DNA from: Candidatus Poribacteria bacterium | Lineage (GTDB): Bacteria; Poribacteria; WGA-4E; PCPOR2b | NCBI GenBank assembly: GCA_022822005.1 | Contig: JAJECO010000095.1 | Span: 360-64,359, forward strand | Length of the DNA: 64,000 nt | Direction: 5' to 3' | Shown: positions 1-64,000 of the stretch, one piece after another | Layout of the letters: each line of letters opens with the position of its first letter | How positions within the stretch are numbered: position 1 is the first letter of the stretch | Position numbers and translations under genes: made by a program | The notes under the pieces: generated by a model | The model's database searches: none | Told to the model about the DNA's origin: nothing | Seen by the model: only the letters and a program-made list of their open reading frames with translations

Positions 1-64
1 TAATTCTTATAGAAGCGCACCAATTAGAATACACACTTTTGTTAATTAGATTCGTTTTTGCTTC

Positions 65-93
65 TTGACAAGACTTTGTGACTATGATAGAAT
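65..93 (+). promoter_or_regulatory. sigma70-type promoter of the 16-kb operon
   Basis: TTGACA (65-70), 17-nt spacer, TAGAAT (88-93) with extended -10 TG at 85-86. Confidence 0.8.
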
Positions 94-160
94 CTGACAA
101 ATCTACGCCAGATAGCATATTATGTGCCGGTCAGCACACAAAAAAATCGGAGGAGTCACC

Positions 161-3100
161 ATGATCATTAAGAGGTATTTCTACATCATTATATGGCTTT
201 GCATCTTTGCATTACTATCTCCACATGCGGATTCTGCTGTTGATGAGCAGCTATCCGTGGGGCTTTCGGAGGCGGCAGTCAAAATCGTTGACAAAGTCGA
301 TATTGGTCGAATGCGAAAAGATATTGCTCGGCTATCTAATCTTCCCACCCGCGTTACTGGCTACGACGAAGCTGCGTCAGGCAGTAAATATATCTTTGAT
401 CAATTTGTCGAAATTGGTCTGCAAAACGTCGAGAGCCGTGAATTCCCTGTTTCCGTTCCGATAGACCACGGCGACGGGAAGGTAGAAATTCTCTCCGAAG
501 ATCAGACGCTCCTGAAGACTTACCGAATTTGGTCCATCTGGCCCAACCTTGTTCGTACCTCCTTCCTGCCCAACGGTGTCTCCCATCTGGTAGTTAGTGG
601 CGAAACCCTTGAGGACATTGCAAAATCCTACCAAGTTGCCCCGGAATCCATTTTAGCTGACCCGCATAACCAATACCTCCGAGACCAAGCAACCGATGGC
701 AGTGACAACGATGATGATGGTGAGATTGACGAACCGGGCGAACTTGTACTGGTAGAAGGCAACTCGCTTTTTATCCCCACGGGTGGACTGACTGCGCCTC
801 TCTTTTACGGCGGAAGTGGTGAACTCTCCTCGTTCAACGGGAAAGATGTGGGCGGCTTCTGGCACAAAGTCCAACCGAATGATACGCTGGCGGACCTCGC
901 TCACCGGTTCCGTATTGGCGTAGGCAGCATCACTGACGACGTCCTTAACGGTCACCTCCAAAAGACCCAAGACGGTATTGACAACAATGAAGACGGACAG
1001 ATTGATGAATACGGCGAGATTCCCCCGCTGGCTGAGATCTTGCAATGGGATAGCGACGGCATCGACAACGACGGTGACACTTTCGTAGACGAGCGTCCCG
1101 GTGATGAAACGGATGGCATTGATAACAACAACAACGGACAGATCGATGAAGAAGGGGAGTTTATCGCGGCTTATGAATCCAGTATCTTTATCCCTCAAGG
1201 CAGCGTTGCACTCGTCGACTTCAATTCCAGCACTAAATGGATTAACGCGGCAATGCTCGGCGCGAAAGCTGTACTCTTCATCGAGCCGGAGACCACTATC
1301 CGCGGCGAGGCTGAGAACAAATTTTTGACGGTGCCTGCCAACATCCCTCGCTTCTGGATCTCGAAAGAGGATGCAGATGAACTCTTGGCTATGCTTGGTG
1401 AAGGGGGCGAGCAAACGGACGTCCCCGCTCAGAAGCTTCAGGCACGCCTCACCAGCACTATTACGTGGGAACAGCGTATTGGACAAAATATCCGTGGCTT
1501 CCTCGAAGGTGGAGACCCAACCCTGAAAGATGAGTTAGTCGTTCTCACTGGCTACTATGACTCGATGTCGGTCGTCCCCGCGATGGCACCGGGTGCTGAT
1601 CCCACCGGTGGTATCGCCACGTTGCTGGAACTTGCCCGTATCTTTAGTGAAGAGGAATTCCGACCGGGCCGTTCCCTTCTTTTTGTCGCAACGGATGCAC
1701 ACTTCCAAGGGTTAGGGGGTATGCGCGCATTTATGGAAGGGATTGGTCAGGACATTGTCGGACGGGAAGCAGATTCTCCGGGCACACCGACAATGCGCGG
1801 CTTGCGGCGCGGCTTGAGCACCGATCTTTTTGAGTTTGAGGAATTGGGACGCAAGCTACTGCTATCCATCGATCGAAATGTGTTGGTAGACCTACCCCCT
1901 GACTTTTTCCACGAGGTTCATGCACTCAAAGCAGATGTTGCCTCGCTTGCAACGACGCTCACCGACCTGCAATCAACAAAGGGAAAAATCGACTCGCTGC
2001 GGAACGCCCAACGTGAGGCAAAAGAGAAAGAGAAGAAGAAGTTAGAAACAACCAAAAAACGGGAGAAACAGGGATTCACCGAAGAGGAGAAATCCCGACT
2101 TGAGGTTAACCTTGCAAAGTTCAAGAAGGACGCACTGCAGACCACCCAATTCCTTCAATCAATGCTGCAACGCACGCTAAACTTGCGCACACAGGCATTG
2201 GCAGAGTGCCGCGAAACCCAGCGAGATCTGATTGAACAGATCGCCTTACCGATGGCTCGGTTGGATGTATGGGCAATCGATAAACTGGAAGCAGATTTGG
2301 CAGCAAAACGGATTGAAGGGAAATATGTGCAAACACCGGACAGCAGCTATCTCGTGCCGAGGGAAAGGGAGGACGAAACTTATTACTTGCCTGCCCCAAG
2401 CGACCTGCCCTCACACTTAGAGCCAGATCTTCAGCTGCTCTCAGCAAACCTACAGGATTGGGAGTTTGAAGACCCACGGAAGTTTACCCTCCAGTACGCT
2501 CACGAGAAGTTGTTAGACCGCCACCTTGACTTTAAGGGTTTAGAGCGAATTAAGTCTGCACGTAGAGTTGTCAACCGGGCTGAAAAATCCTTGGAAGCCT
2601 ATATCGAAGAGGAACGACGACTCCTCGAACGTACCCTCGAAACCATTCCCGCGAGCAGCGACTCAGAAGATCTTATCAGAAATGCCATCACCCAGTTGGG
2701 TGCCAAACCTGATCATGTCCCCGATGGTTTTGTCGATGAGCTAAAACTCTTCCTCAACGAATCGACCCTCAAGCAGTTCGATATTGTCCAGACCCAACTC
2801 CACCAGAAATTGGAGATGATGGATCCGACAGGGGGAACAGCGACATCGCGAGAGTTAGACCAGATCCTCATCGATGACCTGACCAGAGATAAACAGAGTA
2901 TACTTGAAACTGCGATGCGTAACGCCCGTCTGGAGCGGTATCGAATTGAGAACCTCCTCGTACGCCATGCGACGCTGAACCGCCCTTATCTCGCGGAAGA
3001 AGCGCTGGTCCTCCGTCACTATCTGCCTGAAGACGCAGCGGACCGCGCGATGACCGTCCGAGAACAGATCTTCGGTCAGATCGAAGAACAACATCTGTTA

Positions 3101-6100
3101 GAGGTGGTGAAGAAGCGCGCCAAGAACGATATTGTCGAACTCCAGAACCTTCTGAACGTGCTTGATCGTCTCGATCGTGATCCGGACGAGGAGACCAAGA
3201 TCCTCCTGCGTGACAACCTGCTCACGATGCGTAACGCCCGATTCCGGAATCTGCAGAAACGGGTGGAAAAGATTGCACGTATCAGCGAGTCGGAATACAC
3301 TCGGAAGATTCGTTCCATCGAGCAAGCAATTGCATTGCAAGATATCTTCAACCGCTACTATACTTCGCTCTTTATCTCAATCGACCTCTCCAGCCAGAAC
3401 GACCAATTCGGCGTATTTAACAAAGGTTGGTTCTACGACCAACAACCTGAATTTGTTCTCCGCCGCGAGTTTGCGTCTATCGGCAACAAACTTGCGGAAT
3501 ACGCGGAGCAAGCTGATTTCGGTGAGCGTATCCAGAAACTATGGACGTTCACTGACGATCAGATCCGCCAAGCGGTGATGAATACCCAGTGGGTAGTTGC
3601 AGCGGGTATCGACCCGAAAAGAGCGATTGAAGGAAAGAGTCTGGAGAGTTTAGTCACTGAACATTACGCAACGCTGGTCGGACTTTCCGGGGTCTCGCGA
3701 CTGATGAAGATGCAGTTTGAACAGATGAGAAATCAGGGTGAGCCTTCGGAGGATATGTTGAAGGATATGGACTACATCCGCAAGGAGGTCGAGCGATTCA
3801 TCCGAAACGACATCCGGGAGGCGCGGAAGAACCGCAAGAATAGGGTTCGTCTGCTCAATCGGCTGGATGCGATGCTTGCCTTACGTTATGAGGATCCGTC
3901 GGAATTTACCCAAGACGAGGTCGATGATATTAAAGCACTCATTAACATCGCGGGTTTTGGCGGTGAGACCAACTTTGTCAACGCAATCTCTGCCAGTGGC
4001 GGTAAGATTTGGAAGACCTACATCCCCGGAAAGATCGCTTTTGATAGCGAGGTGGCGACCCTCACCGGCTTTACGGGCATTGCTTTTGCCACGATTGACG
4101 ATGCACGTGTGCTTACGGATACCCCGCTCGACACAATTGACCGCATGGACCTGCGTAGAGACGGTGCCTTACACAAGCAGGCGAAAACCCTCGCCGCCAT
4201 TCTTATCCAAGGAATGCGCGACCCGAAGATGCCTACCGCCGCCCGGGTGGGTAACTTCTACTGCAACCTATTTGGCGATGTAGTTGAATATGATGCACGT
4301 GAGAGCGCACTACCAAACAAACCGGTGGAGCATCCTATCCTCGCTCTGCGGAGTCAGCACAAAACCATGATGGGCGTACGCGGTGATCTCATCGCAATGG
4401 GAGATAACAAAGGAAACTTTGAGGTCGCGGGGCTTGCAATGGAGGGACGCGCCACTATCCGCCTCAAAGGAACGCAAGAGGTGGAAGCCTATATCCTCGA
4501 CTCCGATTCTGGGGATATTGTCTACGCACCGGATCTCGGAAACTTTGGTGCAAAACTTTTGCCGAACCTGGTCCCGATCAACACCCACCGCCGCGGCTGT
4601 CGAATTGTGGTTTTCCCCTGTGTGTCAACCACCATCTACGATCTTGTGGATCAGCGCTATCTACGGACACTTCGTGAACTGGAGGTTTTTGATGCTGCCA
4701 GCGACAGCCCACCGGAAAAATATGGCGTATCAAAGCCGTGGCAACAAGAAGGCGTCTCAGCGACCGAGCCAATCGCGCTCGTCTATTCAGAGCCTAACAG
4801 CCGTATCAAGGTTGGTATGGCATACGGACAGATTGGCAAACGGTTACTATTGATTAAAGCGAGCAAGAGTGGGACGAAGAATCCAACGCTTTATACGGGC
4901 GAAGGATTTGTTGTGCGTGAAAACGGGAGTATTCGTGTGACACCATACGTTGTTGTCCGCGACATGTGGTGGCTCGATGAGAACCGGGCGAGTTTGTATA
5001 AACGGTTCGGTATTAGCAGCGATCGACTCGACCAACTCCACCAATTTGCGAACGAACATCTGAATCAGGCGGAGGCCGCCCTTACGCAAAAAGACTATCA
5101 GCAGGCGCTCAAGCTGGCTCGTGCCGCGTGGGGATATGAATCTCGTGCGTATCCCGATGTGAAGAAAACAGGCAATGATGTGGTCAACGGCGTGATGTTT
5201 TACCTTGCCCTTCTGATCCCATTTGCTTACTTTATGGAACGGTTAATATTCGCCTTCCCAACGGTCCAAAAACAGATTATGGGGACAGCTGCAATCTTCC
5301 TCGTAGTATTTTTCTTCTTGGCACAGGTGCATCCCGCTTTCCAGATCACCACAACGCCGGTGATCATCCTGATTGCGTTTGTCGTCCTTGCGTTGACGGC
5401 CATTGTTATCAGTATCATCGTCCGAAAATTTGAAGAACAGGTGGAAAAAATCAAGCAGGAAGGATCAAAGGTGTACAAGGCGGACGTGGGGCGTTTGTCT
5501 GCCTCCGCTGCCGCTTTCAGCCTGGGTATTTCCAACATGCGGAAGCGGAAGGGGCGCACCATTCTGACCTGTAGTACGCTGGTTATCCTCACCTTCACGG
5601 TTATCTCGTTTACGTCGGTGCGTACATTTATGCACCCCAACAGCACCAACCTACCGTCAGTAACACCGCGATACACCGGAATGCTTATCCGAGATCAGTA
5701 TTGGAATCCACTTGAGGAACCGGTTGTAAACTCGATTACAAATGATTTACGAAAGACCCAGATCCCCGAAAAGGACCTGCGGCTGCTACTGAAGAAGCGG
5801 TTGGGACAGGAAGGTAAATCTGGAGAGCAGATTGACACAGAAATTGAGGCAATCATAGCCCAATTACGCCAGCAGGAGACATTGGTCGAATTAGGTGAAG
5901 GCTCTGTCCTGCGAGTGCACAACATTGTCGCACCACGTGCGTGGTATCAATCTGCGGGAACAGGCGATCAGTCATTTGTCCAGCTTCAGCGTACCCCCAA
6001 TTTGCAAGATCCTGTACCGCCTGTCAACACGACTACCGGTCAACCGAAGACCTATTCCGCTACTATGCTGGTCGGGATGAGTCAAGACGAACCCGGTGTC

Positions 6101-7576
6101 ACGGGGATTGACCGCTACCTACAATATGGTCGATGGTATCATCCGGACGATGAAGCGGAGTGGCCTACGCAATGGCCCTACGCCTGTGTCCTCCCGAAAG
6201 GCATGGCAGACCTACTCGGCATTACCGAAGCCGATATGGGCAAAGCGACCGTATCCGTATATGGTGCGGACTTCACCGTTACTGGCGTACTCGGTATTGG
6301 CTTCAAAGACCTACAGGATAACGATGGCGAGGAACTGACACCTGTTGACTACCAACTGATGCAGCAGCAGGAAGCTCGAGGCGGCGGTGCAGGTGGACAG
6401 AACCAAGCCATGGAAGGTGAGTTGGAGAAATATATTCATCTGCCTCCTGACGCTGTGGCTATCCTTCCGTATGATGTAGTGATGAATCAGGGCGGGACGC
6501 TACGATCCGTCGCTGTGAACATGGAAGCACAACCTGGCGATCCAACAATCTTCAGTGCGGCAGATAAACTGGATCTGATCATGGCACCCTTGATGAATCG
6601 AATCGCACTTGACTTTTTTGTTGGGAAAGATCGGGATACCTACCTCTACAGCTCAATCGGAATGACCTCATTCTCTGGGATGGGCAACCTGTTCATACCG
6701 ATCTTGATTGCATCGCTGATTGTCTTGAACACGATGCTTGGTGCGGTCTACGAGCGGGTCCGTGAAATCAGCATCTACAGTTCTGTCGGGCTTGCTCCTG
6801 TGCATATCGCCTTCCTGTTCCTCGCAGAGGCGTGCGTGTATGCGATAGTTGGTGCTGTGCTTGGCTACCTGCTCGGACAGGCTGTCGCAACCGTCCTCGT
6901 TAAGTTTGGTTTACTCGCTGGACTGACGCTCAACTACTCCTCGATGTCAACGGTCGTGGCAACCATCATCGTGATGATCGTCGTGATCGGAAGCACACTG
7001 TATCCCGCAATTAAAGCAAGTCGTATGGCAGTACCTGACATCGAACGGAAATGGCAGTTGCCGGAACCTGAAGGCGATGAGTGGCACTTCGATCTCCCCT
7101 TCACTGTGTTAGCAGAAGAATCACTCGGCCTGAATATCTTCATGCGCGACTACTTTGAGGCGCATGCAGACGAATCTGCAAGTGACTTCTATACGGATCA
7201 GGTCGCTTTTGGTCGAACGCCTGTAGAAGTGGAAGGGAAGGAGGAAGAAGCCTACAACATCAGTATGATGGTGTGGCTCGCTCCTTATGATCTCGGTGTC
7301 AGCCAGTCCATTCGACTTGTCACCTCACCGGTCGGCGGCGAAGAGGAAGAGTTGTATAAGATTCACCTCGATGTCCATCGTGAGAGCGGGGAGATCGCCT
7401 CATGGAAGCGCGTCAATCGCCGTTTCCTGAACCTTGTCCGAAAACAGTTGCTAATCTGGCGGACGTTCAGTGCGGATATCCGCGGTGAGTTCCACGAGCG
7501 TGGACGACAAGAGAGCGAAACGGAAGATGCTCCGGGCGTTGGTGGTCTGGCTGCTCAACCAGTACCGGCAGACTAA
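161..7576 (+). CDS. Giant envelope protein: degenerate M28 peptidase/PA domain with LysM inserts fused to a MacB/FtsX-like ABC permease
   Basis: ATG 161 follows GGAGGAG (ORF track starts at 122). Has a signal peptide, M28-like segments (TRVTGY, GYYDS..APGADP, AHFQGLGG, IDLSS, DTPLD), two LysM-like motifs and DGIDNxxDGxIDE repeats. About 7 C-terminal TM segments include the FtsX signature NTMLGAVYERVREISIYSSVGLAP. Confidence 0.85.
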   Translation: MIIKRYFYIIIWLCIFALLSPHADSAVDEQLSVGLSEAAVKIVDKVDIGRMRKDIARLSNLPTRVTGYDEAASGSKYIFDQFVEIGLQNVESREFPVSVPIDHGDGKVEILSEDQTLLKTYRIWSIWPNLVRTSFLPNGVSHLVVSGETLEDIAKSYQVAPESILADPHNQYLRDQATDGSDNDDDGEIDEPGELVLVEGNSLFIPTGGLTAPLFYGGSGELSSFNGKDVGGFWHKVQPNDTLADLAHRFRIGVGSITDDVLNGHLQKTQDGIDNNEDGQIDEYGEIPPLAEILQWDSDGIDNDGDTFVDERPGDETDGIDNNNNGQIDEEGEFIAAYESSIFIPQGSVALVDFNSSTKWINAAMLGAKAVLFIEPETTIRGEAENKFLTVPANIPRFWISKEDADELLAMLGEGGEQTDVPAQKLQARLTSTITWEQRIGQNIRGFLEGGDPTLKDELVVLTGYYDSMSVVPAMAPGADPTGGIATLLELARIFSEEEFRPGRSLLFVATDAHFQGLGGMRAFMEGIGQDIVGREADSPGTPTMRGLRRGLSTDLFEFEELGRKLLLSIDRNVLVDLPPDFFHEVHALKADVASLATTLTDLQSTKGKIDSLRNAQREAKEKEKKKLETTKKREKQGFTEEEKSRLEVNLAKFKKDALQTTQFLQSMLQRTLNLRTQALAECRETQRDLIEQIALPMARLDVWAIDKLEADLAAKRIEGKYVQTPDSSYLVPREREDETYYLPAPSDLPSHLEPDLQLLSANLQDWEFEDPRKFTLQYAHEKLLDRHLDFKGLERIKSARRVVNRAEKSLEAYIEEERRLLERTLETIPASSDSEDLIRNAITQLGAKPDHVPDGFVDELKLFLNESTLKQFDIVQTQLHQKLEMMDPTGGTATSRELDQILIDDLTRDKQSILETAMRNARLERYRIENLLVRHATLNRPYLAEEALVLRHYLPEDAADRAMTVREQIFGQIEEQHLLEVVKKRAKNDIVELQNLLNVLDRLDRDPDEETKILLRDNLLTMRNARFRNLQKRVEKIARISESEYTRKIRSIEQAIALQDIFNRYYTSLFISIDLSSQNDQFGVFNKGWFYDQQPEFVLRREFASIGNKLAEYAEQADFGERIQKLWTFTDDQIRQAVMNTQWVVAAGIDPKRAIEGKSLESLVTEHYATLVGLSGVSRLMKMQFEQMRNQGEPSEDMLKDMDYIRKEVERFIRNDIREARKNRKNRVRLLNRLDAMLALRYEDPSEFTQDEVDDIKALINIAGFGGETNFVNAISASGGKIWKTYIPGKIAFDSEVATLTGFTGIAFATIDDARVLTDTPLDTIDRMDLRRDGALHKQAKTLAAILIQGMRDPKMPTAARVGNFYCNLFGDVVEYDARESALPNKPVEHPILALRSQHKTMMGVRGDLIAMGDNKGNFEVAGLAMEGRATIRLKGTQEVEAYILDSDSGDIVYAPDLGNFGAKLLPNLVPINTHRRGCRIVVFPCVSTTIYDLVDQRYLRTLRELEVFDAASDSPPEKYGVSKPWQQEGVSATEPIALVYSEPNSRIKVGMAYGQIGKRLLLIKASKSGTKNPTLYTGEGFVVRENGSIRVTPYVVVRDMWWLDENRASLYKRFGISSDRLDQLHQFANEHLNQAEAALTQKDYQQALKLARAAWGYESRAYPDVKKTGNDVVNGVMFYLALLIPFAYFMERLIFAFPTVQKQIMGTAAIFLVVFFFLAQVHPAFQITTTPVIILIAFVVLALTAIVISIIVRKFEEQVEKIKQEGSKVYKADVGRLSASAAAFSLGISNMRKRKGRTILTCSTLVILTFTVISFTSVRTFMHPNSTNLPSVTPRYTGMLIRDQYWNPLEEPVVNSITNDLRKTQIPEKDLRLLLKKRLGQEGKSGEQIDTEIEAIIAQLRQQETLVELGEGSVLRVHNIVAPRAWYQSAGTGDQSFVQLQRTPNLQDPVPPVNTTTGQPKTYSATMLVGMSQDEPGVTGIDRYLQYGRWYHPDDEAEWPTQWPYACVLPKGMADLLGITEADMGKATVSVYGADFTVTGVLGIGFKDLQDNDGEELTPVDYQLMQQQEARGGGAGGQNQAMEGELEKYIHLPPDAVAILPYDVVMNQGGTLRSVAVNMEAQPGDPTIFSAADKLDLIMAPLMNRIALDFFVGKDRDTYLYSSIGMTSFSGMGNLFIPILIASLIVLNTMLGAVYERVREISIYSSVGLAPVHIAFLFLAEACVYAIVGAVLGYLLGQAVATVLVKFGLLAGLTLNYSSMSTVVATIIVMIVVIGSTLYPAIKASRMAVPDIERKWQLPEPEGDEWHFDLPFTVLAEESLGLNIFMRDYFEAHADESASDFYTDQVAFGRTPVEVEGKEEEAYNISMMVWLAPYDLGVSQSIRLVTSPVGGEEEELYKIHLDVHRESGEIASWKRVNRRFLNLVRKQLLIWRTFSADIRGEFHERGRQESETEDAPGVGGLAAQPVPAD

Positions 7577-7599
7577 AACGTGATGAGTGAAACGTGAAA
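7577..7599. repeat. Left tandem heptamer array (AAACGTG-type)
   Basis: aaacgtg atgagtg aaacgtg aa directly after the stop codon of the giant gene. Confidence 0.8.
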
Positions 7600-7632
7600 A
7601 CTACACCATAATATAGCAAGAAGTGTAGTCAG

Positions 7633-7994
7633 ATGAACTATGAAGAGTGGGAAGATTCGGTTTCTGCTGAAATCACTAACGATTCTTTATGGAAGATAGA
7701 GGCTTATCGTTTGGGGTTGTTTGCCGCGGCTGTGGGGTGGCATGATGCAACTAAGCTGATGCAGGATAAACGTACGCTTGGGTTGTCAGATCAATTCTAT
7801 CGATCGCTTGGTTCTCTCAGCGCGAATCTCGCCGAAAGCTATTCACGCGGTACAGGCAGGGACCGCGCTCGCTTCTATGAATACGTACTTGGTTCCGCTA
7901 GAGAGAGCCGAGAAAGGGCTGGTGCGTGAAACCGACCCACACATATAAAACGGAGAACACGGATCTTATTTTGTAGAACGTTTCTTTCTTTTAA
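7633..7994 (+). pseudogene. Four-helix-bundle (TIGR02436/PF05635-like) pseudogene, deleted copy of 14326-14796
   Basis: First ~94 aa nearly match the 14326 copy (SANLAE.YSRGTGRDRARFYEY.LGSARESR). An internal deletion follows; the out-of-frame tail HTYKTENTDLIL*NVSFF* matches YTYKMENMNPILQNIPFS*. Confidence 0.85.
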
Positions 7995-8014
7995 TCACGC
8001 ATCACGTTTCACGT
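7995..8014. repeat. Right (inverted) heptamer array
   Basis: tcacgcatcacgtttcacgt; its reverse complement matches the left array (aaacgtgatg.gtga, 14/15). Confidence 0.8.
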
Positions 8015-8034
8015 AAAGGAGAAAAACAGAATCA

Positions 8035-8202
8035 ATGGAAAAATTAGCATACGTCTTAATTTTTGTCGGTGCCCTTTTATGGGTGTTCTCGATTTTCGCT
8101 ATGGGAGGTAGATGGCAGGTACAGCTACTCGCTGCCCTAATTCTCATGGTTGGAATTATCATCGCCCACGTTTGGGAAGAGCTTTACCGAGAAAAAAAAT
8201 AA
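8035..8202 (+). CDS. 55-aa two-TM membrane protein (not in ORF track)
   Basis: AAGGAG upstream; MEKLAYVLIFVGALLWVFSIFAMGGRWQVQLLAALILMVGIIIAHVWEELYREKK*; two hydrophobic stretches and a charged tail; lies within the operon. Confidence 0.7.
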   Translation: MEKLAYVLIFVGALLWVFSIFAMGGRWQVQLLAALILMVGIIIAHVWEELYREKK

Positions 8203-8208
8203 CGGGCT

Positions 8209-8409
8209 CGTGAACCGTGAGAAAAGATTGCTTTGAATCTCCCGATTTCGCTCTATTATTTTGAGTAGGAAACAACCATTGTCGTTCTTACGAAATCGTG
8301 GATTCACGATTTGGTCAAGTTTTAGCCCCTGAAACAAACCAAATTGGAACCGATCTTATCAAGGTGGGTATCTCTCCATTCTGAGAGTCTTGGACCTCAC
8401 GTTTTACGT
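8209..8409. repeat. Heptamer-bracketed non-coding insert with central hairpin
   Basis: cgtgaaccgtga (8209-8220) and tcacgttttacgt (8397-8409) flank a segment containing the perfect hairpin aaatcgtg-gatt-cacgattt (8293-8312). Confidence 0.5.
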
Positions 8410-8427
8410 CCTGAAAGGAGCATAAAT

Positions 8428-10425
8428 TTGGCAAGAGAAAGGGTGTCGCAAGCAGAAGAGTGGCAAGCTTGGGCACAGCGTTATGATGTTGAGGGTGGTT
8501 TAAGAACCTTTGAGTCCGGCTTAACTCTCAAAGTCTTTCTGGGCGCAATCTTCATCGGATTATTGATGATGCCGGGTTCAATCTATCTGACACTGGTTGC
8601 AGGTCAGTCGGGCGCGGGTGCTGCGCCTTGGGTAGCGGTTATTCTGTTTACAGAATTGGCACGCCGGTCTTTCACAACTGCAAGGAGACAAGAACTTTAC
8701 ATTTTGCTGGGGTTAACCGGCATGGCAGTTGGCTCTGGAATCCAATATCGTGCCTATCCATTTGTCTGGTACGCCTACTTTATCAACACACCGCAGGCAC
8801 AGTCGTATGAAATCGCGGACAAAGTCCCCTATTGGGTCGCACCTGCGAAGGACGCGGTGGCGATTGCAGAGCGTTCGCTCTTGCACATGGACTGGTTCTG
8901 GCCCCTTGCGATCTTTTTAGTCATGAAGTTGCTGGCAGAGGTTCGCTATATTAGCGCGAGCTACTTTCTGTTCCGTCTGACAGCAGATTTAGAGCGACTC
9001 CCCTACCCGTTGGCACCGATTCAGGCACAGGGTGCGACCGCATTAGCCGAAACCACCGGACAGGGGGAAACATGGCGTTGGCGTGTCTTTTCAATCGGAT
9101 CCATGGCGGGACTGTTCTGGGGGTTTTTCTATATCGGTATTCCCGCGCTCACAGGCGTGATGATGTCAACACCGATACAGATTCTGAAAATTCCATTTAT
9201 CGACTTCACCCCAAGTATCGAAAGTTTTGCGCCGTCGGGTATGTTTGCCCTATGGACAGATTTTGGACTGATGCTACAAGGGTTCGTGCTGCCGTTTCCA
9301 CTCATTATAAGCGAATTCGCTGCCGCGATGTTCACGCAATTTATTCTGAATCCGCGAATCCTTTATCCATTGGAGATCCTACATCAGTGGCGTCCGGGCT
9401 TGGATATGCGTGGTGTTAAGTTGTTTAATGACCTTGATTTCTGGTTGAGTTTCAATATGGGCAAATCCTTCAGCTTCGCCGCTGTTGGTTTGGCAGCGTC
9501 CATCCCAATCATGTTGAGCCTCAGAAAAACAAAACAACAAGACGCTGGCGCGCGAGGCTCGCTGCAGACGCCGCCGGGCCGCGGCGATTTCCCAATCTGG
9601 CTGATGGGCGGTCTGTGGGGTCTCAGCATGGTGGTTTATGTGTGGATTGTGCATCGGATGGTGCCAAACTTCCCGGTTTCATTCTTGCTCGGCTTTGCCT
9701 TTCTGTACACACCGTTGCATTCCTATATCAACGCACGAACATTCGGGGTGTTAGGACGACCGCTCTTTGTGCTGCCTTACATCCATCAGGCAACTTTTAT
9801 TTTAAGCCGCTACGAAGAGATCGATATCTGGTTTGTCCACCTCCCAGATGAGGATTACGGCGCGGGTACACAGCATTGGCGTGTGCTTGAATTGACAGGT
9901 ACAACCTTCACCAGCGATGTGCTTGGGCGAGCGTTGATGGTGCCGCTCTTGATCGTCGCGACGATCGTGGTCTGGCATTTTATATGGCAGATCGCGCCTA
10001 TCCCGTCCTCACAGTATCCTTTTGCACAGACATGGTGGCCCCTCTACGCAACCGATGAAGCCCTCTGGAAAACCTCACTCCGAGATGGAAATAGCCAGAT
10101 GCTACAAGCCATTCGCGGCGATTACGTGTCAGCTGGCTTTACCTCCTCAGTAGCAATTTACGGCATTCTCTGGATGGCAAAGGCACCAAGTATGTGGTTC
10201 TACGGAATTGTTGGGGGAATCGGTCAAGACCCAGGCATGATGGTTCCACGCGTTGTCGGCGCACTCATCGGTCGGTTCTACATGATCAAACAGTTCGGCC
10301 TGAAACGCTGGTTCATGTATAACCCCGTCTTGGCGGCAGGCTTCATCTGTGGCGTCGGGCTTGTTGGTATGGGCACGGTTGCGATCGCGTTGGTTTCCAA
10401 AGCGGTGATTGTCAAGCCGTTTTAG
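8428..10425 (+). CDS. OPT/YSL-like polytopic peptide transporter, paralogue 1
   Basis: TTG 8428 after AAAGGAG gives an N-terminus matching paralogue 2 (ARERV.QAEEWQ); many TM segments; OPT-like N-terminal motif LTLKVFLGA.F.GLLMMPGSIYL. Confidence 0.7.
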   Translation: MARERVSQAEEWQAWAQRYDVEGGLRTFESGLTLKVFLGAIFIGLLMMPGSIYLTLVAGQSGAGAAPWVAVILFTELARRSFTTARRQELYILLGLTGMAVGSGIQYRAYPFVWYAYFINTPQAQSYEIADKVPYWVAPAKDAVAIAERSLLHMDWFWPLAIFLVMKLLAEVRYISASYFLFRLTADLERLPYPLAPIQAQGATALAETTGQGETWRWRVFSIGSMAGLFWGFFYIGIPALTGVMMSTPIQILKIPFIDFTPSIESFAPSGMFALWTDFGLMLQGFVLPFPLIISEFAAAMFTQFILNPRILYPLEILHQWRPGLDMRGVKLFNDLDFWLSFNMGKSFSFAAVGLAASIPIMLSLRKTKQQDAGARGSLQTPPGRGDFPIWLMGGLWGLSMVVYVWIVHRMVPNFPVSFLLGFAFLYTPLHSYINARTFGVLGRPLFVLPYIHQATFILSRYEEIDIWFVHLPDEDYGAGTQHWRVLELTGTTFTSDVLGRALMVPLLIVATIVVWHFIWQIAPIPSSQYPFAQTWWPLYATDEALWKTSLRDGNSQMLQAIRGDYVSAGFTSSVAIYGILWMAKAPSMWFYGIVGGIGQDPGMMVPRVVGALIGRFYMIKQFGLKRWFMYNPVLAAGFICGVGLVGMGTVAIALVSKAVIVKPF

Positions 10426-10882
10426 TTCATTGGTGCACCAGCGCATTTGGACTTACGCAAAAACAAATCTCCGATCGAATAAGTAGATTGAGATTCAGAT
10501 CTCGATATCCAACTCAGACTGAGCATAGCTGAAGTCCCTACTGCGATGAGTGTTTGGACAGTCTTTTTTTCATTACAAAGGCAGAATTAGCCGGAGGGCC
10601 TATTGGTGCGCGATGGCGGTGCGTATAATATTTTTCTGTATTTGCCCACTTGTTTTCGTCGTTACTATTGAGCCATTACGCCTTATGGTAGATTTTAGAA
10701 TTACCTAGACACCCCAATGCACGGCCAACTTCCTAAATCCCCTTACTCAACCGTCCCGCCTGTACCGATCTTATCGGGGAAACCAAAGGTCGGCGTTATT
10801 GGTAAGTGTTTACGTATTTTTCTAATTCACTATAGTTATGAACCAATGAGTTCCTGTACCAATGAACTCCTGAAAAATGCAC
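10425..10882. repeat. Octamer-bracketed non-coding insert between the OPT paralogues
   Basis: Left gttcattg gtgcacca starts in the TAG stop; right array ttatgaac caatgagt tcctgtac caatgaac tcctgaaa (10836-10875); contains a REP (10483-10506) and a MITE copy. Confidence 0.7.
10684..10834. mobile_element. MITE copy 1 (diverged, 151 bp)
   Basis: Ends tatggtag...aattcactata and internal aaggtcgg.gttattggtaa.tgt align with 25278-25447 and 31732-31940. Confidence 0.65.
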
Positions 10883-10892
10883 CCGAGTTATT

Positions 10893-12890
10893 ATGGCAAG
10901 AGAACGAGTTACACAAGCAGAAGAGTGGCAGGTCTGGGCGCAGCGCTACGATATAGATGGTGGTATCCGCACCTTTGAGTCGGGATTAACACTGAAGGTC
11001 TTTCTGGGCGCACTTTTTGTCGGCTTGCTAATGATGCCGGGATCAATCTACCTGACTTTAGTCTCCGGTCAGTCGGGGGCTGGGGCGGCGCCGTGGGTTG
11101 CGGTTATCCTGTTCACGGAGTTGGCGCGTAGATCTTTTACAACCGCTCGGCGACAAGAGCTTTATATGTTACTCGGACTCACCGGTGCAGCGGTCGGGTC
11201 TGGGGGGCAGTATCGCGGCTTTATCTGGTACGCCTATTTTGTCAATACGGCACAAGCTGCGTCGTATGAAATTGCGGATAAGATCCCCTTCTGGGTTGTG
11301 CCGCCGAAAGATGCGTTAGCAATTGCAGAGCGTTCGCTCTTGCACATGGACTGGTTTTGGCCGATTGCATTCTTCCTGATATTCAAGTTGCTGGGAGAGC
11401 TCCGCTATATCAGTGCGGGCTACTTTCTGTTTCGTCTGACAGCGGACATGGAGCGGCTTCCCTACCCGATGGCACCCATCGAAGCGCAGGGCGCGACCGC
11501 CTTGGCAGAGACTACGGGCCGTGTGGAAACGTGGCGTTGGCGTGTCTTTTCGGTCGGATCTATGGCGGGGCTGATCTGGGGCTTTATTTATATCGGTGTC
11601 CCCTCACTCACGGGGGTGATGATGTCAACGCCGATACAACTCCTCAAGATTCCATTTATTGACTTTACAAATGTAATCGAGGAAATTGCGCCAACGGGTG
11701 TGTTCGCACTATCGACGGACTTTGGAGCGGTCCTTACAGGTTTTGTGCTGCCATTCCCCGTTATCATGACGGAACTGGCGGGGGCGTTCTTCACCCAGTT
11801 TATCCTGAATCCACGCCTCCTTTATCCAGCGGAGATCCTGCATCAGTGGCGTCCCGGCTTAGATGTCCGTGGCACCGGTTTGTACAACGGTCTCGATTTC
11901 TGGATCAGCTTCGGGATGGGCAAATCTTTCAGTTTCGCTCTCGTCGGCATGGCAGCCTCGATTCCGATGGTGTTAAAGTTTAAGCAAGTCCGACAGGAAC
12001 AGGCGGGGGCAGGCAGATCGTTACAAGCACCTCCCCCGGGACGCGGTGATTTTCCACTCTGGTTGATGGCGATCCTATGGCTCTTTGGGATGGGGACTTT
12101 CATCTATATTGTCCACACCTATATGGTGCCGAATTTCCCGTTGGTCTTCCTACTTGGTTTTGCGTTTTTGTACACCCCGGTCAATTCATACATCACCGCA
12201 CGGACGTATGGGATTCTTGGTCGTGACCTTTTCGAGATTCCTTATCTCCACGAAACGACATTTATTTTGAGCCGCTATGAGGAGATTGATATTTGGTTCG
12301 TCCCTCTGCCGGATGAAGACTATGGCCGTGGGACACAGAGTTGGCGTGTCCTTGAATTGACAGGTACCACCTTCACCAGTAGTATCGCTGCGCGATTGCT
12401 GCTTATGCCGATCTTGATTGTCTCTGGAATTGTGGTTTGGCATTTTATTTGGAAAGTTGCGCCAATTCCGTCTGCACAATATCCTTTTGCGCAGACGTGG
12501 TGGCCTCTCTATGCGACCAACGAAAGTCTCTGGAAAACCTCGCTTCGAGACGGAAACAGCCAGATGTTGCAAGCCATTCGTGGAAACTATGTGGCGGCAG
12601 GTTTCACCTCTTCGTTGGCAATCTACGGTCTGCTCTGGGTGGCAAAGATGCCGAGTATGTGGTTCTACGGAATTGTTGGGGGAATCGGTGCAGATCCCGG
12701 CATGATGCTGCCGAAGGTGATGGGAGCGATTATTGGTCGGTTTTACATGATAAAGAAATTCGGTCTGAAACGATGGTTCATGTTTAACCCCGTTTTGGCG
12801 GCAGGCTTTACTTGCGGTGTTGGGCTGATTGGGATGGGAACGGTTGCAGTTGCACTGGTGTCCAAAGCAGTCATCGTAAAGCCATTTTAG
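10893..12890 (+). CDS. OPT/YSL-like polytopic peptide transporter, paralogue 2
   Basis: 665 aa, co-linear with and highly similar to 8428-10425 over the full length. Confidence 0.7.
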   Translation: MARERVTQAEEWQVWAQRYDIDGGIRTFESGLTLKVFLGALFVGLLMMPGSIYLTLVSGQSGAGAAPWVAVILFTELARRSFTTARRQELYMLLGLTGAAVGSGGQYRGFIWYAYFVNTAQAASYEIADKIPFWVVPPKDALAIAERSLLHMDWFWPIAFFLIFKLLGELRYISAGYFLFRLTADMERLPYPMAPIEAQGATALAETTGRVETWRWRVFSVGSMAGLIWGFIYIGVPSLTGVMMSTPIQLLKIPFIDFTNVIEEIAPTGVFALSTDFGAVLTGFVLPFPVIMTELAGAFFTQFILNPRLLYPAEILHQWRPGLDVRGTGLYNGLDFWISFGMGKSFSFALVGMAASIPMVLKFKQVRQEQAGAGRSLQAPPPGRGDFPLWLMAILWLFGMGTFIYIVHTYMVPNFPLVFLLGFAFLYTPVNSYITARTYGILGRDLFEIPYLHETTFILSRYEEIDIWFVPLPDEDYGRGTQSWRVLELTGTTFTSSIAARLLLMPILIVSGIVVWHFIWKVAPIPSAQYPFAQTWWPLYATNESLWKTSLRDGNSQMLQAIRGNYVAAGFTSSLAIYGLLWVAKMPSMWFYGIVGGIGADPGMMLPKVMGAIIGRFYMIKKFGLKRWFMFNPVLAAGFTCGVGLIGMGTVAVALVSKAVIVKPF

Positions 12891-12921
12891 TTCATTGGTT
12901 CACTAGTGCATTAGTTCATTA
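12890..12921. repeat. Left tandem octamer array (GTTCATTG-type)
   Basis: gttcattg gttcacta gtgcatta gttcatta, starting in the TAG stop codon. Confidence 0.8.
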
Positions 12922-12941
12922 AGGGCACTTTGAGATGAGAG

Positions 12942-13337
12942 TTGGATATGTTTAAGAAGACAGAACAACTCTGTGATGAAATTTGGGAAGTCGTAGCAAA
13001 ATGGGACGGTTTTGCAAGAGATACCATCGGCAAACCACTAGTCCGTAGTACGGATTCGAGAGGCGCAAACTTGGCAGAAGGAGACGGGCGATACCACTTC
13101 AAAGAAAAACTAAACTTCTACTACATTGCACGGTGCCCATTAAAGGAAACTGGCTACTGGCTGCGGCGGGCCCAGAATCGCCGATTGCTCACTCCAGGCC
13201 AAACTGCTCACCTGCTCAATCGTATGCAATCCGTGCACCGATGGATTAACAGTGTGATTGGACAACGCCGCCAATGGACCGCCCAATTACGCGAACAAAC
13301 TGACGAATACAGTATTAACGAATCATTAAACCTGTAA
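12942..13337 (+). CDS. Four-helix-bundle protein (TIGR02436/PF05635-like), second subfamily, possibly decaying
   Basis: DEIWEVVAKWDGFARDTIGKPLVRSTDSRGANLAEGDGRY..KEKLNFYYIAR..LKET.YWL matches the family pattern; the 5' end looks frameshifted (H-F-E then a 4-nt shift before E-L-D-M-F-K). Confidence 0.75.
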   Translation: MDMFKKTEQLCDEIWEVVAKWDGFARDTIGKPLVRSTDSRGANLAEGDGRYHFKEKLNFYYIARCPLKETGYWLRRAQNRRLLTPGQTAHLLNRMQSVHRWINSVIGQRRQWTAQLREQTDEYSINESLNL

Positions 13338-13350
13338 CCAATGAACCAAT
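13316..13350. repeat. Right (inverted) octamer array
   Basis: taacgaat cattaaac ctgtaac caatgaac caat; aaccaatgaac is the reverse complement of gttcattggtt in the left array. Confidence 0.7.
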
Positions 13351-13351
13351 T

Positions 13352-14281
13352 ATGAAATGGACAACTTTAGGGTGGAATGGCATTACCGTCGAGCTTCCTG
13401 AGGATTGGGAGTTGAGCGGATTATCTGGCGATGACAAAAGCGGGTATTTGCGCCTTGAGGACGCTGATATGCCGCGCCTTGAGTTAAAGTGGTCTGAGTC
13501 AAAGCAGAAGAAGCCGGATCTCCAACGCGTTCTCGACGACTATTTTAAGCTTGTTCGAAAAAATTATAAGCGTAGAGACACAAACCTCCACATCCAGCGT
13601 AATATTAATCTGATCAAGGACCCGCAGTTTTTCGAGGATCGAGAGGTTGCTTTCTTCAACTGGAAGGGGGAGATTCGGGCGACCGGCGTCATCTTCCACT
13701 GCCAGATCTGTAAGCGGATCACAATTGTGCAGGTTATGGGGCATCTCAAGGAAAATATTAAAGAAACAACCAACCGCATTCTGACTTCTGTTCAAGATCA
13801 CCCCGTAGGACAGACAACGCTTTGGAGTGCCTACCAACTCAATGCAGAAGTCCCGCGACGGTATCGGCTTGACAAGCATAAACTGCTGTCCGGCTATCTA
13901 CTTTTTTCATTCGTAGATGGCAGCCGAAAGGTTAGCATTGAACGGTATGGGGTCGCAGATGTAACCCTGAAGGAACAGGATCTTGAGGAGTGGTTTCGAG
14001 CAAGATATGCGAAAGCTATCCGTGGATATGGCTTCTCAATTGAATCCAGTAACGGTGAGGCGGATGAGAAACTAAAGTTAATCGGGGAGGAAACCCGTCT
14101 TATAGACCGCGTGCCCCTCGCGCCCGCTCTGGTTATGGATAAGGTCATGCGTCGTAAAACTTTTGCCGCTAACCTCTGGCGTTGTCATCACTCAAATCGG
14201 ATTTACGTCGTACAAGCAATTGCGAAGCAGGATGCAGCGAAGACTGCAGAAGAGATTGCGGCGAGTATCCGGCGTCATTAA
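13352..14281 (+). CDS. Uncharacterised soluble protein (309 aa)
   Basis: Long ORF in the operon with no signal peptide or TM segment; family not recognised. Confidence 0.75.
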   Translation: MKWTTLGWNGITVELPEDWELSGLSGDDKSGYLRLEDADMPRLELKWSESKQKKPDLQRVLDDYFKLVRKNYKRRDTNLHIQRNINLIKDPQFFEDREVAFFNWKGEIRATGVIFHCQICKRITIVQVMGHLKENIKETTNRILTSVQDHPVGQTTLWSAYQLNAEVPRRYRLDKHKLLSGYLLFSFVDGSRKVSIERYGVADVTLKEQDLEEWFRARYAKAIRGYGFSIESSNGEADEKLKLIGEETRLIDRVPLAPALVMDKVMRRKTFAANLWRCHHSNRIYVVQAIAKQDAAKTAEEIAASIRRH

Positions 14282-14309
14282 CGAGTGAAACGTGAAACGT
14301 GATGCGTGA
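14281..14309. repeat. Left tandem heptamer array (4 units)
   Basis: acgagtg aaacgtg aaacgtg atgcgtg a. Confidence 0.85.
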
Positions 14310-14325
14310 CAGGAAATGTACTCGG

Positions 14326-14796
14326 ATGAACTATGAAGAATGGGAACATTCAGTTTCTGCTGAAATTATCAAGGATTCTTTATGGAAGATGGAGGCTTAT
14401 CGTCTGGGATTATTTGCTGCGGATGTGGGGTGGCATGACGCAACTAAACTGATGCGGGATAAACGTACGCTTGAATTGTCAGACCAACTCTACCGAGCAC
14501 TGGGTTCTATCAGTGCGAATCTCGCCGAAGGCTATTCACGCGGCACCGGCAGGGATAGAGCTCGTTTCTATGAATACGCGCTCGGTTCCGCTAGAGAAAG
14601 CCGGGATTGGTACTACAAGGGGCGACACATATTGGGTCCAGCGGTTACTACTCATCGTCTGAGTCTGCTTACCCAAATTATTCGGCTGCTACTGACGATG
14701 GTTCCACAACAACGTCAGGAAATTCTACATGAGACCCGATATACCTACAAAATGGAAAACATGAATCCTATTTTACAAAATATTCCCTTCTCCTAA
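14326..14796 (+). CDS. Four-helix-bundle protein (TIGR02436/PF05635, 23S-IVS/Avd-like), intact
   Basis: SDQLYRALGSISANLAEGYSRGTGRDRARFYEYALGSARESRDWY family motif; ATG 14326 (the track's 14299 start reads through the repeats). Confidence 0.85.
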   Translation: MNYEEWEHSVSAEIIKDSLWKMEAYRLGLFAADVGWHDATKLMRDKRTLELSDQLYRALGSISANLAEGYSRGTGRDRARFYEYALGSARESRDWYYKGRHILGPAVTTHRLSLLTQIIRLLLTMVPQQRQEILHETRYTYKMENMNPILQNIPFS

Positions 14797-14825
14797 TCAC
14801 GTTTCACGTTTTACGTTTCACGTTC
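14797..14825. repeat. Right (inverted) heptamer array (4 units)
   Basis: t cacgttt cacgttt tacgttt cacgttc; can pair with 14284-14309 at 22/26 Watson-Crick plus 2 G-U. Confidence 0.85.
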
Positions 14826-14846
14826 ACTAATGAACCGAATACGCCG

Positions 14847-15263
14847 ATGATTAACACAATCCTTTACAAACTCCGACTAAAGAAACCCCCAGAATCCCAA
14901 CTGGATCGCGCAGATATCTTACAATCGTTGCCGCTGCGCAATCAGTTAATCGAGTGGGAGGTCGATGACAAGGGGGAAGTTGCGCTGGTAATCCCTCAGA
15001 AGGAGACGGTGTGGCTGCGGTTAGTGGCAAAACTGTTTATGCTGCCTCCCAACCGTGTGGTCGTCTTAGATGATGTCGGGGGTTTTGTGTGGCAACTGTG
15101 CGACGGACATAACTCCATCGGTCATATTGTCAAGCAGCTTAGTGGAAAGTATCGCATGACGAGAAAAGAGGCAGAGACATCGCTGTTCACGTTTATGCGG
15201 CAGTTAGGTAAGCGGGGAATGGTAGGATTTGCGGTTCCCCAAAACGCGAAGAAAGGAAAGTAA
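14847..15263 (+). CDS. PqqD-family (RRE-like) protein
   Basis: VVLDDVGGFVWQLCDGHNSIGHIVKQLSGKY..TRKEAETSLFTFMRQLGKRGMV matches the PqqD winged-helix pattern. Confidence 0.8.
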   Translation: MINTILYKLRLKKPPESQLDRADILQSLPLRNQLIEWEVDDKGEVALVIPQKETVWLRLVAKLFMLPPNRVVVLDDVGGFVWQLCDGHNSIGHIVKQLSGKYRMTRKEAETSLFTFMRQLGKRGMVGFAVPQNAKKGK

Positions 15264-15267
15264 CAAA

Positions 15268-16092
15268 ATGGCAGAATTAGAAGGTTTAGCTCCGGAAACA
15301 GCGGCGCATACCGCCGTTCCGACGGAAACGCCCGCACGATTTGCACGGGATCTACCCAAGGAAAACACAGTACGGGTGAGGAACCTGATCAAGAAATATG
15401 AGATGGGCACCACCGTCGTTGAGGCGTTGCGAGGCACCAATTTTGAGATTCGCCGTGGTGAATATATCTCCATTATGGGACCATCAGGTTCCGGTAAATC
15501 AACACTTTTCAACATGATTGGTGGGTTGGACAAACCAACAGAAGGCAGGGTCTACATCGATGAGGTGGACATCGCTCAACTGGATGCCTATGAATTGGCG
15601 TGGCTGCGCTGCCGCAAAATCGGTTACATTTTCCAGTCGTTCAACCTAATCCCGGTGATGACCGCCCTCGAAAATGTGTCGCTTCCTATGATTTTCGCAG
15701 GGATGACCGCTGATGATAGCCGTACAAAAGCCATTGAACTGCTAACCACTGTGGGGTTAGGAGAGCGGGTCCAGCATAAACCGCTTGAACTCTCAGGTGG
15801 TCAGCAACAGCGTGTTGCAGTGGCGCGTTCCCTCGCAAACGATCCCGCAATCGTGCTTGCAGATGAACCGACGGGAAACCTTGATACACGGACTGGACTT
15901 GAGATCATCGACCTCCTAAAAAGGCTGAACGAGGAGAACGGGGTCACGATTATCACAGCTACCCACGATACAAAGATGCTCGATGTGTCGGATCGAATTT
16001 TTTACATGGCGGATGGCAAAATTGACAAGATGGAGACCCGCGAAGAGATCGATCTGCAGGTTGGTAGGCTTGACGGTGAGGAAGTTGGATAG
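15268..16092 (+). CDS. LolD/MacB-type ABC transporter ATP-binding protein
   Basis: GPSGSGKST, GYIFQSFNLIP, LSGGQQQRVAVAR, VLADEPTGNLD, ATHD. Confidence 0.95.
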   Translation: MAELEGLAPETAAHTAVPTETPARFARDLPKENTVRVRNLIKKYEMGTTVVEALRGTNFEIRRGEYISIMGPSGSGKSTLFNMIGGLDKPTEGRVYIDEVDIAQLDAYELAWLRCRKIGYIFQSFNLIPVMTALENVSLPMIFAGMTADDSRTKAIELLTTVGLGERVQHKPLELSGGQQQRVAVARSLANDPAIVLADEPTGNLDTRTGLEIIDLLKRLNEENGVTIITATHDTKMLDVSDRIFYMADGKIDKMETREEIDLQVGRLDGEEVG

Positions 16093-16095
16093 GAA

Positions 16096-16147
16096 TGAAA
16101 CGTGAAACGTAAAGCACGAACAATCCGCACACATCACGTCTCACGTC
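16096..16147. repeat. Empty heptamer cassette / hairpin between convergent genes (possible terminator)
   Basis: tgaaacgtgaaacgtaaa, about 20 nt, then tcacgtctcacgtc. Confidence 0.7.
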
Positions 16148-17143
16148 TTAATAGGTTTCTTTGAACAAGCGTGCTTTATCCCGTGCTCGCTCGATCTTTG
16201 ACCATTCTGGCGCATCGCGGGACAACCCCTCGATATCCGCTATGGTCAGACCGTCCGGTACGCTGACAAGGTTCGATCCTATCCGATAGAGCCACGGGTA
16301 GATGCCATATTCCATGCCCTTTAGTCCGCACATATAAAATAGGGTATCCGGTTGTTCTAACAGGGGGATGAGGCCCTCCTGATTCTCTTCGAGCCGGTCT
16401 TGGACATACATCTTGCCGCCGCGCGCGTTAGTTTGTTCGCGGCTAACCGCGGTGGTGTAATGGAAGTTCGGATGGCGTTCTGCGAAATGGAGGAATTCGT
16501 CGTTATACATAATGTCTGTGGAATATGGAACGCCAAAGACAAGCCATACTTCCCGATCGAATCCCTGATTAAACAGCTCAACAAGCATCCCGACAAAGGG
16601 GGCGATTCCGGTCCCTGTTGCTGTGAAGACGTAATTGTAGTCGAGCGGGTTATCTGGCAGCAGGAAACTCTTGCCAACGGGACCCGTGATCAACATCTCA
16701 TCTCCGGGCCGCGCATCACAGATATAGTTTGAATCCACACCGAGCACCAACTCGCCTGTTTCCTCATCCTCCGTGATTTCCCGTTTTACACACAGCGATA
16801 CGGTTTCCCCCTTCCAATCATCCCCCCAACAGGCAGAAGTGATCGAATACAAGCGAATCTTGTCGTTCAGCGCTTCGTGCGCATAATTGAACTCCGTGCT
16901 ATTGAAGCGTCCAGTTGGCACCACTCCGATACTCTGACCAATGCGATATTTCCCCACCATCTTGCTCCCCTTCAGATTAAGCACGACATGCCAGCCGTAA
17001 TTCGGGCTGGAACTGTCTGTAATCCGATACTTACTCACGACCTCCGCCGGAAAGGGATTTTTTGGCGTATAAATATTTACCGCTGTTTCTGGAATTGACA
17101 TAAGTGGTGAATCAGCTGGTTTTTCTAAGAAAGACGTTATCAC
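16148..17143 (-). CDS. Ferredoxin--NADP+ reductase-like flavoprotein (plant-type/BoxA-like FNR domain)
   Basis: RLYSITS, VSLCVKR, ITGPVG, ATGTGIAPF, YMCGLKGM, C-terminal ETY; GGGAGG before GTG. Confidence 0.85.
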   Translation of the reverse strand: MITSFLEKPADSPLMSIPETAVNIYTPKNPFPAEVVSKYRITDSSSPNYGWHVVLNLKGSKMVGKYRIGQSIGVVPTGRFNSTEFNYAHEALNDKIRLYSITSACWGDDWKGETVSLCVKREITEDEETGELVLGVDSNYICDARPGDEMLITGPVGKSFLLPDNPLDYNYVFTATGTGIAPFVGMLVELFNQGFDREVWLVFGVPYSTDIMYNDEFLHFAERHPNFHYTTAVSREQTNARGGKMYVQDRLEENQEGLIPLLEQPDTLFYMCGLKGMEYGIYPWLYRIGSNLVSVPDGLTIADIEGLSRDAPEWSKIERARDKARLFKETY

Positions 17144-17252
17144 GGTCCGCCTCCCGTCAATATAATGATGAAAACTCCGGGCATGGATCAGTATTAAATG
17201 TGTTCAGATGCGAGGTTTGAATCCGCATGATAATCCAACTCTGATTTTCCAC

Positions 17253-17281
17253 ATTATAGCACTGACCCAATTCGCTGTCAA
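17253..17281 (-). promoter_or_regulatory. Consensus sigma70 promoter for the FNR-like gene
   Basis: Minus strand TTGACA-17 nt-TATAAT with extended TG. Confidence 0.8.
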
Positions 17282-17317
17282 TACAATTTCCGCATCCCTC
17301 GCTACTCTGAAACATCG

Positions 17318-17346
17318 TTGACATTTATGCGGGATCCTCTTATACT
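17318..17346 (+). promoter_or_regulatory. sigma70 promoter for the ankyrin/ADH genes
   Basis: TTGACA-17 nt-TATACT. Confidence 0.7.
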
Positions 17347-17588
17347 TAGCGGATTGCTTTTGGTTATAATGCTTTTGGCGTTACAAAGGTTTACAGCACT
17401 GATAATAAAGATTCGTGTCGAGTAGCGTAGTTGCGAATGAGATAAACATCCACGAATAACGCGAATCTAAGCAAACAAAAAACCCAGAAAGATTCGTGAC
17501 GCATGGTGAAGCTTTGTGGCTGAAATAAACGTCCGTGAATCACGCAAATCAACACCGATAGGAAACAAGAATTTTATTGGAGAAAAGC

Positions 17589-18158
17589 ATGGCATCTGTA
17601 GATGAACTGATCGATGCAATCGACAATGGGAAGGAACGAACTGCGCAAGAACTCCTCGGACAGCAGCCCGAGCTCGCCACCGGCGAATCCCTCAGAAATG
17701 GTGTTCTCCGGGGTGCGACACCGCTGCATTGGGCAGTTCATAGAAATATGACAGACTTTTGTGAGCGGCTCATTCAATCAGGGGCAGACGTCAATGCCCG
17801 TCAAGCCCAATGGTGGAGAACTCCACTCGCTTGGGCAGCAGACGCAGGGTGTACCGAAGCTGTTGAATTACTCCTCAGAAACGGGGCAGATGTCAATGGA
17901 GATGCCTTCGGTATGACCACGGCACTCCATGCCACAGCTCAAGGTGGTTCAACAAGCGGAACGGAAAACTCAGAGGCATATCGTCGAACCGCGCTGTTAT
18001 TGATAACACATGAGGTAGATATTAATCGCCGCGCAACCGGCGATCATGATCAGACTGCGTTGGACGATGCGATTCGGAAGGGCAATGAAGCCGTTATCGC
18101 GGTGCTCGTCGAACATGGCGGGAAGACGACAGCAGAACTACAATTAGGGGAGCAGTAA
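17589..18158 (+). CDS. Ankyrin repeat protein
   Basis: GATPLHWAV, RTPLAWAA, TTALHATA, QTALDDAI..G repeats; GADVN linkers. Confidence 0.9.
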   Translation: MASVDELIDAIDNGKERTAQELLGQQPELATGESLRNGVLRGATPLHWAVHRNMTDFCERLIQSGADVNARQAQWWRTPLAWAADAGCTEAVELLLRNGADVNGDAFGMTTALHATAQGGSTSGTENSEAYRRTALLLITHEVDINRRATGDHDQTALDDAIRKGNEAVIAVLVEHGGKTTAELQLGEQ

Positions 18159-18201
18159 ATTCACTGTCCATATTTGGCGCGTTTAGAAAAAGGAGACTTA
18201 T

Positions 18202-19362
18202 ATGTCACCTTCCATCTTCAGTTTTCCTAACAAGATTATCTTCGGCATCGGAACGATTGATACGCTTACAGAACAGCTTTCGGCGTTCTCACCAAAGAAG
18301 GTGTTATTGGTGACAGACAAGGGGATTCGCCAGGTGGGATTGACAGATGAAGTAACGCAGCGGCTTGAAGCGGCCCGAATCAGCTACGCAATCTACGATG
18401 GTGTCCACGGCAATCCCGTTGAATCGGATGTGTTCGACGGTGCAGAGGTTTTCCAGACGGAAAGTTGTGATTTTGTGATTGGCATGGGCGGCGGGAGTCC
18501 GTTAGATGTCGCCAAACTAATCTGCTTGAAGGCTACGCATCCCCTATCGCTTGCAGAGTACGAAGTCCTCAACGGAGGACCGGACAAGATTTCGTCCGAC
18601 GTACCACCGATGCTTGCCATACCGACTGCTGCGGGAACCGGAAGTGAAGTTGGACGTGGTGCTGTTGTCACGATAAAATCCTTGGGACGCAAGGCACTGG
18701 TCTTTAGTCCTCATCTGCTGCCTAAAGCGGCAATCGTAGATCCGGCGTTGACTGTCGGATTACCGAAAGCGTTAACAGCTGCGACGGGGATGGACGCGTT
18801 TACCCATAACCTTGAATCTTATCTTTCCACGGTTTATCATCCAATTTGTGATGGGATTGCGCTTGCCGGGGTAAAATTGGTCGCTCAACACCTGCGTCGT
18901 GCGGTTGACAATGGCAGTGATCTTGAGGCGCGTGGGGCGATGATGATGGCAGCAATGATGGGTGCAATTGCGTTTCAGAAAGAGTTAGGCGTTACGCATT
19001 CCTTAGCACACCCGCTCTCGGCGATCGCGGACCTACATCACGGGCTTGCAAATGCAATCCTCCTTCCGTATACAATGGCATTCAACAAGGGGGCAGCAGC
19101 CGATCAATTGCGGGATATCGCTGCAGCATTTGGTGTGAATATCTACGCATTATCGCAAGAGGAAGCTGCACAAGCGGCCGTCGATCAGGTGACGCAGTTG
19201 TGTAAAGATATTGGTATTCCATCGCGCTTGCGGGAGGCAGACGTGACGGCAGAGATGATCCCTGATCTGGCGCGGCAGGCGATAGCGGATCAGTGCCATC
19301 TGACCAACCCGCGACCTTGTACGGAAGAAGACATGATCAATCTGTATCGCCAGGCACTTTGA
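18202..19362 (+). CDS. Iron-containing alcohol dehydrogenase
   Basis: GGGSPLD, IPTAAGTGSEV, TGMDAFTH, HSLAH, HHGLANA. Confidence 0.92.
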   Translation: MSPSIFSFPNKIIFGIGTIDTLTEQLSAFSPKKVLLVTDKGIRQVGLTDEVTQRLEAARISYAIYDGVHGNPVESDVFDGAEVFQTESCDFVIGMGGGSPLDVAKLICLKATHPLSLAEYEVLNGGPDKISSDVPPMLAIPTAAGTGSEVGRGAVVTIKSLGRKALVFSPHLLPKAAIVDPALTVGLPKALTAATGMDAFTHNLESYLSTVYHPICDGIALAGVKLVAQHLRRAVDNGSDLEARGAMMMAAMMGAIAFQKELGVTHSLAHPLSAIADLHHGLANAILLPYTMAFNKGAAADQLRDIAAAFGVNIYALSQEEAAQAAVDQVTQLCKDIGIPSRLREADVTAEMIPDLARQAIADQCHLTNPRPCTEEDMINLYRQAL

Positions 19363-19400
19363 TCATAGCACACAGTGCGTTTCAAAAGAGAAATAGAAAT

Positions 19401-21353
19401 ATGCGACTTTACCTCTCCCTTCTGTTTATTAGCCTCACCCTCCTAAGTGCCGATGGAGTATTCGCTCGCACTGCTCTGTCTATTATCAGTCCAACCACTG
19501 ATTTCACCACGAATAATCAAGCAGTCACAATCAAGGGAATCGTTGAGTCTTCAGTTCGAGGGGACGTTATTGTTTCGATTAATACTCCTGGTGGCCTCCC
19601 GTACCTTGCGCAGTTGACACACTCAATCTATGGTCTCGTTGTAGACCTTGGAAACACACAAGAACTCAAAGGGATACTGATTCTGCCTGTGGTTGATCGA
19701 GGGTTTCCTCGCGGTCCACGGCTTGCCCGTCTGGCGTTTTCGAAGGCTGGGACGAATTTTTCTGCAGGTCAACCTGTTAACATTTCATCGGCCATAGACC
19801 CTAATTTCCACAGCACTGTGGTTGATTTTCCATCAGTGGTCTCTGCACAATTCATCCAGATTGAGATGCTCGAAGGCTGGCAGGCAGACCCAATTTCGAT
19901 TGAATCAATTCAGTTTTTGGATACAAAGGACCGGGGCATACAGGGCCGGATTCGGTCCATTGCAATTCGACTTTCGCTCACCAACGCCTGCGGTCTGGAT
20001 TCAACCCAACCTTATTGTGCTACCTTTTCTGTAGACGTAATGTTGGAGGCCGGAGTGAATCGACTTTCCGTAACTGCCAGGGAACTAACGTCTTCGGATC
20101 CAGCCTCGCTTAACACTATGGACAGAAAGGCGATTTCCCTATTTTACCTCCCAGAGTTAAAACCTGAAGCAGCGCAGGGTGGTGTATTCACCTTGAGCGA
20201 TGGAGATCGAGCAACCATTACTGTTCCAGTGGATGCCTTTGATGAAAAGACCACGAAATTACATTTTTTTTCAGTGCCACCTGAAACGGTTAATCCGTTA
20301 TCTTACCGAGCAAATAACCGCATTGTTAAAGGGACGGGTCCGGTGGTTATGTACCGCTTTGAAGCATTACGCCGAGGCGGGTTTGCTGCTGAAGCGACAA
20401 GTGCGTTACCCGATCAGCCCCCGACCTTCGCCGTGGACGGCATTTTGGAACCGCCGTCTACATGGGTTGCAGGCCTTGTGCCGCTGCCTGTGAGTCTAAC
20501 AATCGACCTCGACAGTCGACGTACCGTGAGCCGTATGGTTGTGCACGCGAACGTAGAAGGAGATATCTCTTTTGGCCCACAGCGTGCGACACTCTTCACG
20601 TCGAATGATAACGAGAATTTCATAAGCACTCTCGAATTAATCGATTTCGACGATCAAACCACCGTCATTGAGCTACCAACCCGACCCTCCGCTCGCTACT
20701 TTCGCCTCGAAATCACAGAGAGCAAGCAAGCGAATAACCTCCAACTCAACGAGGTAGAATTTTTCGATGTCTCAGGCGCGAAGATCGTGTCCTTTGATAC
20801 CTTTGAGCATCTGATCCTTGCGCGTCCAGTCCTGCTTGAATTAGCCTATCATCCCTCAGACCTGATGTTTGCAAATATCGGGCGAGAGGCAGATCTGAAA
20901 ATCTTCGTATGGGACGCATCCGTTCAAGAATGGCAGTTGGTAGGCGGTGAAGTTGACTTGAATCGACAGGTCGTTCGTATGGAGTTGAACTTCATCTCAC
21001 AGGTTGCCTTGTTTCAGACAGTTCCGTCGCAGATTCAGGTAGCGTGGAGTTTTAATCCTTTCTCACCAGACGGAAACGGGATTGCTGATCGAACGCGCCT
21101 AACAATCGTAAACCATAACACCTCACACATCGGTGATACGGAACCGGTCGTCGAGATCTTCGATCTACACAATAAACTCATCCGGACCTTAGTCAATCAA
21201 ACTGTAATGAGTTCCAGCGCGATGAGTGTTGAATGGGACGGTAGGGATGAGGCGGGAGAGATTGTGAATATCGGTCCCTACATCTATCAGATTCAGCTAA
21301 AATCTGGCGATCAAGTCGAAGTACGCAATGGGGTTATTGTGGTGGGAAAGTAA
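19401..21353 (+). CDS. Secreted protein with discoidin/F5-8-like domains and a C-terminal FlgD-Ig-like domain
   Basis: Signal peptide from ATG 19401; FAVDG...TW, ARYFRLEITE..LNEVEF discoidin pattern; PFSPDGNG..EIFDLHNKLIRTL..WDGRDEAG..GPYIYQI tail. Confidence 0.65.
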   Translation: MRLYLSLLFISLTLLSADGVFARTALSIISPTTDFTTNNQAVTIKGIVESSVRGDVIVSINTPGGLPYLAQLTHSIYGLVVDLGNTQELKGILILPVVDRGFPRGPRLARLAFSKAGTNFSAGQPVNISSAIDPNFHSTVVDFPSVVSAQFIQIEMLEGWQADPISIESIQFLDTKDRGIQGRIRSIAIRLSLTNACGLDSTQPYCATFSVDVMLEAGVNRLSVTARELTSSDPASLNTMDRKAISLFYLPELKPEAAQGGVFTLSDGDRATITVPVDAFDEKTTKLHFFSVPPETVNPLSYRANNRIVKGTGPVVMYRFEALRRGGFAAEATSALPDQPPTFAVDGILEPPSTWVAGLVPLPVSLTIDLDSRRTVSRMVVHANVEGDISFGPQRATLFTSNDNENFISTLELIDFDDQTTVIELPTRPSARYFRLEITESKQANNLQLNEVEFFDVSGAKIVSFDTFEHLILARPVLLELAYHPSDLMFANIGREADLKIFVWDASVQEWQLVGGEVDLNRQVVRMELNFISQVALFQTVPSQIQVAWSFNPFSPDGNGIADRTRLTIVNHNTSHIGDTEPVVEIFDLHNKLIRTLVNQTVMSSSAMSVEWDGRDEAGEIVNIGPYIYQIQLKSGDQVEVRNGVIVVGK

Positions 21354-21397
21354 GGTGCAATAACACTTCTTCGCCAATTTGATTTTGTATTCATGTG

Positions 21398-21506
21398 TGT
21401 GTTAGGGCTATTCAGTTTTCGGCTTTTTTACTATTTTGTTTGAAAAGGTGCAACCGGAAGATCACGCCTACAGTGAGATGTCGGGATTCGGAGATCCCTC
21501 CTACAG
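21398..21506. repeat. Dispersed ~110-bp repeat ending in a REP (second copy at 48196-48329)
   Basis: agggctattcagtttt.gg.tttt..c..ttttgtttgaaaag and tgtcgggatt.g.a.atccctcc..ctacag shared between the two copies. Confidence 0.7.
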
Positions 21507-21540
21507 TAAAATTAAATAACCCTATGTGTGTTTTTTTGTG

Positions 21541-21569
21541 TTGATTTTTAACAAATGTTATGATACAAT
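21541..21569 (+). promoter_or_regulatory. recA promoter with palindromic candidate operator
   Basis: TTGATT-17 nt-TACAAT with extended TG; palindrome TAAC-AAAT-GTTA (21549-21560) in the spacer. Confidence 0.6.
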
Positions 21570-21615
21570 TAACCCAACGAAACGATTTTAACCCATAACA
21601 AGGAGGCTTATTAAC

Positions 21616-22689
21616 ATGGAGCTAAGTATAAACAAGCAGAAAGCGATAGACCTTGCGATCTCTCAAATCGAGCGGCAGCACGGCAAAGGTGCGATTATGC
21701 AGCTTGATAGTGATGAAGTGGTTCCCGTTACCGTCGTCCCGACAGGTTCGTTGGCGTTAGATATCGCACTGGGAGTTGGCGGTGTTCCCCGCGGACGAAT
21801 TGTTGAGATCTTTGGTCATGAAGCTAGTGGTAAAACCACGCTTGCGCTTCACATGATTGCGGAGGCACAGAAGCAGGATGGGGTTGCAGCATTTGTTGAT
21901 GTCGAACATGCGTTAGATCCGCTTTACGCCCAACAGATTGGTGTGAGCATGGAAAATCTCCTAATATCCCAACCGGACGCCGGGGAGCAAGCGTTGGATA
22001 TTGTTGAGACCTTAGTTCGTAGTGGAGCTGTTGATATTGTTGTTGTTGACTCCGTCGCAGCGCTCACCCCTCATGCGGAGATTGAGGGTGATATGGGGGA
22101 CAACCACGTTGGGTTGTTACCGCGTCTGATGTCCAAAGCTTTACGTAAACTGTCCGGTGTCACCAATAAATCCAAAACCTGTGTGATCTTTACCAACCAG
22201 ATCCGCCAGAAAATTGGCGTCTTGTTTGGGAATCCGGAAACAACGCCCGGTGGACTAGCACTCAAATTTCACGCATCGGTTCGGTTGGAGATACGTCGGT
22301 CAGAAATCCTGAAGGAGGGAGAGAAGCAGATCGGCAACCGTGCGCGTGTCAAGGTTGCGAAAAATAAGGTCGCCGCTCCATTCCGTCAAGCTGAATTCGA
22401 TGTTATTTACGGCGAAGGAATCTGTACAATCGGTGAGATCTTGGATGTGGGCATAGACGCGGGAATTATTAAGAAGAGTGGTGCTTGGTTTTCTTATAAC
22501 GACGAAAGGCTTGGACAGGGCAGGAACAACGCTAAAGATTTCCTAATAGAGCACCCCGAAATTATCAATGAGGTCGAGGCTAAGGTTCGTGCCACCTTTG
22601 GCATTCATCCGCCATCTGGCACCGCCTCGCTGCCAGAAACCGATGCCGTGACTGACAACAACGAAGGAAACGAAACAGGGCTCCCATAA
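21616..22689 (+). CDS. recA: Recombinase RecA
   Basis: [56 protein letters not shown]. Confidence 0.97.
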
Positions 22690-22704
22690 CCTTTCCCTCA
22701 ACAC

Positions 22705-22733
22705 TTGACGGAGACCGCTTTAGATGTTATCAT
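22705..22733 (+). promoter_or_regulatory. Putative sigma70 promoter
   Basis: TTGACG-17 nt-TATCAT with extended TG. Confidence 0.55.
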
Positions 22734-22894
22734 AACGCGTGTTGCTATCTAACTCTGGTTAGCAAGTTTCGATTCGTATCTTAATACCAAAGTCCATCTT
22801 GAGGGCTTGGCCTACCAGATAGAAAATTTCAAGGGCAAAAAAGCGTTATAGTTAGGAGGGGAGCGCTCTCTGTACGGAGACCTGCGATACTTTT

Positions 22895-24961
22895 ATGGGA
22901 AAACTTGTTGGTGTGGATATTGGCGGCACTTTCACGGATATTGTTGTTTTAGATGAAAACCAAAAGGCTTTACAGATTGGAAAGGCTTCAACCACGCCAC
23001 GTGAGCCATCCATCGGCTTAATTACCGGGTTGGATGCGCTTGAGGTTTCCTATCCTGATATTGAACTGGTCATTCATGGCACCACTGTGGCAACCAATGC
23101 CATTTTGGAGCGCAAAGGTGTACGCTGCGGTTTGATTGCAACGCGCGGTTTTCGCGATATTCTGGAACTGAGGCGTCGCGATCGGCCACACCTCTACGGT
23201 CTCAGCGGATCCTATGAGCCGTTAGTTCCACGGGATCGGCGCAAAGAGGTCACTGAGCGTATCTCAGCAGAAGGTGAAATACTTGCTCCATTGGCGGAGG
23301 AAGAGGTAATTGCAGCTGCTGAAGAGTTGGTTTCGGACGGTGTCGAAGCCATTGTCATCAGCTTCCTGAACGCCTACATCAATCCCACAAACGAACGCAG
23401 CGCCAAAGCCCTTCTGCAAACACGCTTCCCCGATCTTTATATCGTTGCTTCAGCGGACATCCTCCCACTCTTCCGTGAATTTGAACGGACTAGCACTGCT
23501 ACCGTGAACGCTTACGTACAGCCGATCGTCAGTCGCTACTTGGCTCGGCTTGAACAACGCTTGGAGGAACGCGGCTACGGTGGAAATCTTCTCATTATGC
23601 AGTCGAACGGTGGGATGATGTCGGTCGAATCCGCTCGCGATTTCTCGGTCAACACCGTGTTATCGGGTCCCGCCGCTGGGGTCATTGCTGCCACCAAGAT
23701 CGCTGCAGAAAACGGGTTCCAGAACCTAATTGGTTACGATATGGGAGGGACAAGTCTGGACGTGTCGTTGGTGACGGAGGGCAAACCGGTAGTCTCAAAT
23801 GGGATAGAACCAGAGTTTGGCATTCCGATCATGGTGTCGATGATCGATATTCACACCGTCGGCGCGGGTGGTGGTAGTATCGCCCGGATTGACGAAGGCG
23901 GTTTGCTCCAAGTGGGACCCGAAAGTGCTGGTGCTGAGCCGGGACCGGTCTGCTACGGATTGGGTGGCACTGAGCCAACAGTCACGGATGCGAATGTGAT
24001 TCTGGGCAGGATCAACCCAGACTATCCCATTGCTAGATCGATCGATTTTTCGTTTGACCTCGACACCGCCCGGTCAATTCTCAGCGAGAAGGTTGGCAAA
24101 CCGCTCGGTCTCTCGTTGGAGGAAGCCGCGCTGGCAGTTCTCACCATTGCAAATAACCGGATCGCTGGTAGCATCCGTCGTATCTCTATTGATCGTGGCC
24201 ATGATCCGCGAGATTTTGTGCTCTTTTCCTTCGGAGGTGGCGGACCGTTGATGGTCAGTTTCCTCCTGCGGGAGCTTGGGGTTTCGCAGGCACTTGTCCC
24301 CTACTATCCCGGCATTGCCTCTGCCTGGGGCTGTGTCATCGCTGACCTTCAGCACGATTTTGTAACTATGATAAACCGTCGGCTCTCCGAACTCGATCCA
24401 ACCGAAGCCGAGACAATTTTTGCCGAACACCTCGCGCAGGGAGAACGACTTATCAAGAGCGAGCAGATTCCCCTGACACAGGTAAGCGTATTACGAGAAG
24501 CGGAGATTTCCTACGAGGGGCAAACCCACGTTATCCGGACACCGCTACCAGCGGGGTCTGTGTCTGCCCCCGTTATAGCGGAAAGTTTTAGTCGCGCATA
24601 TCTCCGGCAATACGGGCAGGTCGACGAGACATTTGGCGGATTAGAAACGTTGCTGGAGAGCATCCCTATCCGTTTGCTAAACCTCCGCACTTCTGTGATT
24701 GGCGTGCGTCCGGATCTATCACTAAAAGACTTTATTCCCAGCCCCAAAACTACCCTGCAAGACGCACAAAAAGGCACCAGATCTGTCTATGTAGAAGATC
24801 GGTTTGTGGAATGCCCCATCTATGACCGGTCACTGCTCCCGTGGGGAAGCGATTTCGCCGGACCCGCCGTCATCGAGCAGCCGGACACGACCATCTGGAT
24901 TGAGCCTTGGGTTCGTGTCCGCGTGGACGAAGGTGGGAATCTTTTCCTCAACACTTCGTAG
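22895..24961 (+). CDS. Hydantoinase/oxoprolinase family, A subunit
   Basis: GVDIGGTFTD, HGTTVATNA, SGPAAGV, DMGGTS, VGAGGGSIA, SAGAEPGP..YG.GG..PTVTDA. Confidence 0.92.
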   Translation: MGKLVGVDIGGTFTDIVVLDENQKALQIGKASTTPREPSIGLITGLDALEVSYPDIELVIHGTTVATNAILERKGVRCGLIATRGFRDILELRRRDRPHLYGLSGSYEPLVPRDRRKEVTERISAEGEILAPLAEEEVIAAAEELVSDGVEAIVISFLNAYINPTNERSAKALLQTRFPDLYIVASADILPLFREFERTSTATVNAYVQPIVSRYLARLEQRLEERGYGGNLLIMQSNGGMMSVESARDFSVNTVLSGPAAGVIAATKIAAENGFQNLIGYDMGGTSLDVSLVTEGKPVVSNGIEPEFGIPIMVSMIDIHTVGAGGGSIARIDEGGLLQVGPESAGAEPGPVCYGLGGTEPTVTDANVILGRINPDYPIARSIDFSFDLDTARSILSEKVGKPLGLSLEEAALAVLTIANNRIAGSIRRISIDRGHDPRDFVLFSFGGGGPLMVSFLLRELGVSQALVPYYPGIASAWGCVIADLQHDFVTMINRRLSELDPTEAETIFAEHLAQGERLIKSEQIPLTQVSVLREAEISYEGQTHVIRTPLPAGSVSAPVIAESFSRAYLRQYGQVDETFGGLETLLESIPIRLLNLRTSVIGVRPDLSLKDFIPSPKTTLQDAQKGTRSVYVEDRFVECPIYDRSLLPWGSDFAGPAVIEQPDTTIWIEPWVRVRVDEGGNLFLNTS

Positions 24962-24981
24962 GGAACGGAGATCTCCGTTCC
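24958..24981. repeat. GTAG-type REP (supplies the TAG stop of the hydantoinase gene)
   Basis: gtagggaacggagatctccgttcc palindrome; same family as 27928-27953 and 58498-58525. Confidence 0.75.
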
Positions 24982-25033
24982 TTGTGTTCTAACCCGCTAG
25001 GCTAACGTGTCCACCTTCCACTCTTCAGGCACC

Positions 25034-25134
25034 GTAGGTTGGGTTGAACGGGTACAAGCAAATCCCTATCAACGACAATAGCGATTCTGCTGTTCAACAA
25101 TCCCGCTGTATGACAATCTTATGTGAAACCCAAC
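25034..25134. repeat. REP split by a 72-nt insert
   Basis: gtaggttgggttgaacg ... gtgaaacccaac; a compact relative is at about 47924-47954. Confidence 0.5.
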
Positions 25135-25277
25135 ATCCTTTACTCTCTAGTAGTACTTTTGCTCCTATCGGCATGTCCCACAATCGACTACACCGGCCAC
25201 GCCTCACCCCTTCTACCCCACCGTTCTGGGAGCCGCCCCGCTTTTTCTGAAGTAAATCCAAGTGGGTTGCAATTAAC

Positions 25278-25447
25278 TATGGTGAAATCTACAATTACTC
25301 ATACACCTTCGATGCACAACAACCCCCTTAAATCCTCCTTCCGCAAGGCGGAATCCCGATAAATCGGGACTTGTTAGGGGGACTTTGGAAACTTCTCGAA
25401 GGTCGGAGTTATTGGTAAATGTCCACTTATTTCTATAATTCACTATA
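25278..25447. mobile_element. MITE copy 2 (170 bp)
   Basis: Imperfect terminal inverted repeats tatggtgaaatctacaat / atttctataattcactata; nearly identical to 31732-31940. Confidence 0.75.
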
Positions 25448-25478
25448 TTTAAGACTTACCCGCTTCAGCGTGCCCCCT

Positions 25479-25516
25479 CGTAAGGAACGGATATCTCCAG
25501 TCCGTTTCCTCCTACG
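25479..25516. repeat. Degenerate GTAG-type REP
   Basis: cgtaaggaacgga...tccgtttcctcctacg. Confidence 0.5.
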
Positions 25517-25541
25517 CATCACATATTATATGAGGTAGCCC

Positions 25542-26402
25542 ATGAAAAAACTCGCTTTAATGATGTTCGCGCTTCTGATTCTTGGCTGCGGCACCGAAAA
25601 ACCCGATGTCAAGGAGCCAGTGGTCGAAGAACTAATGGAAGATGAACCCATCCCCCAACCGGAAATGATTGCAGAGGGCACCGTAAAACACGGAGAGGTT
25701 AATGTTGATCCGAAATCGTTGAATCTCAGTGGATTTCGATTCGTATTTAAGGAACCTGTCTATTGGCATTCGGTTTTTTTCTACGATAAGAAGCGCGGTG
25801 AGCACCTCCGGAGCTGGAACTCTCCCCATGATCGCTGGTGTAAGGAAACAAAAGTCGTGCTTATAGAGCGCATACCTTCCCGCGATCTGTTGGAATACAA
25901 TACCGACTACGAGATTACGATATACACTCGAAATTTCGACTGCGATGTCTCAGAGACAGTGATACAGTTTCGGACAGAGCCGCAGAGGTCCACGGTTGAG
26001 GAACCAGAACCCGTGATGCAGGAACGATCACCCGTTGTGCCATCAGGTGAACACTTTCGGCTTGATAGAAACCCGCCGCAATTAGTATGGGCAGATGTGC
26101 AAGACGGAGACGCTAACATCGACCCCGAACCGTTCAACGCAAACGGAATTCGCTTTGGATTTGATCAAGATATCAGAAAGTATCAGATTGACCTGCGGGA
26201 CCGTGCGGGCGCGTCCCTTGGTTGGTTACCTCGCGGTCTAGTTGAGCATGAGAATATCGGAAACCAGATACAGATAATGCGTGCCGAAGGAGCCCCGTTG
26301 TTGGAATTCGAGACCGTATACGTCATTGATATTTTTGTTCAGGATAGCTGCTGCTGGACTTCAGATTTCCAGATAACTTTTCTGACAAAGCCAAATCCCT
26401 AA
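25542..26402 (+). CDS. Lipoprotein with two repeated Ig-like domains
   Basis: Lipobox LILGC; internal duplication (VDP..LN..GFRF.F...LLEY.T.Y.I.I vs IDP..FN..GIRF.F...LLEF.T.Y.I.I). Confidence 0.75.
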   Translation: MKKLALMMFALLILGCGTEKPDVKEPVVEELMEDEPIPQPEMIAEGTVKHGEVNVDPKSLNLSGFRFVFKEPVYWHSVFFYDKKRGEHLRSWNSPHDRWCKETKVVLIERIPSRDLLEYNTDYEITIYTRNFDCDVSETVIQFRTEPQRSTVEEPEPVMQERSPVVPSGEHFRLDRNPPQLVWADVQDGDANIDPEPFNANGIRFGFDQDIRKYQIDLRDRAGASLGWLPRGLVEHENIGNQIQIMRAEGAPLLEFETVYVIDIFVQDSCCWTSDFQITFLTKPNP

Positions 26403-26544
26403 TATGAAGCGTGCAACCGGATCTGTGGTCACTGGATGTCGGATTTGGCGCGGTTGTCGCTTCTATCAGCGTCTTCCACAATCGGCTGCACTCCGTTCCA
26501 TCTGTTCTAAAGCACCGCGATAATTGTCGGTCTCTTGTGCGTGT

Positions 26545-26705
26545 GTAGGTCGAGATTCATATCTCTACACCTAATAGACTATGCCTGAATCCGTAGGGGT
26601 TGGGTTCCCCAACCCGTTCCGCAAGTTCTGATTCTCGGAATCCTCGCTAAGGGGGGCAAGAATCCTTAATCAAATTGGGATTGGGCGAGGAAACCTCGCC
26701 CCTAC
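26545..26705. repeat. REP cluster
   Basis: gtaggtcgagattcatatctctac (26545-26568); pair gtaggggttgggttccccaaccc (26593-) and gggcgaggaaacctcgcccctac (26683-26705). Confidence 0.7.
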
Positions 26706-26845
26706 GATGGTGTACTCATTGATAAATAACGGATCCGCCTTGCATAACTGTCAGCACGTCCTAGCCAAATCCTGCCGTCAAGTCCTCGTGCTTTCCGTTC
26801 TGCCTCTTCTTGCCACCCTTCCTACCGTCCCGTCTATCAAAAAAC

Positions 26846-26874
26846 TTGTAATTCACACAAAAATATGCTACGAT
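26846..26874 (+). promoter_or_regulatory. Putative sigma70 promoter for the sulfurtransferase gene
   Basis: TTGTAA-17 nt-TACGAT with extended TG. Confidence 0.5.
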
Positions 26875-27058
26875 TGCTAGTACGGAGTGCAGATGCTAGT
26901 TCTGCTTCCCCGAAGCGACGATATTACGGAACTAAGCAGCCATGATTCCGTAAGAACAACGCAACCACAACAGAAAGAATGAGTGGGGCATTATCCGTAT
27001 CTCCCACTCAAACAGAAGAACACATTAATTTTCAAATTATGGTAGGAGGATTGTTATT

Positions 27059-27907
27059 ATGGCAGACTATGCTCACCCGGAAGTGTTAGTAACCACAGAT
27101 TGGGTTGCGCAGCACGGTAGCGACGCGGGCATCCGTTTAGTGGAGGTCGATGTAGATACGGCAGCTTACGATGAGGGACATATCAGTGGGGCTGTCGGGC
27201 TCAACTGGCAAACCCAGTTGTGTGATCAAGTGCGGCGCGATATCTTAACAAAAGAGCAGTTTGAAGAGTTGTGCCAAGATAATGGCATTAGTAATGATAC
27301 TACAGTAATCTTCTACGGCGACAATAACAATTGGTTCGCTACCTATGCCCTGTGGCAATTCCGCTACTATGGGCATGATGAAAGCAAGCTGAAGGTGATG
27401 GACGGTGGACGTCAGAAGTGGATTGATGAGGGCCGCGAGTTAGTTACGGATGCGCCTTCGCCTGCTGCCAGCGATTACAAAGCAAAATTTCCCGATGACA
27501 ATGTTCGAGCGACAAAAGATCACGTTTTACCAACACTGGAGCAGGGAGTCGTCAACCTTGTGGATGTACGCTCGCCGGCAGAGTTCAGCGGTGAGATCAT
27601 CGCGCCCCCGGGTTTGCCCGAAACGGCACAACGGCCAGGACGCATTCCGGGCGCAGCGAATATCCCGTGGGCAACCGCGGTGGCGGACGACGGCACCTTT
27701 AAATCTTACGATGAGTTGAAGGAGATCTACGAAGGTGAGGGTGTGGATCCGGACAAGGAGACAGTCGCTTACTGCCGAATTGGTGAACGTTCTTCACACA
27801 CATGGTTCGCACTCAAGTACCTCTTGGGTTACGAAAAGGTCCGTAACTATGATGGCAGTTGGACAGAGTGGGGTAATCTTGTCGGTGCACCGATTGCAAA
27901 GGGGTAA
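27059..27907 (+). CDS. sseA: Two-domain rhodanese / thiosulfate sulfurtransferase (SseA/CysA type)
   Basis: [28 protein letters not shown], active-site [16 protein letters not shown]. Confidence 0.92.
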
Positions 27908-27927
27908 TCGACAGTGATACTGAGCCA

Positions 27928-27953
27928 GTAGGGACTCAGATCTGCGTCCCTAC
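27928..27953. repeat. GTAG-type REP
   Basis: gtagggactcagatctgcgtccctac. Confidence 0.75.
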
Positions 27954-27984
27954 TGCTCCAATTCACACAGAGGTAGAAGACTAA

Positions 27985-29046
27985 TTGATTACCAGTGCAG
28001 AGCAGATCACACCGCAATGGCTGACTAACCGTTTTCAACAGAAGGGGCACCTTTCACACCACACGGTAACTGACGTGCAGATTGGAGAGACATTTGAATC
28101 AACCGCTGCCTTTTTCACACGGTTGAAAGCGACCTACTCCACTAAATCGGAGGATAGTCCCCATACCGATCTGGTATTCAAGGATTATCGGCAAGGTTGG
28201 TTTGGAGGTGGTATTGCGGAATCAGTGTTCTTCAACGAAATTGTGGCTCAAACCCCAGATCCACCGGTCTTTCGCTGCTACGACTTTGATTATGACCGTG
28301 ACGCCCGTCAATGCTATCTTATCCTTGAAGATGCCTCAATAACACACGCCGAAACGCCGTCCAAGGCGGAAGGGTTTACCGCTGCTCTCTATAAACAGAT
28401 CATTGATGAATTGTTGAAATTTCATGCTCAATGGTGGGAGCACCCGCGAATTTCACAAGCTGACTTTCTGCGGGGTAAAGGGGGACCGCTCCGAATGGTG
28501 GATGCGGCTACATCTGAGATTACAGCGAGCTACTGTCAACACTGGCGAGAAACGCTGCTTCCTCAATTTGCTGAGAAAGCTCAGGACGAATTCTCGCAAG
28601 AGATGTTTGATTTTGTATTGCACGCTATTAACGGCTGGAAACGATTATACTCCCAACGCATCAAAGATGGCAAGGCGTTAACGCTTCTCCACGGTGACCT
28701 GCATCAATGGAATATCTTTTACCCCAAAAACCGAGCAACAGACCGGCTTTATTTTTTCGACTGGGAGACCTATAAGCGGGGGATTGGACCATATGACCTC
28801 TGTTACTTGATCGGAGGCGGATCTTCACAGCAGCGGCGCGAAATCGAGAAGGATCTGCTTCGTTACTATCACGATGGTCTTGTGAATGGTGGGGTATTAG
28901 GCTACAGTTGGGAAGATTGCGTCTATGACTATCGACTCTCGGTGATTGCCACCCTGTTTCCTCCGATTGGTTGGCAAGACATGTACCGATTCAAACCTCG
29001 GCAAATTCAGTTCGAAGATTGGAATTGTCAAGAATTGCTGGAATAA
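27985..29046 (+). CDS. Aminoglycoside/choline/ecdysteroid kinase-like phosphotransferase
   Basis: LILED, HAQWW, Brenner motif LLHGDLHQWNI, FFDWE, YDLCY. Confidence 0.8.
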   Translation: MITSAEQITPQWLTNRFQQKGHLSHHTVTDVQIGETFESTAAFFTRLKATYSTKSEDSPHTDLVFKDYRQGWFGGGIAESVFFNEIVAQTPDPPVFRCYDFDYDRDARQCYLILEDASITHAETPSKAEGFTAALYKQIIDELLKFHAQWWEHPRISQADFLRGKGGPLRMVDAATSEITASYCQHWRETLLPQFAEKAQDEFSQEMFDFVLHAINGWKRLYSQRIKDGKALTLLHGDLHQWNIFYPKNRATDRLYFFDWETYKRGIGPYDLCYLIGGGSSQQRREIEKDLLRYYHDGLVNGGVLGYSWEDCVYDYRLSVIATLFPPIGWQDMYRFKPRQIQFEDWNCQELLE

Positions 29047-29143
29047 TCGGTTGCCTTGACCGTGCTTTGGAATTGGTGAATCTTTGGTAAACTCCTTTGT
29101 AGTCCTAATCTGTTTTATCCTTTGTTTCATATTGGAGTCAAAT

Positions 29144-29422
29144 ATGCCTAAATTTGTTTCTGCTCATATTATTGCCTGCATGACACGACAGGATGTCGAA
29201 AGACTCGCCAAACGATTTATCGATGATGAAAGCGACGGGGTCAAGAGCTTGAAGGTGCAGTGCGATACAGTCCTCGGTCGAATGGTGTGCGAATGGGAAG
29301 CGCCGGATCGAGATACCCTCGTGGATTGGTTGAAAATGCGGCATGTCCATATTCGCGGAGGCGGTGAGTGGGTGATGCGCGTGCAGCTCGAAACGGTGGA
29401 CAATCAGGTTGCAAGGCTGTAA
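29144..29422 (+). CDS. DUF4242-like small protein
   Basis: GGAG before ATG 29144; MPKFVSAH...GRMVCEWEAPDRDTLVDWL pattern. Confidence 0.55.
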   Translation: MPKFVSAHIIACMTRQDVERLAKRFIDDESDGVKSLKVQCDTVLGRMVCEWEAPDRDTLVDWLKMRHVHIRGGGEWVMRVQLETVDNQVARL

Positions 29423-29499
29423 GAACAGTTAGTTCAGAAGAGCCGGTGTAATGTAAAGAATGGAGAGCGCATCTTGCTTCACGGATAAGGAAGCTCATT

Positions 29500-30339
29500 G
29501 TGCATTACCTTACGCGCCAAATTGCTTTTGAAGCCTCACACTGTTGTCGTATCCCTGAACTCAGTGATGCGGAAAACTACGCCCTGTTTGGGGTAGCTGC
29601 CAACCCCAATAGTCATGGACATAATTATGTATTGGATGCAACGGTCAAGGGCGAGCTTAACCCTGAACACGGGATGGTCATCAATATTGCCGATCTGGAC
29701 CAGGTTCTGAGGGAAGAAGTTGTTGCCTATTACGATCACAAGCATATTAACCTACAACATCCCACCTTTGCGGATAACCGGCACCTTCAACCGACGATCA
29801 AGAATTTAGCAATCCAAATTTGGGATGCGATTGAGCCGCATCTCAAAGGGACAATCTTACACCGGATTCGGCTGCATGAGGATTCAGCCCTATTTGCTGA
29901 TTATTATGGAGAGGGGCAGATGGTCTATCTCACAAAAGTTTATGAATTCAGTGCATCGCATCGATTACACAGTCCAGAACTCAGCGATGTGGAAAACCGC
30001 GAAATCTTCGGAAAGTGTAACAATTTCTACGGTCACGGGCACAACTATGTCCTTGAAGTAATGATAAGAGGTGAGGTGGACCCCAGAACTGGAATGATTG
30101 CCGATTTAGACTATCTTGATGAAACGATTCAGAAACAGGTCCACGGACGATTTGATCACAAGCATCTTAACTTGGATACGCCTGAGTTTGAGAAACTCAA
30201 TCCAACTTCTGAGAATTTTGTGAAAGTGCTTTGGGAGATTATTGAACCGAATCTGAAGCCAATTCAACTACACCGGCTTCGATTGAGAGAAACCCCCAAG
30301 AATCACTTTGATTACTACGGAGACGAAATTCAGTTGTGA
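29500..30339 (+). CDS. Tandem double-domain 6-pyruvoyl-tetrahydropterin synthase (PTPS-II-like)
   Basis: Two T-fold repeats, each with F.ASH and HGHNY; the second has [12 protein letters not shown] (C-X5-HGH). Confidence 0.88.
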
Positions 30340-30929
30340 AAATCTACCACGCAGACTCAATTGACAACGGAACCACCGCCGCAGATCCGAAACTTGAGTA
30401 CATCTATACGCAGATGTTGGAGAATATTGGTGAAGATCCAACAAGGGAAGGTGTCCTAAAAACACCGCAACGTGCAGCGAAAGCCTTTCAGTTTTTGACG
30501 CAGGGATACGACCAGAATGTCGAAGAAATTGTGAACGATGCTATCTTCAACGAAGAGTACGACGAAATGGTGATCGTTAAAGACATTGAGTGTTATAGCC
30601 TTTGCGAACACCATCTTTTACCATTTTTCGGCAAGTGTCACGTTGGGTATATTCCTCGCAAGAAAATCATTGGGCTGAGTAAAATTCCAAGGGTCGTGGA
30701 TATGTTTGCTCGTCGCCTGCAAGTGCAGGAGAGACTGACGAAGCAGATTGCGGAAGCGTTACAGGACGTATTGAATCCCGCTGGGGTTGCTGTCGTCATT
30801 GAAGCACAGCATCTATGTATGATGGTTCGTGGCGTACAGAAGCAGCACTCGCAAACGATGACCAATGTTATGCTCGGCGAGTTTCGAGATAAGATTTCAA
30901 CTCGGACGGAGTTCATGAGATGTATTTAG
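30336..30929 (+). CDS. folE: GTP cyclohydrolase I
   Basis: [51 protein letters not shown]. Confidence 0.97.
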
Positions 30930-30967
30930 ATGATACCCAGTCGTAACGACACAACACCTTGAAGGGG

Positions 30968-31687
30968 ATGGAGATGCTGAAGGACAAAGTGGGCATTATA
31001 ACAGGAGCATCACGGGGTATTGGTCGCGCAACCGCTGTGGCGTTTGCACACGCCGGTGCGACAGTTGTCCTTGCATCGCGTACGCAGCATGACCTCGAAA
31101 CGGTCGCCGATCTCATACGCGCAGAGGGCGGGGAAGCTCTCGTTGTACCAGCGGATGTGACACAGGCGGAAGCGGTAGAAACCCTGGTCAATCGAACGCT
31201 ACAGGCTTACGGTCAAATCGACATCCTCGTGAACAATGCGGGGACCGGTGTTTTCGAACCCATTGTGGATTCAGATCCTGAAGTGTGGACTCAAGTAGTC
31301 GCCTCCAACCTCCAGAGCACCTACCTCTGCTCGAAATATGTGTTACCTTCTATGCTGGAGCGTCAATCCGGCCAAATCATCAATGTGTTGTCGATCGCTG
31401 CAAAAGTTGCATTCAAAGCCTCAAGCGCGTATTGTGCAGCGAAGGCGGGGGCACTGGCATTTACGAAAGTCCTGGCAGATGAGGTTAGGGATCAAAAAAT
31501 CCGTGTCACAGCGATCTCGCCTGGATCGGTTGACACACCGTTCTGGAACGAGATTGAGGGACACCCTGAGCTGAATTTGATGTTGAAGCCGGAACATGTT
31601 GCGGAAACCATTCTTTTTGCTGCGACGCAGCCGGATGGTATGGTGACCGACGAAATAGTTGTAACGCCACCGCTTGGCATTTTGTGA
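30968..31687 (+). CDS. SDR oxidoreductase, candidate bacterial sepiapterin reductase
   Basis: TGASRGIG, NNAG, YCAAK, PGSVDTPFW; directly follows PTPS-folE. Confidence 0.75.
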   Translation: MEMLKDKVGIITGASRGIGRATAVAFAHAGATVVLASRTQHDLETVADLIRAEGGEALVVPADVTQAEAVETLVNRTLQAYGQIDILVNNAGTGVFEPIVDSDPEVWTQVVASNLQSTYLCSKYVLPSMLERQSGQIINVLSIAAKVAFKASSAYCAAKAGALAFTKVLADEVRDQKIRVTAISPGSVDTPFWNEIEGHPELNLMLKPEHVAETILFAATQPDGMVTDEIVVTPPLGIL

Positions 31688-31731
31688 AAAAGAGATAGGC
31701 GAACCGAACAAACAATAGGAAAATGGGGTTT

Positions 31732-31940
31732 TATGGTGAATTCTACAATTACTTATACACTTTCGACGTGCAACTAACCCCCTAAATCCCCCTTGTCAGG
31801 GGGACTTGATACGTAACCCCCTAAATCCTCCTTCCGCAAGGCGGAATCCCGATAAATCGGGACTTGTCAGGGGGACTTTGGAAACTTCTCGAAGGGCGGA
31901 GCTATTGGTAAATGTCCACTTATTTCTATAATTCACTATA
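31732..31940. mobile_element. MITE copy 3 (209 bp)
   Basis: Same ends as 25278-25447 plus an extra 39-bp internal hairpin unit taaccccctaaatcccccttgtcagggggacttgatacg. Confidence 0.75.
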
Positions 31941-31986
31941 ATTATCTTAGATGTTTTCTTACGATCTATCATGATTGAGGTAAATA

Positions 31987-32634
31987 ATGACTAAATTGGA
32001 ACAGATGCAGCGGGTCGAATCCTGCGGGGTTGTGGCCATCATTCGGGCTAATAGTTCAGCTGAATTAATTGAGGTTGCATCAGCAATTAAAGCGGGTGGT
32101 GTCGATCTGATTGAAGTGACGATGACAACCCCGAATGCTTTGAGCGTTATCAGTGATGTCGCTGCTCGATATGGAGACGAAGTGCTTGTAGGCGTTGGAT
32201 CGGTTCTCGATGCCGAAACCGCCCGGGCAGCAATGCTGGCAGGTGCGGAGTTTGTTGTCAGCCCCGTGACGAAACCTGACGTTATTGAAATCTGTAATCG
32301 ATACAGTAAAATCGTGATGCCGGGCGCATTTACGCCGACGGAGATTTTGGCTGCATGGGAAGCTGGCGCGGATTATGTGAAAGTTTTCCCATCAAGTGGG
32401 GTAGGACCGAGCTATATCAAAGATGTGAAAGCACCGTTGCCGCATATCCCGCTGATACCTACCGGGGGTGTGAGTGTTGATAATGCTGGCGAATTCATCA
32501 AAGCAGGCTCAGCCGCGCTTGGTGTTGGCAGCGCGCTTGTCAACAATCAGGTGATTGCTGATGGACGATTCGATCTCCTGACGGAGAAAGCGAAACTGTT
32601 GGTAGAAGCCGTGGGCGCCGCCAAAGCTGATTGA
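31987..32634 (+). CDS. eda: KDPG/KHG aldolase
   Basis: VVAIIR, IEVTMTTP, GVGSVLD, FVVSP, PGAFTPTEI, VKVFP, PTGGV. Confidence 0.92.
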   Translation: MTKLEQMQRVESCGVVAIIRANSSAELIEVASAIKAGGVDLIEVTMTTPNALSVISDVAARYGDEVLVGVGSVLDAETARAAMLAGAEFVVSPVTKPDVIEICNRYSKIVMPGAFTPTEILAAWEAGADYVKVFPSSGVGPSYIKDVKAPLPHIPLIPTGGVSVDNAGEFIKAGSAALGVGSALVNNQVIADGRFDLLTEKAKLLVEAVGAAKAD

Positions 32635-32670
32635 TGACGTTGCAGGTTTAGATACACACCTATTTGCTCA

Positions 32671-32699
32671 TTGACAGTTTGCTGAGTCTGTGTTAATCT
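32671..32699 (+). promoter_or_regulatory. Putative sigma70 promoter
   Basis: TTGACA-17 nt-TAATCT with extended TG. Confidence 0.5.
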
Positions 32700-32879
32700 T
32701 CAGACCACTAACTTCAACCAGTGATGAATTTCCCAAGTTCACGCATAATCATGGATAGGGTACGGGGTATAGGCTGTTGTGCGGATTGTCCTATCGCAGG
32801 CCCGCCGTGAACAAACTCAACATTATTGATGATTAGGAATTCACCGCATCGGTCGAAACTTAGTTGAAGGACGGTGCAT

Positions 32880-34844
32880 ATGCAGATAAACGGATTGGTC
32901 TTAGGAAAATATCGTATTGAAAAACTGATTAACCACGGTAGTTTTGCCTCCGTTTTTCGCGCGAAAGAGGAGTTCACCAACCGTACCGTTGCGATCAAAG
33001 TGTTGCCCAAGTCAGTCTATCCTACCGGACGTATGCGTTACCTGCTGACCGAGCTGAGTGCTATGGGGCGGAATTGGGGACATCCCAACATCGTTTCCAT
33101 CCATACAGTTGAACCGGGCGATGATGAATACGTTGCCTACATCGTCATGGAGTATGTTGACGGACTCAGTTTGCGACAACTGATAACAGCGCAGCCTCCC
33201 GAAGCGAGTTTAGCGATGAATATTGCCCTTGATATTTGTCAAGGACTTATCGCCGCCCATGAACAGAACATTATCCACAGAGATATTAAGCCGCAGAATA
33301 TTCTGCTGACGTCTGATAAGGTAGCGAAAATTTCTGACTTCGGTGTGGCACGCATCCTTGAAGCAAGCACCGATTATGCGGGAACGATTACGGGAACACG
33401 GAGGTATATGGCGCCGGAACAGTACGGAGGAAATTACGATTACCGAGCAGATCTTTACTCGACGGGCTTAATCCTCTACGAGATGTTCTTGGGGAAATTC
33501 CCGTTTCGAGGTAAAACGCAAGATGAGATTCAGGTCAGAAAACAGAGCGAAGAGGTCAACTTCGACCAGAAGCTGCCCGAAGATATGCGTAAGATCTTAC
33601 AGAAAGCACTGCACCGAGATGTACGGGCGAGATATCAGACCGCATCAGAGTTATATAAGGACTTGGATGGTATCCGTAAACAGTGGTATGCGGACGCCGT
33701 ACGACAAATCATGGCGAACCAATCAAATCCAGCGATACAGGGCGCAATGTTATCTGAACATAGAAAGGTTTTACGCCTTTCGGCTGAGGTAGCAGAGAAA
33801 ATTGAACTGAGTGCATCTGAGGAACACAAAGCAAAAGCAGAAAAACAGAGTCAACTTCAACTTGAAACACAGATCAATCTACACTACGATAAAGCCATCC
33901 AACTGATCGGCGGCACACAATCGCAGCAGGCATTACAAGAAGTGCAACAGGCACACCGCCTTTACTTAAGCAGCGCAAAAGCAGCAAAAAAAGCAGATTG
34001 GATATTTCGGCACTTATCAGATTTGATGACGCCGCCCCAGTCGCCCGCAACAGCGGAAGAGATGATTGGGTTGATAGATCAGTTACCGCCTAGTGAAGCG
34101 TCAGCACTTCGGTCCTGGTTTAACAACCAATACTCTCCAGGTCCCCCCACCAAGACGTCTTCTGCCACGGAGTCAGGAACATTGCCCACGGACAACGGCA
34201 CTGGTTCCGATTTAACGATGCTATCACTCACTCCCCAAGAGACTGCCCCAGAATTTGTGCTGCGAAAACTTCATGAATTGGTCCAGGCACCCCATGAGCG
34301 GATTGCTGCCCAGATACGCCAATTAGCTGAAGAATACGCACAAGCGGGAAAGAGCCGCCGAAGTCGGATAGAGTACAAGAAACTGGGAGATTTTTATCGA
34401 AAATCTGCGGACACGTTCATTGAATCCGAGTATTGGGAATCTGCGGCAGATTGTTGCGCACGCGCCCGGCTCGCCCACGCGGCCGCCCGTCGCTACAGTC
34501 GTGCTCGGCAGTGTGCACAGGAAGCAGGAACATACTATGCTATGCGGGCGGAGTACTTGGAGAGACAACAGAGTTGGCCTGAGGCTGGTAGACTATACGC
34601 GCTTTCAGCGGATAATTACGCTCACGCCAACCTGTGGGAGGAGGCGAATCAAAGCCTCTCACGTACCACAATCTGCTATTTTAATGTCGCAGAGAACGCT
34701 CGTGCTGGAGGCGATCTTGGCTTAGCATACGATTATTGTGATAGAATCTTAAGGATTTCAAAGAGGATCAAGAGAACTAGCAATGCTGAAGCGGGGGCGC
34801 GCAAGTTACTACAGGAGATAGAAAGCCTTTTTGCAGCACAGTAA
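32880..34844 (+). CDS. Hanks-type Ser/Thr protein kinase with a helical-repeat C-terminus
   Basis: VAIK, HPNIV, HRDIKPQN, DFG, GTRRYMAPEQ, DLYSTG; no TM segment; Ala/Tyr-rich TPR/SNAP-like tail. Confidence 0.9.
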   Translation: MQINGLVLGKYRIEKLINHGSFASVFRAKEEFTNRTVAIKVLPKSVYPTGRMRYLLTELSAMGRNWGHPNIVSIHTVEPGDDEYVAYIVMEYVDGLSLRQLITAQPPEASLAMNIALDICQGLIAAHEQNIIHRDIKPQNILLTSDKVAKISDFGVARILEASTDYAGTITGTRRYMAPEQYGGNYDYRADLYSTGLILYEMFLGKFPFRGKTQDEIQVRKQSEEVNFDQKLPEDMRKILQKALHRDVRARYQTASELYKDLDGIRKQWYADAVRQIMANQSNPAIQGAMLSEHRKVLRLSAEVAEKIELSASEEHKAKAEKQSQLQLETQINLHYDKAIQLIGGTQSQQALQEVQQAHRLYLSSAKAAKKADWIFRHLSDLMTPPQSPATAEEMIGLIDQLPPSEASALRSWFNNQYSPGPPTKTSSATESGTLPTDNGTGSDLTMLSLTPQETAPEFVLRKLHELVQAPHERIAAQIRQLAEEYAQAGKSRRSRIEYKKLGDFYRKSADTFIESEYWESAADCCARARLAHAAARRYSRARQCAQEAGTYYAMRAEYLERQQSWPEAGRLYALSADNYAHANLWEEANQSLSRTTICYFNVAENARAGGDLGLAYDYCDRILRISKRIKRTSNAEAGARKLLQEIESLFAAQ

Positions 34845-34945
34845 AGAATGCCTGTACTGAATATTACATCAAATCATGTTTTGGGGCTCTGAGAGATTCC
34901 GTTTCCATCAGCGTGATTTTTAGTGACGAATGGTAAGAGAAAAAA

Positions 34946-35734
34946 ATGAGATCGAAACAGATTAAATCAACTTTAAGAAACGGCGAAGTCATCGTTGGAA
35001 CTTTTGTAATGGAATTTGCCGTGCCATCGATTGCGACCATCTTAGCGAGTGCCGGTGCGGACTTCATTATTGTAGACATGGAGCACACTACCTTCACAAT
35101 GGAGACGGTTGGACGCATCGTCAGAGCGGCAAGGGGTTCAGATCTTCCGAGTATTGTGCGTGTGCCAGACATCGAGCGACATTTTATCTCCCGCGCCCTT
35201 GACGCCGGCGCTTCCGGCGTGATGATCCCGCGCGTGGAATCCCGTAAAGATATCGAAAATGTTGTAGAGTGGGCGAAATACGCGCCAGATGGAGACAGAG
35301 GGGTTGCATTTGGTATCGGTCACACCGATTACGGTGATTTTCGAAAATTAGACGGTGTGAAATATACCCTCCAAGCGAATGAGGAAATTTTCATCATTGG
35401 GCAGATCGAAACCGCGAAGTCGGTGGAGAACATTGATGAGATCCTATCAACCGACGGGCTCGATGCAATATTCCTTGGACCGTATGACCTCTCGACATCG
35501 CTCGGTATTTCGGGTCAACTCGATCACCCATTGATCGTCGAGAGTATTGAAAAGGTCATTGCCAAAGCAAAAGCACGTCAGGTTGTCCTCGGCAGCTACG
35601 TCAACGATTTTGAGAGTGGCAAACGGTGGGCGGATGCGGGTGTTCAGTTGATCGCTTGTGGCAACGACGCTTTCCTCATTACCTGCCGGTTTGCGGAGGA
35701 GAGCGGGAAGTTCAGAGATTATGTATCAGGGTGA
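34946..35734 (+). CDS. HpcH/HpaI (class II pyruvate) aldolase family protein
   Basis: VDMEH, IVRVP, LDAGASGVMIP, QIET, FLGPYDLS. Confidence 0.88.
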   Translation: MRSKQIKSTLRNGEVIVGTFVMEFAVPSIATILASAGADFIIVDMEHTTFTMETVGRIVRAARGSDLPSIVRVPDIERHFISRALDAGASGVMIPRVESRKDIENVVEWAKYAPDGDRGVAFGIGHTDYGDFRKLDGVKYTLQANEEIFIIGQIETAKSVENIDEILSTDGLDAIFLGPYDLSTSLGISGQLDHPLIVESIEKVIAKAKARQVVLGSYVNDFESGKRWADAGVQLIACGNDAFLITCRFAEESGKFRDYVSG

Positions 35735-35738
35735 GTCG

Positions 35739-36752
35739 ATGAACAAACGAACTTATGATATTTTGGCAATCGGACGAAGTTCAATAGATCTCTATTCCAA
35801 CGATATTGGCGCCCCTTTTCCCGAAATCGGGAGTTTTGGCGCGTTTGTTGGGGGCTGTCCAACGAATATCAGCGTTGGGACGCGGAGGCTTGGGCTCCAA
35901 TCTGCTGTGCTCACTGCACTTGGTGAGGATCCGGTGGGCGATTTCATTCTCAAGTTCCTAAATGATGAAGATGTTGAAACAAAGTTTGTCGGTCACAAAC
36001 CAGGGCATCGAACCAGCGCGGTCGTGCTTGGGATCGAACCTCCGGACCGATTCCCGCTTGTCTACTATCGTGACAACTGTGCCGACATTGAATTAACAAT
36101 CGACGATGTCCTCACCGCCCCTATTGCTGACAGTCGGGCGTTACTCATCTCTGGCACTGGGCTCAGTAAAGAACCGAGTCGGAGCGCGAATCTCTTTGCG
36201 GCTGAATATGCCCAATCGGTTGGAACGACCGTATTTTTCGACCTCGATTTCCGCGCAGACCAGTGGCATGACCCTCGTGCATTTGGGGTAGTTGCCAGAT
36301 CAGCATTGCGCGTGGTCGATATTGCACTCGGCACAGAAGAAGAGGTCAAAGCGGCATCACTCTCCGATACTTCACAACTCTCCATTACTCATTCCCAAAT
36401 CTCCAATCCAGATATTGAGGGTGACGTGAACGCAGCAGTTGAGACAATTCTGAGCGGTGGACCGGAAGCATTAGTAATGAAACGTGGAGTTGAAGGCGCA
36501 GACGTCCATCTGTCAAGTGGGCAAGTTATCAACGCAGCTCCATTTCCCGTTGAGGTGTATAACACACTCGGCGCAGGGGATGCCTTCGCCAGCGGTTTTA
36601 TTTATGGGCACCTGAAAGACTGGGGTTGGGAACGGTCTGCCCGCTTGGGCAACGCAACGGGCGCGATTGTCGTCACCCGGCACGGTTGCGCTAACTTTAT
36701 GCCGACGATGGGTGAGGTTGAGGATTTTGTTGAGGAGCGAGGCGGCTGGTGA
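35739..36752 (+). CDS. iolC: 5-dehydro-2-deoxygluconokinase
   Basis: IGRSSIDLY, VGGCPTNI..G..RLGL, IEPPDRFPLVYYR.NCAD, DLDFR..QW, PfkB motif NTLGAGDAF. Confidence 0.92.
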   Translation: MNKRTYDILAIGRSSIDLYSNDIGAPFPEIGSFGAFVGGCPTNISVGTRRLGLQSAVLTALGEDPVGDFILKFLNDEDVETKFVGHKPGHRTSAVVLGIEPPDRFPLVYYRDNCADIELTIDDVLTAPIADSRALLISGTGLSKEPSRSANLFAAEYAQSVGTTVFFDLDFRADQWHDPRAFGVVARSALRVVDIALGTEEEVKAASLSDTSQLSITHSQISNPDIEGDVNAAVETILSGGPEALVMKRGVEGADVHLSSGQVINAAPFPVEVYNTLGAGDAFASGFIYGHLKDWGWERSARLGNATGAIVVTRHGCANFMPTMGEVEDFVEERGGW

Positions 36753-37442
36753 TTGAGTTCAGCGAGCTTTTCCCAACATCCTCAAGAGATACTTTCCATC
36801 ACCGAACGCCGTGCACAAATCTTACTGACGACCTACCGAAACTCGACCCTTGATAATCCGCGTATCAACTGGATCCTGATTCTCATTGTGTCCATGCACA
36901 GAACAGTGGTGTTCACAATGTGAACAGTTCAACCCGAATTACATTACAGATCCAATCCCTACCTTAACGCCCTTCACTACCCTCCAGACTCCGAGCAGAT
37001 CGGTTAAATTTTCATTCCACCTGCATACACATCTCCAGCAACTCTTTCATACAGTTTTGCACATCTAAGGTCAGAAGCAGGTACTAATTTATACAGTGTT
37101 GGGCAACCTATCACCCGTCTGCCCTCTGACTTCTTACGTTACAGACTGACTTTAAGGTTGGGTTCTATGGTATGTAAACCCACAGCCATTCCTCCTAACT
37201 TCATAGGCCTTATACAGCTGGATCCGCCCGCCCCAATCTGAAACTGTACTTCGGTGGTTCAAATCCCCACAAGCCATTAAGACTCCATTTTTCGTTGTCA
37301 GCGAAAGTTTGGCACACAAATTGAACGACAATCACAGGAAGGTTGTCTATACTGGGTTTGTTTCCATGGCGGGGGTTGTGCTCGAATGAACCTGAAAGCC
37401 ACGCCTCCCAAAGCTGACGATTGGAAAAGGAGGACGATTCTC

Positions 37443-39974
37443 ATGAAAAAGGGAAGGTCTTTTGGCTTCAGGCTATTTTTAGTCTCCATCCTGTTTGTAT
37501 CCAGCTCCTTTGCTCAAGATTCCCCGCAATGGCATCTACCCAAGGGAGCCAAAGTACGCCTCGGCAAAGGCAACATAAGTGCTATAGCATATTCTCCGGA
37601 CGGGAACCTCTTGGCAGTGGGGAGTTCCATCGGGGTGTGGATATACGATGTACACACGGGGGCAGAAGTTACTCTGCTCACGGGACACACAACGCCGATC
37701 GAGAGTATAGCGTTCAGTCTGGACGGAAGCACCCTGGCAAGTGGTGGAAGATGGAGTGATAGGACGATACGACTGTGGAATGTCGCAACATGGGGGCTTC
37801 AAGCCACTCTCACTGGGCATACAAGCCGTATCTCAGATATGGCGTTTAGTTTAGATAGCAGCATGCTCGCAAGTGCGAGTGGCGATAAGACAGTGCGGCT
37901 GTGGAACGTGCACACGGGGAAACCCATAGCCACCCTCACGGGACATACAGGGGGCGTCTATGGTATAGCACTTAGCCCGGACGGCAACACACTCGCAACT
38001 GGAAGTAGTGACAAGACAGTACGGTTGTGGGATGCGACCACAGGAGAACTAAAAGCCACCCTTACGGGACATACGGAAAGCATCTATAGTGTTGCATTCA
38101 GTCCAGATGGCAACACACTCGGAACCGGAAGTAATGACGAGACAGTCCGACTGTGGAATATGCCAACAGGAGAGTCCATAGCTACCCTCACAGGACATGT
38201 AGGAGCTGTCGATAGTATAGCATTTAGCCCGGATGGCAGCACACTCGCAACTGGGGGCGGTTGGCGCGATGATACGATACGGTTGTGGCATACGACCACG
38301 CGAGAGTTGAAAGCCATCCTAACAGGACATACGGGCGGATCTGAAAGTATAGCGTTCAGTCCCGATAGCAACACACTCGCAGTCGGAAGTGGCGGGTTGG
38401 TAAGGTTGTGGGCCGTCCCCACCGGGCAATTCAAAGCTATCTTCGCAGAGCATGAGAATAGCAATTCAAATATAGTATTTAGTCCCGATGGCAGCACACT
38501 CGCAACTGGGAGTGGAACGGTGGTGAGGCTGTGGGATGTTGTCACATGGCAGCCCCAAGCCACCTTCATAGGGCATACAGACCAAGTTAGGACTATCGCG
38601 TTCAGTCCGGAAGGTAACACCTTGGCAAGCGGAAGTTCAGACTACACGGTGCGACTGTGGGATGTCGTTACAGGGCAGTTCAAAACGATCCTTATTGGAC
38701 ATACCTACGGTATCAATAGCGTAGCGTTCAGTCCGGATGGTAATACGCTTGCCAGTGGAAACGGACACTGGGACAGGACATTGCGCCTGTGGGATGTTCC
38801 TACCGGGCAACAGCGCGCCACCTTTGTATGGAGAATATCGACTATCACGAGCGTAGCGTTTAGCCCAGATGGCACCATCCTCGCAGCTGGTACTACAGAC
38901 AATGCAATCCAACTGTGGGATCCGGCCACGGGGGAGCACAAAGCCAGCCTCACCGGATATAGACCCTTTATCATAGATATAGTGTTTAGTCCGGACGGTA
39001 CCATGATAGCAGGTGGAGCTCAAGACAAAACAGTGGGACTGTGGGACGTTGCCACAGGACAACTTCAAACTACCCTCGCAGGACAAACATATGATCTCTC
39101 CAGTATCGCGTTCAGTCCGGATGGTCGGACACTTGCAAGTGGGGGTAGGGATAAGATGGTGCGACTGTGGGATGTCTCTACCGGACACCTTCAAGCCACC
39201 TTTATAGGGCATACGGTCAGTGTCCGTAGTGTCGCATTCAATCCCGCTGGCACCATGCTCGCAAGTGGGAGTGCGGACGGTACGGTCCTTCTATGGGAGT
39301 TCACCCCTAGAACAATACTCGGAGATGTCAACCACGATGGTGTGGTGAGCATTTTGGATCTGACGTTCGTTGGGTCAAACTTGGGACAGACAGGGCAGCA
39401 TAATGCCGATATCAACGGAGATAGTATCGTTGATATTCTCGATCTCGTCAAGGTTGCTAGCGTGTTTAGCGAAACCATGATCCCCACCGCGCCGATCGCA
39501 TTCCTATCGCCCGAAAATGGGGAGAAAAGCGGTTCGTCGAATCTCAACCGAGATACGATTCAGGGGTGGATCGATATGGGTCACGCAGCAGATGACGGGT
39601 CGCCCCTCTTTCGGCGAGGTATTCCTGTTCTTGAACAACTCTTAGCAGCATCACCACCACAAGAGACTGCCTCCGTTCCGAGAGTCTCCGACCTGTTACC
39701 CAACTATCCTAACCCATTCAATCCGGAGACGTGGATACCGTATCACCTTGCCAAGGATGCCGATGTGATCTTCACAATTTATGATACAAAAGGCGCACCA
39801 GTGCGTCAACTCGATTTGGGGTATCAACCTGCGGGATATTATACGAATCGAGCAACAGCGGCGTACTGGGATGGTTGCAACGAGAGCAGAGAACAGGTCG
39901 CAAGTGGAGTTTACTTCTATAGCCTGTCCGCAGGGAATTATTCAGCAACGCGGAAGATGCTCATTCTGAAGTAG
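37443..39974 (+). CDS. Secreted WD40-repeat protein A with dockerin-like and FlgD/T9SS-CTD-like tail
   Basis: GGAGG before ATG 37443; signal peptide; about 14 GH...SPDG..LAS...D.TVRLW repeats; DVNHDG/DINGD pair; LLPNYPNPFNPETWIPY...RKMLILK. Confidence 0.9.
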   Translation: MKKGRSFGFRLFLVSILFVSSSFAQDSPQWHLPKGAKVRLGKGNISAIAYSPDGNLLAVGSSIGVWIYDVHTGAEVTLLTGHTTPIESIAFSLDGSTLASGGRWSDRTIRLWNVATWGLQATLTGHTSRISDMAFSLDSSMLASASGDKTVRLWNVHTGKPIATLTGHTGGVYGIALSPDGNTLATGSSDKTVRLWDATTGELKATLTGHTESIYSVAFSPDGNTLGTGSNDETVRLWNMPTGESIATLTGHVGAVDSIAFSPDGSTLATGGGWRDDTIRLWHTTTRELKAILTGHTGGSESIAFSPDSNTLAVGSGGLVRLWAVPTGQFKAIFAEHENSNSNIVFSPDGSTLATGSGTVVRLWDVVTWQPQATFIGHTDQVRTIAFSPEGNTLASGSSDYTVRLWDVVTGQFKTILIGHTYGINSVAFSPDGNTLASGNGHWDRTLRLWDVPTGQQRATFVWRISTITSVAFSPDGTILAAGTTDNAIQLWDPATGEHKASLTGYRPFIIDIVFSPDGTMIAGGAQDKTVGLWDVATGQLQTTLAGQTYDLSSIAFSPDGRTLASGGRDKMVRLWDVSTGHLQATFIGHTVSVRSVAFNPAGTMLASGSADGTVLLWEFTPRTILGDVNHDGVVSILDLTFVGSNLGQTGQHNADINGDSIVDILDLVKVASVFSETMIPTAPIAFLSPENGEKSGSSNLNRDTIQGWIDMGHAADDGSPLFRRGIPVLEQLLAASPPQETASVPRVSDLLPNYPNPFNPETWIPYHLAKDADVIFTIYDTKGAPVRQLDLGYQPAGYYTNRATAAYWDGCNESREQVASGVYFYSLSAGNYSATRKMLILK

Positions 39975-40011
39975 GATCATCACCCGCAATCAATGCGGAG
40001 GAATCTAACCG

Positions 40012-42633
40012 ATGAAAATAATTCGATTTTCCACGCTCATGTTCCTCTCTTTGGCAATACTCGCATTCTCGCCAAATATCCACGCCCAAGACTACACCAC
40101 ATGGAGCTTGCCCGAAGGTGCCAAAGCACGTTTGGGGAAAGGTCAGATAACCGGGGAAATTGCATATTCCCCCGATGGCAGTCGTTTGGCAGTTGTCGGA
40201 GATATTGGGATTTGGATGTACGATGCTGACACCGGTGCAGAACTTGATCTCCTTACAGTACCCACCTCAGTCTCAAGTGTAGCGTTCAGTCCGGATGGCA
40301 CTACATTGGCAAGTGCGAGTTGGGACGACAACATGGTGCAACTGTGGGATGTACAAACAGGTCAGTCCACAGCAACCTTTACAGGACATACGTCTTGGGT
40401 CACTAGTGTTGCATTCAATCCGGATGGTACTATGCTCGCAAGTGGAAGCGAAGACCAAACAATACGTCTGTGGGAAGTTGCCACAAGGCAACTTAAAAAT
40501 ATCCTTATAGATGATCCGGGGGGAGCGAGTAGTATCGCTTTTAGTTCGGATGGTACTATACTCGCAAGTGCAAATTGGGACGAAACAGTACAACTGTGGG
40601 AGGTTGACACAGGACAGCTCATAGCCACCCTTGCAGGGCATAAAGACGCCATCAACAGTATAGCGTTCAGTCCGGATGGTACCGCACTCGCAAGCGGAAG
40701 TTTCGATAAGACGGTGAGGTTGTGGGATGCGCGAACAGGTCAGCCCATAGCGACTCCTACGGAGCATGCGACCCCCATTTATAGTGTCGCATTCAGCCCC
40801 GATAGCACCACACTCGCAAGTGGAAGTTATGACGGCACGGTGCGGTTGTGGGATGCAGAGACAGGTCAGCACAGAGCCATCCTTGTTGGGCATGGAGACA
40901 TTGTCAGTAGTGTGGCGTTCAGTCCGGATGGTAGGACACTGGCAAGTGGGAGTTGGGACAACACCGTGTGGCTGCGGGATACCGTTACGTGGAAACCGGA
41001 AACTGTCCTCAGAGACTATACGGACCGCGTCACCAGTATAGCATTCAGTCCGGATGGCAACACATTGGCAACCGGGGGCGGTTGGCCCAACAACAAGGTA
41101 CGATTGTGGGATGTCCCCACAGGGAAGCATAAAACCACCTTCGGTGGGCATTCGGATGGTGTTAGCAGCGTAGCGTTCAGTTCGGACAACCGTACGCTGG
41201 CAATTGTAGGTTACGACAGCACAGCTGGCGATTCCCGACGCAACAGGATACGACTGTGGGACACAGACACAGGACAACTCACAACTACCATAACGGGCCA
41301 CACGAGTTCTATTTTAAGTGTTGTATTCAGTCCAGATGGTAACACACTTGTCACTGCTGGAGGTTGGGCAGGCAACTCTAGTAGCAGCGATGGGCAAGAC
41401 ATCGCAATACGACTGTGGGATGCGGATACAGGTCGTCTCAAAGCAACTCTCATGGGTGCCACACACGGGGTTAGAGCGGTTGCGTTCAGCCCGGATGGCA
41501 CCATACTCGCAGCTGGGATTCGGGACCGTAATATACAACTGTGGGATGTTGCCGCAAGGCAACTCATTGCAACTCTCAGGGCGGATAAAAATCCTGTCAA
41601 CAGTGTCGTGTTCAGTCCAGATGGTAACATACTTGCAAGCGCGAGTGGGCATGGGGATTGGGGGACAGATGGTGTAGTGCAGTTGTGGGATATTGCCGCA
41701 AGGCAACTCATTGCAACTCTTACGGGGGATCGAAGTTCTGCCAACAGTGTCGCGTTTAGTCCGGCCGGTAGGACACTCGCAAGTGGGCATGGGGATTGGG
41801 ACACGGAGGGCATCGTGCAGCTATGGGATGCTCCCACCCGGGAGCTCATCGCCACCTTCAGGGGGCATACGGAAGAAGTCAGCAGTGTCGCGTTTAGTCC
41901 AGATGGTAGGACACTCGCAAGCGGGAGTGAAGATGGTACAGTGCTCCTATGGAATCTCACGCCTCTGACAGAGACACCGCCGCAGGTGTCCATCTATGAC
42001 CTCAACCAAGATGGCATTGTAAACCTCCTTGACTTGACAATAGTTGGAGAAATGTTTGGGCAAAAGGGAGACGGGTTATCGGGAGACATCAATGGCGATG
42101 GCATGGTCAACATCCTTGATCTGGTTGCTGTCAGTGCACACTTTGATGACACAACAACCTCCGCAGCACCCTTGGTCCATAGAGGAAACCAATCGCTCCT
42201 TTTTACACAAAATGCGGTTGCCATCACCCCCGAAACCATTCGGAGGTGGATCGATACTGCACACACAGCAGATGACGGCTCGCTTATCTTTCGGCGCGGT
42301 ATCACTAATCTCGAAGCGTTGTTAGCTATGCTCACTCCCGCTGAAACCGCCCTGCTCCCAAATTACCCCAATCCGTTTAATCCGGAGACATGGATACCGT
42401 ATCGTCTTGCCCATGCCGCCGATGTGACACTCACCATTTACGATACAAAAGGTGCGCCGGTGCGCCGGTTGGATTTGGGATACCAGTCTGCGGGCCATTA
42501 CACAGATCGGGCAAAGGCAGCCTATTGGGATGGTCGTAACAACAGCGGAGAATCGGTGGCGAGTGGAATTTATCTCTACAGCTTGTCCGCAGGGGATTAT
42601 TCGGCAACACGGAAGATGCTCATTCTGAAGTAG
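40012..42633 (+). CDS. Secreted WD40-repeat protein B with dockerin-like and FlgD/T9SS-CTD-like tail
   Basis: Same architecture; N-terminus QDYTTWSLPEGAKARLGKG. Confidence 0.9.
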   Translation: MKIIRFSTLMFLSLAILAFSPNIHAQDYTTWSLPEGAKARLGKGQITGEIAYSPDGSRLAVVGDIGIWMYDADTGAELDLLTVPTSVSSVAFSPDGTTLASASWDDNMVQLWDVQTGQSTATFTGHTSWVTSVAFNPDGTMLASGSEDQTIRLWEVATRQLKNILIDDPGGASSIAFSSDGTILASANWDETVQLWEVDTGQLIATLAGHKDAINSIAFSPDGTALASGSFDKTVRLWDARTGQPIATPTEHATPIYSVAFSPDSTTLASGSYDGTVRLWDAETGQHRAILVGHGDIVSSVAFSPDGRTLASGSWDNTVWLRDTVTWKPETVLRDYTDRVTSIAFSPDGNTLATGGGWPNNKVRLWDVPTGKHKTTFGGHSDGVSSVAFSSDNRTLAIVGYDSTAGDSRRNRIRLWDTDTGQLTTTITGHTSSILSVVFSPDGNTLVTAGGWAGNSSSSDGQDIAIRLWDADTGRLKATLMGATHGVRAVAFSPDGTILAAGIRDRNIQLWDVAARQLIATLRADKNPVNSVVFSPDGNILASASGHGDWGTDGVVQLWDIAARQLIATLTGDRSSANSVAFSPAGRTLASGHGDWDTEGIVQLWDAPTRELIATFRGHTEEVSSVAFSPDGRTLASGSEDGTVLLWNLTPLTETPPQVSIYDLNQDGIVNLLDLTIVGEMFGQKGDGLSGDINGDGMVNILDLVAVSAHFDDTTTSAAPLVHRGNQSLLFTQNAVAITPETIRRWIDTAHTADDGSLIFRRGITNLEALLAMLTPAETALLPNYPNPFNPETWIPYRLAHAADVTLTIYDTKGAPVRRLDLGYQSAGHYTDRAKAAYWDGRNNSGESVASGIYLYSLSAGDYSATRKMLILK

Positions 42634-42670
42634 GAACGACACTCGCAATCCATGCAGGAGGATCTAACTG

Positions 42671-45238
42671 ATGAAAACAGCACAATTTTCCATGCTCATA
42701 CTCCTTTTTCTGGGAACACTCCTATGCTTATCGAACCTCTACGCTCAAGATTCCCCGCAATGGCATCTGCCCAAGGGAGCCAAAGTACGCCTCGGTAAAG
42801 GTAACATAACTGATATAGCGTATTCTCCGAACGGAAATCTCTTGGCGGTTGGGACTGTCATCGGGATTTGGATATACGATGTGTACACCGGGGCAGAAGT
42901 TACGCTGCTCACGGGGCATACGTCGGCGGTCGAAAGTATAGCATTCAGTCCGGAGGGCACCACGTTGGCGAGTGGGGGAAGTTGGGGTGACGAAACGGTG
43001 CGGCTGTGGGATGTTGCGACATGGAAGCCCAAAGTAGCCCTCACCGGGCACAAGGGCAGTATTAATTGTGTAGTGTTTAGCCCGGACGGCACTATGCTCG
43101 CAAGTGGGGGTTCAGACAAAGTAGTGCAGCTGTGGGATGCGCGGACAGGACAGCCTATGGCAAGGCTCGTCGCGCATACACGTTGGATCAGTAGTATAGC
43201 GTTTAGTCCGGACAGCACCACGCTCGCAAGCGGAGGAGGTTGGGGCGACGACACAGTGCTGCTGTGGGATACAACCACGCTGGTGCAGGATACAATCACG
43301 GGAGACACGAAAGCCACCCTTAAAGGCCATACGAACGGTGTCGAAAGTGTTGTGTTCAGTCCGGATGGTACTATGATCGCAAGTGGGGGAAGTCGTAACG
43401 ACGGGACGGTGCGGCTATGGGGTGCACACACAGGGAGGCCCATAACTACCCTCTCAGGATATACGAATTGGGGTTCAAATATAGCGTTCAGTCCGGAGGG
43501 CACCACGCTCGCGACCGGAGGAGGTGATAACGACGAGACAATACAGCTATGGCATATGACAGGAGAACTAAAAGCCACTCTTAGGCATACAGGCAGTATC
43601 GGAAATATAGCGTTCAGTCCCGATGGTACCACACTCGCCAGTGTGGCTGACAGTGAGGTGTATCTATGGGATGCACAAACAGGGCAATTCAAAACCACCT
43701 TCGCAGATCATAAAGGTGGAGGTTCAAGTGTCGCGTTTAGTCCGGATGGCACCACCCTTGCCACTAGCAGTGGAAGGATAGTGCAGGTATGGGATACTGC
43801 GACATGGCAGCCCGAAGGTATCCTCACGGGGCATACCGGCCCTGTTCGGACGATAGCATTCAGCCCGGATAGTAGGACATTAGCGAGTGGAAGTTCAGAC
43901 TACACGGCCCGACTCTGGGACGTCCCCACCGGGCAGCTCAAAACCGTCCTTATTGGGCATACGTACGGTATCAACAGTGTGGCGTTCAGTCCGGATGGCG
44001 CCACGCTTGCTACTGGAAACGGACAATGGGACAGGACGTTGCGTCTCTGGAATGTTACCACTGGACAACAGTACGCCACCTTTATGCGCCGCCTAGCGAG
44101 TATTGATAGTGTAGCGTTCAGTCCGGATGGCACCACCCTCGCCAGTGGAAATTCGGACGGCACAATCCTCCTGTGGGATCCCGTTACAGGAAGACACAAA
44201 GCCACGATTGCAGCCCACACAGACTTTATCAGGGATATAGCGTTCAGTCCGGACGGCAGAACGCTGGCAATCGGAGGACAGGAACTGGCGACTAGTGATC
44301 GCACCAATAACAATACGGTACGGCTATTGGACGTTGCTACTGGACAACGGCAAGCCACCCTCGCCGCCCATAGGTGGGATGCCCTCGGCGTGACGTTCAG
44401 TCCCAATGGTAGGACACTCGCGAGTGGGGGTTCGGACAACATGGTGCGACTATGGGATGTTCCGACCAGGCAGCTCAAAGCTACCCTTGTCGGGCATACA
44501 AGCAGTGTCAACAGTGTAGCGTTCAGTCCGGACGGCACCACACTCGCAAGTGGGAGTCATGACGGCACGGTCCTTCTATGGGAGTTCACTCCAACAACGA
44601 AACCCGGCGATGTCAACCACGATGGTGTGGTGAGCATTTCGGATCTGACATTCGTTGGGTCAAACTTGGGACGAACGGGGAAGCATAATGCCGATGTCAA
44701 CAGGGATGGCATTGTTGATATTCTCGATCTCGTCAAGGTTGCCAGTATATATAGCGAAACAATGATCCCCACCGCGCCGATCGCATCTCTGATCCCTGAT
44801 AGAGAAAAGCGAGGGAATCTGTCAAATCCCCACCGAGATACGATTCAGGGGTGGATCAATATGGCTCACGCAGCAGATGACGGGTCGCTCATCTATCAGC
44901 GCGGCATTGCCGTTCTCAAACAACTCTTAGCAGCATTGCCACCGCAGGAGACTGCGTTGTTGCCCAATTACCCTAACCCATTCAACCCAGAGACATGGAT
45001 ACCGTATCGACTCGCTCACGCCGCCGATGTAACCCTCACCATTTATAACATAAAAGGCGCACCAGTGCGCCAACTCGATTTGGGGTTTCAACCCGCGGGG
45101 AACTATACCGATCGGATAAAGGCAGCCCATTGGGATGGTCGCAACAAGAGCGGAGAACCGGTGACGAGTGGGGTTTACTTTTATAGCTTGTCCGCAGGAA
45201 ATTATTCGGCAACACGGAAGATGCTCATCTTGAAGTAG
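42671..45238 (+). CDS. Secreted WD40-repeat protein A' (paralogue of 37443)
   Basis: QDSPQWHLPKGAKVRLGKG and GDVNHDGVVSI.DLTFVGSNLG shared with gene A. Confidence 0.9.
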   Translation: MKTAQFSMLILLFLGTLLCLSNLYAQDSPQWHLPKGAKVRLGKGNITDIAYSPNGNLLAVGTVIGIWIYDVYTGAEVTLLTGHTSAVESIAFSPEGTTLASGGSWGDETVRLWDVATWKPKVALTGHKGSINCVVFSPDGTMLASGGSDKVVQLWDARTGQPMARLVAHTRWISSIAFSPDSTTLASGGGWGDDTVLLWDTTTLVQDTITGDTKATLKGHTNGVESVVFSPDGTMIASGGSRNDGTVRLWGAHTGRPITTLSGYTNWGSNIAFSPEGTTLATGGGDNDETIQLWHMTGELKATLRHTGSIGNIAFSPDGTTLASVADSEVYLWDAQTGQFKTTFADHKGGGSSVAFSPDGTTLATSSGRIVQVWDTATWQPEGILTGHTGPVRTIAFSPDSRTLASGSSDYTARLWDVPTGQLKTVLIGHTYGINSVAFSPDGATLATGNGQWDRTLRLWNVTTGQQYATFMRRLASIDSVAFSPDGTTLASGNSDGTILLWDPVTGRHKATIAAHTDFIRDIAFSPDGRTLAIGGQELATSDRTNNNTVRLLDVATGQRQATLAAHRWDALGVTFSPNGRTLASGGSDNMVRLWDVPTRQLKATLVGHTSSVNSVAFSPDGTTLASGSHDGTVLLWEFTPTTKPGDVNHDGVVSISDLTFVGSNLGRTGKHNADVNRDGIVDILDLVKVASIYSETMIPTAPIASLIPDREKRGNLSNPHRDTIQGWINMAHAADDGSLIYQRGIAVLKQLLAALPPQETALLPNYPNPFNPETWIPYRLAHAADVTLTIYNIKGAPVRQLDLGFQPAGNYTDRIKAAHWDGRNKSGEPVTSGVYFYSLSAGNYSATRKMLILK

Positions 45239-45275
45239 GATTGGCACCCGGAATCAATACGGAGGGACCCAACCA

Positions 45276-47834
45276 ATGAAAACAGCACAATGCCTCATGA
45301 TCATCCTGTTCTTTTTCGGGATGCTCGCGCTCTCACCAAGCATCTACAGCCAAGATTACACCAAATGGGGTTTGCCTGAAGATGCAAAAGCACGTTTGGG
45401 CAAGGGGTGGATAGCCGGGGAGATAGCGTATTCCCCCGATGGCAGTCGTCTAGCGGTTATAAGTTCTATCGGGATTTGGATGTACGATGCCAATACTGGC
45501 ACAGAGCTTAACCTCCTTGCAGTACCAACCTCAGTCTCAAATGTGGCGTTCAGTCCGGATGGTAACACGCTTGCAACCGGGAGTTGGGACGACAGCATGG
45601 TGCGACTGTGGGATGTGCGGACAGGTCAGTCCACAGCAACCTTTACAGGACATACGTCTTGGGTCGCCAGTGTCGCGTTCAGTTCAGATGGTAACACGCT
45701 CGCAAGCGGGAGCGAGGATCAAACGATACGTTTGTGGGATGTTGCTACAAGGCAACTCAAAAAGACCCTTATAGATGATCCGGGGGATGTGAGTTGTGTT
45801 GCTTTTAGTCCGACTGGTACTACACTCGCAAGTGGGAATTGGGAAAAAACAGCACATCTGTGGGATGTCACGACTAGGCAACTCAAAGCCACCCTTGTAG
45901 GACATGAAGACGCCCTCCTCAGCGTAGCGTTCAGTCCAGATGGAACCACGTTGGCAACTGCAAGTTACGATCAGACGGTCAGCCTGTGGGATGCAGAGAC
46001 GGGTCAGCACAAAACCACTCTCATGGGGCATCAGAGTCCGGTTTTCAGTGTAGCATTTAGTCCGGATAGCACCACACTCGCAAGTGGAAGTTATGACGGC
46101 ACGGTGCGGTTGTGGGACGCAGATACAGGTCAGCACAGAGCCATCCTTGCTGGGCATGGAGACATTGTCAGCAGTGTGGCGTTCAGTCCGGATGGTAGGA
46201 CACTGGCAAGTGGGAGTTGGGACAACACCGTGTGGCTGCGGGATACCTCCACGTGGAAACCGAAAACTATCCTCAGAGAGTATACAGACCGTGTCAACAG
46301 TGTGGCGTTCAGTTCTGATGGCAGGACGCTGGCAACCGGGGGAGGTTGGCCAAACAGCAGAGTACGGTTGTGGGACGCAGATACAGGTCGACATAAAGCC
46401 ACCCTCGGAGGGCATTCAGAAGGCGTCAGTACGGTAGCGTTCAGTCCTGATAGGGCCACGCTAGCAACTGCGGGTTCCGACAACACAATACGATTGTGGG
46501 ACACAAGTACGGGGCAATTCAAGACCGCCCTCGTGGGACACACGGATTCTATTATAAGTATAGCATTCAGCCCTGATGGTAGGGCACTGGCAAGCGGAGG
46601 AGGTAGGCAAGGTAACTCGCATGGAAGTGGGGGGCAAGATACCGCGGTGCGAGTGTGGGATGTTGAAACGGGCAGACTCAAAGCCACGCTTACCGGGGAC
46701 GCGGACAGTGTTAGAGCGATAGCGTTTAGCCCGGACGGTAAGACACTCGCAAGCGGGAGTAGGTATAACGAGGTAGAGCTATGGGATGTTGCCACAGAAC
46801 GACTTATAGTCACACTGAAGGGATATGCGGGTTACGTCAACTGCGTCGCATTCAGTCCGGACGGCACCACATTCGCCAGTGGAACTGGGAATTCACGTGT
46901 AGATGGCACGGTACAGGTGTGGGATATTGCCACATGGATGCTCAAAGCCAATTTCAGTGGAGTGACACGTAGTGTCAGAAGTATTGCATTCAGCCCGGAT
47001 GGTAGTACGATAGCGGGTGGAGGTGGAGATGGCACGGTGCAACTGTGGAATATGGACACGAGACAACCCATAGCTACCTTCAACGGTCATACAGACGATG
47101 TCCTAAGTCTCGCGTTCAGTTCGGATGGGAGTACGCTCGCAAGTGGAAGTGAAGATGGCACAGTCCTCCTATGGGACCTTGCGCCTCCAACGGACACGGT
47201 GCCACAGATCCCCACCTATGACATGAATCAGGATGGCATTGTCAATCTCGTTGACTTGGCAGCTGTCGGAGAACTGTTTGGAAAAACAGGAGAAGGGCTG
47301 TTGGCAGATATCAATGGGGATGGCGTGGTCAACATTCTCGATCTGGTCACAGTCAGCGCACACCTCGATGAAACAGCAGTGCCTGCAGCACCTGTAGTCC
47401 GCAGCAGACAGCAGATTGGTGCCGTCACTCCTACAACGATTCAGGCGTGGATTTCCATGGCGCACACGGCAGATGATGGCTCACTCGCGTTTCGGCATGG
47501 TATTGCTAACCTTGAAGCACTGTTAGCTACACTCACCCCCGACGTAACGGTGCTGCTCGCAAACTACCCCAATCCGTTCAACCCAGAGACGTGGATACCG
47601 TATCGCCTCGCCAAACCCACTGATGTGACACTCACGATTTATGATATAAGAGGTGCGTTGGTGCGCCGGTTTGATTTGGGATATCAGCGTGCAGGGTATT
47701 ACATGAGTCGGGCAAGAGCAGTGCATTGGGCTGGTCGTAACAACAGCGGAGAATCGGTGGCAAGTGGGATCTATTTCTATCAACTCCACACAGATGATTA
47801 CACTTCGTTACGGCGGATGGTAATCCTCAAGTAA
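45276..47834 (+). CDS. Secreted WD40-repeat protein B' (paralogue of 40012)
   Basis: QDYT.W.LPE.AKARLGKG.I.GEIAYSPDGSRLAV shared with gene B; 183-nt block with 4 mismatches to gene B. Confidence 0.9.
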   Translation: MKTAQCLMIILFFFGMLALSPSIYSQDYTKWGLPEDAKARLGKGWIAGEIAYSPDGSRLAVISSIGIWMYDANTGTELNLLAVPTSVSNVAFSPDGNTLATGSWDDSMVRLWDVRTGQSTATFTGHTSWVASVAFSSDGNTLASGSEDQTIRLWDVATRQLKKTLIDDPGDVSCVAFSPTGTTLASGNWEKTAHLWDVTTRQLKATLVGHEDALLSVAFSPDGTTLATASYDQTVSLWDAETGQHKTTLMGHQSPVFSVAFSPDSTTLASGSYDGTVRLWDADTGQHRAILAGHGDIVSSVAFSPDGRTLASGSWDNTVWLRDTSTWKPKTILREYTDRVNSVAFSSDGRTLATGGGWPNSRVRLWDADTGRHKATLGGHSEGVSTVAFSPDRATLATAGSDNTIRLWDTSTGQFKTALVGHTDSIISIAFSPDGRALASGGGRQGNSHGSGGQDTAVRVWDVETGRLKATLTGDADSVRAIAFSPDGKTLASGSRYNEVELWDVATERLIVTLKGYAGYVNCVAFSPDGTTFASGTGNSRVDGTVQVWDIATWMLKANFSGVTRSVRSIAFSPDGSTIAGGGGDGTVQLWNMDTRQPIATFNGHTDDVLSLAFSSDGSTLASGSEDGTVLLWDLAPPTDTVPQIPTYDMNQDGIVNLVDLAAVGELFGKTGEGLLADINGDGVVNILDLVTVSAHLDETAVPAAPVVRSRQQIGAVTPTTIQAWISMAHTADDGSLAFRHGIANLEALLATLTPDVTVLLANYPNPFNPETWIPYRLAKPTDVTLTIYDIRGALVRRFDLGYQRAGYYMSRARAVHWAGRNNSGESVASGIYFYQLHTDDYTSLRRMVILK

Positions 47835-48195
47835 CCCTCCCAACTTTTATGCTAACTGCTAACCTTCCCACCAAATATGCCTAAAGTAGTAGGCCACTCC
47901 GTCATGATTTACCTAACGCGCAAGTTGGGTTGAACAGAAACCGTGAAACCTAACTCTTGATAACCAACACGTTGACTACTAAGGCACGACTTCACTCCCT
48001 CTATCCTGACAACTTTTGAACCGTAAGAATCCACGGTTCTGAGAAATCAGCCCTTCAGCCTATCAGTACAAAATGCATTAATGAACCAGTTCAACTTACC
48101 TCCGGCGATCCATTATTGATTGGACAGCCCCCCTACGGTAATTGACGCGGGGAGATACCAATCGGCTTGAGCATACTTCCGTTCTCTTGCTGCGA

Positions 48196-48329
48196 TGTGA
48201 GTAGGGCTATTCAGTTTTAGGATTTTTAGCCGTTTTGTTTGAAAAGTCGGAGCTGGGAAGTCGCTCATAGAGCGACGTGTCGGGATTGGGAAATCCCTCC
48301 CCGATAAATCGGGATGCAAGCACCTACAG
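48196..48329. repeat. Second copy of the ~110-bp dispersed repeat, with a 24-nt palindromic insert
   Basis: Aligns to 21398-21506; insert ccccgataaatcgggatgcaagca before cctacag. Confidence 0.7.
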
Positions 48330-48504
48330 AAAAACTACATGACCCTAAGTGATGTGAGTTTATCCTCTACCCAACAGACCAATTGTGTGATAAAATCTTT
48401 TAAGGTGGAGAATCAGTGGCAAGTGGAGCCTATTTCTATCAGTTCCGTGTGCGGGTTGATACAGCATTACGGCGAATGGTGATTCTAAAATAAAGGAGGC
48501 AACT

Positions 48505-50370
48505 ATGAAGACTCGAAAATTGACAATGGGGCAAGCAGTCGTTGAATTTCTCAAAAATCAATATGTTGAGCGGGATGGCGTCGAACATCAATTTTTCGCG
48601 GGTATGTTCGGCATCTTTGGACACGGCAATGTTGCTGGGGTCGGTCAGGCGTTGCATCAATACGCGGACTCATTTCGGTTCTATCAGACCCGCAACGAGC
48701 AGGCAATGGTGCATACGGCTGCAGCGTTCGCAAAGATGAATAACCGTCTACGCACCTTTGCGTGCACGTCTTCGATTGGGCCCGGGGCAACCAATATGGT
48801 TACCGCGGCTGCTGGTGCGACAATCAATCGGATACCTGTGCTGCTACTACCCGGCGATATTTTCTCAACACGGCTTGTGGCACCCGTTCTACAGCAGCTT
48901 GAATCACCCAGTTCGCAGGATATATCGGTGAACGATTGCTTCAAACCGATTTCGCGTTATTGGGACAGAATCAACCGCCCGGAACAGATTATCACTGCAT
49001 TGCCGGAGGCGATGCGTGTGCTGACATCGCCAGCGGAAACAGGCGTTGTTACGGTGGCGCTGCCGCAGGATGTGCAAGCTGAAGCGTATGACTATCCGTC
49101 GGCCCTGTTTGAGAAACGGGTTCAGGCGATTCCACGTCCACGCGCCGACATCAAGGCACTAAAACAAGCCGCTGAATGGATTCGCGCCAGCAAACGGCCA
49201 CTTATCATCGCTGGCGGTGGCGTAAAATACAGCGAGGCAACCGATTCGCTCGCTCACTTCGCTGAACAGACTGGCATCCCTGTTGCCGAAACATTTGCGG
49301 GCAAAGGTTCGCTCCGCTACGATCACCCACAATGTTTGGGTGGGATGGGCGTCTCTGGAACCCTAAGTGCGAACACCATCGCGCGTGATTCGGACCTTAT
49401 CATCGTGGTAGGTTCGCGCCTGAGCGATTTCATAACAGCTTCAAAGACAGCATTTCAAGATCCGGAGGTACGCTTTATTAGCATCAATGTGGCAGAGTTT
49501 GACACTGCCAAGCATGCGGCGTTACCGCTGACCGCAGATGCGCGTGTAACACTTGAAGAACTTAGTGATGCTGTTCGAGGATATCATGTTAATTCGGACT
49601 ACGCCGCCCAAATTTCTAAATTACGCGAGGCGTGGGACGCTGAAGTGGACAGGATCTATCACCCAGATCACAGCGAGACTCTGAGTCAAGGGGAAGTGAT
49701 TGGGGTAGTGAACGAGTTCTCGGATCCGAAGGATGTGCTCATCGGTGCAGCGGGCAGCCTACCGGGCGATGTCCAGAAGCTGTGGCGCACCCGGGATCCC
49801 AAGGGATATGATGTGGAATTCGGTTATTCGTGCATGGGCTACGAGGTCGCAGGCGGGTTAGGCATTAAGATGGCAGATCCGAGCCGCGAGGTTTATGTAT
49901 TGGTCGGTGATGGTTCTTACCTACTGATGGGACAGGAGATTATGACAGCAGTTCAGGAAGGGTATAAGCTGACCATAGTGCTGGTGAATAATTACGGTCA
50001 CAGCAGCATCGGTGGGCTTTCCGAGGCGACTGGAGCACAGGGCTTCGGAACAAAATTCCTGTACCGTAACGCCGCCACGGGCCAACTTGACGGTGAAGTG
50101 TTACCGGTAGACTTGGTTACGAACGCCACAAGCCTTGGCGCACACGTCATCGAAGTAGACTCAGCAACAAGTCTGAAAACGGCACTCGGAGAAGCGAAAG
50201 CATCAGATCGCACAACGGTAATCAAGGTTGACGTCGATTTTGGGAAGCGCGTCCCCGGTTACGAATCGTGGTGGGATGTGCCCATCGCCGAAGTCTCTGA
50301 GGTGGACACCGTGCAACAAGCGTACGAGGAATATGAAACTGCCAAGCAGAAAGAACGTTATTTTCTGTAA
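48505..50370 (+). CDS. iolD: 3D-(3,5/4)-trihydroxycyclohexane-1,2-dione acylhydrolase
   Basis: LTMGQAVVEFL, GIFGHGNVAG.GQAL, RNEQAMVH.A, TSSIGPGATN, EFGYSCMGYE, GDGSYL, ESWWDVP. Confidence 0.96.
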   Translation: MKTRKLTMGQAVVEFLKNQYVERDGVEHQFFAGMFGIFGHGNVAGVGQALHQYADSFRFYQTRNEQAMVHTAAAFAKMNNRLRTFACTSSIGPGATNMVTAAAGATINRIPVLLLPGDIFSTRLVAPVLQQLESPSSQDISVNDCFKPISRYWDRINRPEQIITALPEAMRVLTSPAETGVVTVALPQDVQAEAYDYPSALFEKRVQAIPRPRADIKALKQAAEWIRASKRPLIIAGGGVKYSEATDSLAHFAEQTGIPVAETFAGKGSLRYDHPQCLGGMGVSGTLSANTIARDSDLIIVVGSRLSDFITASKTAFQDPEVRFISINVAEFDTAKHAALPLTADARVTLEELSDAVRGYHVNSDYAAQISKLREAWDAEVDRIYHPDHSETLSQGEVIGVVNEFSDPKDVLIGAAGSLPGDVQKLWRTRDPKGYDVEFGYSCMGYEVAGGLGIKMADPSREVYVLVGDGSYLLMGQEIMTAVQEGYKLTIVLVNNYGHSSIGGLSEATGAQGFGTKFLYRNAATGQLDGEVLPVDLVTNATSLGAHVIEVDSATSLKTALGEAKASDRTTVIKVDVDFGKRVPGYESWWDVPIAEVSEVDTVQQAYEEYETAKQKERYFL

Positions 50371-50374
50371 AGCA

Positions 50375-50451
50375 AGTTGAGATTCATATCTCAACTCTCA
50401 AGCGTCGATTTTGGAAAATCGACCTACGGACCAGTGTAGGGGCAGGTCTTG
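50375..50451. repeat. REP cluster after iolD
   Basis: agttgagattcatatctcaact; gtcgattttggaaaatcgacctac; gtaggggcaggtcttg. Confidence 0.65.
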
Positions 50452-50725
50452 CACCGGTTCAAAACGCACATAACCTCCAGACCATAGAGTAACCACAGCA
50501 AGGATAGCACTCGGAACAGTGCTACAGGATAAACCACCTTTATGGGGCATTACCTGTATTACCGCCATAGTGATTATTACTATCGTCGATTGGAAACAGT
50601 TGACAGATAGAGTTGTTACTCTGTTCCGAACCACAGGGGGGAAATGCCCCCCGTCATAACACAATTTTTGAGTTAGGATAAGGTTTAAACCTGTCCCGGC
50701 TCTATACCATAGGGAGATTTTACCC

Positions 50726-51649
50726 ATGAAAGTTAAATTTATCTACCCGTTCGTCTGTATAATAATATTGTTGAGTGGGTGCGCTGCAGATGAGGGCACG
50801 AAGCCAGAAGAAGAGACTGGGCTTACCGCTGCAGAATTGACACCGCTCCTGAACACCCAAGCAGGCATTGATTTTGTCGCATCCCCGCGAGATGTGAATC
50901 AAGATGGGGAGATAAACCTGTTCGATTTGGTGATAGTAGCAGGTAGTTTGGGAGACGATGTGCAGGTTTCGGTTGAACCAGAAGAGCGTACCATAGAGGT
51001 CATCAATAGAGAGAAAACAGAAAAAACGGTTCGAGTGAGCGGGACCGGTATAGTCGCAGGGGACCCCGATTTGGTTGTGCTAAGTATCGGAGTTTCGGTG
51101 GAAAGGGACTCTGTGAAGCAGGCACGGACAGAAGCCGCTGAAGCGATGGCGGGAGTGATCGAATCACTAAAAAGCAACGGTCTCCTTGATGAAGATATTC
51201 AGACACAGCATTTCAGCATTCACCAACAATATGACTACAGCAAAGGTCGGCGAGAGTTTCGGGGATATAACGTGACAAATACCGTCTCTGCGAAGATCCG
51301 TGATTTGGATACTGTTGGGAATGTGATTGACGATGCGGCGGAAGCCGGCGGGGATTTGGTGGAGATCAACTCGATTCAGTTCACAATCGACGATCCGACC
51401 AGCTTAAAGATGCAGGCTCGCGTGGCGGCGATGGGGGACGCACAGACAAAAGCACAGACGTTAGCAACCGAAGGCGGGGTCACGCTTGGGAAGCCGATCT
51501 CTATCTCCGAGTCAGGGGATTATTATCCCCCGGTCCCTGTCAATCTCGAATTCGCATTTGCTGCTGACGCAGCAGCGGTAGAAACTCCCATCCAATCTGG
51601 TCAACTTCAGATTACGGTAACGGTGAATGTCGTCTACGAGATTGAATGA
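50726..51649 (+). CDS. SIMPL (DUF541) lipoprotein with one dockerin-like EF-hand motif
   Basis: Lipobox LLSGC; DVNQDGEINLFDL; VSGTG.V...PD..V..IGV, IQTQ.FSI.QQYDY, ARVAAMGDAQTKAQTLA. Confidence 0.85.
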   Translation: MKVKFIYPFVCIIILLSGCAADEGTKPEEETGLTAAELTPLLNTQAGIDFVASPRDVNQDGEINLFDLVIVAGSLGDDVQVSVEPEERTIEVINREKTEKTVRVSGTGIVAGDPDLVVLSIGVSVERDSVKQARTEAAEAMAGVIESLKSNGLLDEDIQTQHFSIHQQYDYSKGRREFRGYNVTNTVSAKIRDLDTVGNVIDDAAEAGGDLVEINSIQFTIDDPTSLKMQARVAAMGDAQTKAQTLATEGGVTLGKPISISESGDYYPPVPVNLEFAFAADAAAVETPIQSGQLQITVTVNVVYEIE

Positions 51650-51650
51650 T

Positions 51651-52001
51651 TTATACGTTACCAAATGTTGTCGCAGTCTGCTCTGATTCAGGAGCAGACT
51701 TAGCTTCGACAGCTTTTTCTAGCTCCTCAATCATGCGATGAATCGATTGTTGGAACCGTTTCTGATCTTCGCACATCTGCGCCGCAATTTGTAACGCGAC
51801 CATGATTGCGATATCGAACTTCTCGCGGGAGGTTTTTCGACTCATCTCATGCAGCCGCGCATCCACGTAAGCAGCCAACTCACGTATCTCTTCAGCTTGC
51901 AAATGTTCAGTTGGCTGTATAAGATATTGAGAATGAAAAATGTCCACCTTAATTGGTGCTGAGGACGTGGTTGTTGGAGAAAAAGAATTTTCGATACTCA
52001 T
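51651..52001 (-). CDS. zapA: Cell division protein ZapA
   Basis: ATG 52001 after GAGAGG; VDIFHSQYLI, LAAYVDARL.E.S, IAIMVALQIA. Confidence 0.75.
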   Translation of the reverse strand: MSIENSFSPTTTSSAPIKVDIFHSQYLIQPTEHLQAEEIRELAAYVDARLHEMSRKTSREKFDIAIMVALQIAAQMCEDQKRFQQSIHRMIEELEKAVEAKSAPESEQTATTFGNV

Positions 52002-52011
52002 AATTAACCTC

Positions 52012-52872
52012 TCACTTCTGATCAAAGGCACCCTGGAGTGCTTGCCGCATGACCTCAACAGGCGGATTGATGCCGGTCCATTTCTCAAAGGCAATTGCCC
52101 CTTGATGAACGAGCATACCTAAACCACCGACTGTGTGACAGTCCTTCTCCGCTGCAGCTTGCAAAAGACGTGTTTCCGGAGGCGTGTAGACAATATCGTA
52201 AACGATGGATTGTGGTTCTAACCATTCAGGATCAATCAACAACGGGTGTGAAACATCCATACTGGTGGAAGCTGTATTGACGATTAACTGACTCGTTCCT
52301 ACAGCGTGTGGCAGCTTAGGATCATCAAGCCCTATTCCGTAGATTGATACGCCTGTTTTATCTGAAAGATCCGTGGCAAGTGCAACAGCTCGGGAAACCG
52401 TCCGATTTGTGATACAAATCGTTTGCACCCCGGCGAGGGCAAGCGCAACAACAATTGCCCGCGCTGACCCACCTGCTCCAATAACGACAGCCGAACCCCC
52501 TTGCGGAACATCGAGTCCATCTTCCTGCATCGCGTGTAAGAAGCCGGGGGCGTCGGTATTCTCGCCGATGATTGCTCCATCTTTGAAAATCAACGTATTA
52601 ACAGCACCGATGAGAGTGGCTTCCCTCGATATCTCATCAAGGTACGACATCACGTTTTGCTTGTGCGGAATCGTAACGTTAATGCCGACTACATTGGTTG
52701 CCTTAAATCCCTCGATTGCCCCACCTAAACCGTCAGGCTGAACGTGAAACGGCACATAGATGTAGTCCAACCCCAGTGCGGCAATTGCTGCGTTATGTAT
52801 CTGCGGAGAGCGGCTATGCTTGATTGGGTCACCGATAATGCCGACGATTTTCGTTTGACCTGTGATTTGCAT
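52012..52872 (-). CDS. aroE: Shikimate dehydrogenase
   Basis: IGDPIKHSRSPQIHN, NVTIPHK, GAVNT, NTDAPG, GAGGSARA, YDIVYTP.ET, GMLVHQGA. Confidence 0.95.
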   Translation of the reverse strand: MQITGQTKIVGIIGDPIKHSRSPQIHNAAIAALGLDYIYVPFHVQPDGLGGAIEGFKATNVVGINVTIPHKQNVMSYLDEISREATLIGAVNTLIFKDGAIIGENTDAPGFLHAMQEDGLDVPQGGSAVVIGAGGSARAIVVALALAGVQTICITNRTVSRAVALATDLSDKTGVSIYGIGLDDPKLPHAVGTSQLIVNTASTSMDVSHPLLIDPEWLEPQSIVYDIVYTPPETRLLQAAAEKDCHTVGGLGMLVHQGAIAFEKWTGINPPVEVMRQALQGAFDQK

Positions 52873-52898
52873 GGTGAGTAAAGTGGAACGTGAAAACT

Positions 52899-55800
52899 TT
52901 AAGCGTTACCCAATAGTTCTTTGACCTTTTTTCTGGCGCTTTCCATCTTTGGATAACGCACTTCTCGATATCCACGCACCTCTTCAGGGACTTCTATCGC
53001 ACTGACATGGCTTTCATAGCTCTCTCTATCGTGTGGCACAAAGGTATCAATCACTTCAGTGATATACCAATCACGGAATACTTTTTCGAGTTTGTGCCAT
53101 TGCGATAGCAAACGTCTGAGAAACCTCATCCGTTTCATTAAATTTAGTTGCCAGTTTTTGGTATTCATGTCCCATTGAACATCCCGCCCCATAATAGTGA
53201 AACGGGGACGGTTGAGGTGGACGTATTTAATTTTATCCCCATTCGATTCATCAACGCTGTACAGTTCTTTATCACGCCTTAATTTAGTCTTGCGAGTCAG
53301 CAGGTGAGCTACATATACCTCGTCCTTGATGAGCATCACCTTATACAGATATTTGACAGCAGCTTTCGTCGCACGGTAGTCCATTGCGGACAAGTCTTTG
53401 GAATAGATTTGTTTAACCTTTTCAACGTACAGGCGTGCATACTTTACATTCTCGAATTGGATGAGGTCGTACACATGTAAGGCAAACATCCGATTGGTTT
53501 CGTCATCCAGTTCCAGCTTTTCCACCGTCTGCTGAACAAGCACTTCATATTGATGGGCAAGCCTCACCCCCCGCGACTTGCTCGCTAAACTGTCGCATTT
53601 CTCTCGGAGTAGAGTTTTGTATGTCTGCCACTGTGGTGCGGTCGCAAAAGCATCTGGATCTACTGCGAGGCGCCTACCTATATTAAAAGCACGTTGGTTC
53701 GTTTCTAAGTCAGCGGGTCGGACAGCTAATTTTAACGCCGATTGAATAGCTTCGAGTTCGAGTGGCAGATGTCCGCGCTGAAAGGCAACACCAAGCAGCA
53801 TCATATTGGCGTAGAGTTTGTTTCCGAGATGTCGTTCGGAAATCTCGAATAGATCCGCTCCAAAATAAGCACCTGCATCGGTGTAGCGCTGCAACCATTT
53901 TTCCAAATCTGTAATTTTGAAATCGTCCTGACCGATAAGGGTGGTGACCGTATCCGTCTTAGCCGTATTAACGACGGCAACCGTCCGATCGATTGACGCA
54001 ACCCGGAATCCGGCTTTGGAATCGAGACCGCGCACCGCTTCTAACATATCCATGCCGATCAGTAAGTCTGCTTTTCCGTACGGAATAATCGGAGAAAGTT
54101 CTACCGCTGTTTTCGAGTAGATAAGGTTTGTGTAGACCCCTCCGTTGCGGATTGCCAATCCCTTCTTGTCGAAAAACTTGACATGGTACCCTTGCGTCTG
54201 TCCTGCAAGCACCAAAACTTTGGAGATGGTGCCAATCCCCATGCCACCGACGCCTGCGGCATGGACACTCCATATCCCGTCGAATGCACGTGGTGGTGGC
54301 GGTAGGAGTTCCGCGGGATCACCCGACATAACTCCCAGATCCACTTGTTGACGCGGCGGACGCTTGCGGGTGATTGTGACCTCCTCAAAGGAAGGGCACG
54401 CCCACTTGATTCGGGCACAAGCACCATCAGATACACAGTTTGATTGATCTATACCAATCTTCGGTCCGTAGTCTGTTTCGACTATTTTCAATCCGGGACA
54501 TCCCGTTGCATTGGTGCACTCAAGGCAGAATTCACAGACTTCTGGGGTGATATTGATATGTTTTTCGACGGATAAAAAGCCACGTTCTTTAACTGTTTGT
54601 TGACCCTCACGTCGCAGCCGACGGTGGTAAGTAATTCCGCACTCCTTGTCGGCGATGATAATTTTGACACCCGGTTTGAGAACCGTCTCTTCGACCAACC
54701 TCTTGTACTCAAGACGATTCTCTGGATTGGTTCGGATGATAAAGAGCTCCGAATCGCCCGCGAGTCCCTCGACAACCTTCTCTATATCCTGTGCAAAGGT
54801 TGGATTGCCGAGGATATCATCTTCCGTAGAGGGTGTGGGTTGATGCCCTGTCATCCCGGTTGTTTGATTGTCCAAAATGACGTAGGTGAGATCCTGACCA
54901 TTTTTGATTGAATCGGAAATCGCGGACATCCCGCCGTGGAAGAACGTGGAATCGCCCATAAAAACGATCTGTTTATTCCTGATGAATGGATCGATGCCGG
55001 CACCAGCCCCGCCGCCGAGCGCCATTCCAGAAAGATTGTGCATTAGGCGGGGAAACGGTTCGTATTTGAGCATTGAGTAACATCCGATATCTCCATGAAA
55101 GACGAGATCTACCGGAGATTGTGCGTGCTGCCTCTCCATATATTTCGCATCGGTAAACTGATCGGCGATCTCTTTGAAAACGCTCGCAGAATCGCGATGT
55201 GGGCATCCGGGACAGAAAGTAGGCGTTCGGGCGGGAATGTCAACTTGATAGGCGTTGACCTGTTCGAGGCACTGTTCCTCGCGCGTAAGTGCCTCCGGAT
55301 TAACTGCTGTAGATTTGTCTTTCCCCCCAAGCTTATGCCGAAGTAGCGGAATCAGTCGTTCTATCAGTATTGATGGGTTGAGCCCGAGCGAATCAGGGAT
55401 TCCCTCCAAACCGTCTGGAAATTCCTTGCCCCACACCTGCACAAGCCGATCCATTTCGCCATTTTGATAAAACCGGCTGACAATCGCTTTGATATCCTTT
55501 TCGAGTAGTGGACGCTTCTCCTCAACAACGTACATTTCGCGTACATGCGATGCAAATTCGCGCACAATATCTTCATCCACCGGGTGTGTTAATCCAAGTT
55601 TGAGGATCGGAATCTGTCCTTGGAGTTCCAACTCATAAAGCGCATGTTCGAGATAAGCACTCCCTAAGCCGGAGGCTACAAATCCGATATCGTGTTGCGA
55701 TTCATTTAGGTAACAAATCCGATTCAGGTTATGTTCTCGCGCACTCTTAATCGCATTCGGGAAGCGTTCCGTCAAGGTTTCAATTTCAATCCGAGGTGTA

Positions 55801-56453
55801 TCCGGCGGCAGGATGATCCGGTTTGAACCGTTAATCAACGCTGTATCAATTATCGTCTGATTTTTCGTAGAGATATCGGGATAATGGTTCGGATGCACTT
55901 CCACGCTTCCGCCACCTTCCGCCTGATTGAGGGTTACGATGTAGGTGACATACAGATTAGATCTGGCAGAGATTTCGAAGGCAGCGTTTAACCAATCTTT
56001 GATTTCCTGAAACGTGCTCGGTTCAATAACTGGCGTGTAGAGGTGGCGTGCCAAAAAGCGCGAGTCGGCGGGCACTTGCGTACTCGATCCCCATGTATCA
56101 TCTCCGACAACGACAACAGCACCGCCTGTTGTCCCTGCCATATTGCTAATTGCTAACGCATCGGCTGCCACATGCATCCCGACGTTCTTCATGAAAGCTG
56201 CAGCGCGCAGATTCGCCATTTGTGACCCGTTGAGCCTTGCTACGCCGAGCGCTTCATTGTTTGCAATTTGTGCGAGGATGCCGTATTCCTTGAGGAGTTC
56301 CGCGTTACTTTTCATGACGTCGAACACTTCTGCTAATGGCGAACCGGGATATCCAGTAAGCAGATTGGCTTGACCTTCGAGGGCACCTTTGACTAGCAGT
56401 TCACAGCCGGTATAAACGTTCGTACCGCTCTCTTGTATAAATCTATTATCCAT
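52899..56453 (-). CDS. Indolepyruvate:ferredoxin oxidoreductase family, fused alpha/beta
   Basis: GYPGSPL, NEALG, RTPTFCPGCPHR, GDIGCY, MGDSTFFHGG, C..CLEC....GCP, GVGGMGIG, GLAIRNGGV. Confidence 0.9.
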   Translation of the reverse strand: MDNRFIQESGTNVYTGCELLVKGALEGQANLLTGYPGSPLAEVFDVMKSNAELLKEYGILAQIANNEALGVARLNGSQMANLRAAAFMKNVGMHVAADALAISNMAGTTGGAVVVVGDDTWGSSTQVPADSRFLARHLYTPVIEPSTFQEIKDWLNAAFEISARSNLYVTYIVTLNQAEGGGSVEVHPNHYPDISTKNQTIIDTALINGSNRIILPPDTPRIEIETLTERFPNAIKSAREHNLNRICYLNESQHDIGFVASGLGSAYLEHALYELELQGQIPILKLGLTHPVDEDIVREFASHVREMYVVEEKRPLLEKDIKAIVSRFYQNGEMDRLVQVWGKEFPDGLEGIPDSLGLNPSILIERLIPLLRHKLGGKDKSTAVNPEALTREEQCLEQVNAYQVDIPARTPTFCPGCPHRDSASVFKEIADQFTDAKYMERQHAQSPVDLVFHGDIGCYSMLKYEPFPRLMHNLSGMALGGGAGAGIDPFIRNKQIVFMGDSTFFHGGMSAISDSIKNGQDLTYVILDNQTTGMTGHQPTPSTEDDILGNPTFAQDIEKVVEGLAGDSELFIIRTNPENRLEYKRLVEETVLKPGVKIIIADKECGITYHRRLRREGQQTVKERGFLSVEKHINITPEVCEFCLECTNATGCPGLKIVETDYGPKIGIDQSNCVSDGACARIKWACPSFEEVTITRKRPPRQQVDLGVMSGDPAELLPPPPRAFDGIWSVHAAGVGGMGIGTISKVLVLAGQTQGYHVKFFDKKGLAIRNGGVYTNLIYSKTAVELSPIIPYGKADLLIGMDMLEAVRGLDSKAGFRVASIDRTVAVVNTAKTDTVTTLIGQDDFKITDLEKWLQRYTDAGAYFGADLFEISERHLGNKLYANMMLLGVAFQRGHLPLELEAIQSALKLAVRPADLETNQRAFNIGRRLAVDPDAFATAPQWQTYKTLLREKCDSLASKSRGVRLAHQYEVLVQQTVEKLELDDETNRMFALHVYDLIQFENVKYARLYVEKVKQIYSKDLSAMDYRATKAAVKYLYKVMLIKDEVYVAHLLTRKTKLRRDKELYSVDESNGDKIKYVHLNRPRFTIMGRDVQWDMNTKNWQLNLMKRMRFLRRLLSQWHKLEKVFRDWYITEVIDTFVPHDRESYESHVSAIEVPEEVRGYREVRYPKMESARKKVKELLGNA

Positions 56454-56456
56454 ACG

Positions 56457-58172
56457 CTATTCTCCCTCCAGCAACTCCCTCGCATGTGCAATTGTTGTTA
56501 CTGTCGCTTCGCCGCCATGCATCCGAGCCATCTCCTCCACACGTTCTTCCGGGGTCAGGAGCTTTGCCGTTATCATTGTGCGATCTTCTTCTACCGCCTT
56601 TTCGACCCGGAAATGCTGGTCCGCAAAACGGGCGATCTGTGGCAGATGGGTGATACAGAAGACCTGTCGAAAACGCGACAATTCCTTTAGTTTCTGTCCG
56701 ACGATATCGGCGGTGCGTCCGCCAATACCCGCGTCGATCTCGTCAAAGATCATTGTCGGGATCAGGTCAATTTGGGCAAGCACAGTTTTCAATGCCAACA
56801 TCACCCGAGAGATTTCCCCGCCTGAGGCGATTTTAGCCAACGGCTTTGGCTCGGATCCGACATTCGGAGAAATGAAGAATTCGATTTCGTCCATTCCATC
56901 CGCTCGCAAGTCATAACGCTTTCCATCAATTTCTAAGGGACCCTCCGCTGACTCAATGGGGGACACAAGGATTTGGAAAACGGCTTTGTCCATCCCCAGC
57001 GTCTGGAGCTCGCCCTCAATTAACGATTCAAGTTGGGTCGCAGTCTCCCTGCGTTTTTTGGATAGTTCAAGCGCAAGTTTTTGTGCCTGTTGTGTCAAAA
57101 GGTGAATCTGATCTTTCAATTCGTCAATGCGCTCCGAACCGAATTGAAGCTCCTCAAGTTTTTGCGCTGCTTGTGCCTGGTAGGCTAAGATTTCGGAAGT
57201 CGAGTCGCCGTACTTCCGTTTGAGTCGATGAATGAGATCCAGACGTTCCTCAACCTCTGTAAGGCGATGTGGGTTAAACTCAACCTTATCACGGTAGTCG
57301 CGAACCTGATAGGCAATGTCCTCTAATTCATACAGAACAGACTCGAAACGTGTGTTTAATTCTGATAGGCTGCCATCCAGTTCGGAAAGTTTAGAAATGG
57401 TACGGCTCTCCGTTTTGAGTCCGTCCAGGGTGGAAGACTCCGAGAGGTCGCCCCCATAGAGTTGCTCATAGAGTTGATTCGCCGACTCAAAGAGCGTTTC
57501 AGAATTGCTGAGAAGATGACGTTCATTCATGAGTGTCTCTTCTTCATCTTCTTGCAGCTGAGCTTCCTCTAATTCGTCCAGTTGGAATTGTAATAGATCC
57601 TTCTCCTGCATCGCTTCACGAAGCGTACGGGAATAATCAGCGAGTTGTGCTTGGGTGGCATGGAGCTCGTCGTATTTTTCACCGACTTCCGCCTTCAGCG
57701 CTTCATGCCTACCGAACGTATCAAGGAGATCAAGATGGGTGTCCGATCGAAAAAGCGATTGGTGTGCATGCTGCCCGTGGATATCGACGAGCAGATCACC
57801 GATGGCACTCAAGAACGTCAAACTCACCAATTGGCCATTGGTGTGGCAGCGGCTACGACCGCTTGCGTTAATCTGTCGGGATAAAACCAACGTTTCCTCT
57901 GCATCCAAAGCATCAGCAAACTCTGAATCGTTAAAACCGGCCCACACAGGATGGTCGGTCGGCAATGCAACGGCAATCTGGATTTTGGCGTTATTCGCTC
58001 CATCCCTGACAACCCCAGCGTTGCTGCGTTCACCGAGCGCAAGCCCCACAGCGTTTAAGATGACAGATTTGCCTGCACCTGTTTCCCCAGTAAGGATATT
58101 GAGACCGGAGGAACACTCCAATCGAAGCTCATCAATAAGGGCAACATTGCTTATGTAAAGTTCTTCAATCAT
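56457..58172 (-). CDS. recN: DNA repair protein RecN
   Basis: GETGAGKS, DIHGQH.HQSL, IASGGEISR.MLA, IFDEIDAGIGG, CITHLPQIA. Confidence 0.97.
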   Translation of the reverse strand: MIEELYISNVALIDELRLECSSGLNILTGETGAGKSVILNAVGLALGERSNAGVVRDGANNAKIQIAVALPTDHPVWAGFNDSEFADALDAEETLVLSRQINASGRSRCHTNGQLVSLTFLSAIGDLLVDIHGQHAHQSLFRSDTHLDLLDTFGRHEALKAEVGEKYDELHATQAQLADYSRTLREAMQEKDLLQFQLDELEEAQLQEDEEETLMNERHLLSNSETLFESANQLYEQLYGGDLSESSTLDGLKTESRTISKLSELDGSLSELNTRFESVLYELEDIAYQVRDYRDKVEFNPHRLTEVEERLDLIHRLKRKYGDSTSEILAYQAQAAQKLEELQFGSERIDELKDQIHLLTQQAQKLALELSKKRRETATQLESLIEGELQTLGMDKAVFQILVSPIESAEGPLEIDGKRYDLRADGMDEIEFFISPNVGSEPKPLAKIASGGEISRVMLALKTVLAQIDLIPTMIFDEIDAGIGGRTADIVGQKLKELSRFRQVFCITHLPQIARFADQHFRVEKAVEEDRTMITAKLLTPEERVEEMARMHGGEATVTTIAHARELLEGE

Positions 58173-58497
58173 GGCAATACCGTTAGTTCATTGGTACATT
58201 GGTTCATTAATGATTCTAAGTTTCGGCTTCCAGTTTTCCGTTAATTGTGTATTTTGGGCAGGCACAAGACCCGCCCCTACATTGAGACAATTCTCGTAGA
58301 GCCCCCCCGATAAATCGGGATGCAAGTACCTACGATTTCAATTCGCGTTTTGCACTTTCTGTTTATATGAGCCAGTATCTTTATCTATCGCTCGATTTAC
58401 TCTCTAAACCAACACCAAAGGTTATTATTCAGGACTTATGCACTTTCAGATTACGAGGCGCATGGAAAGCGACATAGTCGTGACGCGTTGTGCGTAT

Positions 58498-58525
58498 GTA
58501 GGGAACGCAGATCTGCGTTCCCTAC
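58498..58525. repeat. Perfect 28-bp GTAG REP abutting the RAYT stop
   Basis: gtagggaacgcaga|tctgcgttccctac. Confidence 0.85.
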
Positions 58526-58526
58526 C

Positions 58527-58793
58527 TCATACCGATTTATGCCAGTTGGCTCGGTTATTTTTATCCAATTCCCAGTTCAGCGGGTTGTTTTGGATATAGG
58601 CACGGACACGATGCAGATCCTTATCGTTCCTTATGACGTGGTCATAAAATGATTTCTGCCAACCAAAACCGTGATTGTTCCACTGTTTTCTTGCCATTCG
58701 GGTGACCGATGATTTGTATTGTGAGATGATTTTTGGTAATAATTGCATGTTGCGGGGGTTTCGATTACCTTGAACGATACAGGTGTATATCAA
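58527..58793 (-). pseudogene. 5'-truncated REP-associated tyrosine transposase (RAYT, IS200-like)
   Basis: IISQYKSSVTR, WQKSFYDHVIRN..DL..VRAYIQNNPLNW; no HUH motif in the fragment. Confidence 0.8.
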
Positions 58794-58825
58794 AAATCTG
58801 TGTCAATAGTGAGCTAATGAACCAA

Positions 58826-59695
58826 TCACGTTCTTCGTTTTGTACTCTCTCCCAACATTAGTTTCGTTTGCAGGACTTCGTAATTGCTATGGTGTAGAGA
58901 ACGGATCAGCTGGATGCTCTTATCTGATTTACGCACACGAATTAGGGAATTGGGAGCAACGGGGTGCGTCTCACGAGGACCGTCGACAAGCAAATTGACG
59001 CTGCTATAATCGGATTGCATGACGACGGTAATCTCTGAATCTCCGTGCGCGATAAAAGGGCGCATTGTCAATGAATGCGGGGAAATCGGTGTCAGGAGAA
59101 TCGCGTTGAGATGCGGTTCAACGATTGGTCCCCCACACGCTAAGGAATAGGCGGTAGAACCGCTTGGTGTGGCGATAATTAGGCCGTCACCGTTATAAGT
59201 GACAAACGGTTCGCCGTCAATATAGGTGTCCAATTCGATCAGTTGCGTATAGTGCCGAATTACAACGTCGTTGAGTGCAAACGAGTTGGAAAACTCTTGT
59301 TCATGGTTCTCGACGCTGACCTCAAACATCATACGCCGATCAATTTTGTAGTCACCGTTAAAGACATTTTCCAAAGCAGCGTACAACTGGTCACGAGGCA
59401 CCTCGGTGAGGAAACCGAGGCTGCCGAGATTCACAGCGAGGATTGGGACGTTCTCGATTTCGGGTATGTGTGCAGCGTCAAGTAGTGTACCGTCACCGCC
59501 GAGGACCAATAACAGGTCGGATTGGGATGCCAATTCACGCCGATTACAGCCTGCACCCGCCAGACCGAGTAGCGCAGCTTCCGCGTCAGGAATCAGCGGT
59601 GTTGCCCCACGCTTTTGGAGCCAATCGCAAGCCTCCGTAGCAACCTGCAGCGCGTGGGGTTTGGCAGTATTAACGAAGAAACCCACTGTTTTCAT
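58826..59695 (-). CDS. nadK: NAD+ kinase
   Basis: LGGDGTLL, VNLGSLGFL, ALNDVV, GDGLIIATPSGSTAYSLACGGPI; likely ATG 59695 (track start 59728). Confidence 0.95.
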   Translation of the reverse strand: MKTVGFFVNTAKPHALQVATEACDWLQKRGATPLIPDAEAALLGLAGAGCNRRELASQSDLLLVLGGDGTLLDAAHIPEIENVPILAVNLGSLGFLTEVPRDQLYAALENVFNGDYKIDRRMMFEVSVENHEQEFSNSFALNDVVIRHYTQLIELDTYIDGEPFVTYNGDGLIIATPSGSTAYSLACGGPIVEPHLNAILLTPISPHSLTMRPFIAHGDSEITVVMQSDYSSVNLLVDGPRETHPVAPNSLIRVRKSDKSIQLIRSLHHSNYEVLQTKLMLGESTKRRT

Positions 59696-59889
59696 AAAGA
59701 ATAATTTGTCCCGGAAAAATCCTTTCAATCAGTTTTCATGTGGAACGACATAGGGCAGCAGCGTCACGTTGAACTGATCTTCCACCTCGACCGAGAGTTT
59801 CACTACGCGCTTTCCCGTGGCGGGATTTCGTGCTGAAGCATCGTTCAACTTTAGAACCTGTTTTAAAAAGCAAGACACTGCCTTAAAGT

Positions 59890-60081
59890 GCTGTGGATTT
59901 GTCAATCCACAGCGAGCGGCATTGGGGATCTCCCAAACCGTTGGTGGAATCAAGCCCTTACCATTGCACGGATTGCTGAATCCAGTGATAATATGTCGTC
60001 GAATAGTATATGCCCTTCTGAATTGCCGAAGAAACCGAGTTTTGAAGAAAAAACTCGGTTTCAGGGTAAATCATTTTACCC
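59890..60081. repeat. Cluster of five short hairpins (BIME-like)
   Basis: gctgtggatt-tgtc-aatccacagc; ttggg-gatct-cccaa; ggatt-gctg-aatcc; gaaaccgagtttt-6 nt-aaaactcggtttc; gggtaaa-tcat-tttaccc. Confidence 0.7.
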
Positions 60082-60128
60082 AAAAGGACTTTTCAAACAG
60101 GCTCTTAACCATTGCTGCCAAGTTAGCA

Positions 60129-61157
60129 TTAACTTCTTTTACTTTCCAGACAATAAAACAGGAGAACCACGCCGCAACCAATCAAGAATGCTATAACCGT
60201 GATGACCAAATTTATGTTGGCTTGGGGAAGAATATGCGCGATGTCAATCCGTTCCTGACCAACCATTGCATGACTGCGGAAGGGCCAGAGCCCGTATAGC
60301 GAAGCAACCATCAATCCGATTAAGAAGGATACTGTCAAATCATGATAGCGCTTGAACACATAATTTAACAAGCGAGTGAACGCCAGCAGTCCGAGAACCC
60401 CTCCCAAAGTCACAACCCCTATCACAATCCAGTCCCGATTATTCACTGACGCCAGCACGTCGAAGTAGACGCCCAACAGGAGAAAGATGAAAGAACCGCT
60501 GATGCCGGGAAGGATCATCGCGGAAACCGCAATAGCACTACACACGAACAGATAGAGCAGCTTTCCAATCGCGCGGTTGGTTCCTTTTGGGATCTGTCCT
60601 AGTGCCTCCGTCGAAGTCCCCGCTTCTGAGACTATATTTCCGTCGACGTAGCTCTGCTTGAGTTCATGTTTCCGCTGCTCACTCTCCAACCTTTTTTCTC
60701 CACTCATGCTGAGTGTCAACCCCACCGTCAAGATAGCAGCAAGGAGCAGGGAAACACATTCTTTAACAGTAAAACGTGTCAGCATTCTGAATGGAATGAT
60801 AACGGAGGTCAGCACCAATCCACAAAAGAAGCCGTAAGTCGGATCGTGCTGTTCATTCAGCAGGTAAATGATTAGCTTGGCAGACGCTACAACAGCGAAC
60901 AGTGCACCGAGGGTAATAGTTATCAGGAACCCAAAATCGATACGATGCAACTCTGCCCGCGCTTCAGATACTGCCCCCTTTTTTAGGGTGAGGATTGCCG
61001 AGAGTTTTCTAACCGTTGAAAACCCGATGTGATGCAGCGCGCGAATCAATCGTTCATAGATACCAAGCAGGACCGCCATCGTACCGCCACTCACACCGGG
61101 AATAATATTCGCCACCCCGATACAACAACCCTTGAGAACAAGAATTAGATAGGGCAA
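60129..61157 (-). CDS. DUF368 family (undecaprenyl-phosphate translocase-like) membrane protein
   Basis: GVANIIPGVSGGTMA..LGIYE, FFCGLVL.S, AMILPGISGSFI.LLLG.Y, FLIGLM.ASL. Confidence 0.92.
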   Translation of the reverse strand: MPYLILVLKGCCIGVANIIPGVSGGTMAVLLGIYERLIRALHHIGFSTVRKLSAILTLKKGAVSEARAELHRIDFGFLITITLGALFAVVASAKLIIYLLNEQHDPTYGFFCGLVLTSVIIPFRMLTRFTVKECVSLLLAAILTVGLTLSMSGEKRLESEQRKHELKQSYVDGNIVSEAGTSTEALGQIPKGTNRAIGKLLYLFVCSAIAVSAMILPGISGSFIFLLLGVYFDVLASVNNRDWIVIGVVTLGGVLGLLAFTRLLNYVFKRYHDLTVSFLIGLMVASLYGLWPFRSHAMVGQERIDIAHILPQANINLVITVIAFLIGCGVVLLFYCLESKRS

Positions 61158-61177
61158 GTCTCCGCCTCGTTTTCAGG

Positions 61178-61948
61178 TTAGAGTTGCATGTTCTCATCAG
61201 CCAACCAAGCTTTCAGTGGTGTGATGAGGGTGTGATCCGTAAAGTCAAGCTGCACGGGCGTAACTGAAACGCGTCGATTGTGGATTGCATGGAGGTCCGT
61301 ATCTCCACCAAAGTCGACTTGAGCCCGATCCCCACCAATCCAGTAGTAAGGTCGTCCTCCCCGATCGAGTCGTGTGATTGCGTTAGCGCTGTAGGTGCCC
61401 ATATCTTGTCGTGTTATCTTGATACCTTTAACCTCAGAGAGTTGGCAATTCGGCACATTGACGTTAAGCAGAATCTGTTTTGGCAGTCCCTTCTCAACCA
61501 CCTGCTTGGCGATGCGACATGCAATCGTCGCTGCTGTTTTATAGTGGAAGTCGGGTCGTTTGGCTGCCCCCTCCAGAGCAAGGGAAACGGCGATTGATGG
61601 AATCTCTAAGAGCGTCCCTTTTTTCGCCGCCCCAACTGTGCCCGAAAAGTGAATATCAACGCCGAGATTCTGTCCCCGATTGATGCCAGAAACCAATAAT
61701 TTGGGGGGTTCAGGAAGCAGTGTACCCAGCGCAAGGTCCACACAATCCACAGGCGTTCCATCAACGGCATAGGCTCGCGGTCGAACCTTTTTGGCTCTGA
61801 GCGGCTGATGCAGGGTAATCGCCATCCCGACGGCGCTCCGCTCCCGATCTGGTGCCACGACATAGACCTCGTCGAGGGTTTCGAGTACCTCCGCGAGGGC
61901 TTTCAGGCCCGGCGCGTCAATCCCATCGTCATTGGTTACAAAAATCAT
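61178..61948 (-). CDS. surE: 5'/3'-nucleotidase SurE
   Basis: VTNDDGIDAPGL, VAPDRERSA, DGTPVDCV, SGINRGQN.G..I.FSGTV.AA, SVTPVQLD.T. Confidence 0.96.
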   Translation of the reverse strand: MIFVTNDDGIDAPGLKALAEVLETLDEVYVVAPDRERSAVGMAITLHQPLRAKKVRPRAYAVDGTPVDCVDLALGTLLPEPPKLLVSGINRGQNLGVDIHFSGTVGAAKKGTLLEIPSIAVSLALEGAAKRPDFHYKTAATIACRIAKQVVEKGLPKQILLNVNVPNCQLSEVKGIKITRQDMGTYSANAITRLDRGGRPYYWIGGDRAQVDFGGDTDLHAIHNRRVSVTPVQLDFTDHTLITPLKAWLADENMQL

Positions 61949-61974
61949 ATTTTAACACCCAACAGAAAATAATA

Positions 61975-63204
61975 TCAGACGAGTAGTTTTGCGAACCGCC
62001 GCTTGCCAACCTGTAGGATGACCTCACCCTGCAAAGAGACTTCGAGCGCTGGATCTGTGATTCTGTCGCCGTCGATGCGTACCCCTCCTTGCTGTACCAA
62101 TCGCCTCGCATCACTGGAACTCTGGGCAAAACCGGCTTGCTGCATCAGATGGGCGATCCAGATCTTACCATCAGTGAGGGAGGAAGCAGGAATAACAACC
62201 TCCGGTAAATCGTCGGGAAGTTGTCGGTCACGGTGGACCCGGTCAAACTCCGCTTCCGCTGCTTGCGCGGCATCTGCGTCGTGATAGATTGTCACTATCT
62301 CGCGGGCAAGTCGCTGTTTGACTGTCTTGGGGTGCACACTTCCACTCGCCAACTGGACTTCAAACGCCCGAATCTCGTCGAGCGGCACGTCTGTTGCTAG
62401 TTCGAAATAGGTAGACATCAACTCATCGGGGATGGACATCAACTTGGCATACATCTCAGGTGCCGGTTCATAGATTCCAACATAGTTCCCGAGTGATTTG
62501 CTCATTTTCTCAGCGCCATCAAGCCCCACGAGTAGCGGCATTAACAGTGTCACTTGGGGCTCCTGATCATAAGCACGCTGGAGGTCGCGTCCCATCAGGA
62601 TATTGAATTTCTGATCCGTTCCGCCCATCTCTACATCTGCTTCCAAAACGACGGAATCGTAACCTTGACAGATTGGGTAGAGGAGTTCATGCATCCCAAT
62701 CGAAGCACCGTCTTGAAGTCGATTTGTAAAGTCGTCCCGTTCCAAGATACGCGCTACTGTCGTTTGAGCACTGAGCCGAATGACATCGGCGAAAGACATT
62801 TCATCAAGCCATTCGCTGTTGAACACAACGCGGGTTTTGTCTTCGTCCAAAATCATGCAGTACTGGTCTGCATAGGTTTTGGCGTTATGCTTCACCTCTT
62901 CCGCCGTCAACTGTGGTCGTGTTTTTGATTTGCCGCTTGGATCTCCGATTGTCGCCGTAAAATCACCAATGATTAGGATAACCTCATGTCCGAGGTCTTG
63001 AAACTGGCGCAGCTTGCGTAGCACAACTGCGATGCCGAGATGGATATCCGGTGCTGTAGGATCTAATCCAAGTTTAATACGAAGGGGCCGTTTTTCTGTT
63101 TTGGCGGTCTCCAATTTTTGAGCGAGTTCTGTTTCAGAGATAATCTCTGCGGTCCCCCTACGTATGAGCCCCACCTGTTCTTCGATACTCAATTCTGCCT
63201 GCAC
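61975..63204 (-). CDS. tyrS: Tyrosine--tRNA ligase
   Basis: [12 protein letters not shown] (HIGH-like), [23 protein letters not shown]-terminal S4 domain. Confidence 0.97.
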
Positions 63205-63294
63205 GTTGTCTTCCTCGATACCTCCCCCGATAAAACACCGGGACTGGGAAATCTATTGTTTAGAAGTAGTATCAATCAAATAATGCGTCGGCTA

Positions 63295-63324
63295 ATTATA
63301 CTACAGGTTGGAAGATTGAGTCAA
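63295..63324 (-). promoter_or_regulatory. Putative tyrS promoter
   Basis: Minus strand TTGACT-18 nt-TATAAT. Confidence 0.55.
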
Positions 63325-63465
63325 CAGATAAACAGGGGCAACTCCCCAACCCGCGCCCTGGAGAATTGCCATTTCCAAATAGAGATTTGCGTGATATAAT
63401 GTGCTTTGAGTGTTGCTTCTGTGGACTTTTTGAGACCTTTCCCTAACTTCGGAGATCTTTAAGTT

Positions 63466-64000
63466 GTGATTCACGTCCAAGAGCTGTGTAAATCTTTTGA
63501 GCAGAAACCAATCCTTACTGATCTGACTTTTCGCTTGGAAGCAGGGGATCGTCTGGCACTGTTGGGACCAAACGGTTCGGGCAAAACACTCCTCATCAGG
63601 ATCATCGCAACGCTGATTAAGCCGACCTCCGGTTCTATAGAGGTTGCTGGATATGATGCGATTAAGGATGTGAGTGCCGTCCGCCCACTCATCGGCTATG
63701 TTCCCCAAACCTTTGAAGGGTATCCCACCCTCTCTATCCAGGAGTATCTTGAGTTTTTCGCTGCGGCATACAGACTGGAAAAGGGGCAGCGTGCGATGAG
63801 TATCCAAGATGTTTTGGATTTAATGGATTTGGCGCCGCTGCAGGATCAAAAGGTCGAGCACTTATCACTGGGACAGAAGCAGCGACTGTGTTTAGCCAAA
63901 ACTTTCTTACATGATCCGTTGATCTGGTTGCTTGACGCACCAATATCCCTTTTAGATCCGCAGGGGCAGGCCGAAATGGAGGCACTGATCCAAGAACTGG
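63466..64000 (+). CDS. ABC transporter ATP-binding protein (partial, runs off the window; not in ORF track)
   Basis: GGAG before GTG 63466; my translation gives GPNGSGKT, IGYVPQ, LSLGQKQRLCLAK, WLLDAPISLLDP. Confidence 0.85.
   Translation, partial: MIHVQELCKSFEQKPILTDLTFRLEAGDRLALLGPNGSGKTLLIRIIATLIKPTSGSIEVAGYDAIKDVSAVRPLIGYVPQTFEGYPTLSIQEYLEFFAAAYRLEKGQRAMSIQDVLDLMDLAPLQDQKVEHLSLGQKQRLCLAKTFLHDPLIWLLDAPISLLDPQGQAEMEALIQEL

Follow-up and report, generated by a model that had tools for sequence, protein, structure and literature searches.

A gene cluster in a Candidatus Poribacteria genome probably encodes, as the joint explanation of the locus, a single conserved envelope system that seems not to have been described and that has a type VII (MacB/FtsX-fold) ABC engine at its core. 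The window analyzed here is a stretch of 64,000 nucleotides from this genome, and its positions 161-16092 carry the genes for a 2,471-aa giant protein, two OPT-like paralogues, a 309-aa protein, a PqqD-like protein, and a LolD/MacB-type ATPase, all on the + strand, as an earlier sequence-only reading had stated (Table 1). A literature search found no paper on this combination of ABC and OPT genes, which agrees, as far as such a search can, with the earlier claim that no characterized system has this composition. Together with the kept gene order described below, the lack of a describing paper supports the proposal of a single uncharacterized multi-component envelope system on a type VII ABC engine. 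The parts list itself was incomplete, since it omitted a gene for a 55-aa membrane protein in the cluster and did not count a small FtsX-type partner and a second ATPase encoded elsewhere in the genome. Of the "two unknown proteins" it named, one is the 309-aa protein, whereas the second has no counterpart: with an ORF cut-off of at least 60 aa, the 309-aa gene is the only non-cassette gene without a family match.

Table 1. Features of the cluster and its junctions in the window
Feature	Position	Strand	Basis
Sigma-70-like promoter: TTGACA, 17 nt spacer, TAGAAT, TG-extended	65..93	+	Consensus match only, 11/12
Giant envelope protein, 2,471 aa	161..7576	+	Pfam, NCBIfam, PDB sequence/profile matches, hydropathy
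Poribacteria-specific PA-region insertions: two LysM-like segments, acidic DGIDN-type repeats	569..1195 (569-775, 851-1195)	+	Alignment
M28-like motif region with altered active site: GYYDS, PGADP, DAHFQG	1526..1770	+	Alignment to 1amp/2anp
Large insertion, charged and helix-prone, that interrupts the M28-like domain; confined to Poribacteria	1748..3943	+	Absent from homologues in other phyla
FtsX-type TM2-TM4 bundle of the giant	6692..7027	+	PF02687, LolC and MacB alignments
Family signature of the giant: cytoplasmic C-terminal domain, ~175 aa	7049..7573	+	Alignment
Inserted cassette: truncated four-helix-bundle (23S_rRNA_IVP) gene 7633-7929, inverted heptamer arrays	7577..8017	+	
Two-helix membrane protein gene, 55 aa, motif GRWQ..AH.WEEL	8035..8202	+	tblastn conservation
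OPT-fold membrane protein, copy 1, 693-aa ORF	8344..10425	+	79% identical to copy 2
OPT-fold membrane protein, copy 2, 665 aa	10893..12890	+	AF2 model, Foldseek
Inserted cassette: four-helix-bundle gene 12942-13337, octamer (GTTCATTG-type) arrays	12887..13351	+	
Cytoplasmic protein, 309 aa, two tandem Mog1/PsbP-like alpha/beta domains	13352..14281	+	AF2, Foldseek
Inserted cassette: full-length four-helix-bundle gene 14299-14796, inverted heptamer arrays	14282..14825	+	
PqqD-like (RRE-type) small cytoplasmic protein, ~60-aa N-terminal extension	14847..15263	+	PF05402
MacB/LolD/FtsE-type ABC ATPase	15268..16092	+	PF00005, 118.7 bits
Cargo-free inverted heptamer arrays where the ATPase and FNR genes converge	16096..16148	.	

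The giant begins with a signal peptide, a PA/M28-like ectodomain with insertions, and a conserved middle domain, and continues with three transmembrane helices, a MacB/FtsX-type four-helix permease with a predicted periplasmic domain, and a cytoplasmic C-terminal domain; its helices were assigned by hydropathy. Its N-terminus is predicted to be exported, with the head displayed and anchored by the three extra helices. Pfam models for LysM, PA, Peptidase_M28, and FtsX match the protein, with PF04389 (M28) scoring 33.3 bits (cut-off 21.3). In PDB sequence and profile searches, the N-terminus matches 2ek8 (profile E = 3e-20), YwaD (3e-15), Nicalin (4e-10), and TfR (1e-8), so that M28 fold and sequence homology are both in place. 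These Pfam results, together with PDB matches to LolC/MacB and leucyl aminopeptidase, confirm the earlier description of an M28-FtsX giant.

As in TfR, Nicalin, 2ek8, and YwaD, a PA domain is inserted within the M28-like domain. TfR and Nicalin lack a canonical dizinc site, and so does the giant. In an HMMER alignment to Aeromonas (Vibrio) proteolytica aminopeptidase (1amp/2anp), whose residue numbers are used here, Tyr replaces His97 (GYYDS) and His-Phe replaces Glu151-Glu152 (DAHFQG), and these altered residues are kept in 17 homologues from several phyla. The full set of dizinc ligands (His97, Asp117, Glu152, Asp179, and His256) plus catalytic Glu151 is not present, with the Asp117 position ambiguous because of a one-residue gap in the alignment and the second-half ligands read from the consensus only. 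The head is probably non-canonical and non-catalytic, judging from these residues; since the replacements are themselves conserved, it may still hold a rewired binding or catalytic site. The giant differs from TfR, Nicalin, and the PA-domain M28 aminopeptidases in its bacterial origin and in its fusion to an ABC permease.

The ectodomain insertions, one LysM/acidic and the other ~700 aa long and charged, are specific to Poribacteria and therefore uninformative on ancestral function. The columns of the PA-region insertion are empty in 13 non-Poribacteria homologues, and the large insertion is missing from the 1.5-1.9-kaa homologues of other phyla. LysM scores 27.7 bits on the giant against a Pfam cut-off of 20.9, although single stretches each fail alone, and most Poribacteria homologues carry a precomputed LysM.

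The permease part is of the FtsX type. PF02687 covers residues 2191-2302 at 45.5 bits (cut-off 25.5), and MacB, LolC, LolF, and YtrF match at profile positions 1164-1345, while PF12704 (MacB_PCD) remains below its cut-off (21.9 against 27 bits). A loop of ~360 residues separates the predicted helix at 1813-1831 from the one at 2191. The giant shares with type VII ABC systems (MacAB-TolC, LolCDE, FtsEX-EnvC, YbbAP-TesA, HrtBA, and YtrEF) a permease of the four-helix FtsX type, probably with an extracytoplasmic domain between TM1 and TM2, as well as a separate LolD/MacB/FtsE-type ATPase. Such systems are described as working by mechanotransmission on extracytoplasmic partners (PMC5985334; PMC12646458), and the giant's own extracytoplasmic partner domain might, by analogy, be driven in the same way. 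Several distinctions set it apart, however. The partner domain is a PA/M28-like pseudo-peptidase fused to the permease N-terminus via the three extra helices; the protein ends in a family-specific cytoplasmic domain; the locus is tied genetically to OPT-fold, PsbP/Mog1-fold, and PqqD-like proteins; and partners of the MacA/TolC, LolA, EnvC, or TesA type are not encoded nearby. The giant also scores far under the LolC, MacB, and FtsX equivalog cut-offs.

The signature C-terminal domain recurs in 1,616 cluster representatives (50% identity) at E<=0.001, including 1,420 at E<=1e-10. Among the best 150 of the 1,616 matches, it lies at or near the C-terminus, mostly in proteins of 1.45-3.05 kaa; shorter matches are probably fragments. 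The domain has no sequence relative in the PDB and no similarity to the 309-aa protein. The PADLOC profile CARF_m8--CARF_LolE_TM (PDLC01991) matches the giant at 170 bits and its Armatimonadota homologue at 205 bits, much more strongly than generic FtsX models. Of the 810 profile positions, 69-683 align collinearly with the extra helices, the FtsX bundle, and a portion of the C-terminal domain; the last ~127 are unmatched, and the N-terminal ectodomain lies outside the profile.

The ATPase, whose ORF opens at 15229 and whose ATG lies 4 nt past the PqqD stop, has intact Walker A, signature, and Walker B motifs on reading its sequence. Its best NCBIfam matches are LolD, YbbA, DevA, DarD, MacB, and FtsE (207-233 bits), all under the equivalog cut-offs (LolD 232.7 against 307.75; FtsE 206.6 against 264.85), so the "LolD-like" label stands in the sense that nucleotide-binding domains of the LolD/YbbA/DevA/MacB/FtsE type are closest. 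It is 72-73% identical to the in-cluster ATPase of Armatimonadota. The cluster does not match the models of two known systems. LolCDE fails on the LolD score and on the LolC model, which gives 27.6 bits against 473; FtsEX fails on the FtsE score and on the lack of the FtsX extracellular domain (PF18075). The canonical pair is found elsewhere in the genome, with the sole FtsE over the cut-off on contig C19 (296 bits) and the single PF18075 match on C6.

The clusters of other phyla include a gene for a minimal four-helix FtsX-like protein. In Poribacteria, its orthologue lies outside, beside the second, 61%-identical ATPase, on contig C45 of the window's genome and likewise in two other Poribacteria chromosomes; the best match of this small FtsX in an Armatimonadota genome is the in-cluster one. 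The large and small permeases recall LolC and LolE and are a probable heterodimer.

Conservation of gene order indicates that these genes belong together. The giant lies beside an OPT-fold gene and usually also beside genes for the tandem Mog1/PsbP-fold protein, the PqqD-like protein, and the MacB-type ATPase. The order giant, OPT-like, 309-aa, PqqD, ATPase occurs in ~58 Poribacteria loci and is kept in all informative ones. In 72 of 80 informative loci, the giant and the OPT-like gene share a strand, with the giant immediately upstream. This adjacency extends to Armatimonadota, Abditibacteria, WS1, and Planctomycetota, and two Armatimonadota loci (L001 and L076) contain the full set plus the small FtsX. 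Co-localization of the homologues beyond this genome, on which the sequence-only reading had staked its case, was thus found in Poribacteria and at least four other phyla. Deep-branching Poribacteria have these genes almost touching or overlapping; one locus (L055) has gaps of 25 and 38 nt among its first three genes and then overlaps of 37 and 4 nt, and in another (L082) only 4 nt separate the giant from the OPT-like gene.

A grouping of independent neighbors, whose operon look would be an accident of gene order, is already disfavored by this order, kept over ~58 Poribacteria species and at least four further phyla, and by genes that overlap or nearly abut in several of them; we give it hardly any credence. 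What speaks for it are the long gaps with inserted genes in the window and the genomes in which the OPT-like gene, small FtsX, or ATPase stands apart from the giant. Linkage is not obligatory, as Gemmatimonadota and Latescibacterota genomes have free-standing OPT-like genes with three to four giant paralogues elsewhere. In one such genome, two of the three paralogues checked adjoin DUF6785/DUF6784 proteins, one of them also near an OPT-like gene, and the third adjoins neither. Within Poribacteria, the giant is present in 119 of 121 species genomes and all 19 genera, mostly as one copy. This near-universal, mostly single-copy presence points to a housekeeping envelope role in the phylum rather than a niche or secondary-metabolite function.

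The OPT-like proteins are recognizable by fold and not by sequence. Neither copy has a Pfam or NCBIfam match even at E = 10, and three homologues likewise lack a Pfam match at E<=10. An AF2 model of the 665-aa copy (pLDDT 78.4, pTM 0.81) has a single significant Foldseek match in the PDB, barley Yellow Stripe 1 (HvYS1; 7wst/7wsr), for which 7wst_A gives E = 2e-7, probability 1.00, and TM 0.60/0.65 at 13-15% identity; the runner-up has E = 0.05 and TM 0.12. Scoring of 8,000 candidates gave 684 homologues at E<=0.001, and a precomputed PF03169 is present in two of the 120 homologues listed. The predicted overall fold is therefore that of the OPT superfamily (TC 2.A.67), as in fungal and plant OPT/YSL proteins, whereas the sequence model of the superfamily (PF03169) does not match. 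The earlier label "OPT-like" is consequently valid at the level of fold only, and the transport direction and substrate class of OPT/YSL proteins may not apply. Co-encoding with an ABC engine is a further difference, for which we know of no precedent among OPT/YSL proteins. The two copies do not form an ancestral "transporter pair": there was a single ancestral gene, and a lineage-specific (genus-level) tandem duplication gave the second copy, which is a recent local addition. The true start of copy 1 is probably near the LARERV motif.

OPT/YSL relatives import peptides and chelates (PMC9691689), and the cluster could accordingly be a nutrient-scavenging importer, in which the surface head captures environmental peptides or peptide-bearing polymers (sponge matrix for Poribacteria) and the OPT-fold protein takes them in. 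The PA/M28 architecture also recalls aminopeptidases as well as pseudo-peptidases that serve as receptors, the transferrin receptor among them, and the window's genome has 26 DUF6785 paralogues of similar size in catabolic neighborhoods. However, a nutrient-uptake locus would not usually be conserved almost universally, mostly in one copy, and with a fixed set of accessory genes. Lineages from soil and hot springs and anaerobic ones, whose diets differ widely, also have the module, and no import role is known for type VII ABC systems (PMC5985334). Such an importer is unlikely.

The 309-aa protein has neither a transmembrane helix nor a signal peptide predicted, and no PDB match at sequence level. 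Its AF2 model (pLDDT 88.3) matches PsbP, the two-domain TplEi, Mog1, DcrB, and LpqN in Foldseek with probability 0.8-1.0, which identifies the Mog1/PsbP fold; Tsi3 is also among the matches. Homologues occur in 64 locus ORFs, Armatimonadota and WS1 included. In three non-Poribacteria loci (L063, L071, and L077), the gene immediately upstream of the homologue encodes a SEDS protein (FtsW/RodA), and a TPR protein is encoded beside them; the SEDS gene is a link to the envelope that also speaks for the favored explanation.

An FtsEX-like cell-wall regulator would account for this SEDS and TPR association: its ABC module would switch the tethered peptidase-like/LysM head or a recruited hydrolase and remodel peptidoglycan in growth or division, with the OPT-fold protein recycling stem peptides or serving as a scaffold. 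The LysM segments of the Poribacteria head, the type VII ABC fold, the resemblance of the long charged helical insertion to EnvC/PcsB coiled coils, and the near-universal presence of the giant in Poribacteria also fit. Nevertheless, this explanation is improbable. The genome already has canonical FtsE and a separate FtsX that carries the extracellular domain, all homologues checked have substitutions at the catalytic and metal-binding residues of M28, the LysM segments and long insertion are missing outside Poribacteria, and the SEDS link is confined to just three loci. Moreover, we know of no M28 enzyme that acts as a peptidoglycan hydrolase.

The PqqD-like gene follows the 309-aa gene in Poribacteria and the two Armatimonadota. 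PF05402 matches its product at 47.1 bits against a cut-off of 23.4, which upholds the earlier PqqD assignment at the domain level and resembles PqqD/RiPP recognition elements; unlike these, the protein has the extra N-terminus, a transporter operon setting, and no cognate modifying enzyme or precursor. All NCBIfam PqqD equivalog scores are far under their cut-offs, with weak similarity to the lasso-peptide and SCM PqqD families. The domain, that similarity, and the adjoining ABC ATPase gene could suggest a RiPP-type peptide maturation, export, or immunity cluster, with PqqD as the leader-peptide recognition element and the ABC module exporting the product. We regard this as very improbable, since radical SAM enzyme, cyclase, protease, and precursor genes are all absent from the cluster ORFs here and in the relatives examined (short ORFs not exhaustively covered), the module belongs to the core genes of the phylum, and no RiPP exporter is known among the MacB-type permeases that carry a large receptor head.

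In the favored explanation, that of a type VII ABC envelope system, the giant would pair with the small FtsX in the manner of LolC and LolE and be served by one or two kinds of ATPase, and ATP hydrolysis would be transmitted mechanically to the ectodomain, which would bind or extract a peptide-containing envelope ligand. In Poribacteria, the LysM modules would tether the ectodomain to peptidoglycan or another GlcNAc polymer. The OPT-fold partner would carry the ligand or its product through the inner membrane, and the 309-aa and PqqD-like proteins would act as adaptors or regulators at the cytoplasmic faces. Gene order suggests that the ABC module may be physically coupled to the OPT-fold protein, and the family names suggest a peptide or peptidoglycan substrate and a role for PqqD as a cytoplasmic peptide chaperone. 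A bolder version, which we put forward only tentatively, would place the machine in a class of its own: a type VII mechanotransmitter, heterodimeric (giant plus small FtsX, with two different ATPases), would be physically docked to an OPT-fold carrier, ATP hydrolysis would gate or feed a secondary transporter via the tethered, receptor-like pseudo-peptidase head, and the PsbP/Mog1-fold and PqqD-like proteins would form a cytoplasmic control module. If this were true, it would be a housekeeping envelope component in Poribacteria, PVC-group bacteria, Armatimonadota, and relatives.

The 55-aa membrane protein, which has no Pfam match, is encoded in 52 Poribacteria loci and, by tblastn, without exception between the giant and the OPT-like gene.

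The sigma-70-like sequence upstream of the giant is a strong consensus match, and a GGAGGAG Shine-Dalgarno sequence at 149-155 precedes the giant's ATG. The "one promoter" of the earlier reading is at most a candidate for the whole cluster: promoter-like matches are as frequent as chance predicts, with 16 observed against 16.1 expected. Intergenic gaps are long (467-767 nt) and could hold internal promoters. The description of junctions filled only by repeat cassettes applies to three of them, where four-helix-bundle genes (23S_rRNA_IVP/TIGR02436) are flanked by short inverted tandem repeats, but not to the giant/OPT1 junction as a whole, which also contains the 55-aa gene. The 467-nt OPT1/OPT2 junction has repeat arrays and no four-helix-bundle gene, and the hairpin predicted in the arrays after the ATPase gene does not exceed shuffled sequence in stability (z = -0.56). 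The cassette at 7577..8017 is missing at the same position in most relatives, and its gene is 86% identical to 14310-14606. These cassettes are variable, later gene insertions outside the system.

Every substantial open reading frame called between 161 and 16092 of the window lies on the plus strand, as an earlier sequence-only reading had stated. That reading had also proposed co-localisation in other genomes as a check on its view of one machine. The comparison, covering 79 loci around relatives of the OPT-like genes, each searched with every window protein, supports a single system. The giant gene lies directly upstream of an OPT-like gene, on the same strand, at 72 of 80 informative loci, and the order giant, OPT-like, 309-aa, PqqD, ATPase is kept in every informative Poribacteria locus. 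At the deep-branching locus L055 the genes nearly abut or overlap, with gaps of 25 and 38 nt between the first three and overlaps of 37 nt (PqqD/309-aa gene) and 4 nt (ATPase/PqqD). The whole set is present in two Armatimonadota loci (L001, L076), and the giant/OPT pair is kept in Abditibacteria, WS1, Planctomycetota and unclassified MAGs, in some with the ATPase upstream. Of 121 Poribacteria species genomes, 119 have the giant, mostly as a single copy, and all 19 genera are represented (19/19). The window's nearest protein matches carry Poribacteria names in public records, and its related loci come from Poribacteria MAGs. The finding is real, and both more widespread and more complete than was visible from the sequence alone.

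Coordinates of the cluster, its surroundings and related features (window positions unless a genome, contig or locus is named)
Feature	Position	Strand	Remark
Sigma-70-like promoter	65-93		near-consensus, TG-extended; upstream of giant
Ribosome-binding site GGAGGAG	ahead of ATG at 161
Giant protein	161-7576	+
Cassettes	7577-8017, 12887-13351, 14282-14825		four-helix-bundle genes within inverted short tandem repeats
Truncated four-helix-bundle gene	7633-7929	+	23S_rRNA_IVP/TIGR02436
55-aa two-helix membrane protein	8035-8202	+	unlisted before
Two paralogous polytopic (OPT-like) proteins	8344-10425 and 10893-12890	+
Second four-helix-bundle gene	12942-13337	+
309-aa protein	13352-14281	+
Third four-helix-bundle gene	14299-14796	+
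PqqD-like protein	14847-15263	+
ABC ATPase	15268-16092	+
Empty repeat bracket	16096-16148		no cargo; operon end
Ferredoxin-NADP reductase-like gene	16148-17143	-	convergent with cluster
Small FtsX-like permease and second MacB-type ATPase	G000:C45:19165-20292 (L091 9100-10292)		window's own genome; permease cut by contig end
Giant paralogues beside DUF6785/DUF6784	L099 14369-16444, L101 3141-5378		instead of or besides OPT-like; Gemmatimonadota/Latescibacterota-type MAG G004
DUF6785 paralogues (examples)	G000:C79:64580-70299, C58:188128-191940, C96:98360-99838		window's own genome
ATPases with N-terminal extension	L072 2914-3831, L075 2129-3073		in-cluster
FtsW/RodA, 309-aa homologue, TPR protein	L063 6065-10062, L071 4868-8667, L077 14099-17960		co-directional
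DarT and Macro-domain genes	L071 8712-10434		downstream of TPR gene

The four-helix-bundle genes and their heptamer (GTGAAAC/TCACGTT) and octamer (GTTCATTG) arrays are later insertions, since the presence and position of these cassettes vary even between close relatives. Two copies (7617-7913 and 14310-14606) are 86% identical. The cargo-free heptamer arrays at the operon end were considered as a terminator hairpin and rejected, their stability being no greater than that of shuffled sequence. An Rfam search over 1-17500 for a riboswitch or other RNA element gave zero matches at E<=0.1. The reductase gene beyond the cluster is outside the system; it is of the cyanobacterial PetH type and, at 246 bits, scores well below the equivalog cut-off of 600.

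The giant combines LysM, PA, Peptidase_M28 and FtsX domains in Pfam, with MacB_PCD under the cut-off. At its N-terminus, a profile built from 17 homologues aligns with M28 aminopeptidases that contain a PA domain (2ek8, E = 3e-20; YwaD), as well as with Nicalin and the transferrin receptor, and at profile positions 1164-1345 it aligns with MacB, LolC, LolF and YtrF. By hydropathy, a signal-like helix at the N-terminus is followed by three helices within residues 1687-1766, another at 1813-1831 and the FtsX bundle, which starts at 2191; this pattern fits a predicted topology of an outside ectodomain, three anchoring helices, a cytoplasmic linker, a MacB-type TM1/periplasmic domain/TM2-4 module and a cytoplasmic tail. 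When aligned with the Aeromonas proteolytica aminopeptidase, the M28 site carries Tyr for His97 and His-Phe for Glu151-Glu152, and the same changes are seen in 17 homologues, whose sources include Poribacteria, Armatimonadota and Planctomycetota. With these replacements the M28-like domain is not a canonical dizinc peptidase, and since they are conserved in their turn, a binding site has probably been retained. Judged against homologues of 1.5-1.9 kaa from other phyla, the Poribacteria giant contains three kinds of insertion: LysM/acidic-repeat segments (residues 137-205 and 231-345), a charged region of about 700 residues that interrupts the M28-like domain, and a short insert within the periplasmic domain.

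The last ~175 residues of the giant form the family signature, found in 1,616 representatives of 50%-identity clusters at E<=0.001. Among the 150 best matches listed, this domain lies at or near the end of proteins mostly 1.45-3.05 kaa long; shorter proteins carrying it are probably fragments. A relationship between this domain and the 309-aa protein, raised by their similar 'W.LPEP.GD.W' openings, was rejected at an hhalign probability of 0.65%. The top-scoring named profile is the PADLOC candidate-defence model 'CARF_m8--CARF_LolE_TM', with 170 bits for the window giant and 205 bits for an Armatimonadota homologue, far above generic FtsX models. The match spans positions 69-683 of the 810 in the profile and covers 5180-7573 of the window (giant ~1680-2471), where the membrane module and a portion of the cytoplasmic tail are encoded; the CARF-like part of the profile is without a clear match in the giant. 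This similarity indicates that relatives of the membrane module have already been catalogued in a CARF census.

Pfam and NCBIfam searches gave no match, even at E = 10, for either OPT-like copy or for three distant homologues. Only two PDB entries match the AlphaFold model (pLDDT 78, pTM 0.81) significantly, each a structure of barley Yellow Stripe 1 (E = 2e-7, TM 0.60/0.65), and the next match falls to TM 0.12. Matches to this one transporter make the predicted OPT fold a sound assignment, so the label 'OPT-like' in the sequence-only reading holds for the fold and fails for the sequence family. The same reading envisaged a transporter pair, which the relatives do not bear out: two copies occur only in the nearest loci, 94-98% identical (L004, L005, L006, L012-L014, L048), and a single copy is found in all other Poribacteria and all other phyla among the loci examined. 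The pair arose by tandem duplication within one lineage.

The 309-aa protein has no transmembrane helix or signal peptide by hydropathy, and matches nothing in Pfam or NCBIfam (even at E = 10) or in a PDB profile search with its alignment. Its model (pLDDT 88) contains two tandem Mog1/PsbP-like domains and resembles PsbP, the two-domain immunity protein TplEi, Mog1, DcrB and LpqN; the usual role of this fold is protein binding. The PqqD-like protein scores above the Pfam cut-off and below every NCBIfam equivalog cut-off. The ATPase, with intact motifs, groups with LolD/YbbA/DevA/MacB/FtsE-type nucleotide-binding domains. The 55-aa membrane protein gene falls under the usual 60-aa cut-off for open reading frames, has its own AAGGAG ribosome-binding site, and is conserved at 52 Poribacteria loci, at each of which the giant and the OPT-like gene flank it. 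In two in-cluster ATPases elsewhere (L072, L075) the N-terminus is extended by about 60 aa containing CPxC...CPxC zinc-ribbon-like motifs, a feature missing from Poribacteria ATPases.

Clusters outside Poribacteria also hold a 215-280-aa four-helix FtsX-like protein, nearly without a periplasmic loop, adjoining the ATPase. In the window's genome the orthologous gene sits at the end of contig C45, with a second ATPase gene after it. Two complete Poribacteria chromosomes also keep this pair apart from the cluster, by 1.9 Mb in one (G001) and 3.2 Mb by coordinate in the other (G002), and the best match of an Armatimonadota genome to the Poribacteria small FtsX is its in-cluster gene. The two Poribacteria ATPases share 61% identity, and with the in-cluster ATPases of Armatimonadota (L001, L076) they share 72-73% and 65-67%, a pattern that looks like duplication and relocation. 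Given these relationships, a LolC/LolE-like heterodimer of the giant and the small FtsX would be the most economical model.

The cluster is not FtsEX, because other contigs hold the canonical genes, an FtsE scoring 296 bits and an FtsX that has the extracellular domain, and model scores reject LolCDE. A RiPP cluster, which PqqD might suggest, is rejected as well: among the open reading frames called here and in the relatives examined, PqqD is accompanied by neither a precursor nor a modifying enzyme, and the module belongs to the core gene set of the phylum. Of the systems described so far, MacAB-TolC, LolCDE, FtsEX-EnvC and YbbAP-TesA, all type VII ABC machines, come nearest. Unlike these, the cluster has a fused pseudo-peptidase head, extra helices, a signature cytoplasmic tail and fixed OPT-fold, PsbP-fold and PqqD-like partners; among type VII ABC systems it is a new variant. 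Full-text literature searches found no description of it and no combination of FtsX with M28, PqqD or OPT, in agreement with the earlier reading, which knew of no characterised system of this composition.

In the proposed mechanism, an ATP-driven type VII ABC engine would move the receptor-like head, which may handle a peptide-containing envelope ligand. The OPT-fold partner would then take the ligand or its product across the inner membrane, while the PsbP/Mog1-fold and PqqD-like proteins would act at the cytoplasmic faces. The evidence that the substrate may be a peptide or part of the cell wall is circumstantial: a head derived from a peptidase, LysM modules (in Poribacteria only), the membership of OPT and PqqD in peptide-binding families, and the position of FtsW/RodA directly upstream of a 309-aa homologue, followed by a TPR protein, at three non-Poribacteria loci.

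The type VII ABC systems form a small group, every member of which has brought a different envelope process to light: sorting of lipoproteins, control of division hydrolases, efflux, or extraction of lipids. With ~1,400 or more 50%-identity clusters and members in almost all Poribacteria genomes, the present family would be a large further branch, so far unstudied, whose receptor-like head is fused to the permease and whose OPT-fold partner is dedicated to it. Its carriers belong mainly to Poribacteria, the PVC group and Armatimonadota, phyla of poorly known envelope biology, and the cluster for the first time places in a functional context a bacterial OPT-fold family that lacks sequence-model annotation. 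The most interesting idea is the candidate physical coupling of the ABC engine to the OPT-fold carrier; if they act together, components of primary and of secondary transport would be coupled in a way without a described precedent.

Linkage is not absolute. Gemmatimonadota and Latescibacterota have free-standing OPT-like genes, with three or four giant paralogues elsewhere. Small open reading frames beside free-standing OPT-like genes (L064, L065, L066), and other neighbours, gave no informative Pfam match. Among three giant paralogues checked in one such genome, the first adjoins a DUF6785/DUF6784 protein, the second has a DUF6785/DUF6784 protein on one side and an amidohydrolase gene, then a second OPT-like gene, on the other, and the third is beside neither. 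An hhalign comparison of the OPT-like family with DUF6785, made against one single sequence, gave a probability of 0.2%. Full-text literature searches found no mention of DUF6785 or DUF6784. The window's genome encodes 26 DUF6785 paralogues of 640-690 aa, and 14 control genomes encode none; two DUF6785 proteins checked outside the window's genome also contain DUF6784. Several copies are in tandem, and several adjoin catabolic genes (FGE-sulfatase, enolase superfamily, aminotransferase, PhyH, Kelch/NanM-like, M16/M48 peptidases). DUF6785 is probably a large nutrient-transporter family.

At the three non-Poribacteria loci, the triad of FtsW/RodA (SEDS), 309-aa homologue and 565-aa TPR protein lies a few kb downstream of the giant/OPT pair, past two or three DUF1559 pilin-like genes, and the TPR gene overlaps the 309-aa homologue by 4 nt. 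At L071, where the upstream flank is cut, the triad follows the OPT-like gene only. Downstream of its TPR gene, a DarT (ssDNA ADP-ribosyltransferase) gene and then a Macro-domain gene form a DarTG-type toxin-antitoxin pair.

Follow-up and report, generated by a model that had tools for sequence, protein, structure and literature searches.

Four-helix-bundle genes between inverted tandem heptamer or octamer arrays: candidate IVS-like passenger cassettes at operon junctions of a Candidatus Poribacteria bacterium

Results

Four-helix-bundle (4HB) genes enclosed by inverted tandem arrays could be recognized at the junctions of one operon of a Candidatus Poribacteria bacterium, and comparison with related genomes revealed DNA-level turnover of these cassettes. 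With somewhat better than even confidence, they can be explained as IVS-like passenger cassettes acting at the DNA level, in which a 4HB gene lies within inverted arrays of a lineage-specific 7- or 8-nt word. No description of such an element was found in the literature searched. The window, which is the whole stretch of DNA analysed, consisted of 64,000 nt (GCA_022822005.1, contig JAJECO010000095.1, positions 360 to 64,359, forward strand). The poribacterial host of the cassettes is a sponge symbiont.

Six array sites in one operon

The operon contained six sites (S1–S6, held by junctions J1–J6), at each of which a tandem 7- or 8-mer array was located at the upstream stop codon and an inverted array just 5' of the following ribosome-binding site, start codon or convergent stop codon. 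Genes of PF05635, the "23S rRNA intervening-sequence protein" family of four-helix bundles, were present at three of the six (S1, S4 and S5, with a truncated copy at S1); S2 and S3 carried non-coding cargo, and S6 was empty. All six paired arrays, with this division of cargo, had been proposed in a preliminary description and were recovered at their positions. Its statement that arrays occur at almost every operon junction held for these six sites but not for the pqqD-ABC junction, where the genes overlap and no array was present. The features of the six sites were as follows.

7577–7602, forward strand: left arm of S1, heptamers AAACGTG ATGAGTG AAACGTG AAAAC, from the TAA stop of a 2484-aa gene
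7633–7929, forward strand: S1 cargo, truncated PF05635 4HB gene, 98 aa
7995–8016, forward strand: right arm of S1, TCACGCA TCACGTT TCACGTA, up to the AAGGAG ribosome-binding site of a 55-aa gene
8209–8222, forward strand: left arm of S2, two units, CGTGAAC CGTGAGA
8223–8395, forward strand: S2 non-coding cargo, 173 nt, single-copy in the genome
8396–8410, forward strand: right arm of S2, two units, CTCACGTTTTACGTC
10423–10450, forward strand: left arm of S3, degenerate octamer array opening with a TAG stop codon (TAGTTCATTGGTGCACC...)
10451–10836, forward strand: S3 non-coding cargo
10837–10872, forward strand: right arm of S3, inverted octamers, ATGAACCAATGAGTTCCTGTACCAATGAACTCCTG
12887–12921, forward strand: left arm of S4, TTAGTTCA TTGGTTCA CTAGTGCA TTAGTTCA TTA
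12948–13337, forward strand: S4 cargo, intact PF05635 gene of the octamer-word type, 129 aa from ATG
13335–13352, forward strand: right arm of S4, TAACCAATGAACCAATTA
14283–14309, forward strand: left arm of S5, GAGTGAAACGTGAAACGTGATGCGTGA, 2 nt 3' of the TAA of the 309-aa gene
14326–14796, forward strand: S5 cargo, intact PF05635 gene of the heptamer-word type, 156 aa from ATG
14795–14826, forward strand: right arm of S5, AATCACGTTTCACGTTTTACGTTTCACGTTCA
16094–16115, forward strand: left arm of S6, an empty hairpin between convergent stop codons
16133–16148, forward strand: right arm of the empty S6 hairpin

The truncated S1 protein shared 86% identity over 94 residues with the product of the gene at 14326, and its C-terminal third was missing. 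The S2 right arm was followed by a ribosome-binding site (TGAAAGGAG) and then by the first 665-aa membrane-protein gene, which starts with TTG. The S3 left arm was weak, with about 1.5 clean octamer units, and the right half of the S3 cargo (about 10683–10835) was a MITE-like dispersed repeat of approximately 90 copies, nested within the hairpin. At S4, the left arm took in the TAG that terminates the second membrane-protein gene, and the right arm overlapped the stop codon of the cassette gene and extended up to the start codon (ATG) of the 309-aa gene. On the 3' side of the S5 right arm, a relic of an earlier octamer hairpin (CACTAATGAACC) preceded the start of a pqqD-like gene.

Alignment with orthologues from 20 relatives revealed that the flanking host genes were all full-length, which bears out the earlier claim that no host ORF is disrupted. 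The cassettes occupy the short spacer from a host stop codon to the next ribosome-binding site, and the host genes thus stay intact. No transposase was present within the cassettes, as had also been claimed. The cassette genes were in most cases oriented in the same direction as the upstream host gene, and no promoter or terminator of their own stood out against shuffled sequence.

Association of arrays with four-helix-bundle genes

All five PF05635 genes of the genome were located between inverted arrays, which were built from four words: GTGAAAC (two genes), GTTCATTG, AAAACGAG and GCGAGGR. In a strict test covering 4,716 genes, inward-facing inverted arrays were found at 3 of the 5 4HB genes, namely those of the window only, compared to 0 of the 4,711 others (Fisher p = 6e-10). 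The proposed link between arrays and 4HB genes was thereby upheld genome-wide, the inverted pairs being specific to these genes.

GTGAAAC double units (at most one mismatch) formed 222 arrays in the genome compared to 5–15 for shuffled units, and GTTCATTG and GTTCATTA formed 98 and 84 arrays, respectively, compared to 0–2. The majority of the approximately 330 arrays were solitary; only about 12% had an inverted array of the same word within 1.5 kb, which was not above the outward control. The preliminary reading of arrays as paired cassette ends stands around 4HB genes, but the arrays are not simply cassette ends. Solitary GTGAAAC arrays retained the arm polarity: of 189 arrays, 152 read inward relative to the closest gene edge (p = 1e-17), and the same polarity was evident at the start-codon side (62 vs 26). 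Layering was strict, with the octamer array inward of the heptamer array 20 times and outward 0 times. No further remnant of 4HB cassette DNA was present elsewhere in this genome, and descent of most arrays from 4HB cassettes therefore cannot be shown.

Pairing of protein and word

When the ten words were placed on the protein tree, nine changes were needed, which is the minimum possible, and protein clade matched word perfectly, a congruence that is partly inflated through orthologous loci. Within the clade of the 14326 protein, members of 75–100% identity were paired with GTGAAAC and those of 66–69% identity with GTAATGC or GTAAAAC; the word travels with the protein across loci and genomes. 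The dN/dS values of 0.06–0.22, including those between copies at different loci, revealed purifying selection on the 4HB protein, which also applied to the 14326 gene of S5. The constancy of the word within each protein clade fits recognition of the repeat by the protein, and from these sequence comparisons the 4HB protein probably reads the array of its own word, as DNA or RNA.

Among relatives in other phyla, inverted tandem arrays were present at 41 of 75 loci, compared to 1–8 in 20 flank-swapped controls; in one relative (L138), the arrays were direct and not inverted. Close relatives of the protein (50–67% identity) with arrays of their own occur in many phyla, which suggests that gene and arrays spread horizontally together.

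Turnover among relatives

Across 16 congeneric genomes, each operon junction ranged from truly empty (4–27 nt) up to 3.4 kb. The empty states measured 21 nt at J1, 27 nt at J2 and J3, and 11 nt at J6, and consisted of an overlapping stop/start at J5. Orthologous junctions had been expected to vary, and empty, filled and differently filled states were indeed seen. Heptamer-type cassette DNA occurred at J1 and J5 in the window, at J5 in L001 and L002, at J4 in L004 (frameshifted) and at J6 in L008; octamer-type cassette DNA occurred at J4 in the window, at J1 in L001 (internally deleted) and at J4 in L009 (47-nt remnant). In L008, the S6 junction held a remnant matching the first 75 nt of a heptamer-type 4HB cassette (blastn); in L016, it held only the 3' end of one, read by eye, and in L010, L014 and L015 it measured 11 nt. 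The S2 cargo was also present at the orthologous junction of L002, could be seen by eye only, with no blastn match, in L014, shared only its first 28 nt in L015, and was missing in five relatives, which had a 27-nt empty junction. The S5 left arm of L001 was one 7-nt unit shorter, indicating that the number of arm units varies.

The fates of cassettes among congeners included gain, location at another junction, swap for the other word type, truncation, frameshift, internal deletion and precise removal. J1 of L010 was TAAAACGTAAAGGAG, the exact product expected from fusion of the left and right arms at their common ACGT, and the flanking-gene tree implies that the identical empty sequence was reached by repeated independent losses. 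Arrays at conserved junction edges were kept across the genus while the interiors changed.

The 4HB genes were patchy in the genus (0–6 per genome) and often broken. GTGAAAC double units numbered 65–252 in each of 20 genomes, including G001, G008 and G012, which had similar array numbers without any PF05635 gene; the mean was approximately 130 with a heptamer-type gene and 129 without. Counts of the octamer and GTAATRC words were likewise independent of the cognate gene within the genus. The octamer word occurred in this genus only.

Predicted RNA stems

Pairing of left and right arms was predicted in the minimum-free-energy fold at all six sites (10–26 pairs). The S5 arm duplex was predicted at −38.1 kcal/mol (z = −8 vs shuffles) with about 25 bp, in agreement with the stem length claimed previously. 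Transition mismatches in 83 arm pairs comprised 146 of the G·U type and 150 of the A·C type; with no G·U bias, the mismatches lend no support to selection for stem formation in RNA. Approximately 17% of arm positions were mismatched, and 43% of the mismatches were transversions. The predicted stems are the one line of evidence that would point to the action on mRNA (loop-out or processing) put forward in the preliminary description.

Discussion

The cassettes resemble the ORF-bearing 23S rRNA intervening sequences (IVS) of Leptospira and Coxiella burnetii in the PF05635 gene as loop cargo, in terminal inverted repeats with a stem of about 25–28 bp (here predicted), in their location within a host transcription unit where excision would do no harm, and in their sporadic presence among close relatives. 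The ORF-bearing S23p IVS of C. burnetii has a 28-bp terminal stem which is cut by RNase III in vitro (PMC4990558). However, the cassettes lie between protein-coding genes and not in 23S rRNA helices, their arms are tandem 7- or 8-nt word arrays instead of a unique inverted repeat, and hundreds of solitary same-word arrays occur elsewhere in this genome. As in REP/RAYT systems (REPINs), a single- or low-copy gene lies between inverted short repeats that have hundreds of dispersed intergenic copies, every lineage of the gene is paired with a repeat of its own, and repeats outlive the gene. Unlike RAYT, the protein forms a four-helix bundle and lacks an HUH/Y1 nuclease motif; unlike REP, the repeat is a tandem array and not a single palindrome, and the RAYT-like genes of this genome go with other repeats.

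The short tandemly repeated repetitive (STRR) sequences of cyanobacteria are heptamers, and bacterial genomes in general reportedly contain more heptamer repeats than expected. The arrays share with such repeats the 7-nt unit, the short tandem, mostly intergenic arrangement and the hundreds of lineage-specific copies, but differ in that they have a fixed polarity, facing inward at gene edges, and occur in inverted pairs around a specific gene family. For the TAACTGA repeats of Beggiatoaceae (PMC4679880), a term search of the paper retrieved neither 23S nor 'four helix' nor 'intervening sequence'. Avd, the DGR accessory protein of the PF05635 clan, acts by binding nucleic acid jointly with a partner enzyme (PMC10053308) and is a related four-helix bundle; in contrast to Avd, none of the five 4HB genes adjoined a reverse transcriptase or a template/variable repeat, and the genome's single RT gene is on another contig.

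It is rather doubtful that the main role of the arms is stem formation in the polycistronic mRNA, where RNase III would cut the stem and free the cassette RNA, with neutrality, protein expression and perhaps spread through an RNA intermediate acting on RNA. The long stems predicted at all six cassettes, the Coxiella precedent (PMC4990558), the mostly codirectional genes and the unremarkable promoters and terminators agree with it, whereas the balance of G·U- and A·C-type mismatches leaves sense-RNA pairing not visibly selected, and the mismatched arm positions also speak against it. Moreover, most genomic arrays are solitary, so that no such stem is possible, and in divergent regions the inward polarity is also seen 5' of start codons. 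Alternatively, the arrays could be a lineage-specific host repeat layer of the STRR kind, arising from slippage and recombination and kept at gene edges for a host role such as spacing, mRNA stability or translation insulation, with the 4HB proteins as non-mobile, word-binding regulators beside their own operator arrays. Persistence of arrays at junction edges, their equal abundance in genomes without a 4HB gene, the strict octamer/heptamer layering and the genus-specific words would all be accounted for, yet this reading is quite unlikely: junctions are completely empty in close relatives with an intact operon, and the arrays are therefore dispensable. The patchy and often broken 4HB genes, the recurrence of the same cassette DNA, from genome to genome, at four junctions of a single operon, and the protein relatives with arrays of their own across many phyla argue against it as well.

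MITE-like foldback elements, mobilized in trans by a Y1/RAYT or DDE enzyme and carrying the 4HB gene as incidental cargo, are a highly improbable explanation. Terminal inverted repeats with no internal transposase, short direct repeats flanking the insert at J1 (AAA) and J2 (TGAA), and three Y1_Tnp genes with several MITE families in the genome are consistent with them; however, each Y1_Tnp gene stands beside its own, different REP sequences, the non-4HB cargo is single-copy, and a tie between protein family and arrays across phyla, with a different word per lineage, is not expected of random cargo.

The explanation as mobile passenger cassettes has to be set against array numbers that are independent of the cognate gene, the few same-word pairs and the direct arrays of L138; that no mobility enzyme or mechanism was identified for the cassettes also counts against it. 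4HB proteins are not known to contain a catalytic motif, and, even with no transposition at all, homologous recombination between flanking genes could exchange alleles and so account for much of the filled/empty pattern. As passengers, the cassettes would ride on transcription of the host operon. Their arms may guide copying into spacers or hairpins already bearing the same word, either by arm homology or with the help of the 4HB protein, and loss may proceed via slippage across the hairpin base. The approximately 330 mostly solitary arrays may represent half-sites and empty hairpins of such elements, or non-autonomous copies, and arrays would outlive the 4HB genes. By analogy with ORF-bearing 23S rRNA intervening sequences, RNase III could cut the transcript stem, and if so, intercistronic spacers would be safe harbours for these cassettes.

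Host operon and array-bracketed junctions

The assembly of the source genome consisted of 6.0 Mb in 97 contigs, with the window located on contig C38. A preliminary description had claimed six array-bracketed sites in the window, and all six (S1–S6) could be confirmed by reading the sequence of 7400–16400 along with the ORF and tandem-repeat lists. The host genes of these sites form one co-directional operon extending up to a convergent oxidoreductase gene.

Genes of the operon and its convergent neighbour
122–7576, operon: 2484-aa gene
8035–8202, operon: 55-aa membrane-like gene
8428–10425 and 10893–12890, operon: two paralogous genes of ~665 aa, 79% identical
13352–14281, operon: 309-aa gene
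14847–15263, operon: PqqD-family gene
ending at 16092, operon: ABC ATPase gene
16148–17143, minus strand: oxidoreductase gene, convergent

Five junctions of the operon and its convergent end carried arrays of heptamers (GTGAAAC type) or octamers (GTTCATTG type). The left-arm arrays started at the upstream stop codon or no more than 2 nt from it, and the reverse-complement arrays forming the right arms ended at a convergent stop or at the ribosome-binding site or start codon of the next gene. Scanning of 7400–16400 revealed no promoter-like or terminator-like sites above shuffled sequence. With a period of 7, three units of a GTGAAAC-type left arm carry TGA in each of the three reading frames. 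A gene whose end abuts such an array is thus provided with a stop codon in any frame, which may explain how the arrays can begin right at the stop codon.

Each of the 665-aa membrane-protein genes is followed by TAG and an octamer array. The gene occurs as a single copy in four more distant genera, so the duplication is genus-specific, and it may have copied the octamer array along with the gene. Within the non-coding cargo of S3, approximately 10683–10835 is a copy of a dispersed repeat (tatggtagattttagaattacctagacac...) with about 90–100 blastn hits in the genome, a MITE-like sequence nested within the octamer hairpin. Elsewhere in the window, a 126-nt tandem repeat (37928–38381; 3.6 copies, 70% identity) probably encodes a repeat-domain protein with a 42-aa period.

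PF05635 genes and their flanking arrays

Proteins of the PF05635 family have been known since 1993 only through the ORF within 23S rRNA intervening sequences (IVS) and through their relationship to Avd, a retroelement protein. The family fold is a four-helix bundle, which assembles into a pentamer in Xcc0516 (PDB 2GSC), and to our knowledge no function has been assigned to these proteins outside retroelements. Comparison with the Pfam HMM revealed three window genes exceeding the PF05635 gathering threshold of 33.8 bits, namely 12942 (64.2) at S4, 14299/14326 (52.4) at S5, and 7633 (37.9) at S1, which is a truncated paralogue of 14326. Two methods agreed on only five PF05635 genes in the whole genome, the other two being located on contigs C78 and C87; the C87 gene contains an in-frame TAG. 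The sequence of 14326 matched 2gsc_A weakly (E = 0.002), and no sequence match to this structure was found for 12942. The conserved family motif R-x3-S-x3-N-x2-E (GxxRxxxSxxxNxxE; PMC3936711) could be read from the translations as LGSISANLAEG in 14326 and 7633 and as SRGANLAEG in 12942, while that of C78 reads RSVSGQIAEG, with Q replacing N.

Reading of the flanks revealed AAAACGAG-type octamer arrays and their complement around the C78 gene, and GCGAGGR heptamers and their complement around the C87 gene. Inverted arrays thus bracket all five PF05635 genes of the genome, with four different words. Ranking of all genes by flank-duplex energy was too noisy (median −20 kcal/mol), and a strict word-based test, in which both flanks had to carry tandem units that were reverse-complementary, was applied instead to all 4,716 called genes. 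Six genes passed. Three were the four-helix genes of the window; the remaining three had the opposite, outward polarity, being flanked by arms of two neighbouring spacers, the right arm of the preceding and the left arm of the following one. Inward inverted arrays were therefore found at 3 of the 5 four-helix genes compared to 0 of the 4,711 other genes (p = 6e-10). By this test, inverted arrays enclosing a single gene are specific to four-helix genes. The cassette interiors and the S2 cargo had no other copy in the genome by blastn; only the arms are repeated.

Variation at orthologous junctions

The orthologous operon was fetched from 20 relatives, 16 of which belong to the same genus and have flanking proteins 88–100% identical. 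All six junctions were hypervariable among the relatives, and empty, filled and differently filled states could be observed.

Junctions of the operon and range of their lengths among relatives
J1, 2484-aa gene to 55-aa gene: 21 nt (TAAAAGGAG...) to 1.9 kb
J2, 55-aa gene to first membrane gene: 27–246 nt
J3, between the two membrane genes: 27 nt to 3.4 kb
J4, second membrane gene to 309-aa gene: 56 nt to 3.2 kb
J5, 309-aa gene to pqqD: overlapping stop/start to 568 nt
J6, ABC gene to convergent gene: 11 nt to 1.2 kb

Cassettes were placed by blastn of their interiors against the relatives' loci. The heptamer-type cassette occurred at J1 and J5 in the window, at J5 in the two relatives closest to it (97% identity), and at J4 in locus L004, where it is 83% identical and frameshifted. 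A remnant of this type at J6 in L008 has its first 75 nt joined to its last codons by internal deletion. The octamer-type cassette occurred at J4 in the window and at J1 in L001, the latter with an internal deletion of ~100 nt, and a 47-nt 3' remnant was found at J4 in L009. In L001, one nucleotide is inserted at codon 3 of the J5 gene, and the left arm of this copy lacks one 7-nt unit. At J1 of L010 the sequence reads TAAAACGTAAAGGAG, exactly the start of the window left arm fused to the end of its right arm at a common ACGT, and it therefore looks like a deletion footprint.

On the flanking-gene tree, J1 and J2 were filled in basal and several derived lineages, with identical empty alleles scattered among them, reflecting either repeated precise loss or the spread of empty alleles by recombination. 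Comparison of empty and filled sites gave AAA (J1) and TGAA (J2) as possible direct repeats flanking the insert, of differing lengths and ambiguous boundaries. Cargo other than four-helix genes was also present: a membrane ORF of ~95 aa (MKWYDSGP...) was found at J5 in five relatives (L007, L010, L011, L012, and L016), with a heptamer array on the left and inverted octamer arrays on the right, so that its arms are not complementary.

Correspondence of word and protein

The flanks of 23 four-helix proteins from Poribacteria genomes were read by eye. Mapping of their ten words on the protein tree required nine changes, the minimum possible, and several clades included copies at different loci. 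After 14 further loci were added to the comparison, proteins 75–83% identical to 14326 had GTGAAAC or GTGATAC arms, and those 66–69% identical had GTAATGC or GTAAAAC arms. Since the arm word changes as identity to 14326 falls, the word diverges stepwise with the protein. The proteins 75–83% identical to 14326 include a heptamer-type copy (L134) of the sister-genus genome G020, with long perfect arms of at least six perfect units each. The dN/dS values were 0.06–0.22 in nine comparisons of four-helix genes, including those between different loci. An exception to the arrangement was L138 (G020:C83:21200–22700), where a divergent four-helix gene is accompanied by CATTCAG arrays in direct rather than inverted orientation.

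Relatives of the C78-type protein, 50–91% identical, were collected as 80 loci from other species, which belonged to Verrucomicrobiota, Bacteroidota, Chloroflexota, Planctomycetota, Cyanobacteria and others. The strict inverted-tandem-array test was passed by 41 of the 75 loci with both flanks, compared to 1–8 in 20 flank-swapped controls. The period was 8 in 30 of the passing loci, the same as that of the C78 octamer.

Solitary arrays

Many bacterial genomes have an excess of short heptamer arrays, for which we know of no explanation. In the present genome, GTGAAAC double units (≤1 mismatch) formed 222 arrays, 190 of them intergenic, against 5–15 for shuffled units. Two octamer variants formed 98 and 84 arrays (0–2 for shuffled units), the merged octamer arrays numbered 129, and further word families included AAAACGAG, ACAGGCGGG, and AAGGACGC. 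Most arrays lacked a same-word inverted partner within 1.5 kb: the partner was inward for 27 of the 222 arrays and outward for 21, inward being no better.

The polarity of the arrays was nevertheless strongly biased. Of 189 cases, 152 had GTGAAAC directed inward relative to the nearest gene edge (p = 1e-17), both on the stop-codon side (90 vs 11) and on the start-codon side (62 vs 26); octamer arrays were also inward (93 vs 26). This is the pattern that arms left by elements with two-fold symmetry would show; it is not readily accounted for by a function dependent on transcriptional direction. Within 40 nt, an octamer array lay inward of a heptamer array 20 times and outward 0 times genome-wide, and other small repeats were nested within arrays. 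A multi-copy element (tactgatacatttgaataataaccactggtg...gttgat) has a short heptamer array (e.g., C20:123033, C22:151011, C39:4840), into which a small palindromic element (CCCGATAAATC...GGGACAGGCGGG) is inserted in some copies only. The proposal that every array is a decayed four-helix cassette was rejected, as a blastn search of the genome gave no additional cassette remnant.

All 20 genomes of the genus contained GTGAAAC double units (65–252), including G001, G008, and G012, which have no PF05635 gene, and mean array counts within the genus were about equal whether the heptamer-type gene was present or absent. The octamer word was confined to the genus (52–302 per genome), with an intact octamer-type gene found in this genome only. 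GTAATRC arrays were at most slightly more numerous in genomes with the cognate gene, and the control of this comparison was invalid, the reversed word being a rotation of the original. No clear relation between array count and presence of the cognate gene could be observed within the genus for the three words. At deeper levels, genera and families without the gene type were at background counts for the GTGAAAC and octamer words; G020 (9.1 Mb; ten PF05635 genes) had extremely amplified arrays, with 1,355 GTGAAAC and 733 GTAATRC double units. The relation was less clear for GTAATRC, since G023, with no PF05635 gene, still had 44 double units of this word. The array counts do not fit a simple account within the genus in which the gene drives the arrays; a relation exists at deeper levels.

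Comparison with known systems

The preliminary description had the paired arms forming a stem, and the arms do pair in the predicted minimum-free-energy folds at all six sites (10–26 left-right pairs), the S5 arm duplex being predicted at −38.1 kcal/mol (z = −8). Such a long predicted closing stem from terminal inverted repeats is shared with ORF-bearing 23S rRNA IVS, for which a stem has been published (PMC4990558), and excision of the cassette from its transcript by RNase III would be a reasonable analogy. However, those elements are inserted in a 23S rRNA helix, whereas every cassette here is located between protein-coding genes of a single operon. When, for 83 cassettes, the left arm was aligned against the reverse-complemented right arm (3,043 aligned positions), the transition mismatches were 146 of G·U type and 150 of A·C type in the sense RNA, along with 220 transversions. 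As G·U and A·C mismatches were about equally frequent, there was no sign of selection for pairing in the sense transcript; the conserved feature of the arms is the word and its inverted orientation.

A gene flanked by inverted copies of a repeat dispersed genome-wide is the arrangement of REP/RAYT systems (REPIN) as well as of the four-helix cassettes, but the REP/RAYT gene is HUH/Y1 transposase-like and the cassette genes belong to PF05635. Three RAYT-like (Y1_Tnp) genes were found (C54:113435–113977, C63:3936–4301, and C58:206220–206438), each in the classical REP/RAYT arrangement with its own inverted REPs, which differ from the cassette arrays. A RAYT/Y1 transposase was consequently rejected as the driver, and these genes are rather a useful parallel within the same genome. 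In diversity-generating retroelements, a reverse transcriptase (RT) and template/variable repeats adjoin, while the cassettes are neighboured by operon genes and no RT. The sole RT gene of the genome (C1:27699–29282, minus strand; open frame of 528 aa, including a long C-terminal extension) is an orphan adjoining no four-helix gene, and an Avd-like role in such a retroelement is therefore not supported and was rejected. A MITE or foldback element would be present in many copies with the same interior, whereas the cassette interiors are single in the genome. The GTGAAAC arrays themselves correspond to STRR-type repeats, which are 7-nt tandem arrays occurring in hundreds, mostly between genes. 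Full-text literature searches turned up no account of PF05635 genes bracketed by arms that consist of tandem arrays. Zhang and Ye listed 18 23S_rRNA_IVP genes within cas loci, for example between cmr3 and cmr2 (PMC3936711), and a 2023 CRISPR survey included the 23S_rRNA_IVP domain among array-linked ones; passenger cassettes of the present kind would produce such associations.

Interpretation

The cassette is best read as a DNA-level, IVS-like passenger consisting of a four-helix gene and inverted arrays of its own word, which inhabits intercistronic spacers with quick turnover and overlies a much larger, longer-lived population of solitary arrays and empty hairpins of the same words. The protein may recognise its own word, and the cassette may be copied and its RNA processed. 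A more general proposal, which we consider rather unlikely, is that PF05635 proteins are sequence-specific readers of tandem 7–9-nt words, each driving, now or once, the spread of its own arrays and of itself, as a selfish system resembling RAYT/REP but based on a nucleic-acid-binding protein without enzymatic activity. If true, one mechanism would be common to rRNA IVS ORFs, four-helix genes in cas and other operons, and the STRR-type heptamers of many phyla.

The window and the 16 congeneric loci provide nucleotide-level evidence that the gene and its inverted arrays form one unit, that this unit comes and goes in intercistronic spacers, and that the word co-diverges with the protein. Caution is advised before four-helix genes, such as the "cas-associated" 23S_rRNA_IVP genes (PMC3936711), are taken as members of the operons that surround them.

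Follow-up and report, generated by a model that had tools for sequence, protein, structure and literature searches.

Does the three-gene cluster at positions 29500-31687 of the Poribacteria DNA analysed here (the window, 64,000 nucleotides) encode a complete and dedicated tetrahydrobiopterin (BH4) pathway, or are its enzymes shared with other pterin routes? The host genome is that of a sponge-symbiont Poribacteria and is 98% complete. The candidate pterin module lies on the + strand, with all genes in the same orientation, and consists of a PTPS gene (29500-30339, 279 residues, matched twice by PF01242 with an E-value of 7e-60), folE (30336-30929, 197 residues, scoring 264.6 bits with TIGR00063, whose cut-off is 181.6) and a classical SDR gene (30959-31687, 242 residues, adh_short E-value of 8.5e-59). 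The PTPS gene starts with GTG at 29500, behind a GGAAG ribosome-binding site. The PTPS and FolE frames overlap by the four nucleotides GTGA (30336-30339, reading CAG TTG TGA, with the FolE GTG at 30336); this overlap and the SDR that follows had been described in an earlier sequence-only reading and are borne out by the open reading frames. The likely start of the SDR is the ATG at 30974, behind the ribosome-binding site GAAGGGGA, rather than the TTG at 30959. A scan for promoters and terminators across 28800-32200 returned no more sites than shuffled sequence did. Family membership and conserved gene linkage, from which we assign the chemistry of the module, and the gene content of the genome favor on balance a bacterial pterin-biosynthesis module of a known kind that has a shared duty in folate and queuosine supply.

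The PTPS protein is an internal tandem duplication, a fusion of two PTPS domains that the sequence-only reading overlooked. Residues 1-140 share 44% identity with residues 141-279 (E-value of 3e-41), and the two PF01242 matches total 200.7 bits (116 and 89 bits in the genome search). The N-terminal domain (29500..29919) carries the zinc-binding residues His14, His39 and His41, the Asp79-His80 pair and Glu127, with Ala33 replacing the catalytic Cys; the C-terminal domain (29920..30339) carries His154, Cys173, His179, His181, Asp219, His220 and Glu264. Each of the two domains thus has the zinc-binding His triad, the catalytic-triad Asp-His and the Glu that anchors the pterin. The C-X5-HGH motif, a PTPS-II signature according to PMC5041015, had been noticed before and is indeed there, confined to the second domain, where it starts at Cys173. 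Neither domain possesses the C-X3-HGH motif of QueD or the C-X4-HGH motif of QueD2, one of which is present in all six aligned QueDs, and in the same alignment both domains carry the PTPS-II insertion. Residues 143-274 match rat PTPS (1b66) with an E-value of 4e-32 and 45% identity by BLASTP. Motif, insertion and identity to the rat enzyme together support assignment of the predicted catalytic domain to the PTPS-II type. The catalytic residues of the C-terminal domain are kept in 76-95 of 97 tandem-PTPS representatives; of proteins with 255-310 residues, 96 tandem representatives were found. A PTPS-III replacing FolB was also considered and ruled out, with a normal FolB encoded at positions 1093-1428 of contig C94 and the ExxHGH motif in neither domain.

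The SDR possesses the glycine motif TGASRGIG, Arg41, an N117-S145-Y158-K162 tetrad, Phe99 and Trp196; the four tetrad residues are invariant in alignment A1. The strings SIAAKVAFKASSAYCAAK, PGSVDTPFW and LMLKPEHVA, quoted earlier as reminiscent of the Chlorobium tepidum sepiapterin reductase, are all found in its translation. The resemblance holds over the full length of the Chlorobium enzyme (PDB 2bd0; E-value of 1.7e-38), also a classical SDR of ~240 residues with the N-S-Y-K tetrad, and extends to its Phe99 (in GxGxF) and the Trp of its TPMW (TP-x-W) segment, residue 197 by the 2bd0 chain index, which align with Phe99 and Trp196 of the SDR. Supangat and co-workers reportedly described in 2006 that Phe99 and Trp196 sandwich the pterin ring in the Chlorobium reductase. 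Trp196 is invariant in seven cluster-linked SDRs and missing in 13 of the 14 nearest paralogues of the genome. What lacks support is a specific closeness: the 35% identity to 2bd0 is at the level of FabG (4rzh) or the oxidoreductase 3rkr, 2bd0 ranks third with the single SDR sequence and seventh with a profile of the cluster-linked SDRs (190 bits, the top match having 207), and the SDR tree does not place the Poribacteria clade with the Chlorobium enzyme, whose sister is the SDR of the metagenome contig L104 (support 98/94). The SDR is best described as a predicted NADP(H)-type enzyme and a candidate Chlorobium-type sepiapterin reductase. With PRK07454 it scores 230.6 bits, below the cut-off of 234. 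A FolM or PTR1-type pteridine reductase was rejected as an identity for this TGASRGIG protein, neither being among the best 25 of 233 NCBIfam matches.

Beyond the locus, the genome encodes QueC, QueE, QueF, Tgt and QueA of the queuosine pathway. An unfiltered hmmsearch of 53,055 six-frame open reading frames detected no QueD, leaving the tandem PTPS (contig C38) as the sole COG0720 protein; it is unclustered with queC (contig C24) and queE (contig C79). FolE is the sole GTP cyclohydrolase I gene found: tblastn of the genome detected no second copy, and FolE2 (PF02649) is absent from the genome. FolE would therefore also feed folate and queuosine synthesis. Of 81 Poribacteria genomes, 80 have an intact QueC; about 60 of those, closed chromosomes included, have the tandem PTPS only. 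Basal members of the phylum lack a tandem PTPS and carry one QueD, with the C-X3-HGH motif. The earlier reading had named as damaging to its proposal a PTPS that makes 6-carboxy-tetrahydropterin (CPH4) and on which queC and queE depend; the gene content, with que genes present and one COG0720 protein, goes halfway towards this by genome inference.

Taken to its extreme, this gene content would reduce the module to queuosine and folate housekeeping, the tandem protein being the QueD of this lineage, the SDR an unrelated neighbor and no BH4-type pterin being made. We regard this as unlikely. The sole COG0720 protein and sole FolE beside a full queuosine pathway favor it, as do the NCBI labeling of relatives as 6-carboxytetrahydropterin synthase, the score of the tandem PTPS with the QueD model TIGR03367 (a two-domain sum of 114 bits, where the cut-off is 89), and the failure to find a BH4 consumer in the genome. 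Against it stand the PTPS-II motif and insertion in the catalytic domain, the pterin-stacking residues kept in the SDR, and the recurrence, in four other lineages and in differing gene orders, of PTPS-SDR adjacency with 4-nucleotide overlaps.

The link between multi-domain PTPS and SDR recurs across phyla in varied gene orders, often with 4-nucleotide overlaps. Of 80 Poribacteria loci, 78 show the linkage of multi-domain PTPS with FolE and SDR, at SDR identities of 56-96%. The whole Poribacteria neighborhood, from a rhodanese through an HpcH aldolase, is collinear throughout the phylum, so synteny inside the phylum alone says little. Most Poribacteria carry a ~3-kb insert between the SDR and Eda with two opposite-strand genes that are by eye of the DUF21-CBS-CorC type and unrelated. 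Outside the sponge-associated order, in a genome of the same class and another family (G007), a tandem PTPS (40% identity) and an SDR (44% identity) overlap by four nucleotides with no FolE between them. The order is PTPS2-FolE-SDR in Armatimonadota (AP024674.1), triple PTPS-FolE-SDR in Ardenticatena maritima (Chloroflexota), and FolE-triple PTPS-SDR in L104. Three other phyla, represented by Armatimonadota, Ardenticatena and Omnitrophota, each possess a separate single-domain COG0720 gene besides the multi-domain PTPS, which likewise argues against a housekeeping role alone; in Armatimonadota this gene has the C-X3-HGH motif and sits inside a queD-queE-queC operon, and in Omnitrophota it is a C-X3-HGH QueD.

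The converse, a module devoted to BH4 alone, with CPH4 furnished by an unrecognised non-homologous enzyme or released when a pterin intermediate is cleaved spontaneously or in a side reaction, is also improbable. It would account for two PTPS domains that are both PTPS-II-like and unlike QueD, and for the separation of the module from QueD wherever QueD exists. However, we know of no CPH4 synthase outside COG0720, and the conservation of QueC in the phylum means that a CPH4 source must exist. Promiscuity is moreover documented for COG0720 enzymes, and a shifted Cys is tolerated in QueD (PMC9894224). Returning to the shared module, the tandem PTPS, as the only COG0720 protein beside queC, queE, queF, tgt and queA, probably also supplies, for want of an alternative source, the CPH4 for queuosine, the job of QueD; the lack of C-X3-HGH and the presence of the PTPS-II insertion in both domains are a counterpoint to this role. 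Bifunctional COG0720 enzymes such as PTPS-I/III are a documented precedent (PMC5041015). We give slightly less than an even chance to the fuller proposal that the Poribacteria dual-domain PTPS-II-type enzyme is bifunctional, making both 6-pyruvoyl-tetrahydropterin and 6-carboxy-tetrahydropterin, and has displaced the canonical QueD, thereby constituting a PTPS-I/II hybrid class; no description of such a class was found in the literature searched. With FolE and PTPS shared with other pathways, we infer that the module is not a dedicated BH4 operon in this genome.

The fate of the product was approached through its possible users. The window holds no BH4 consumer, as had been stated from its letters, and this extends to the whole 98%-complete genome for aromatic amino-acid hydroxylases (PF00351), NOS (PF02898) and alkylglycerol-monooxygenase-type hydroxylases (FA_hydroxylase, PF04116). 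A PF19985 (DUF6421) profile search gave no genome match, but its control search was also silent. The genome has two pterin-4a-carbinolamine dehydratase genes, and no candidate hydroxylase was seen near them when neighboring translations were read by eye. The same inspection placed a MoeB-like gene close to one of the two dehydratase genes, and a pyrK-like and a pyrD-like gene on either side of the other. Of the complete BH4 operon first proposed, then, the encoding of three BH4-route enzymes together stands; with no known BH4-dependent enzyme in the genome and the PTPS as its sole COG0720 protein, completeness of the BH4 system is doubtful. That BH4 is uncommon in bacteria, as was also asserted, is an overstatement, PTPS-II-type proteins making up 21% of 34,387 PF01242 sequences in one survey (PMC9894224). 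No literature linking Poribacteria with tetrahydrobiopterin was found.

A different end product, formed by SDR action on another side chain or by partial reduction, possibly glycosylated or exported and serving as photoprotectant, antioxidant or signal instead of as an enzyme cofactor, would fit the lack of a detected cofactor-using enzyme, the BH4 glycosides described for cyanobacteria and Chlorobium (PMC3546692) and an overall SDR kinship to the Chlorobium enzyme that profile rank and tree do not settle, but is very unlikely given that no glycosyltransferase lies within or adjoining the module in the loci compared (Poribacteria, Armatimonadota, Ardenticatena and L104), that the GT1 adjoining queC, tried as a pterin glycosyltransferase, has GtfB/GtfD and a sterol glucosyltransferase as best PDB matches, and that the two dehydratase genes suggest that a hydroxylase may use the pterin.

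For the preferred reading, a biopterin-type module with shared duties, a pathway model can be drawn. FolE would convert GTP to 7,8-dihydroneopterin triphosphate, from which the dual-domain PTPS would form 6-pyruvoyl-tetrahydropterin; the SDR, with NADPH, would then reduce the diketo side chain to yield a tetrahydrobiopterin-type pterin. The PTPS chain is probably a trimer mimicking the usual hexamer. Such a trimer would possess three canonical sites, each combining the zinc-binding His residues, Cys and Glu of the C-terminal domain with the Asp-His of the N-terminal domain, and three sites devoid of Cys; this arrangement follows the architecture of rat PTPS. Speculatively, the work could be split in such a pseudo-hexamer, with the pyruvoyl intermediate processed at the three sites that have no Cys.

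Elements of this model have counterparts in known systems. Single- and dual-domain PTPS orthologs that make bacterial BH4 were published in 2006 (Kong et al. 2006, FEBS Lett 580:4900, as cited in PMC5041015), so the kind is already known; beyond that paper, we found no description of tandem PTPS in the literature. The Poribacteria protein shares with the dual-domain PTPS-II of Synechococcus sp. PCC 7942, as described in PMC5041015, two domains per chain, a C-X5-HGH catalytic domain and a proposed BH4 role. According to the same source, Synechococcus has a separate PTPS-I/QueD, whereas the Poribacteria genome is without one. The animal BH4 pathway (GCH1, PTS and SPR) comprises the same three reaction types in the same order, and its PTPS is represented in the comparison above by the rat enzyme; unlike it, the Poribacteria system has a tandem PTPS with a Cys-less half, a bacterial-type reductase, clustered genes and no hydroxylase or NOS. 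With QueD/PTPS-I, the Poribacteria PTPS shares the COG0720 T-fold family and the substrate, and genome logic requires of it the QueD function; it differs in its motifs and insertion, and in not lying beside queC/queE.

Public annotation labels these PTPS proteins 6-carboxytetrahydropterin synthase, and the evidence assembled here points to a biopterin-type module instead, found in Poribacteria, Armatimonadota, Chloroflexota and other phyla. This raises the question of the role of a BH4-type pterin in bacteria without any known BH4-dependent enzyme. Microbial BH4 reaching an animal host has a precedent (PMC5227711), and by that precedent relevance of the pterin to the sponge host may be speculated upon. 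If a PTPS-II-type enzyme can replace QueD, sorting of COG0720 proteins by the C-X3 versus C-X5 motif would be an unreliable guide to queuosine capacity.

The three-gene locus at window positions 29500–31687 is confirmed; on the forward strand, it encodes a PTPS of 279 residues with two PF01242 domains, a FolE of 197 residues (TIGR00063, 264.6 bits, cut-off 181.6), and a classical SDR of 242 residues, the candidate sepiapterin reductase. The sequence-only reading, which proposed a probable complete tetrahydrobiopterin (BH4) operon, described an overlap of PTPS with folE; the junction indeed reads GTGA, joining the FolE GTG start to the PTPS stop, the SDR frame then follows, and all of the motifs quoted in that reading are found in the locus. 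The SDR likely starts at the ATG at 30974, which has a good ribosome-binding site ahead of it. Immediately 5′ of the PTPS gene lies a forward-strand ORF of ~93 codons (29141–29422), kept in most Poribacteria loci at 52–96% identity and without a family match other than a sub-threshold one to a SCO4226-like nickel-responsive family (E 0.087). Between this ORF and a rhodanese gene is an EcKL/APH-like kinase gene (27985–29046, forward strand), present at that position in the closest relatives only (loci L001–L015 minus L008 and L013) and absent from the more distant Poribacteria loci.

The two halves of the PTPS are 44% identical, a tandem duplication that had been overlooked. Of the two domains, the second alone carries C-X5-HGH ([12 protein letters not shown]). 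In the first, the corresponding stretch is [12 protein letters not shown], and the zinc histidines, the Asp–His pair, and the Glu are retained. The C-domain is 45% identical to the rat and C. elegans PTPS enzymes and 37% identical to E. coli QueD. An alignment with six QueDs, from E. coli, three basal members of the Poribacteria phylum, Armatimonadota, and Omnitrophota, placed the 8–10 residue PTPS-II insertion in both domains and the QueD motif C-X3-HGH in neither. The catalytic residues of the C-domain are almost invariant across 97 tandem proteins (the window protein and 96 representatives at 50% identity), with Cys in 90, His in 90–95, Asp in 86, and Glu in 93; the N-domain is relaxed, with the zinc His in 56–64, and its Cys position has C 18 times, A 17 times, and E 11 times. 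Tandem and triple-domain PTPSs are widespread, with 1,984 representatives at E ≤ 1e-10; the lineages that have them include Omnitrophota, Armatimonadota, Chloroflexota, and Nitrospirota. The module belongs to a known kind, the biopterin-type pathway of bacteria in which the PTPS-II is dual-domain; as summarised in PMC5041015, Kong et al. 2006 reported a dual-domain PTPS responsible for BH4 synthesis in bacteria. In some genomes of the same genus, though not in this one, there is also a third PTPS-like gene (locus L106, 5308–5694, genome G013); it is divergent and 128 codons long, HNHYW replaces HGH in it, and the Cys is missing. A 615-codon ORF comes next.

The best 80 PTPS loci all derive from Candidatus Poribacteria, sponge symbionts, and 78 of them hold PTPS, FolE, and SDR together. 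As the entire region, from the rhodanese gene through an HpcH aldolase gene, is collinear in Poribacteria, this linkage alone is weak evidence, and linkage outside the sponge-associated order is stronger. In a genome from another family of the same class (G007), a tandem PTPS (40% identity) overlaps an SDR (44% identity) by 4 nt, with FolE not between them. The order PTPS–FolE–SDR, tightly packed and with a two-domain PTPS, recurs in Armatimonadota (AP024674.1) and, with a triple PTPS of 418 residues, in Ardenticatena maritima; a metagenome contig (L104, 6426–8925) carries FolE–triple PTPS–SDR. The Armatimonadota, Ardenticatena, and Omnitrophota genomes with a multi-domain PTPS also possess a separate single-domain COG0720 gene, which in Armatimonadota encodes C-X3-HGH and leads a queD-queE-queC operon. 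The multi-domain PTPS of those organisms is therefore not their QueD, and it travels with an SDR of this kind. In the Ardenticatena triple PTPS (L100, 7001–8257), the middle domain bears C-X3-HGH (GVCTRTHGH) and the last C-X5-HGH, and the protein may combine QueD and PTPS-II sites in one chain; the separate homologue lacks both Cys and HGH (EVHTHSY). ABC-transporter genes for an ATPase and two BPD_transp_2 permeases run into the tandem PTPS gene in Armatimonadota (L095, 2410–7004; a Bmp-family binding protein ahead, a 4-nt overlap with PTPS) and Omnitrophota (L097, 2469–6977), which suggests a tie between PTPS and nucleoside or pterin-precursor uptake.

The likeness of the SDR to the Chlorobium tepidum sepiapterin reductase (PDB 2bd0), claimed previously, holds in part. 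The two align significantly over the full length, with 35% identity, but the similarity is not distinctive, with the FabG structure 4rzh scoring slightly above 2bd0, the oxidoreductase 3rkr scoring equal to it, and a profile of seven cluster-linked SDRs ranking 2bd0 seventh. In a phylogenetic tree, a single clade (support 92/91) unites the SDRs from Poribacteria, G007, and Armatimonadota, and the Chlorobium enzyme has the L104 SDR as its sister (98/94); these all lie outside a FabG-like clade (99/96), with no supported grouping of the Poribacteria clade with the Chlorobium enzyme. The one specific feature concerns the Phe and Trp that sandwich the pterin ring in the Chlorobium enzyme: they align to F99 and W196 of the window SDR. 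W196 is invariant in all seven cluster-linked SDRs, and of the 14 SDR paralogues closest to this one in the genome, 13 lack it.

The absence of a BH4 consumer, previously stated for the window, extends to the genome (6.0 Mb in 97 contigs, of which C38 supplies the window at 360–64359; completeness 97.8%, contamination 2.8%), in which searches found no aromatic amino-acid hydroxylase, NOS, or fatty-acid-hydroxylase-type enzyme such as alkylglycerol monooxygenase; a DUF6421 search gave zero matches, with its control equally silent. Two pterin-4a-carbinolamine dehydratase genes are present (contig C79, 36876–37160; contig C35, 25833–26111), with no hydroxylase candidate in either neighbourhood. 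Judging from translations, one presumably neighbors a MoeB-like gene and the other sits between pyrK-like and pyrD-like genes. Such dehydratases occur also in organisms without hydroxylases. A GT1-family glycosyltransferase gene (contig C24, 1625–2992, forward strand) lies 190 bp 5′ of queC (3185–3874); the best PDB matches of its product are GtfB/GtfD and a sterol glucosyltransferase.

Nor are the module genes dedicated to BH4. Its FolE is the sole GTP cyclohydrolase I found in the genome, and the presence of FolB points to folate synthesis. The BH4-operon interpretation is partly supported: the three genes are present and linked across lineages, but a user enzyme was not found and FolE and PTPS have other likely duties. 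Queuosine genes are retained, with QueC (212.7 bits, cut-off 150.3), QueF (160.6 bits, cut-off 86.9), Tgt, and QueA encoded, together with a divergent QueE whose best five NCBIfam matches are all QueE models, each below cut-off. No QueD was detected; a PF01242 search of the genome returned the tandem PTPS gene only, and an unfiltered hmmsearch of all 53,055 six-frame ORFs yielded no second COG0720 protein. An assembly gap does not explain this, since among 81 high-quality Poribacteria genomes ~60, some of them closed chromosomes, have no such gene other than the tandem PTPS; 80 of the 81 retain an intact QueC. At the base of the phylum, three genomes encode a single C-X3-HGH QueD and lack the tandem PTPS. 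The simplest reading of the missing QueD is that the tandem PTPS has taken over supply of CPH4, the QueD product. The protein has no QueD-type sequence features, so the take-over is inferred from the absence of QueD; it is plausible because COG0720 enzymes are documented as promiscuous and QueD tolerates a shifted cysteine (PMC5041015; PMC9894224).

What emerges at the genome level is that Poribacteria retain the queuosine pathway yet lack QueD, and that the module supplies the only FolE. Retention of this pathway without QueD makes a bifunctional PTPS-II/QueD enzyme, which the tandem PTPS would represent, a concrete and cheaply testable hypothesis.
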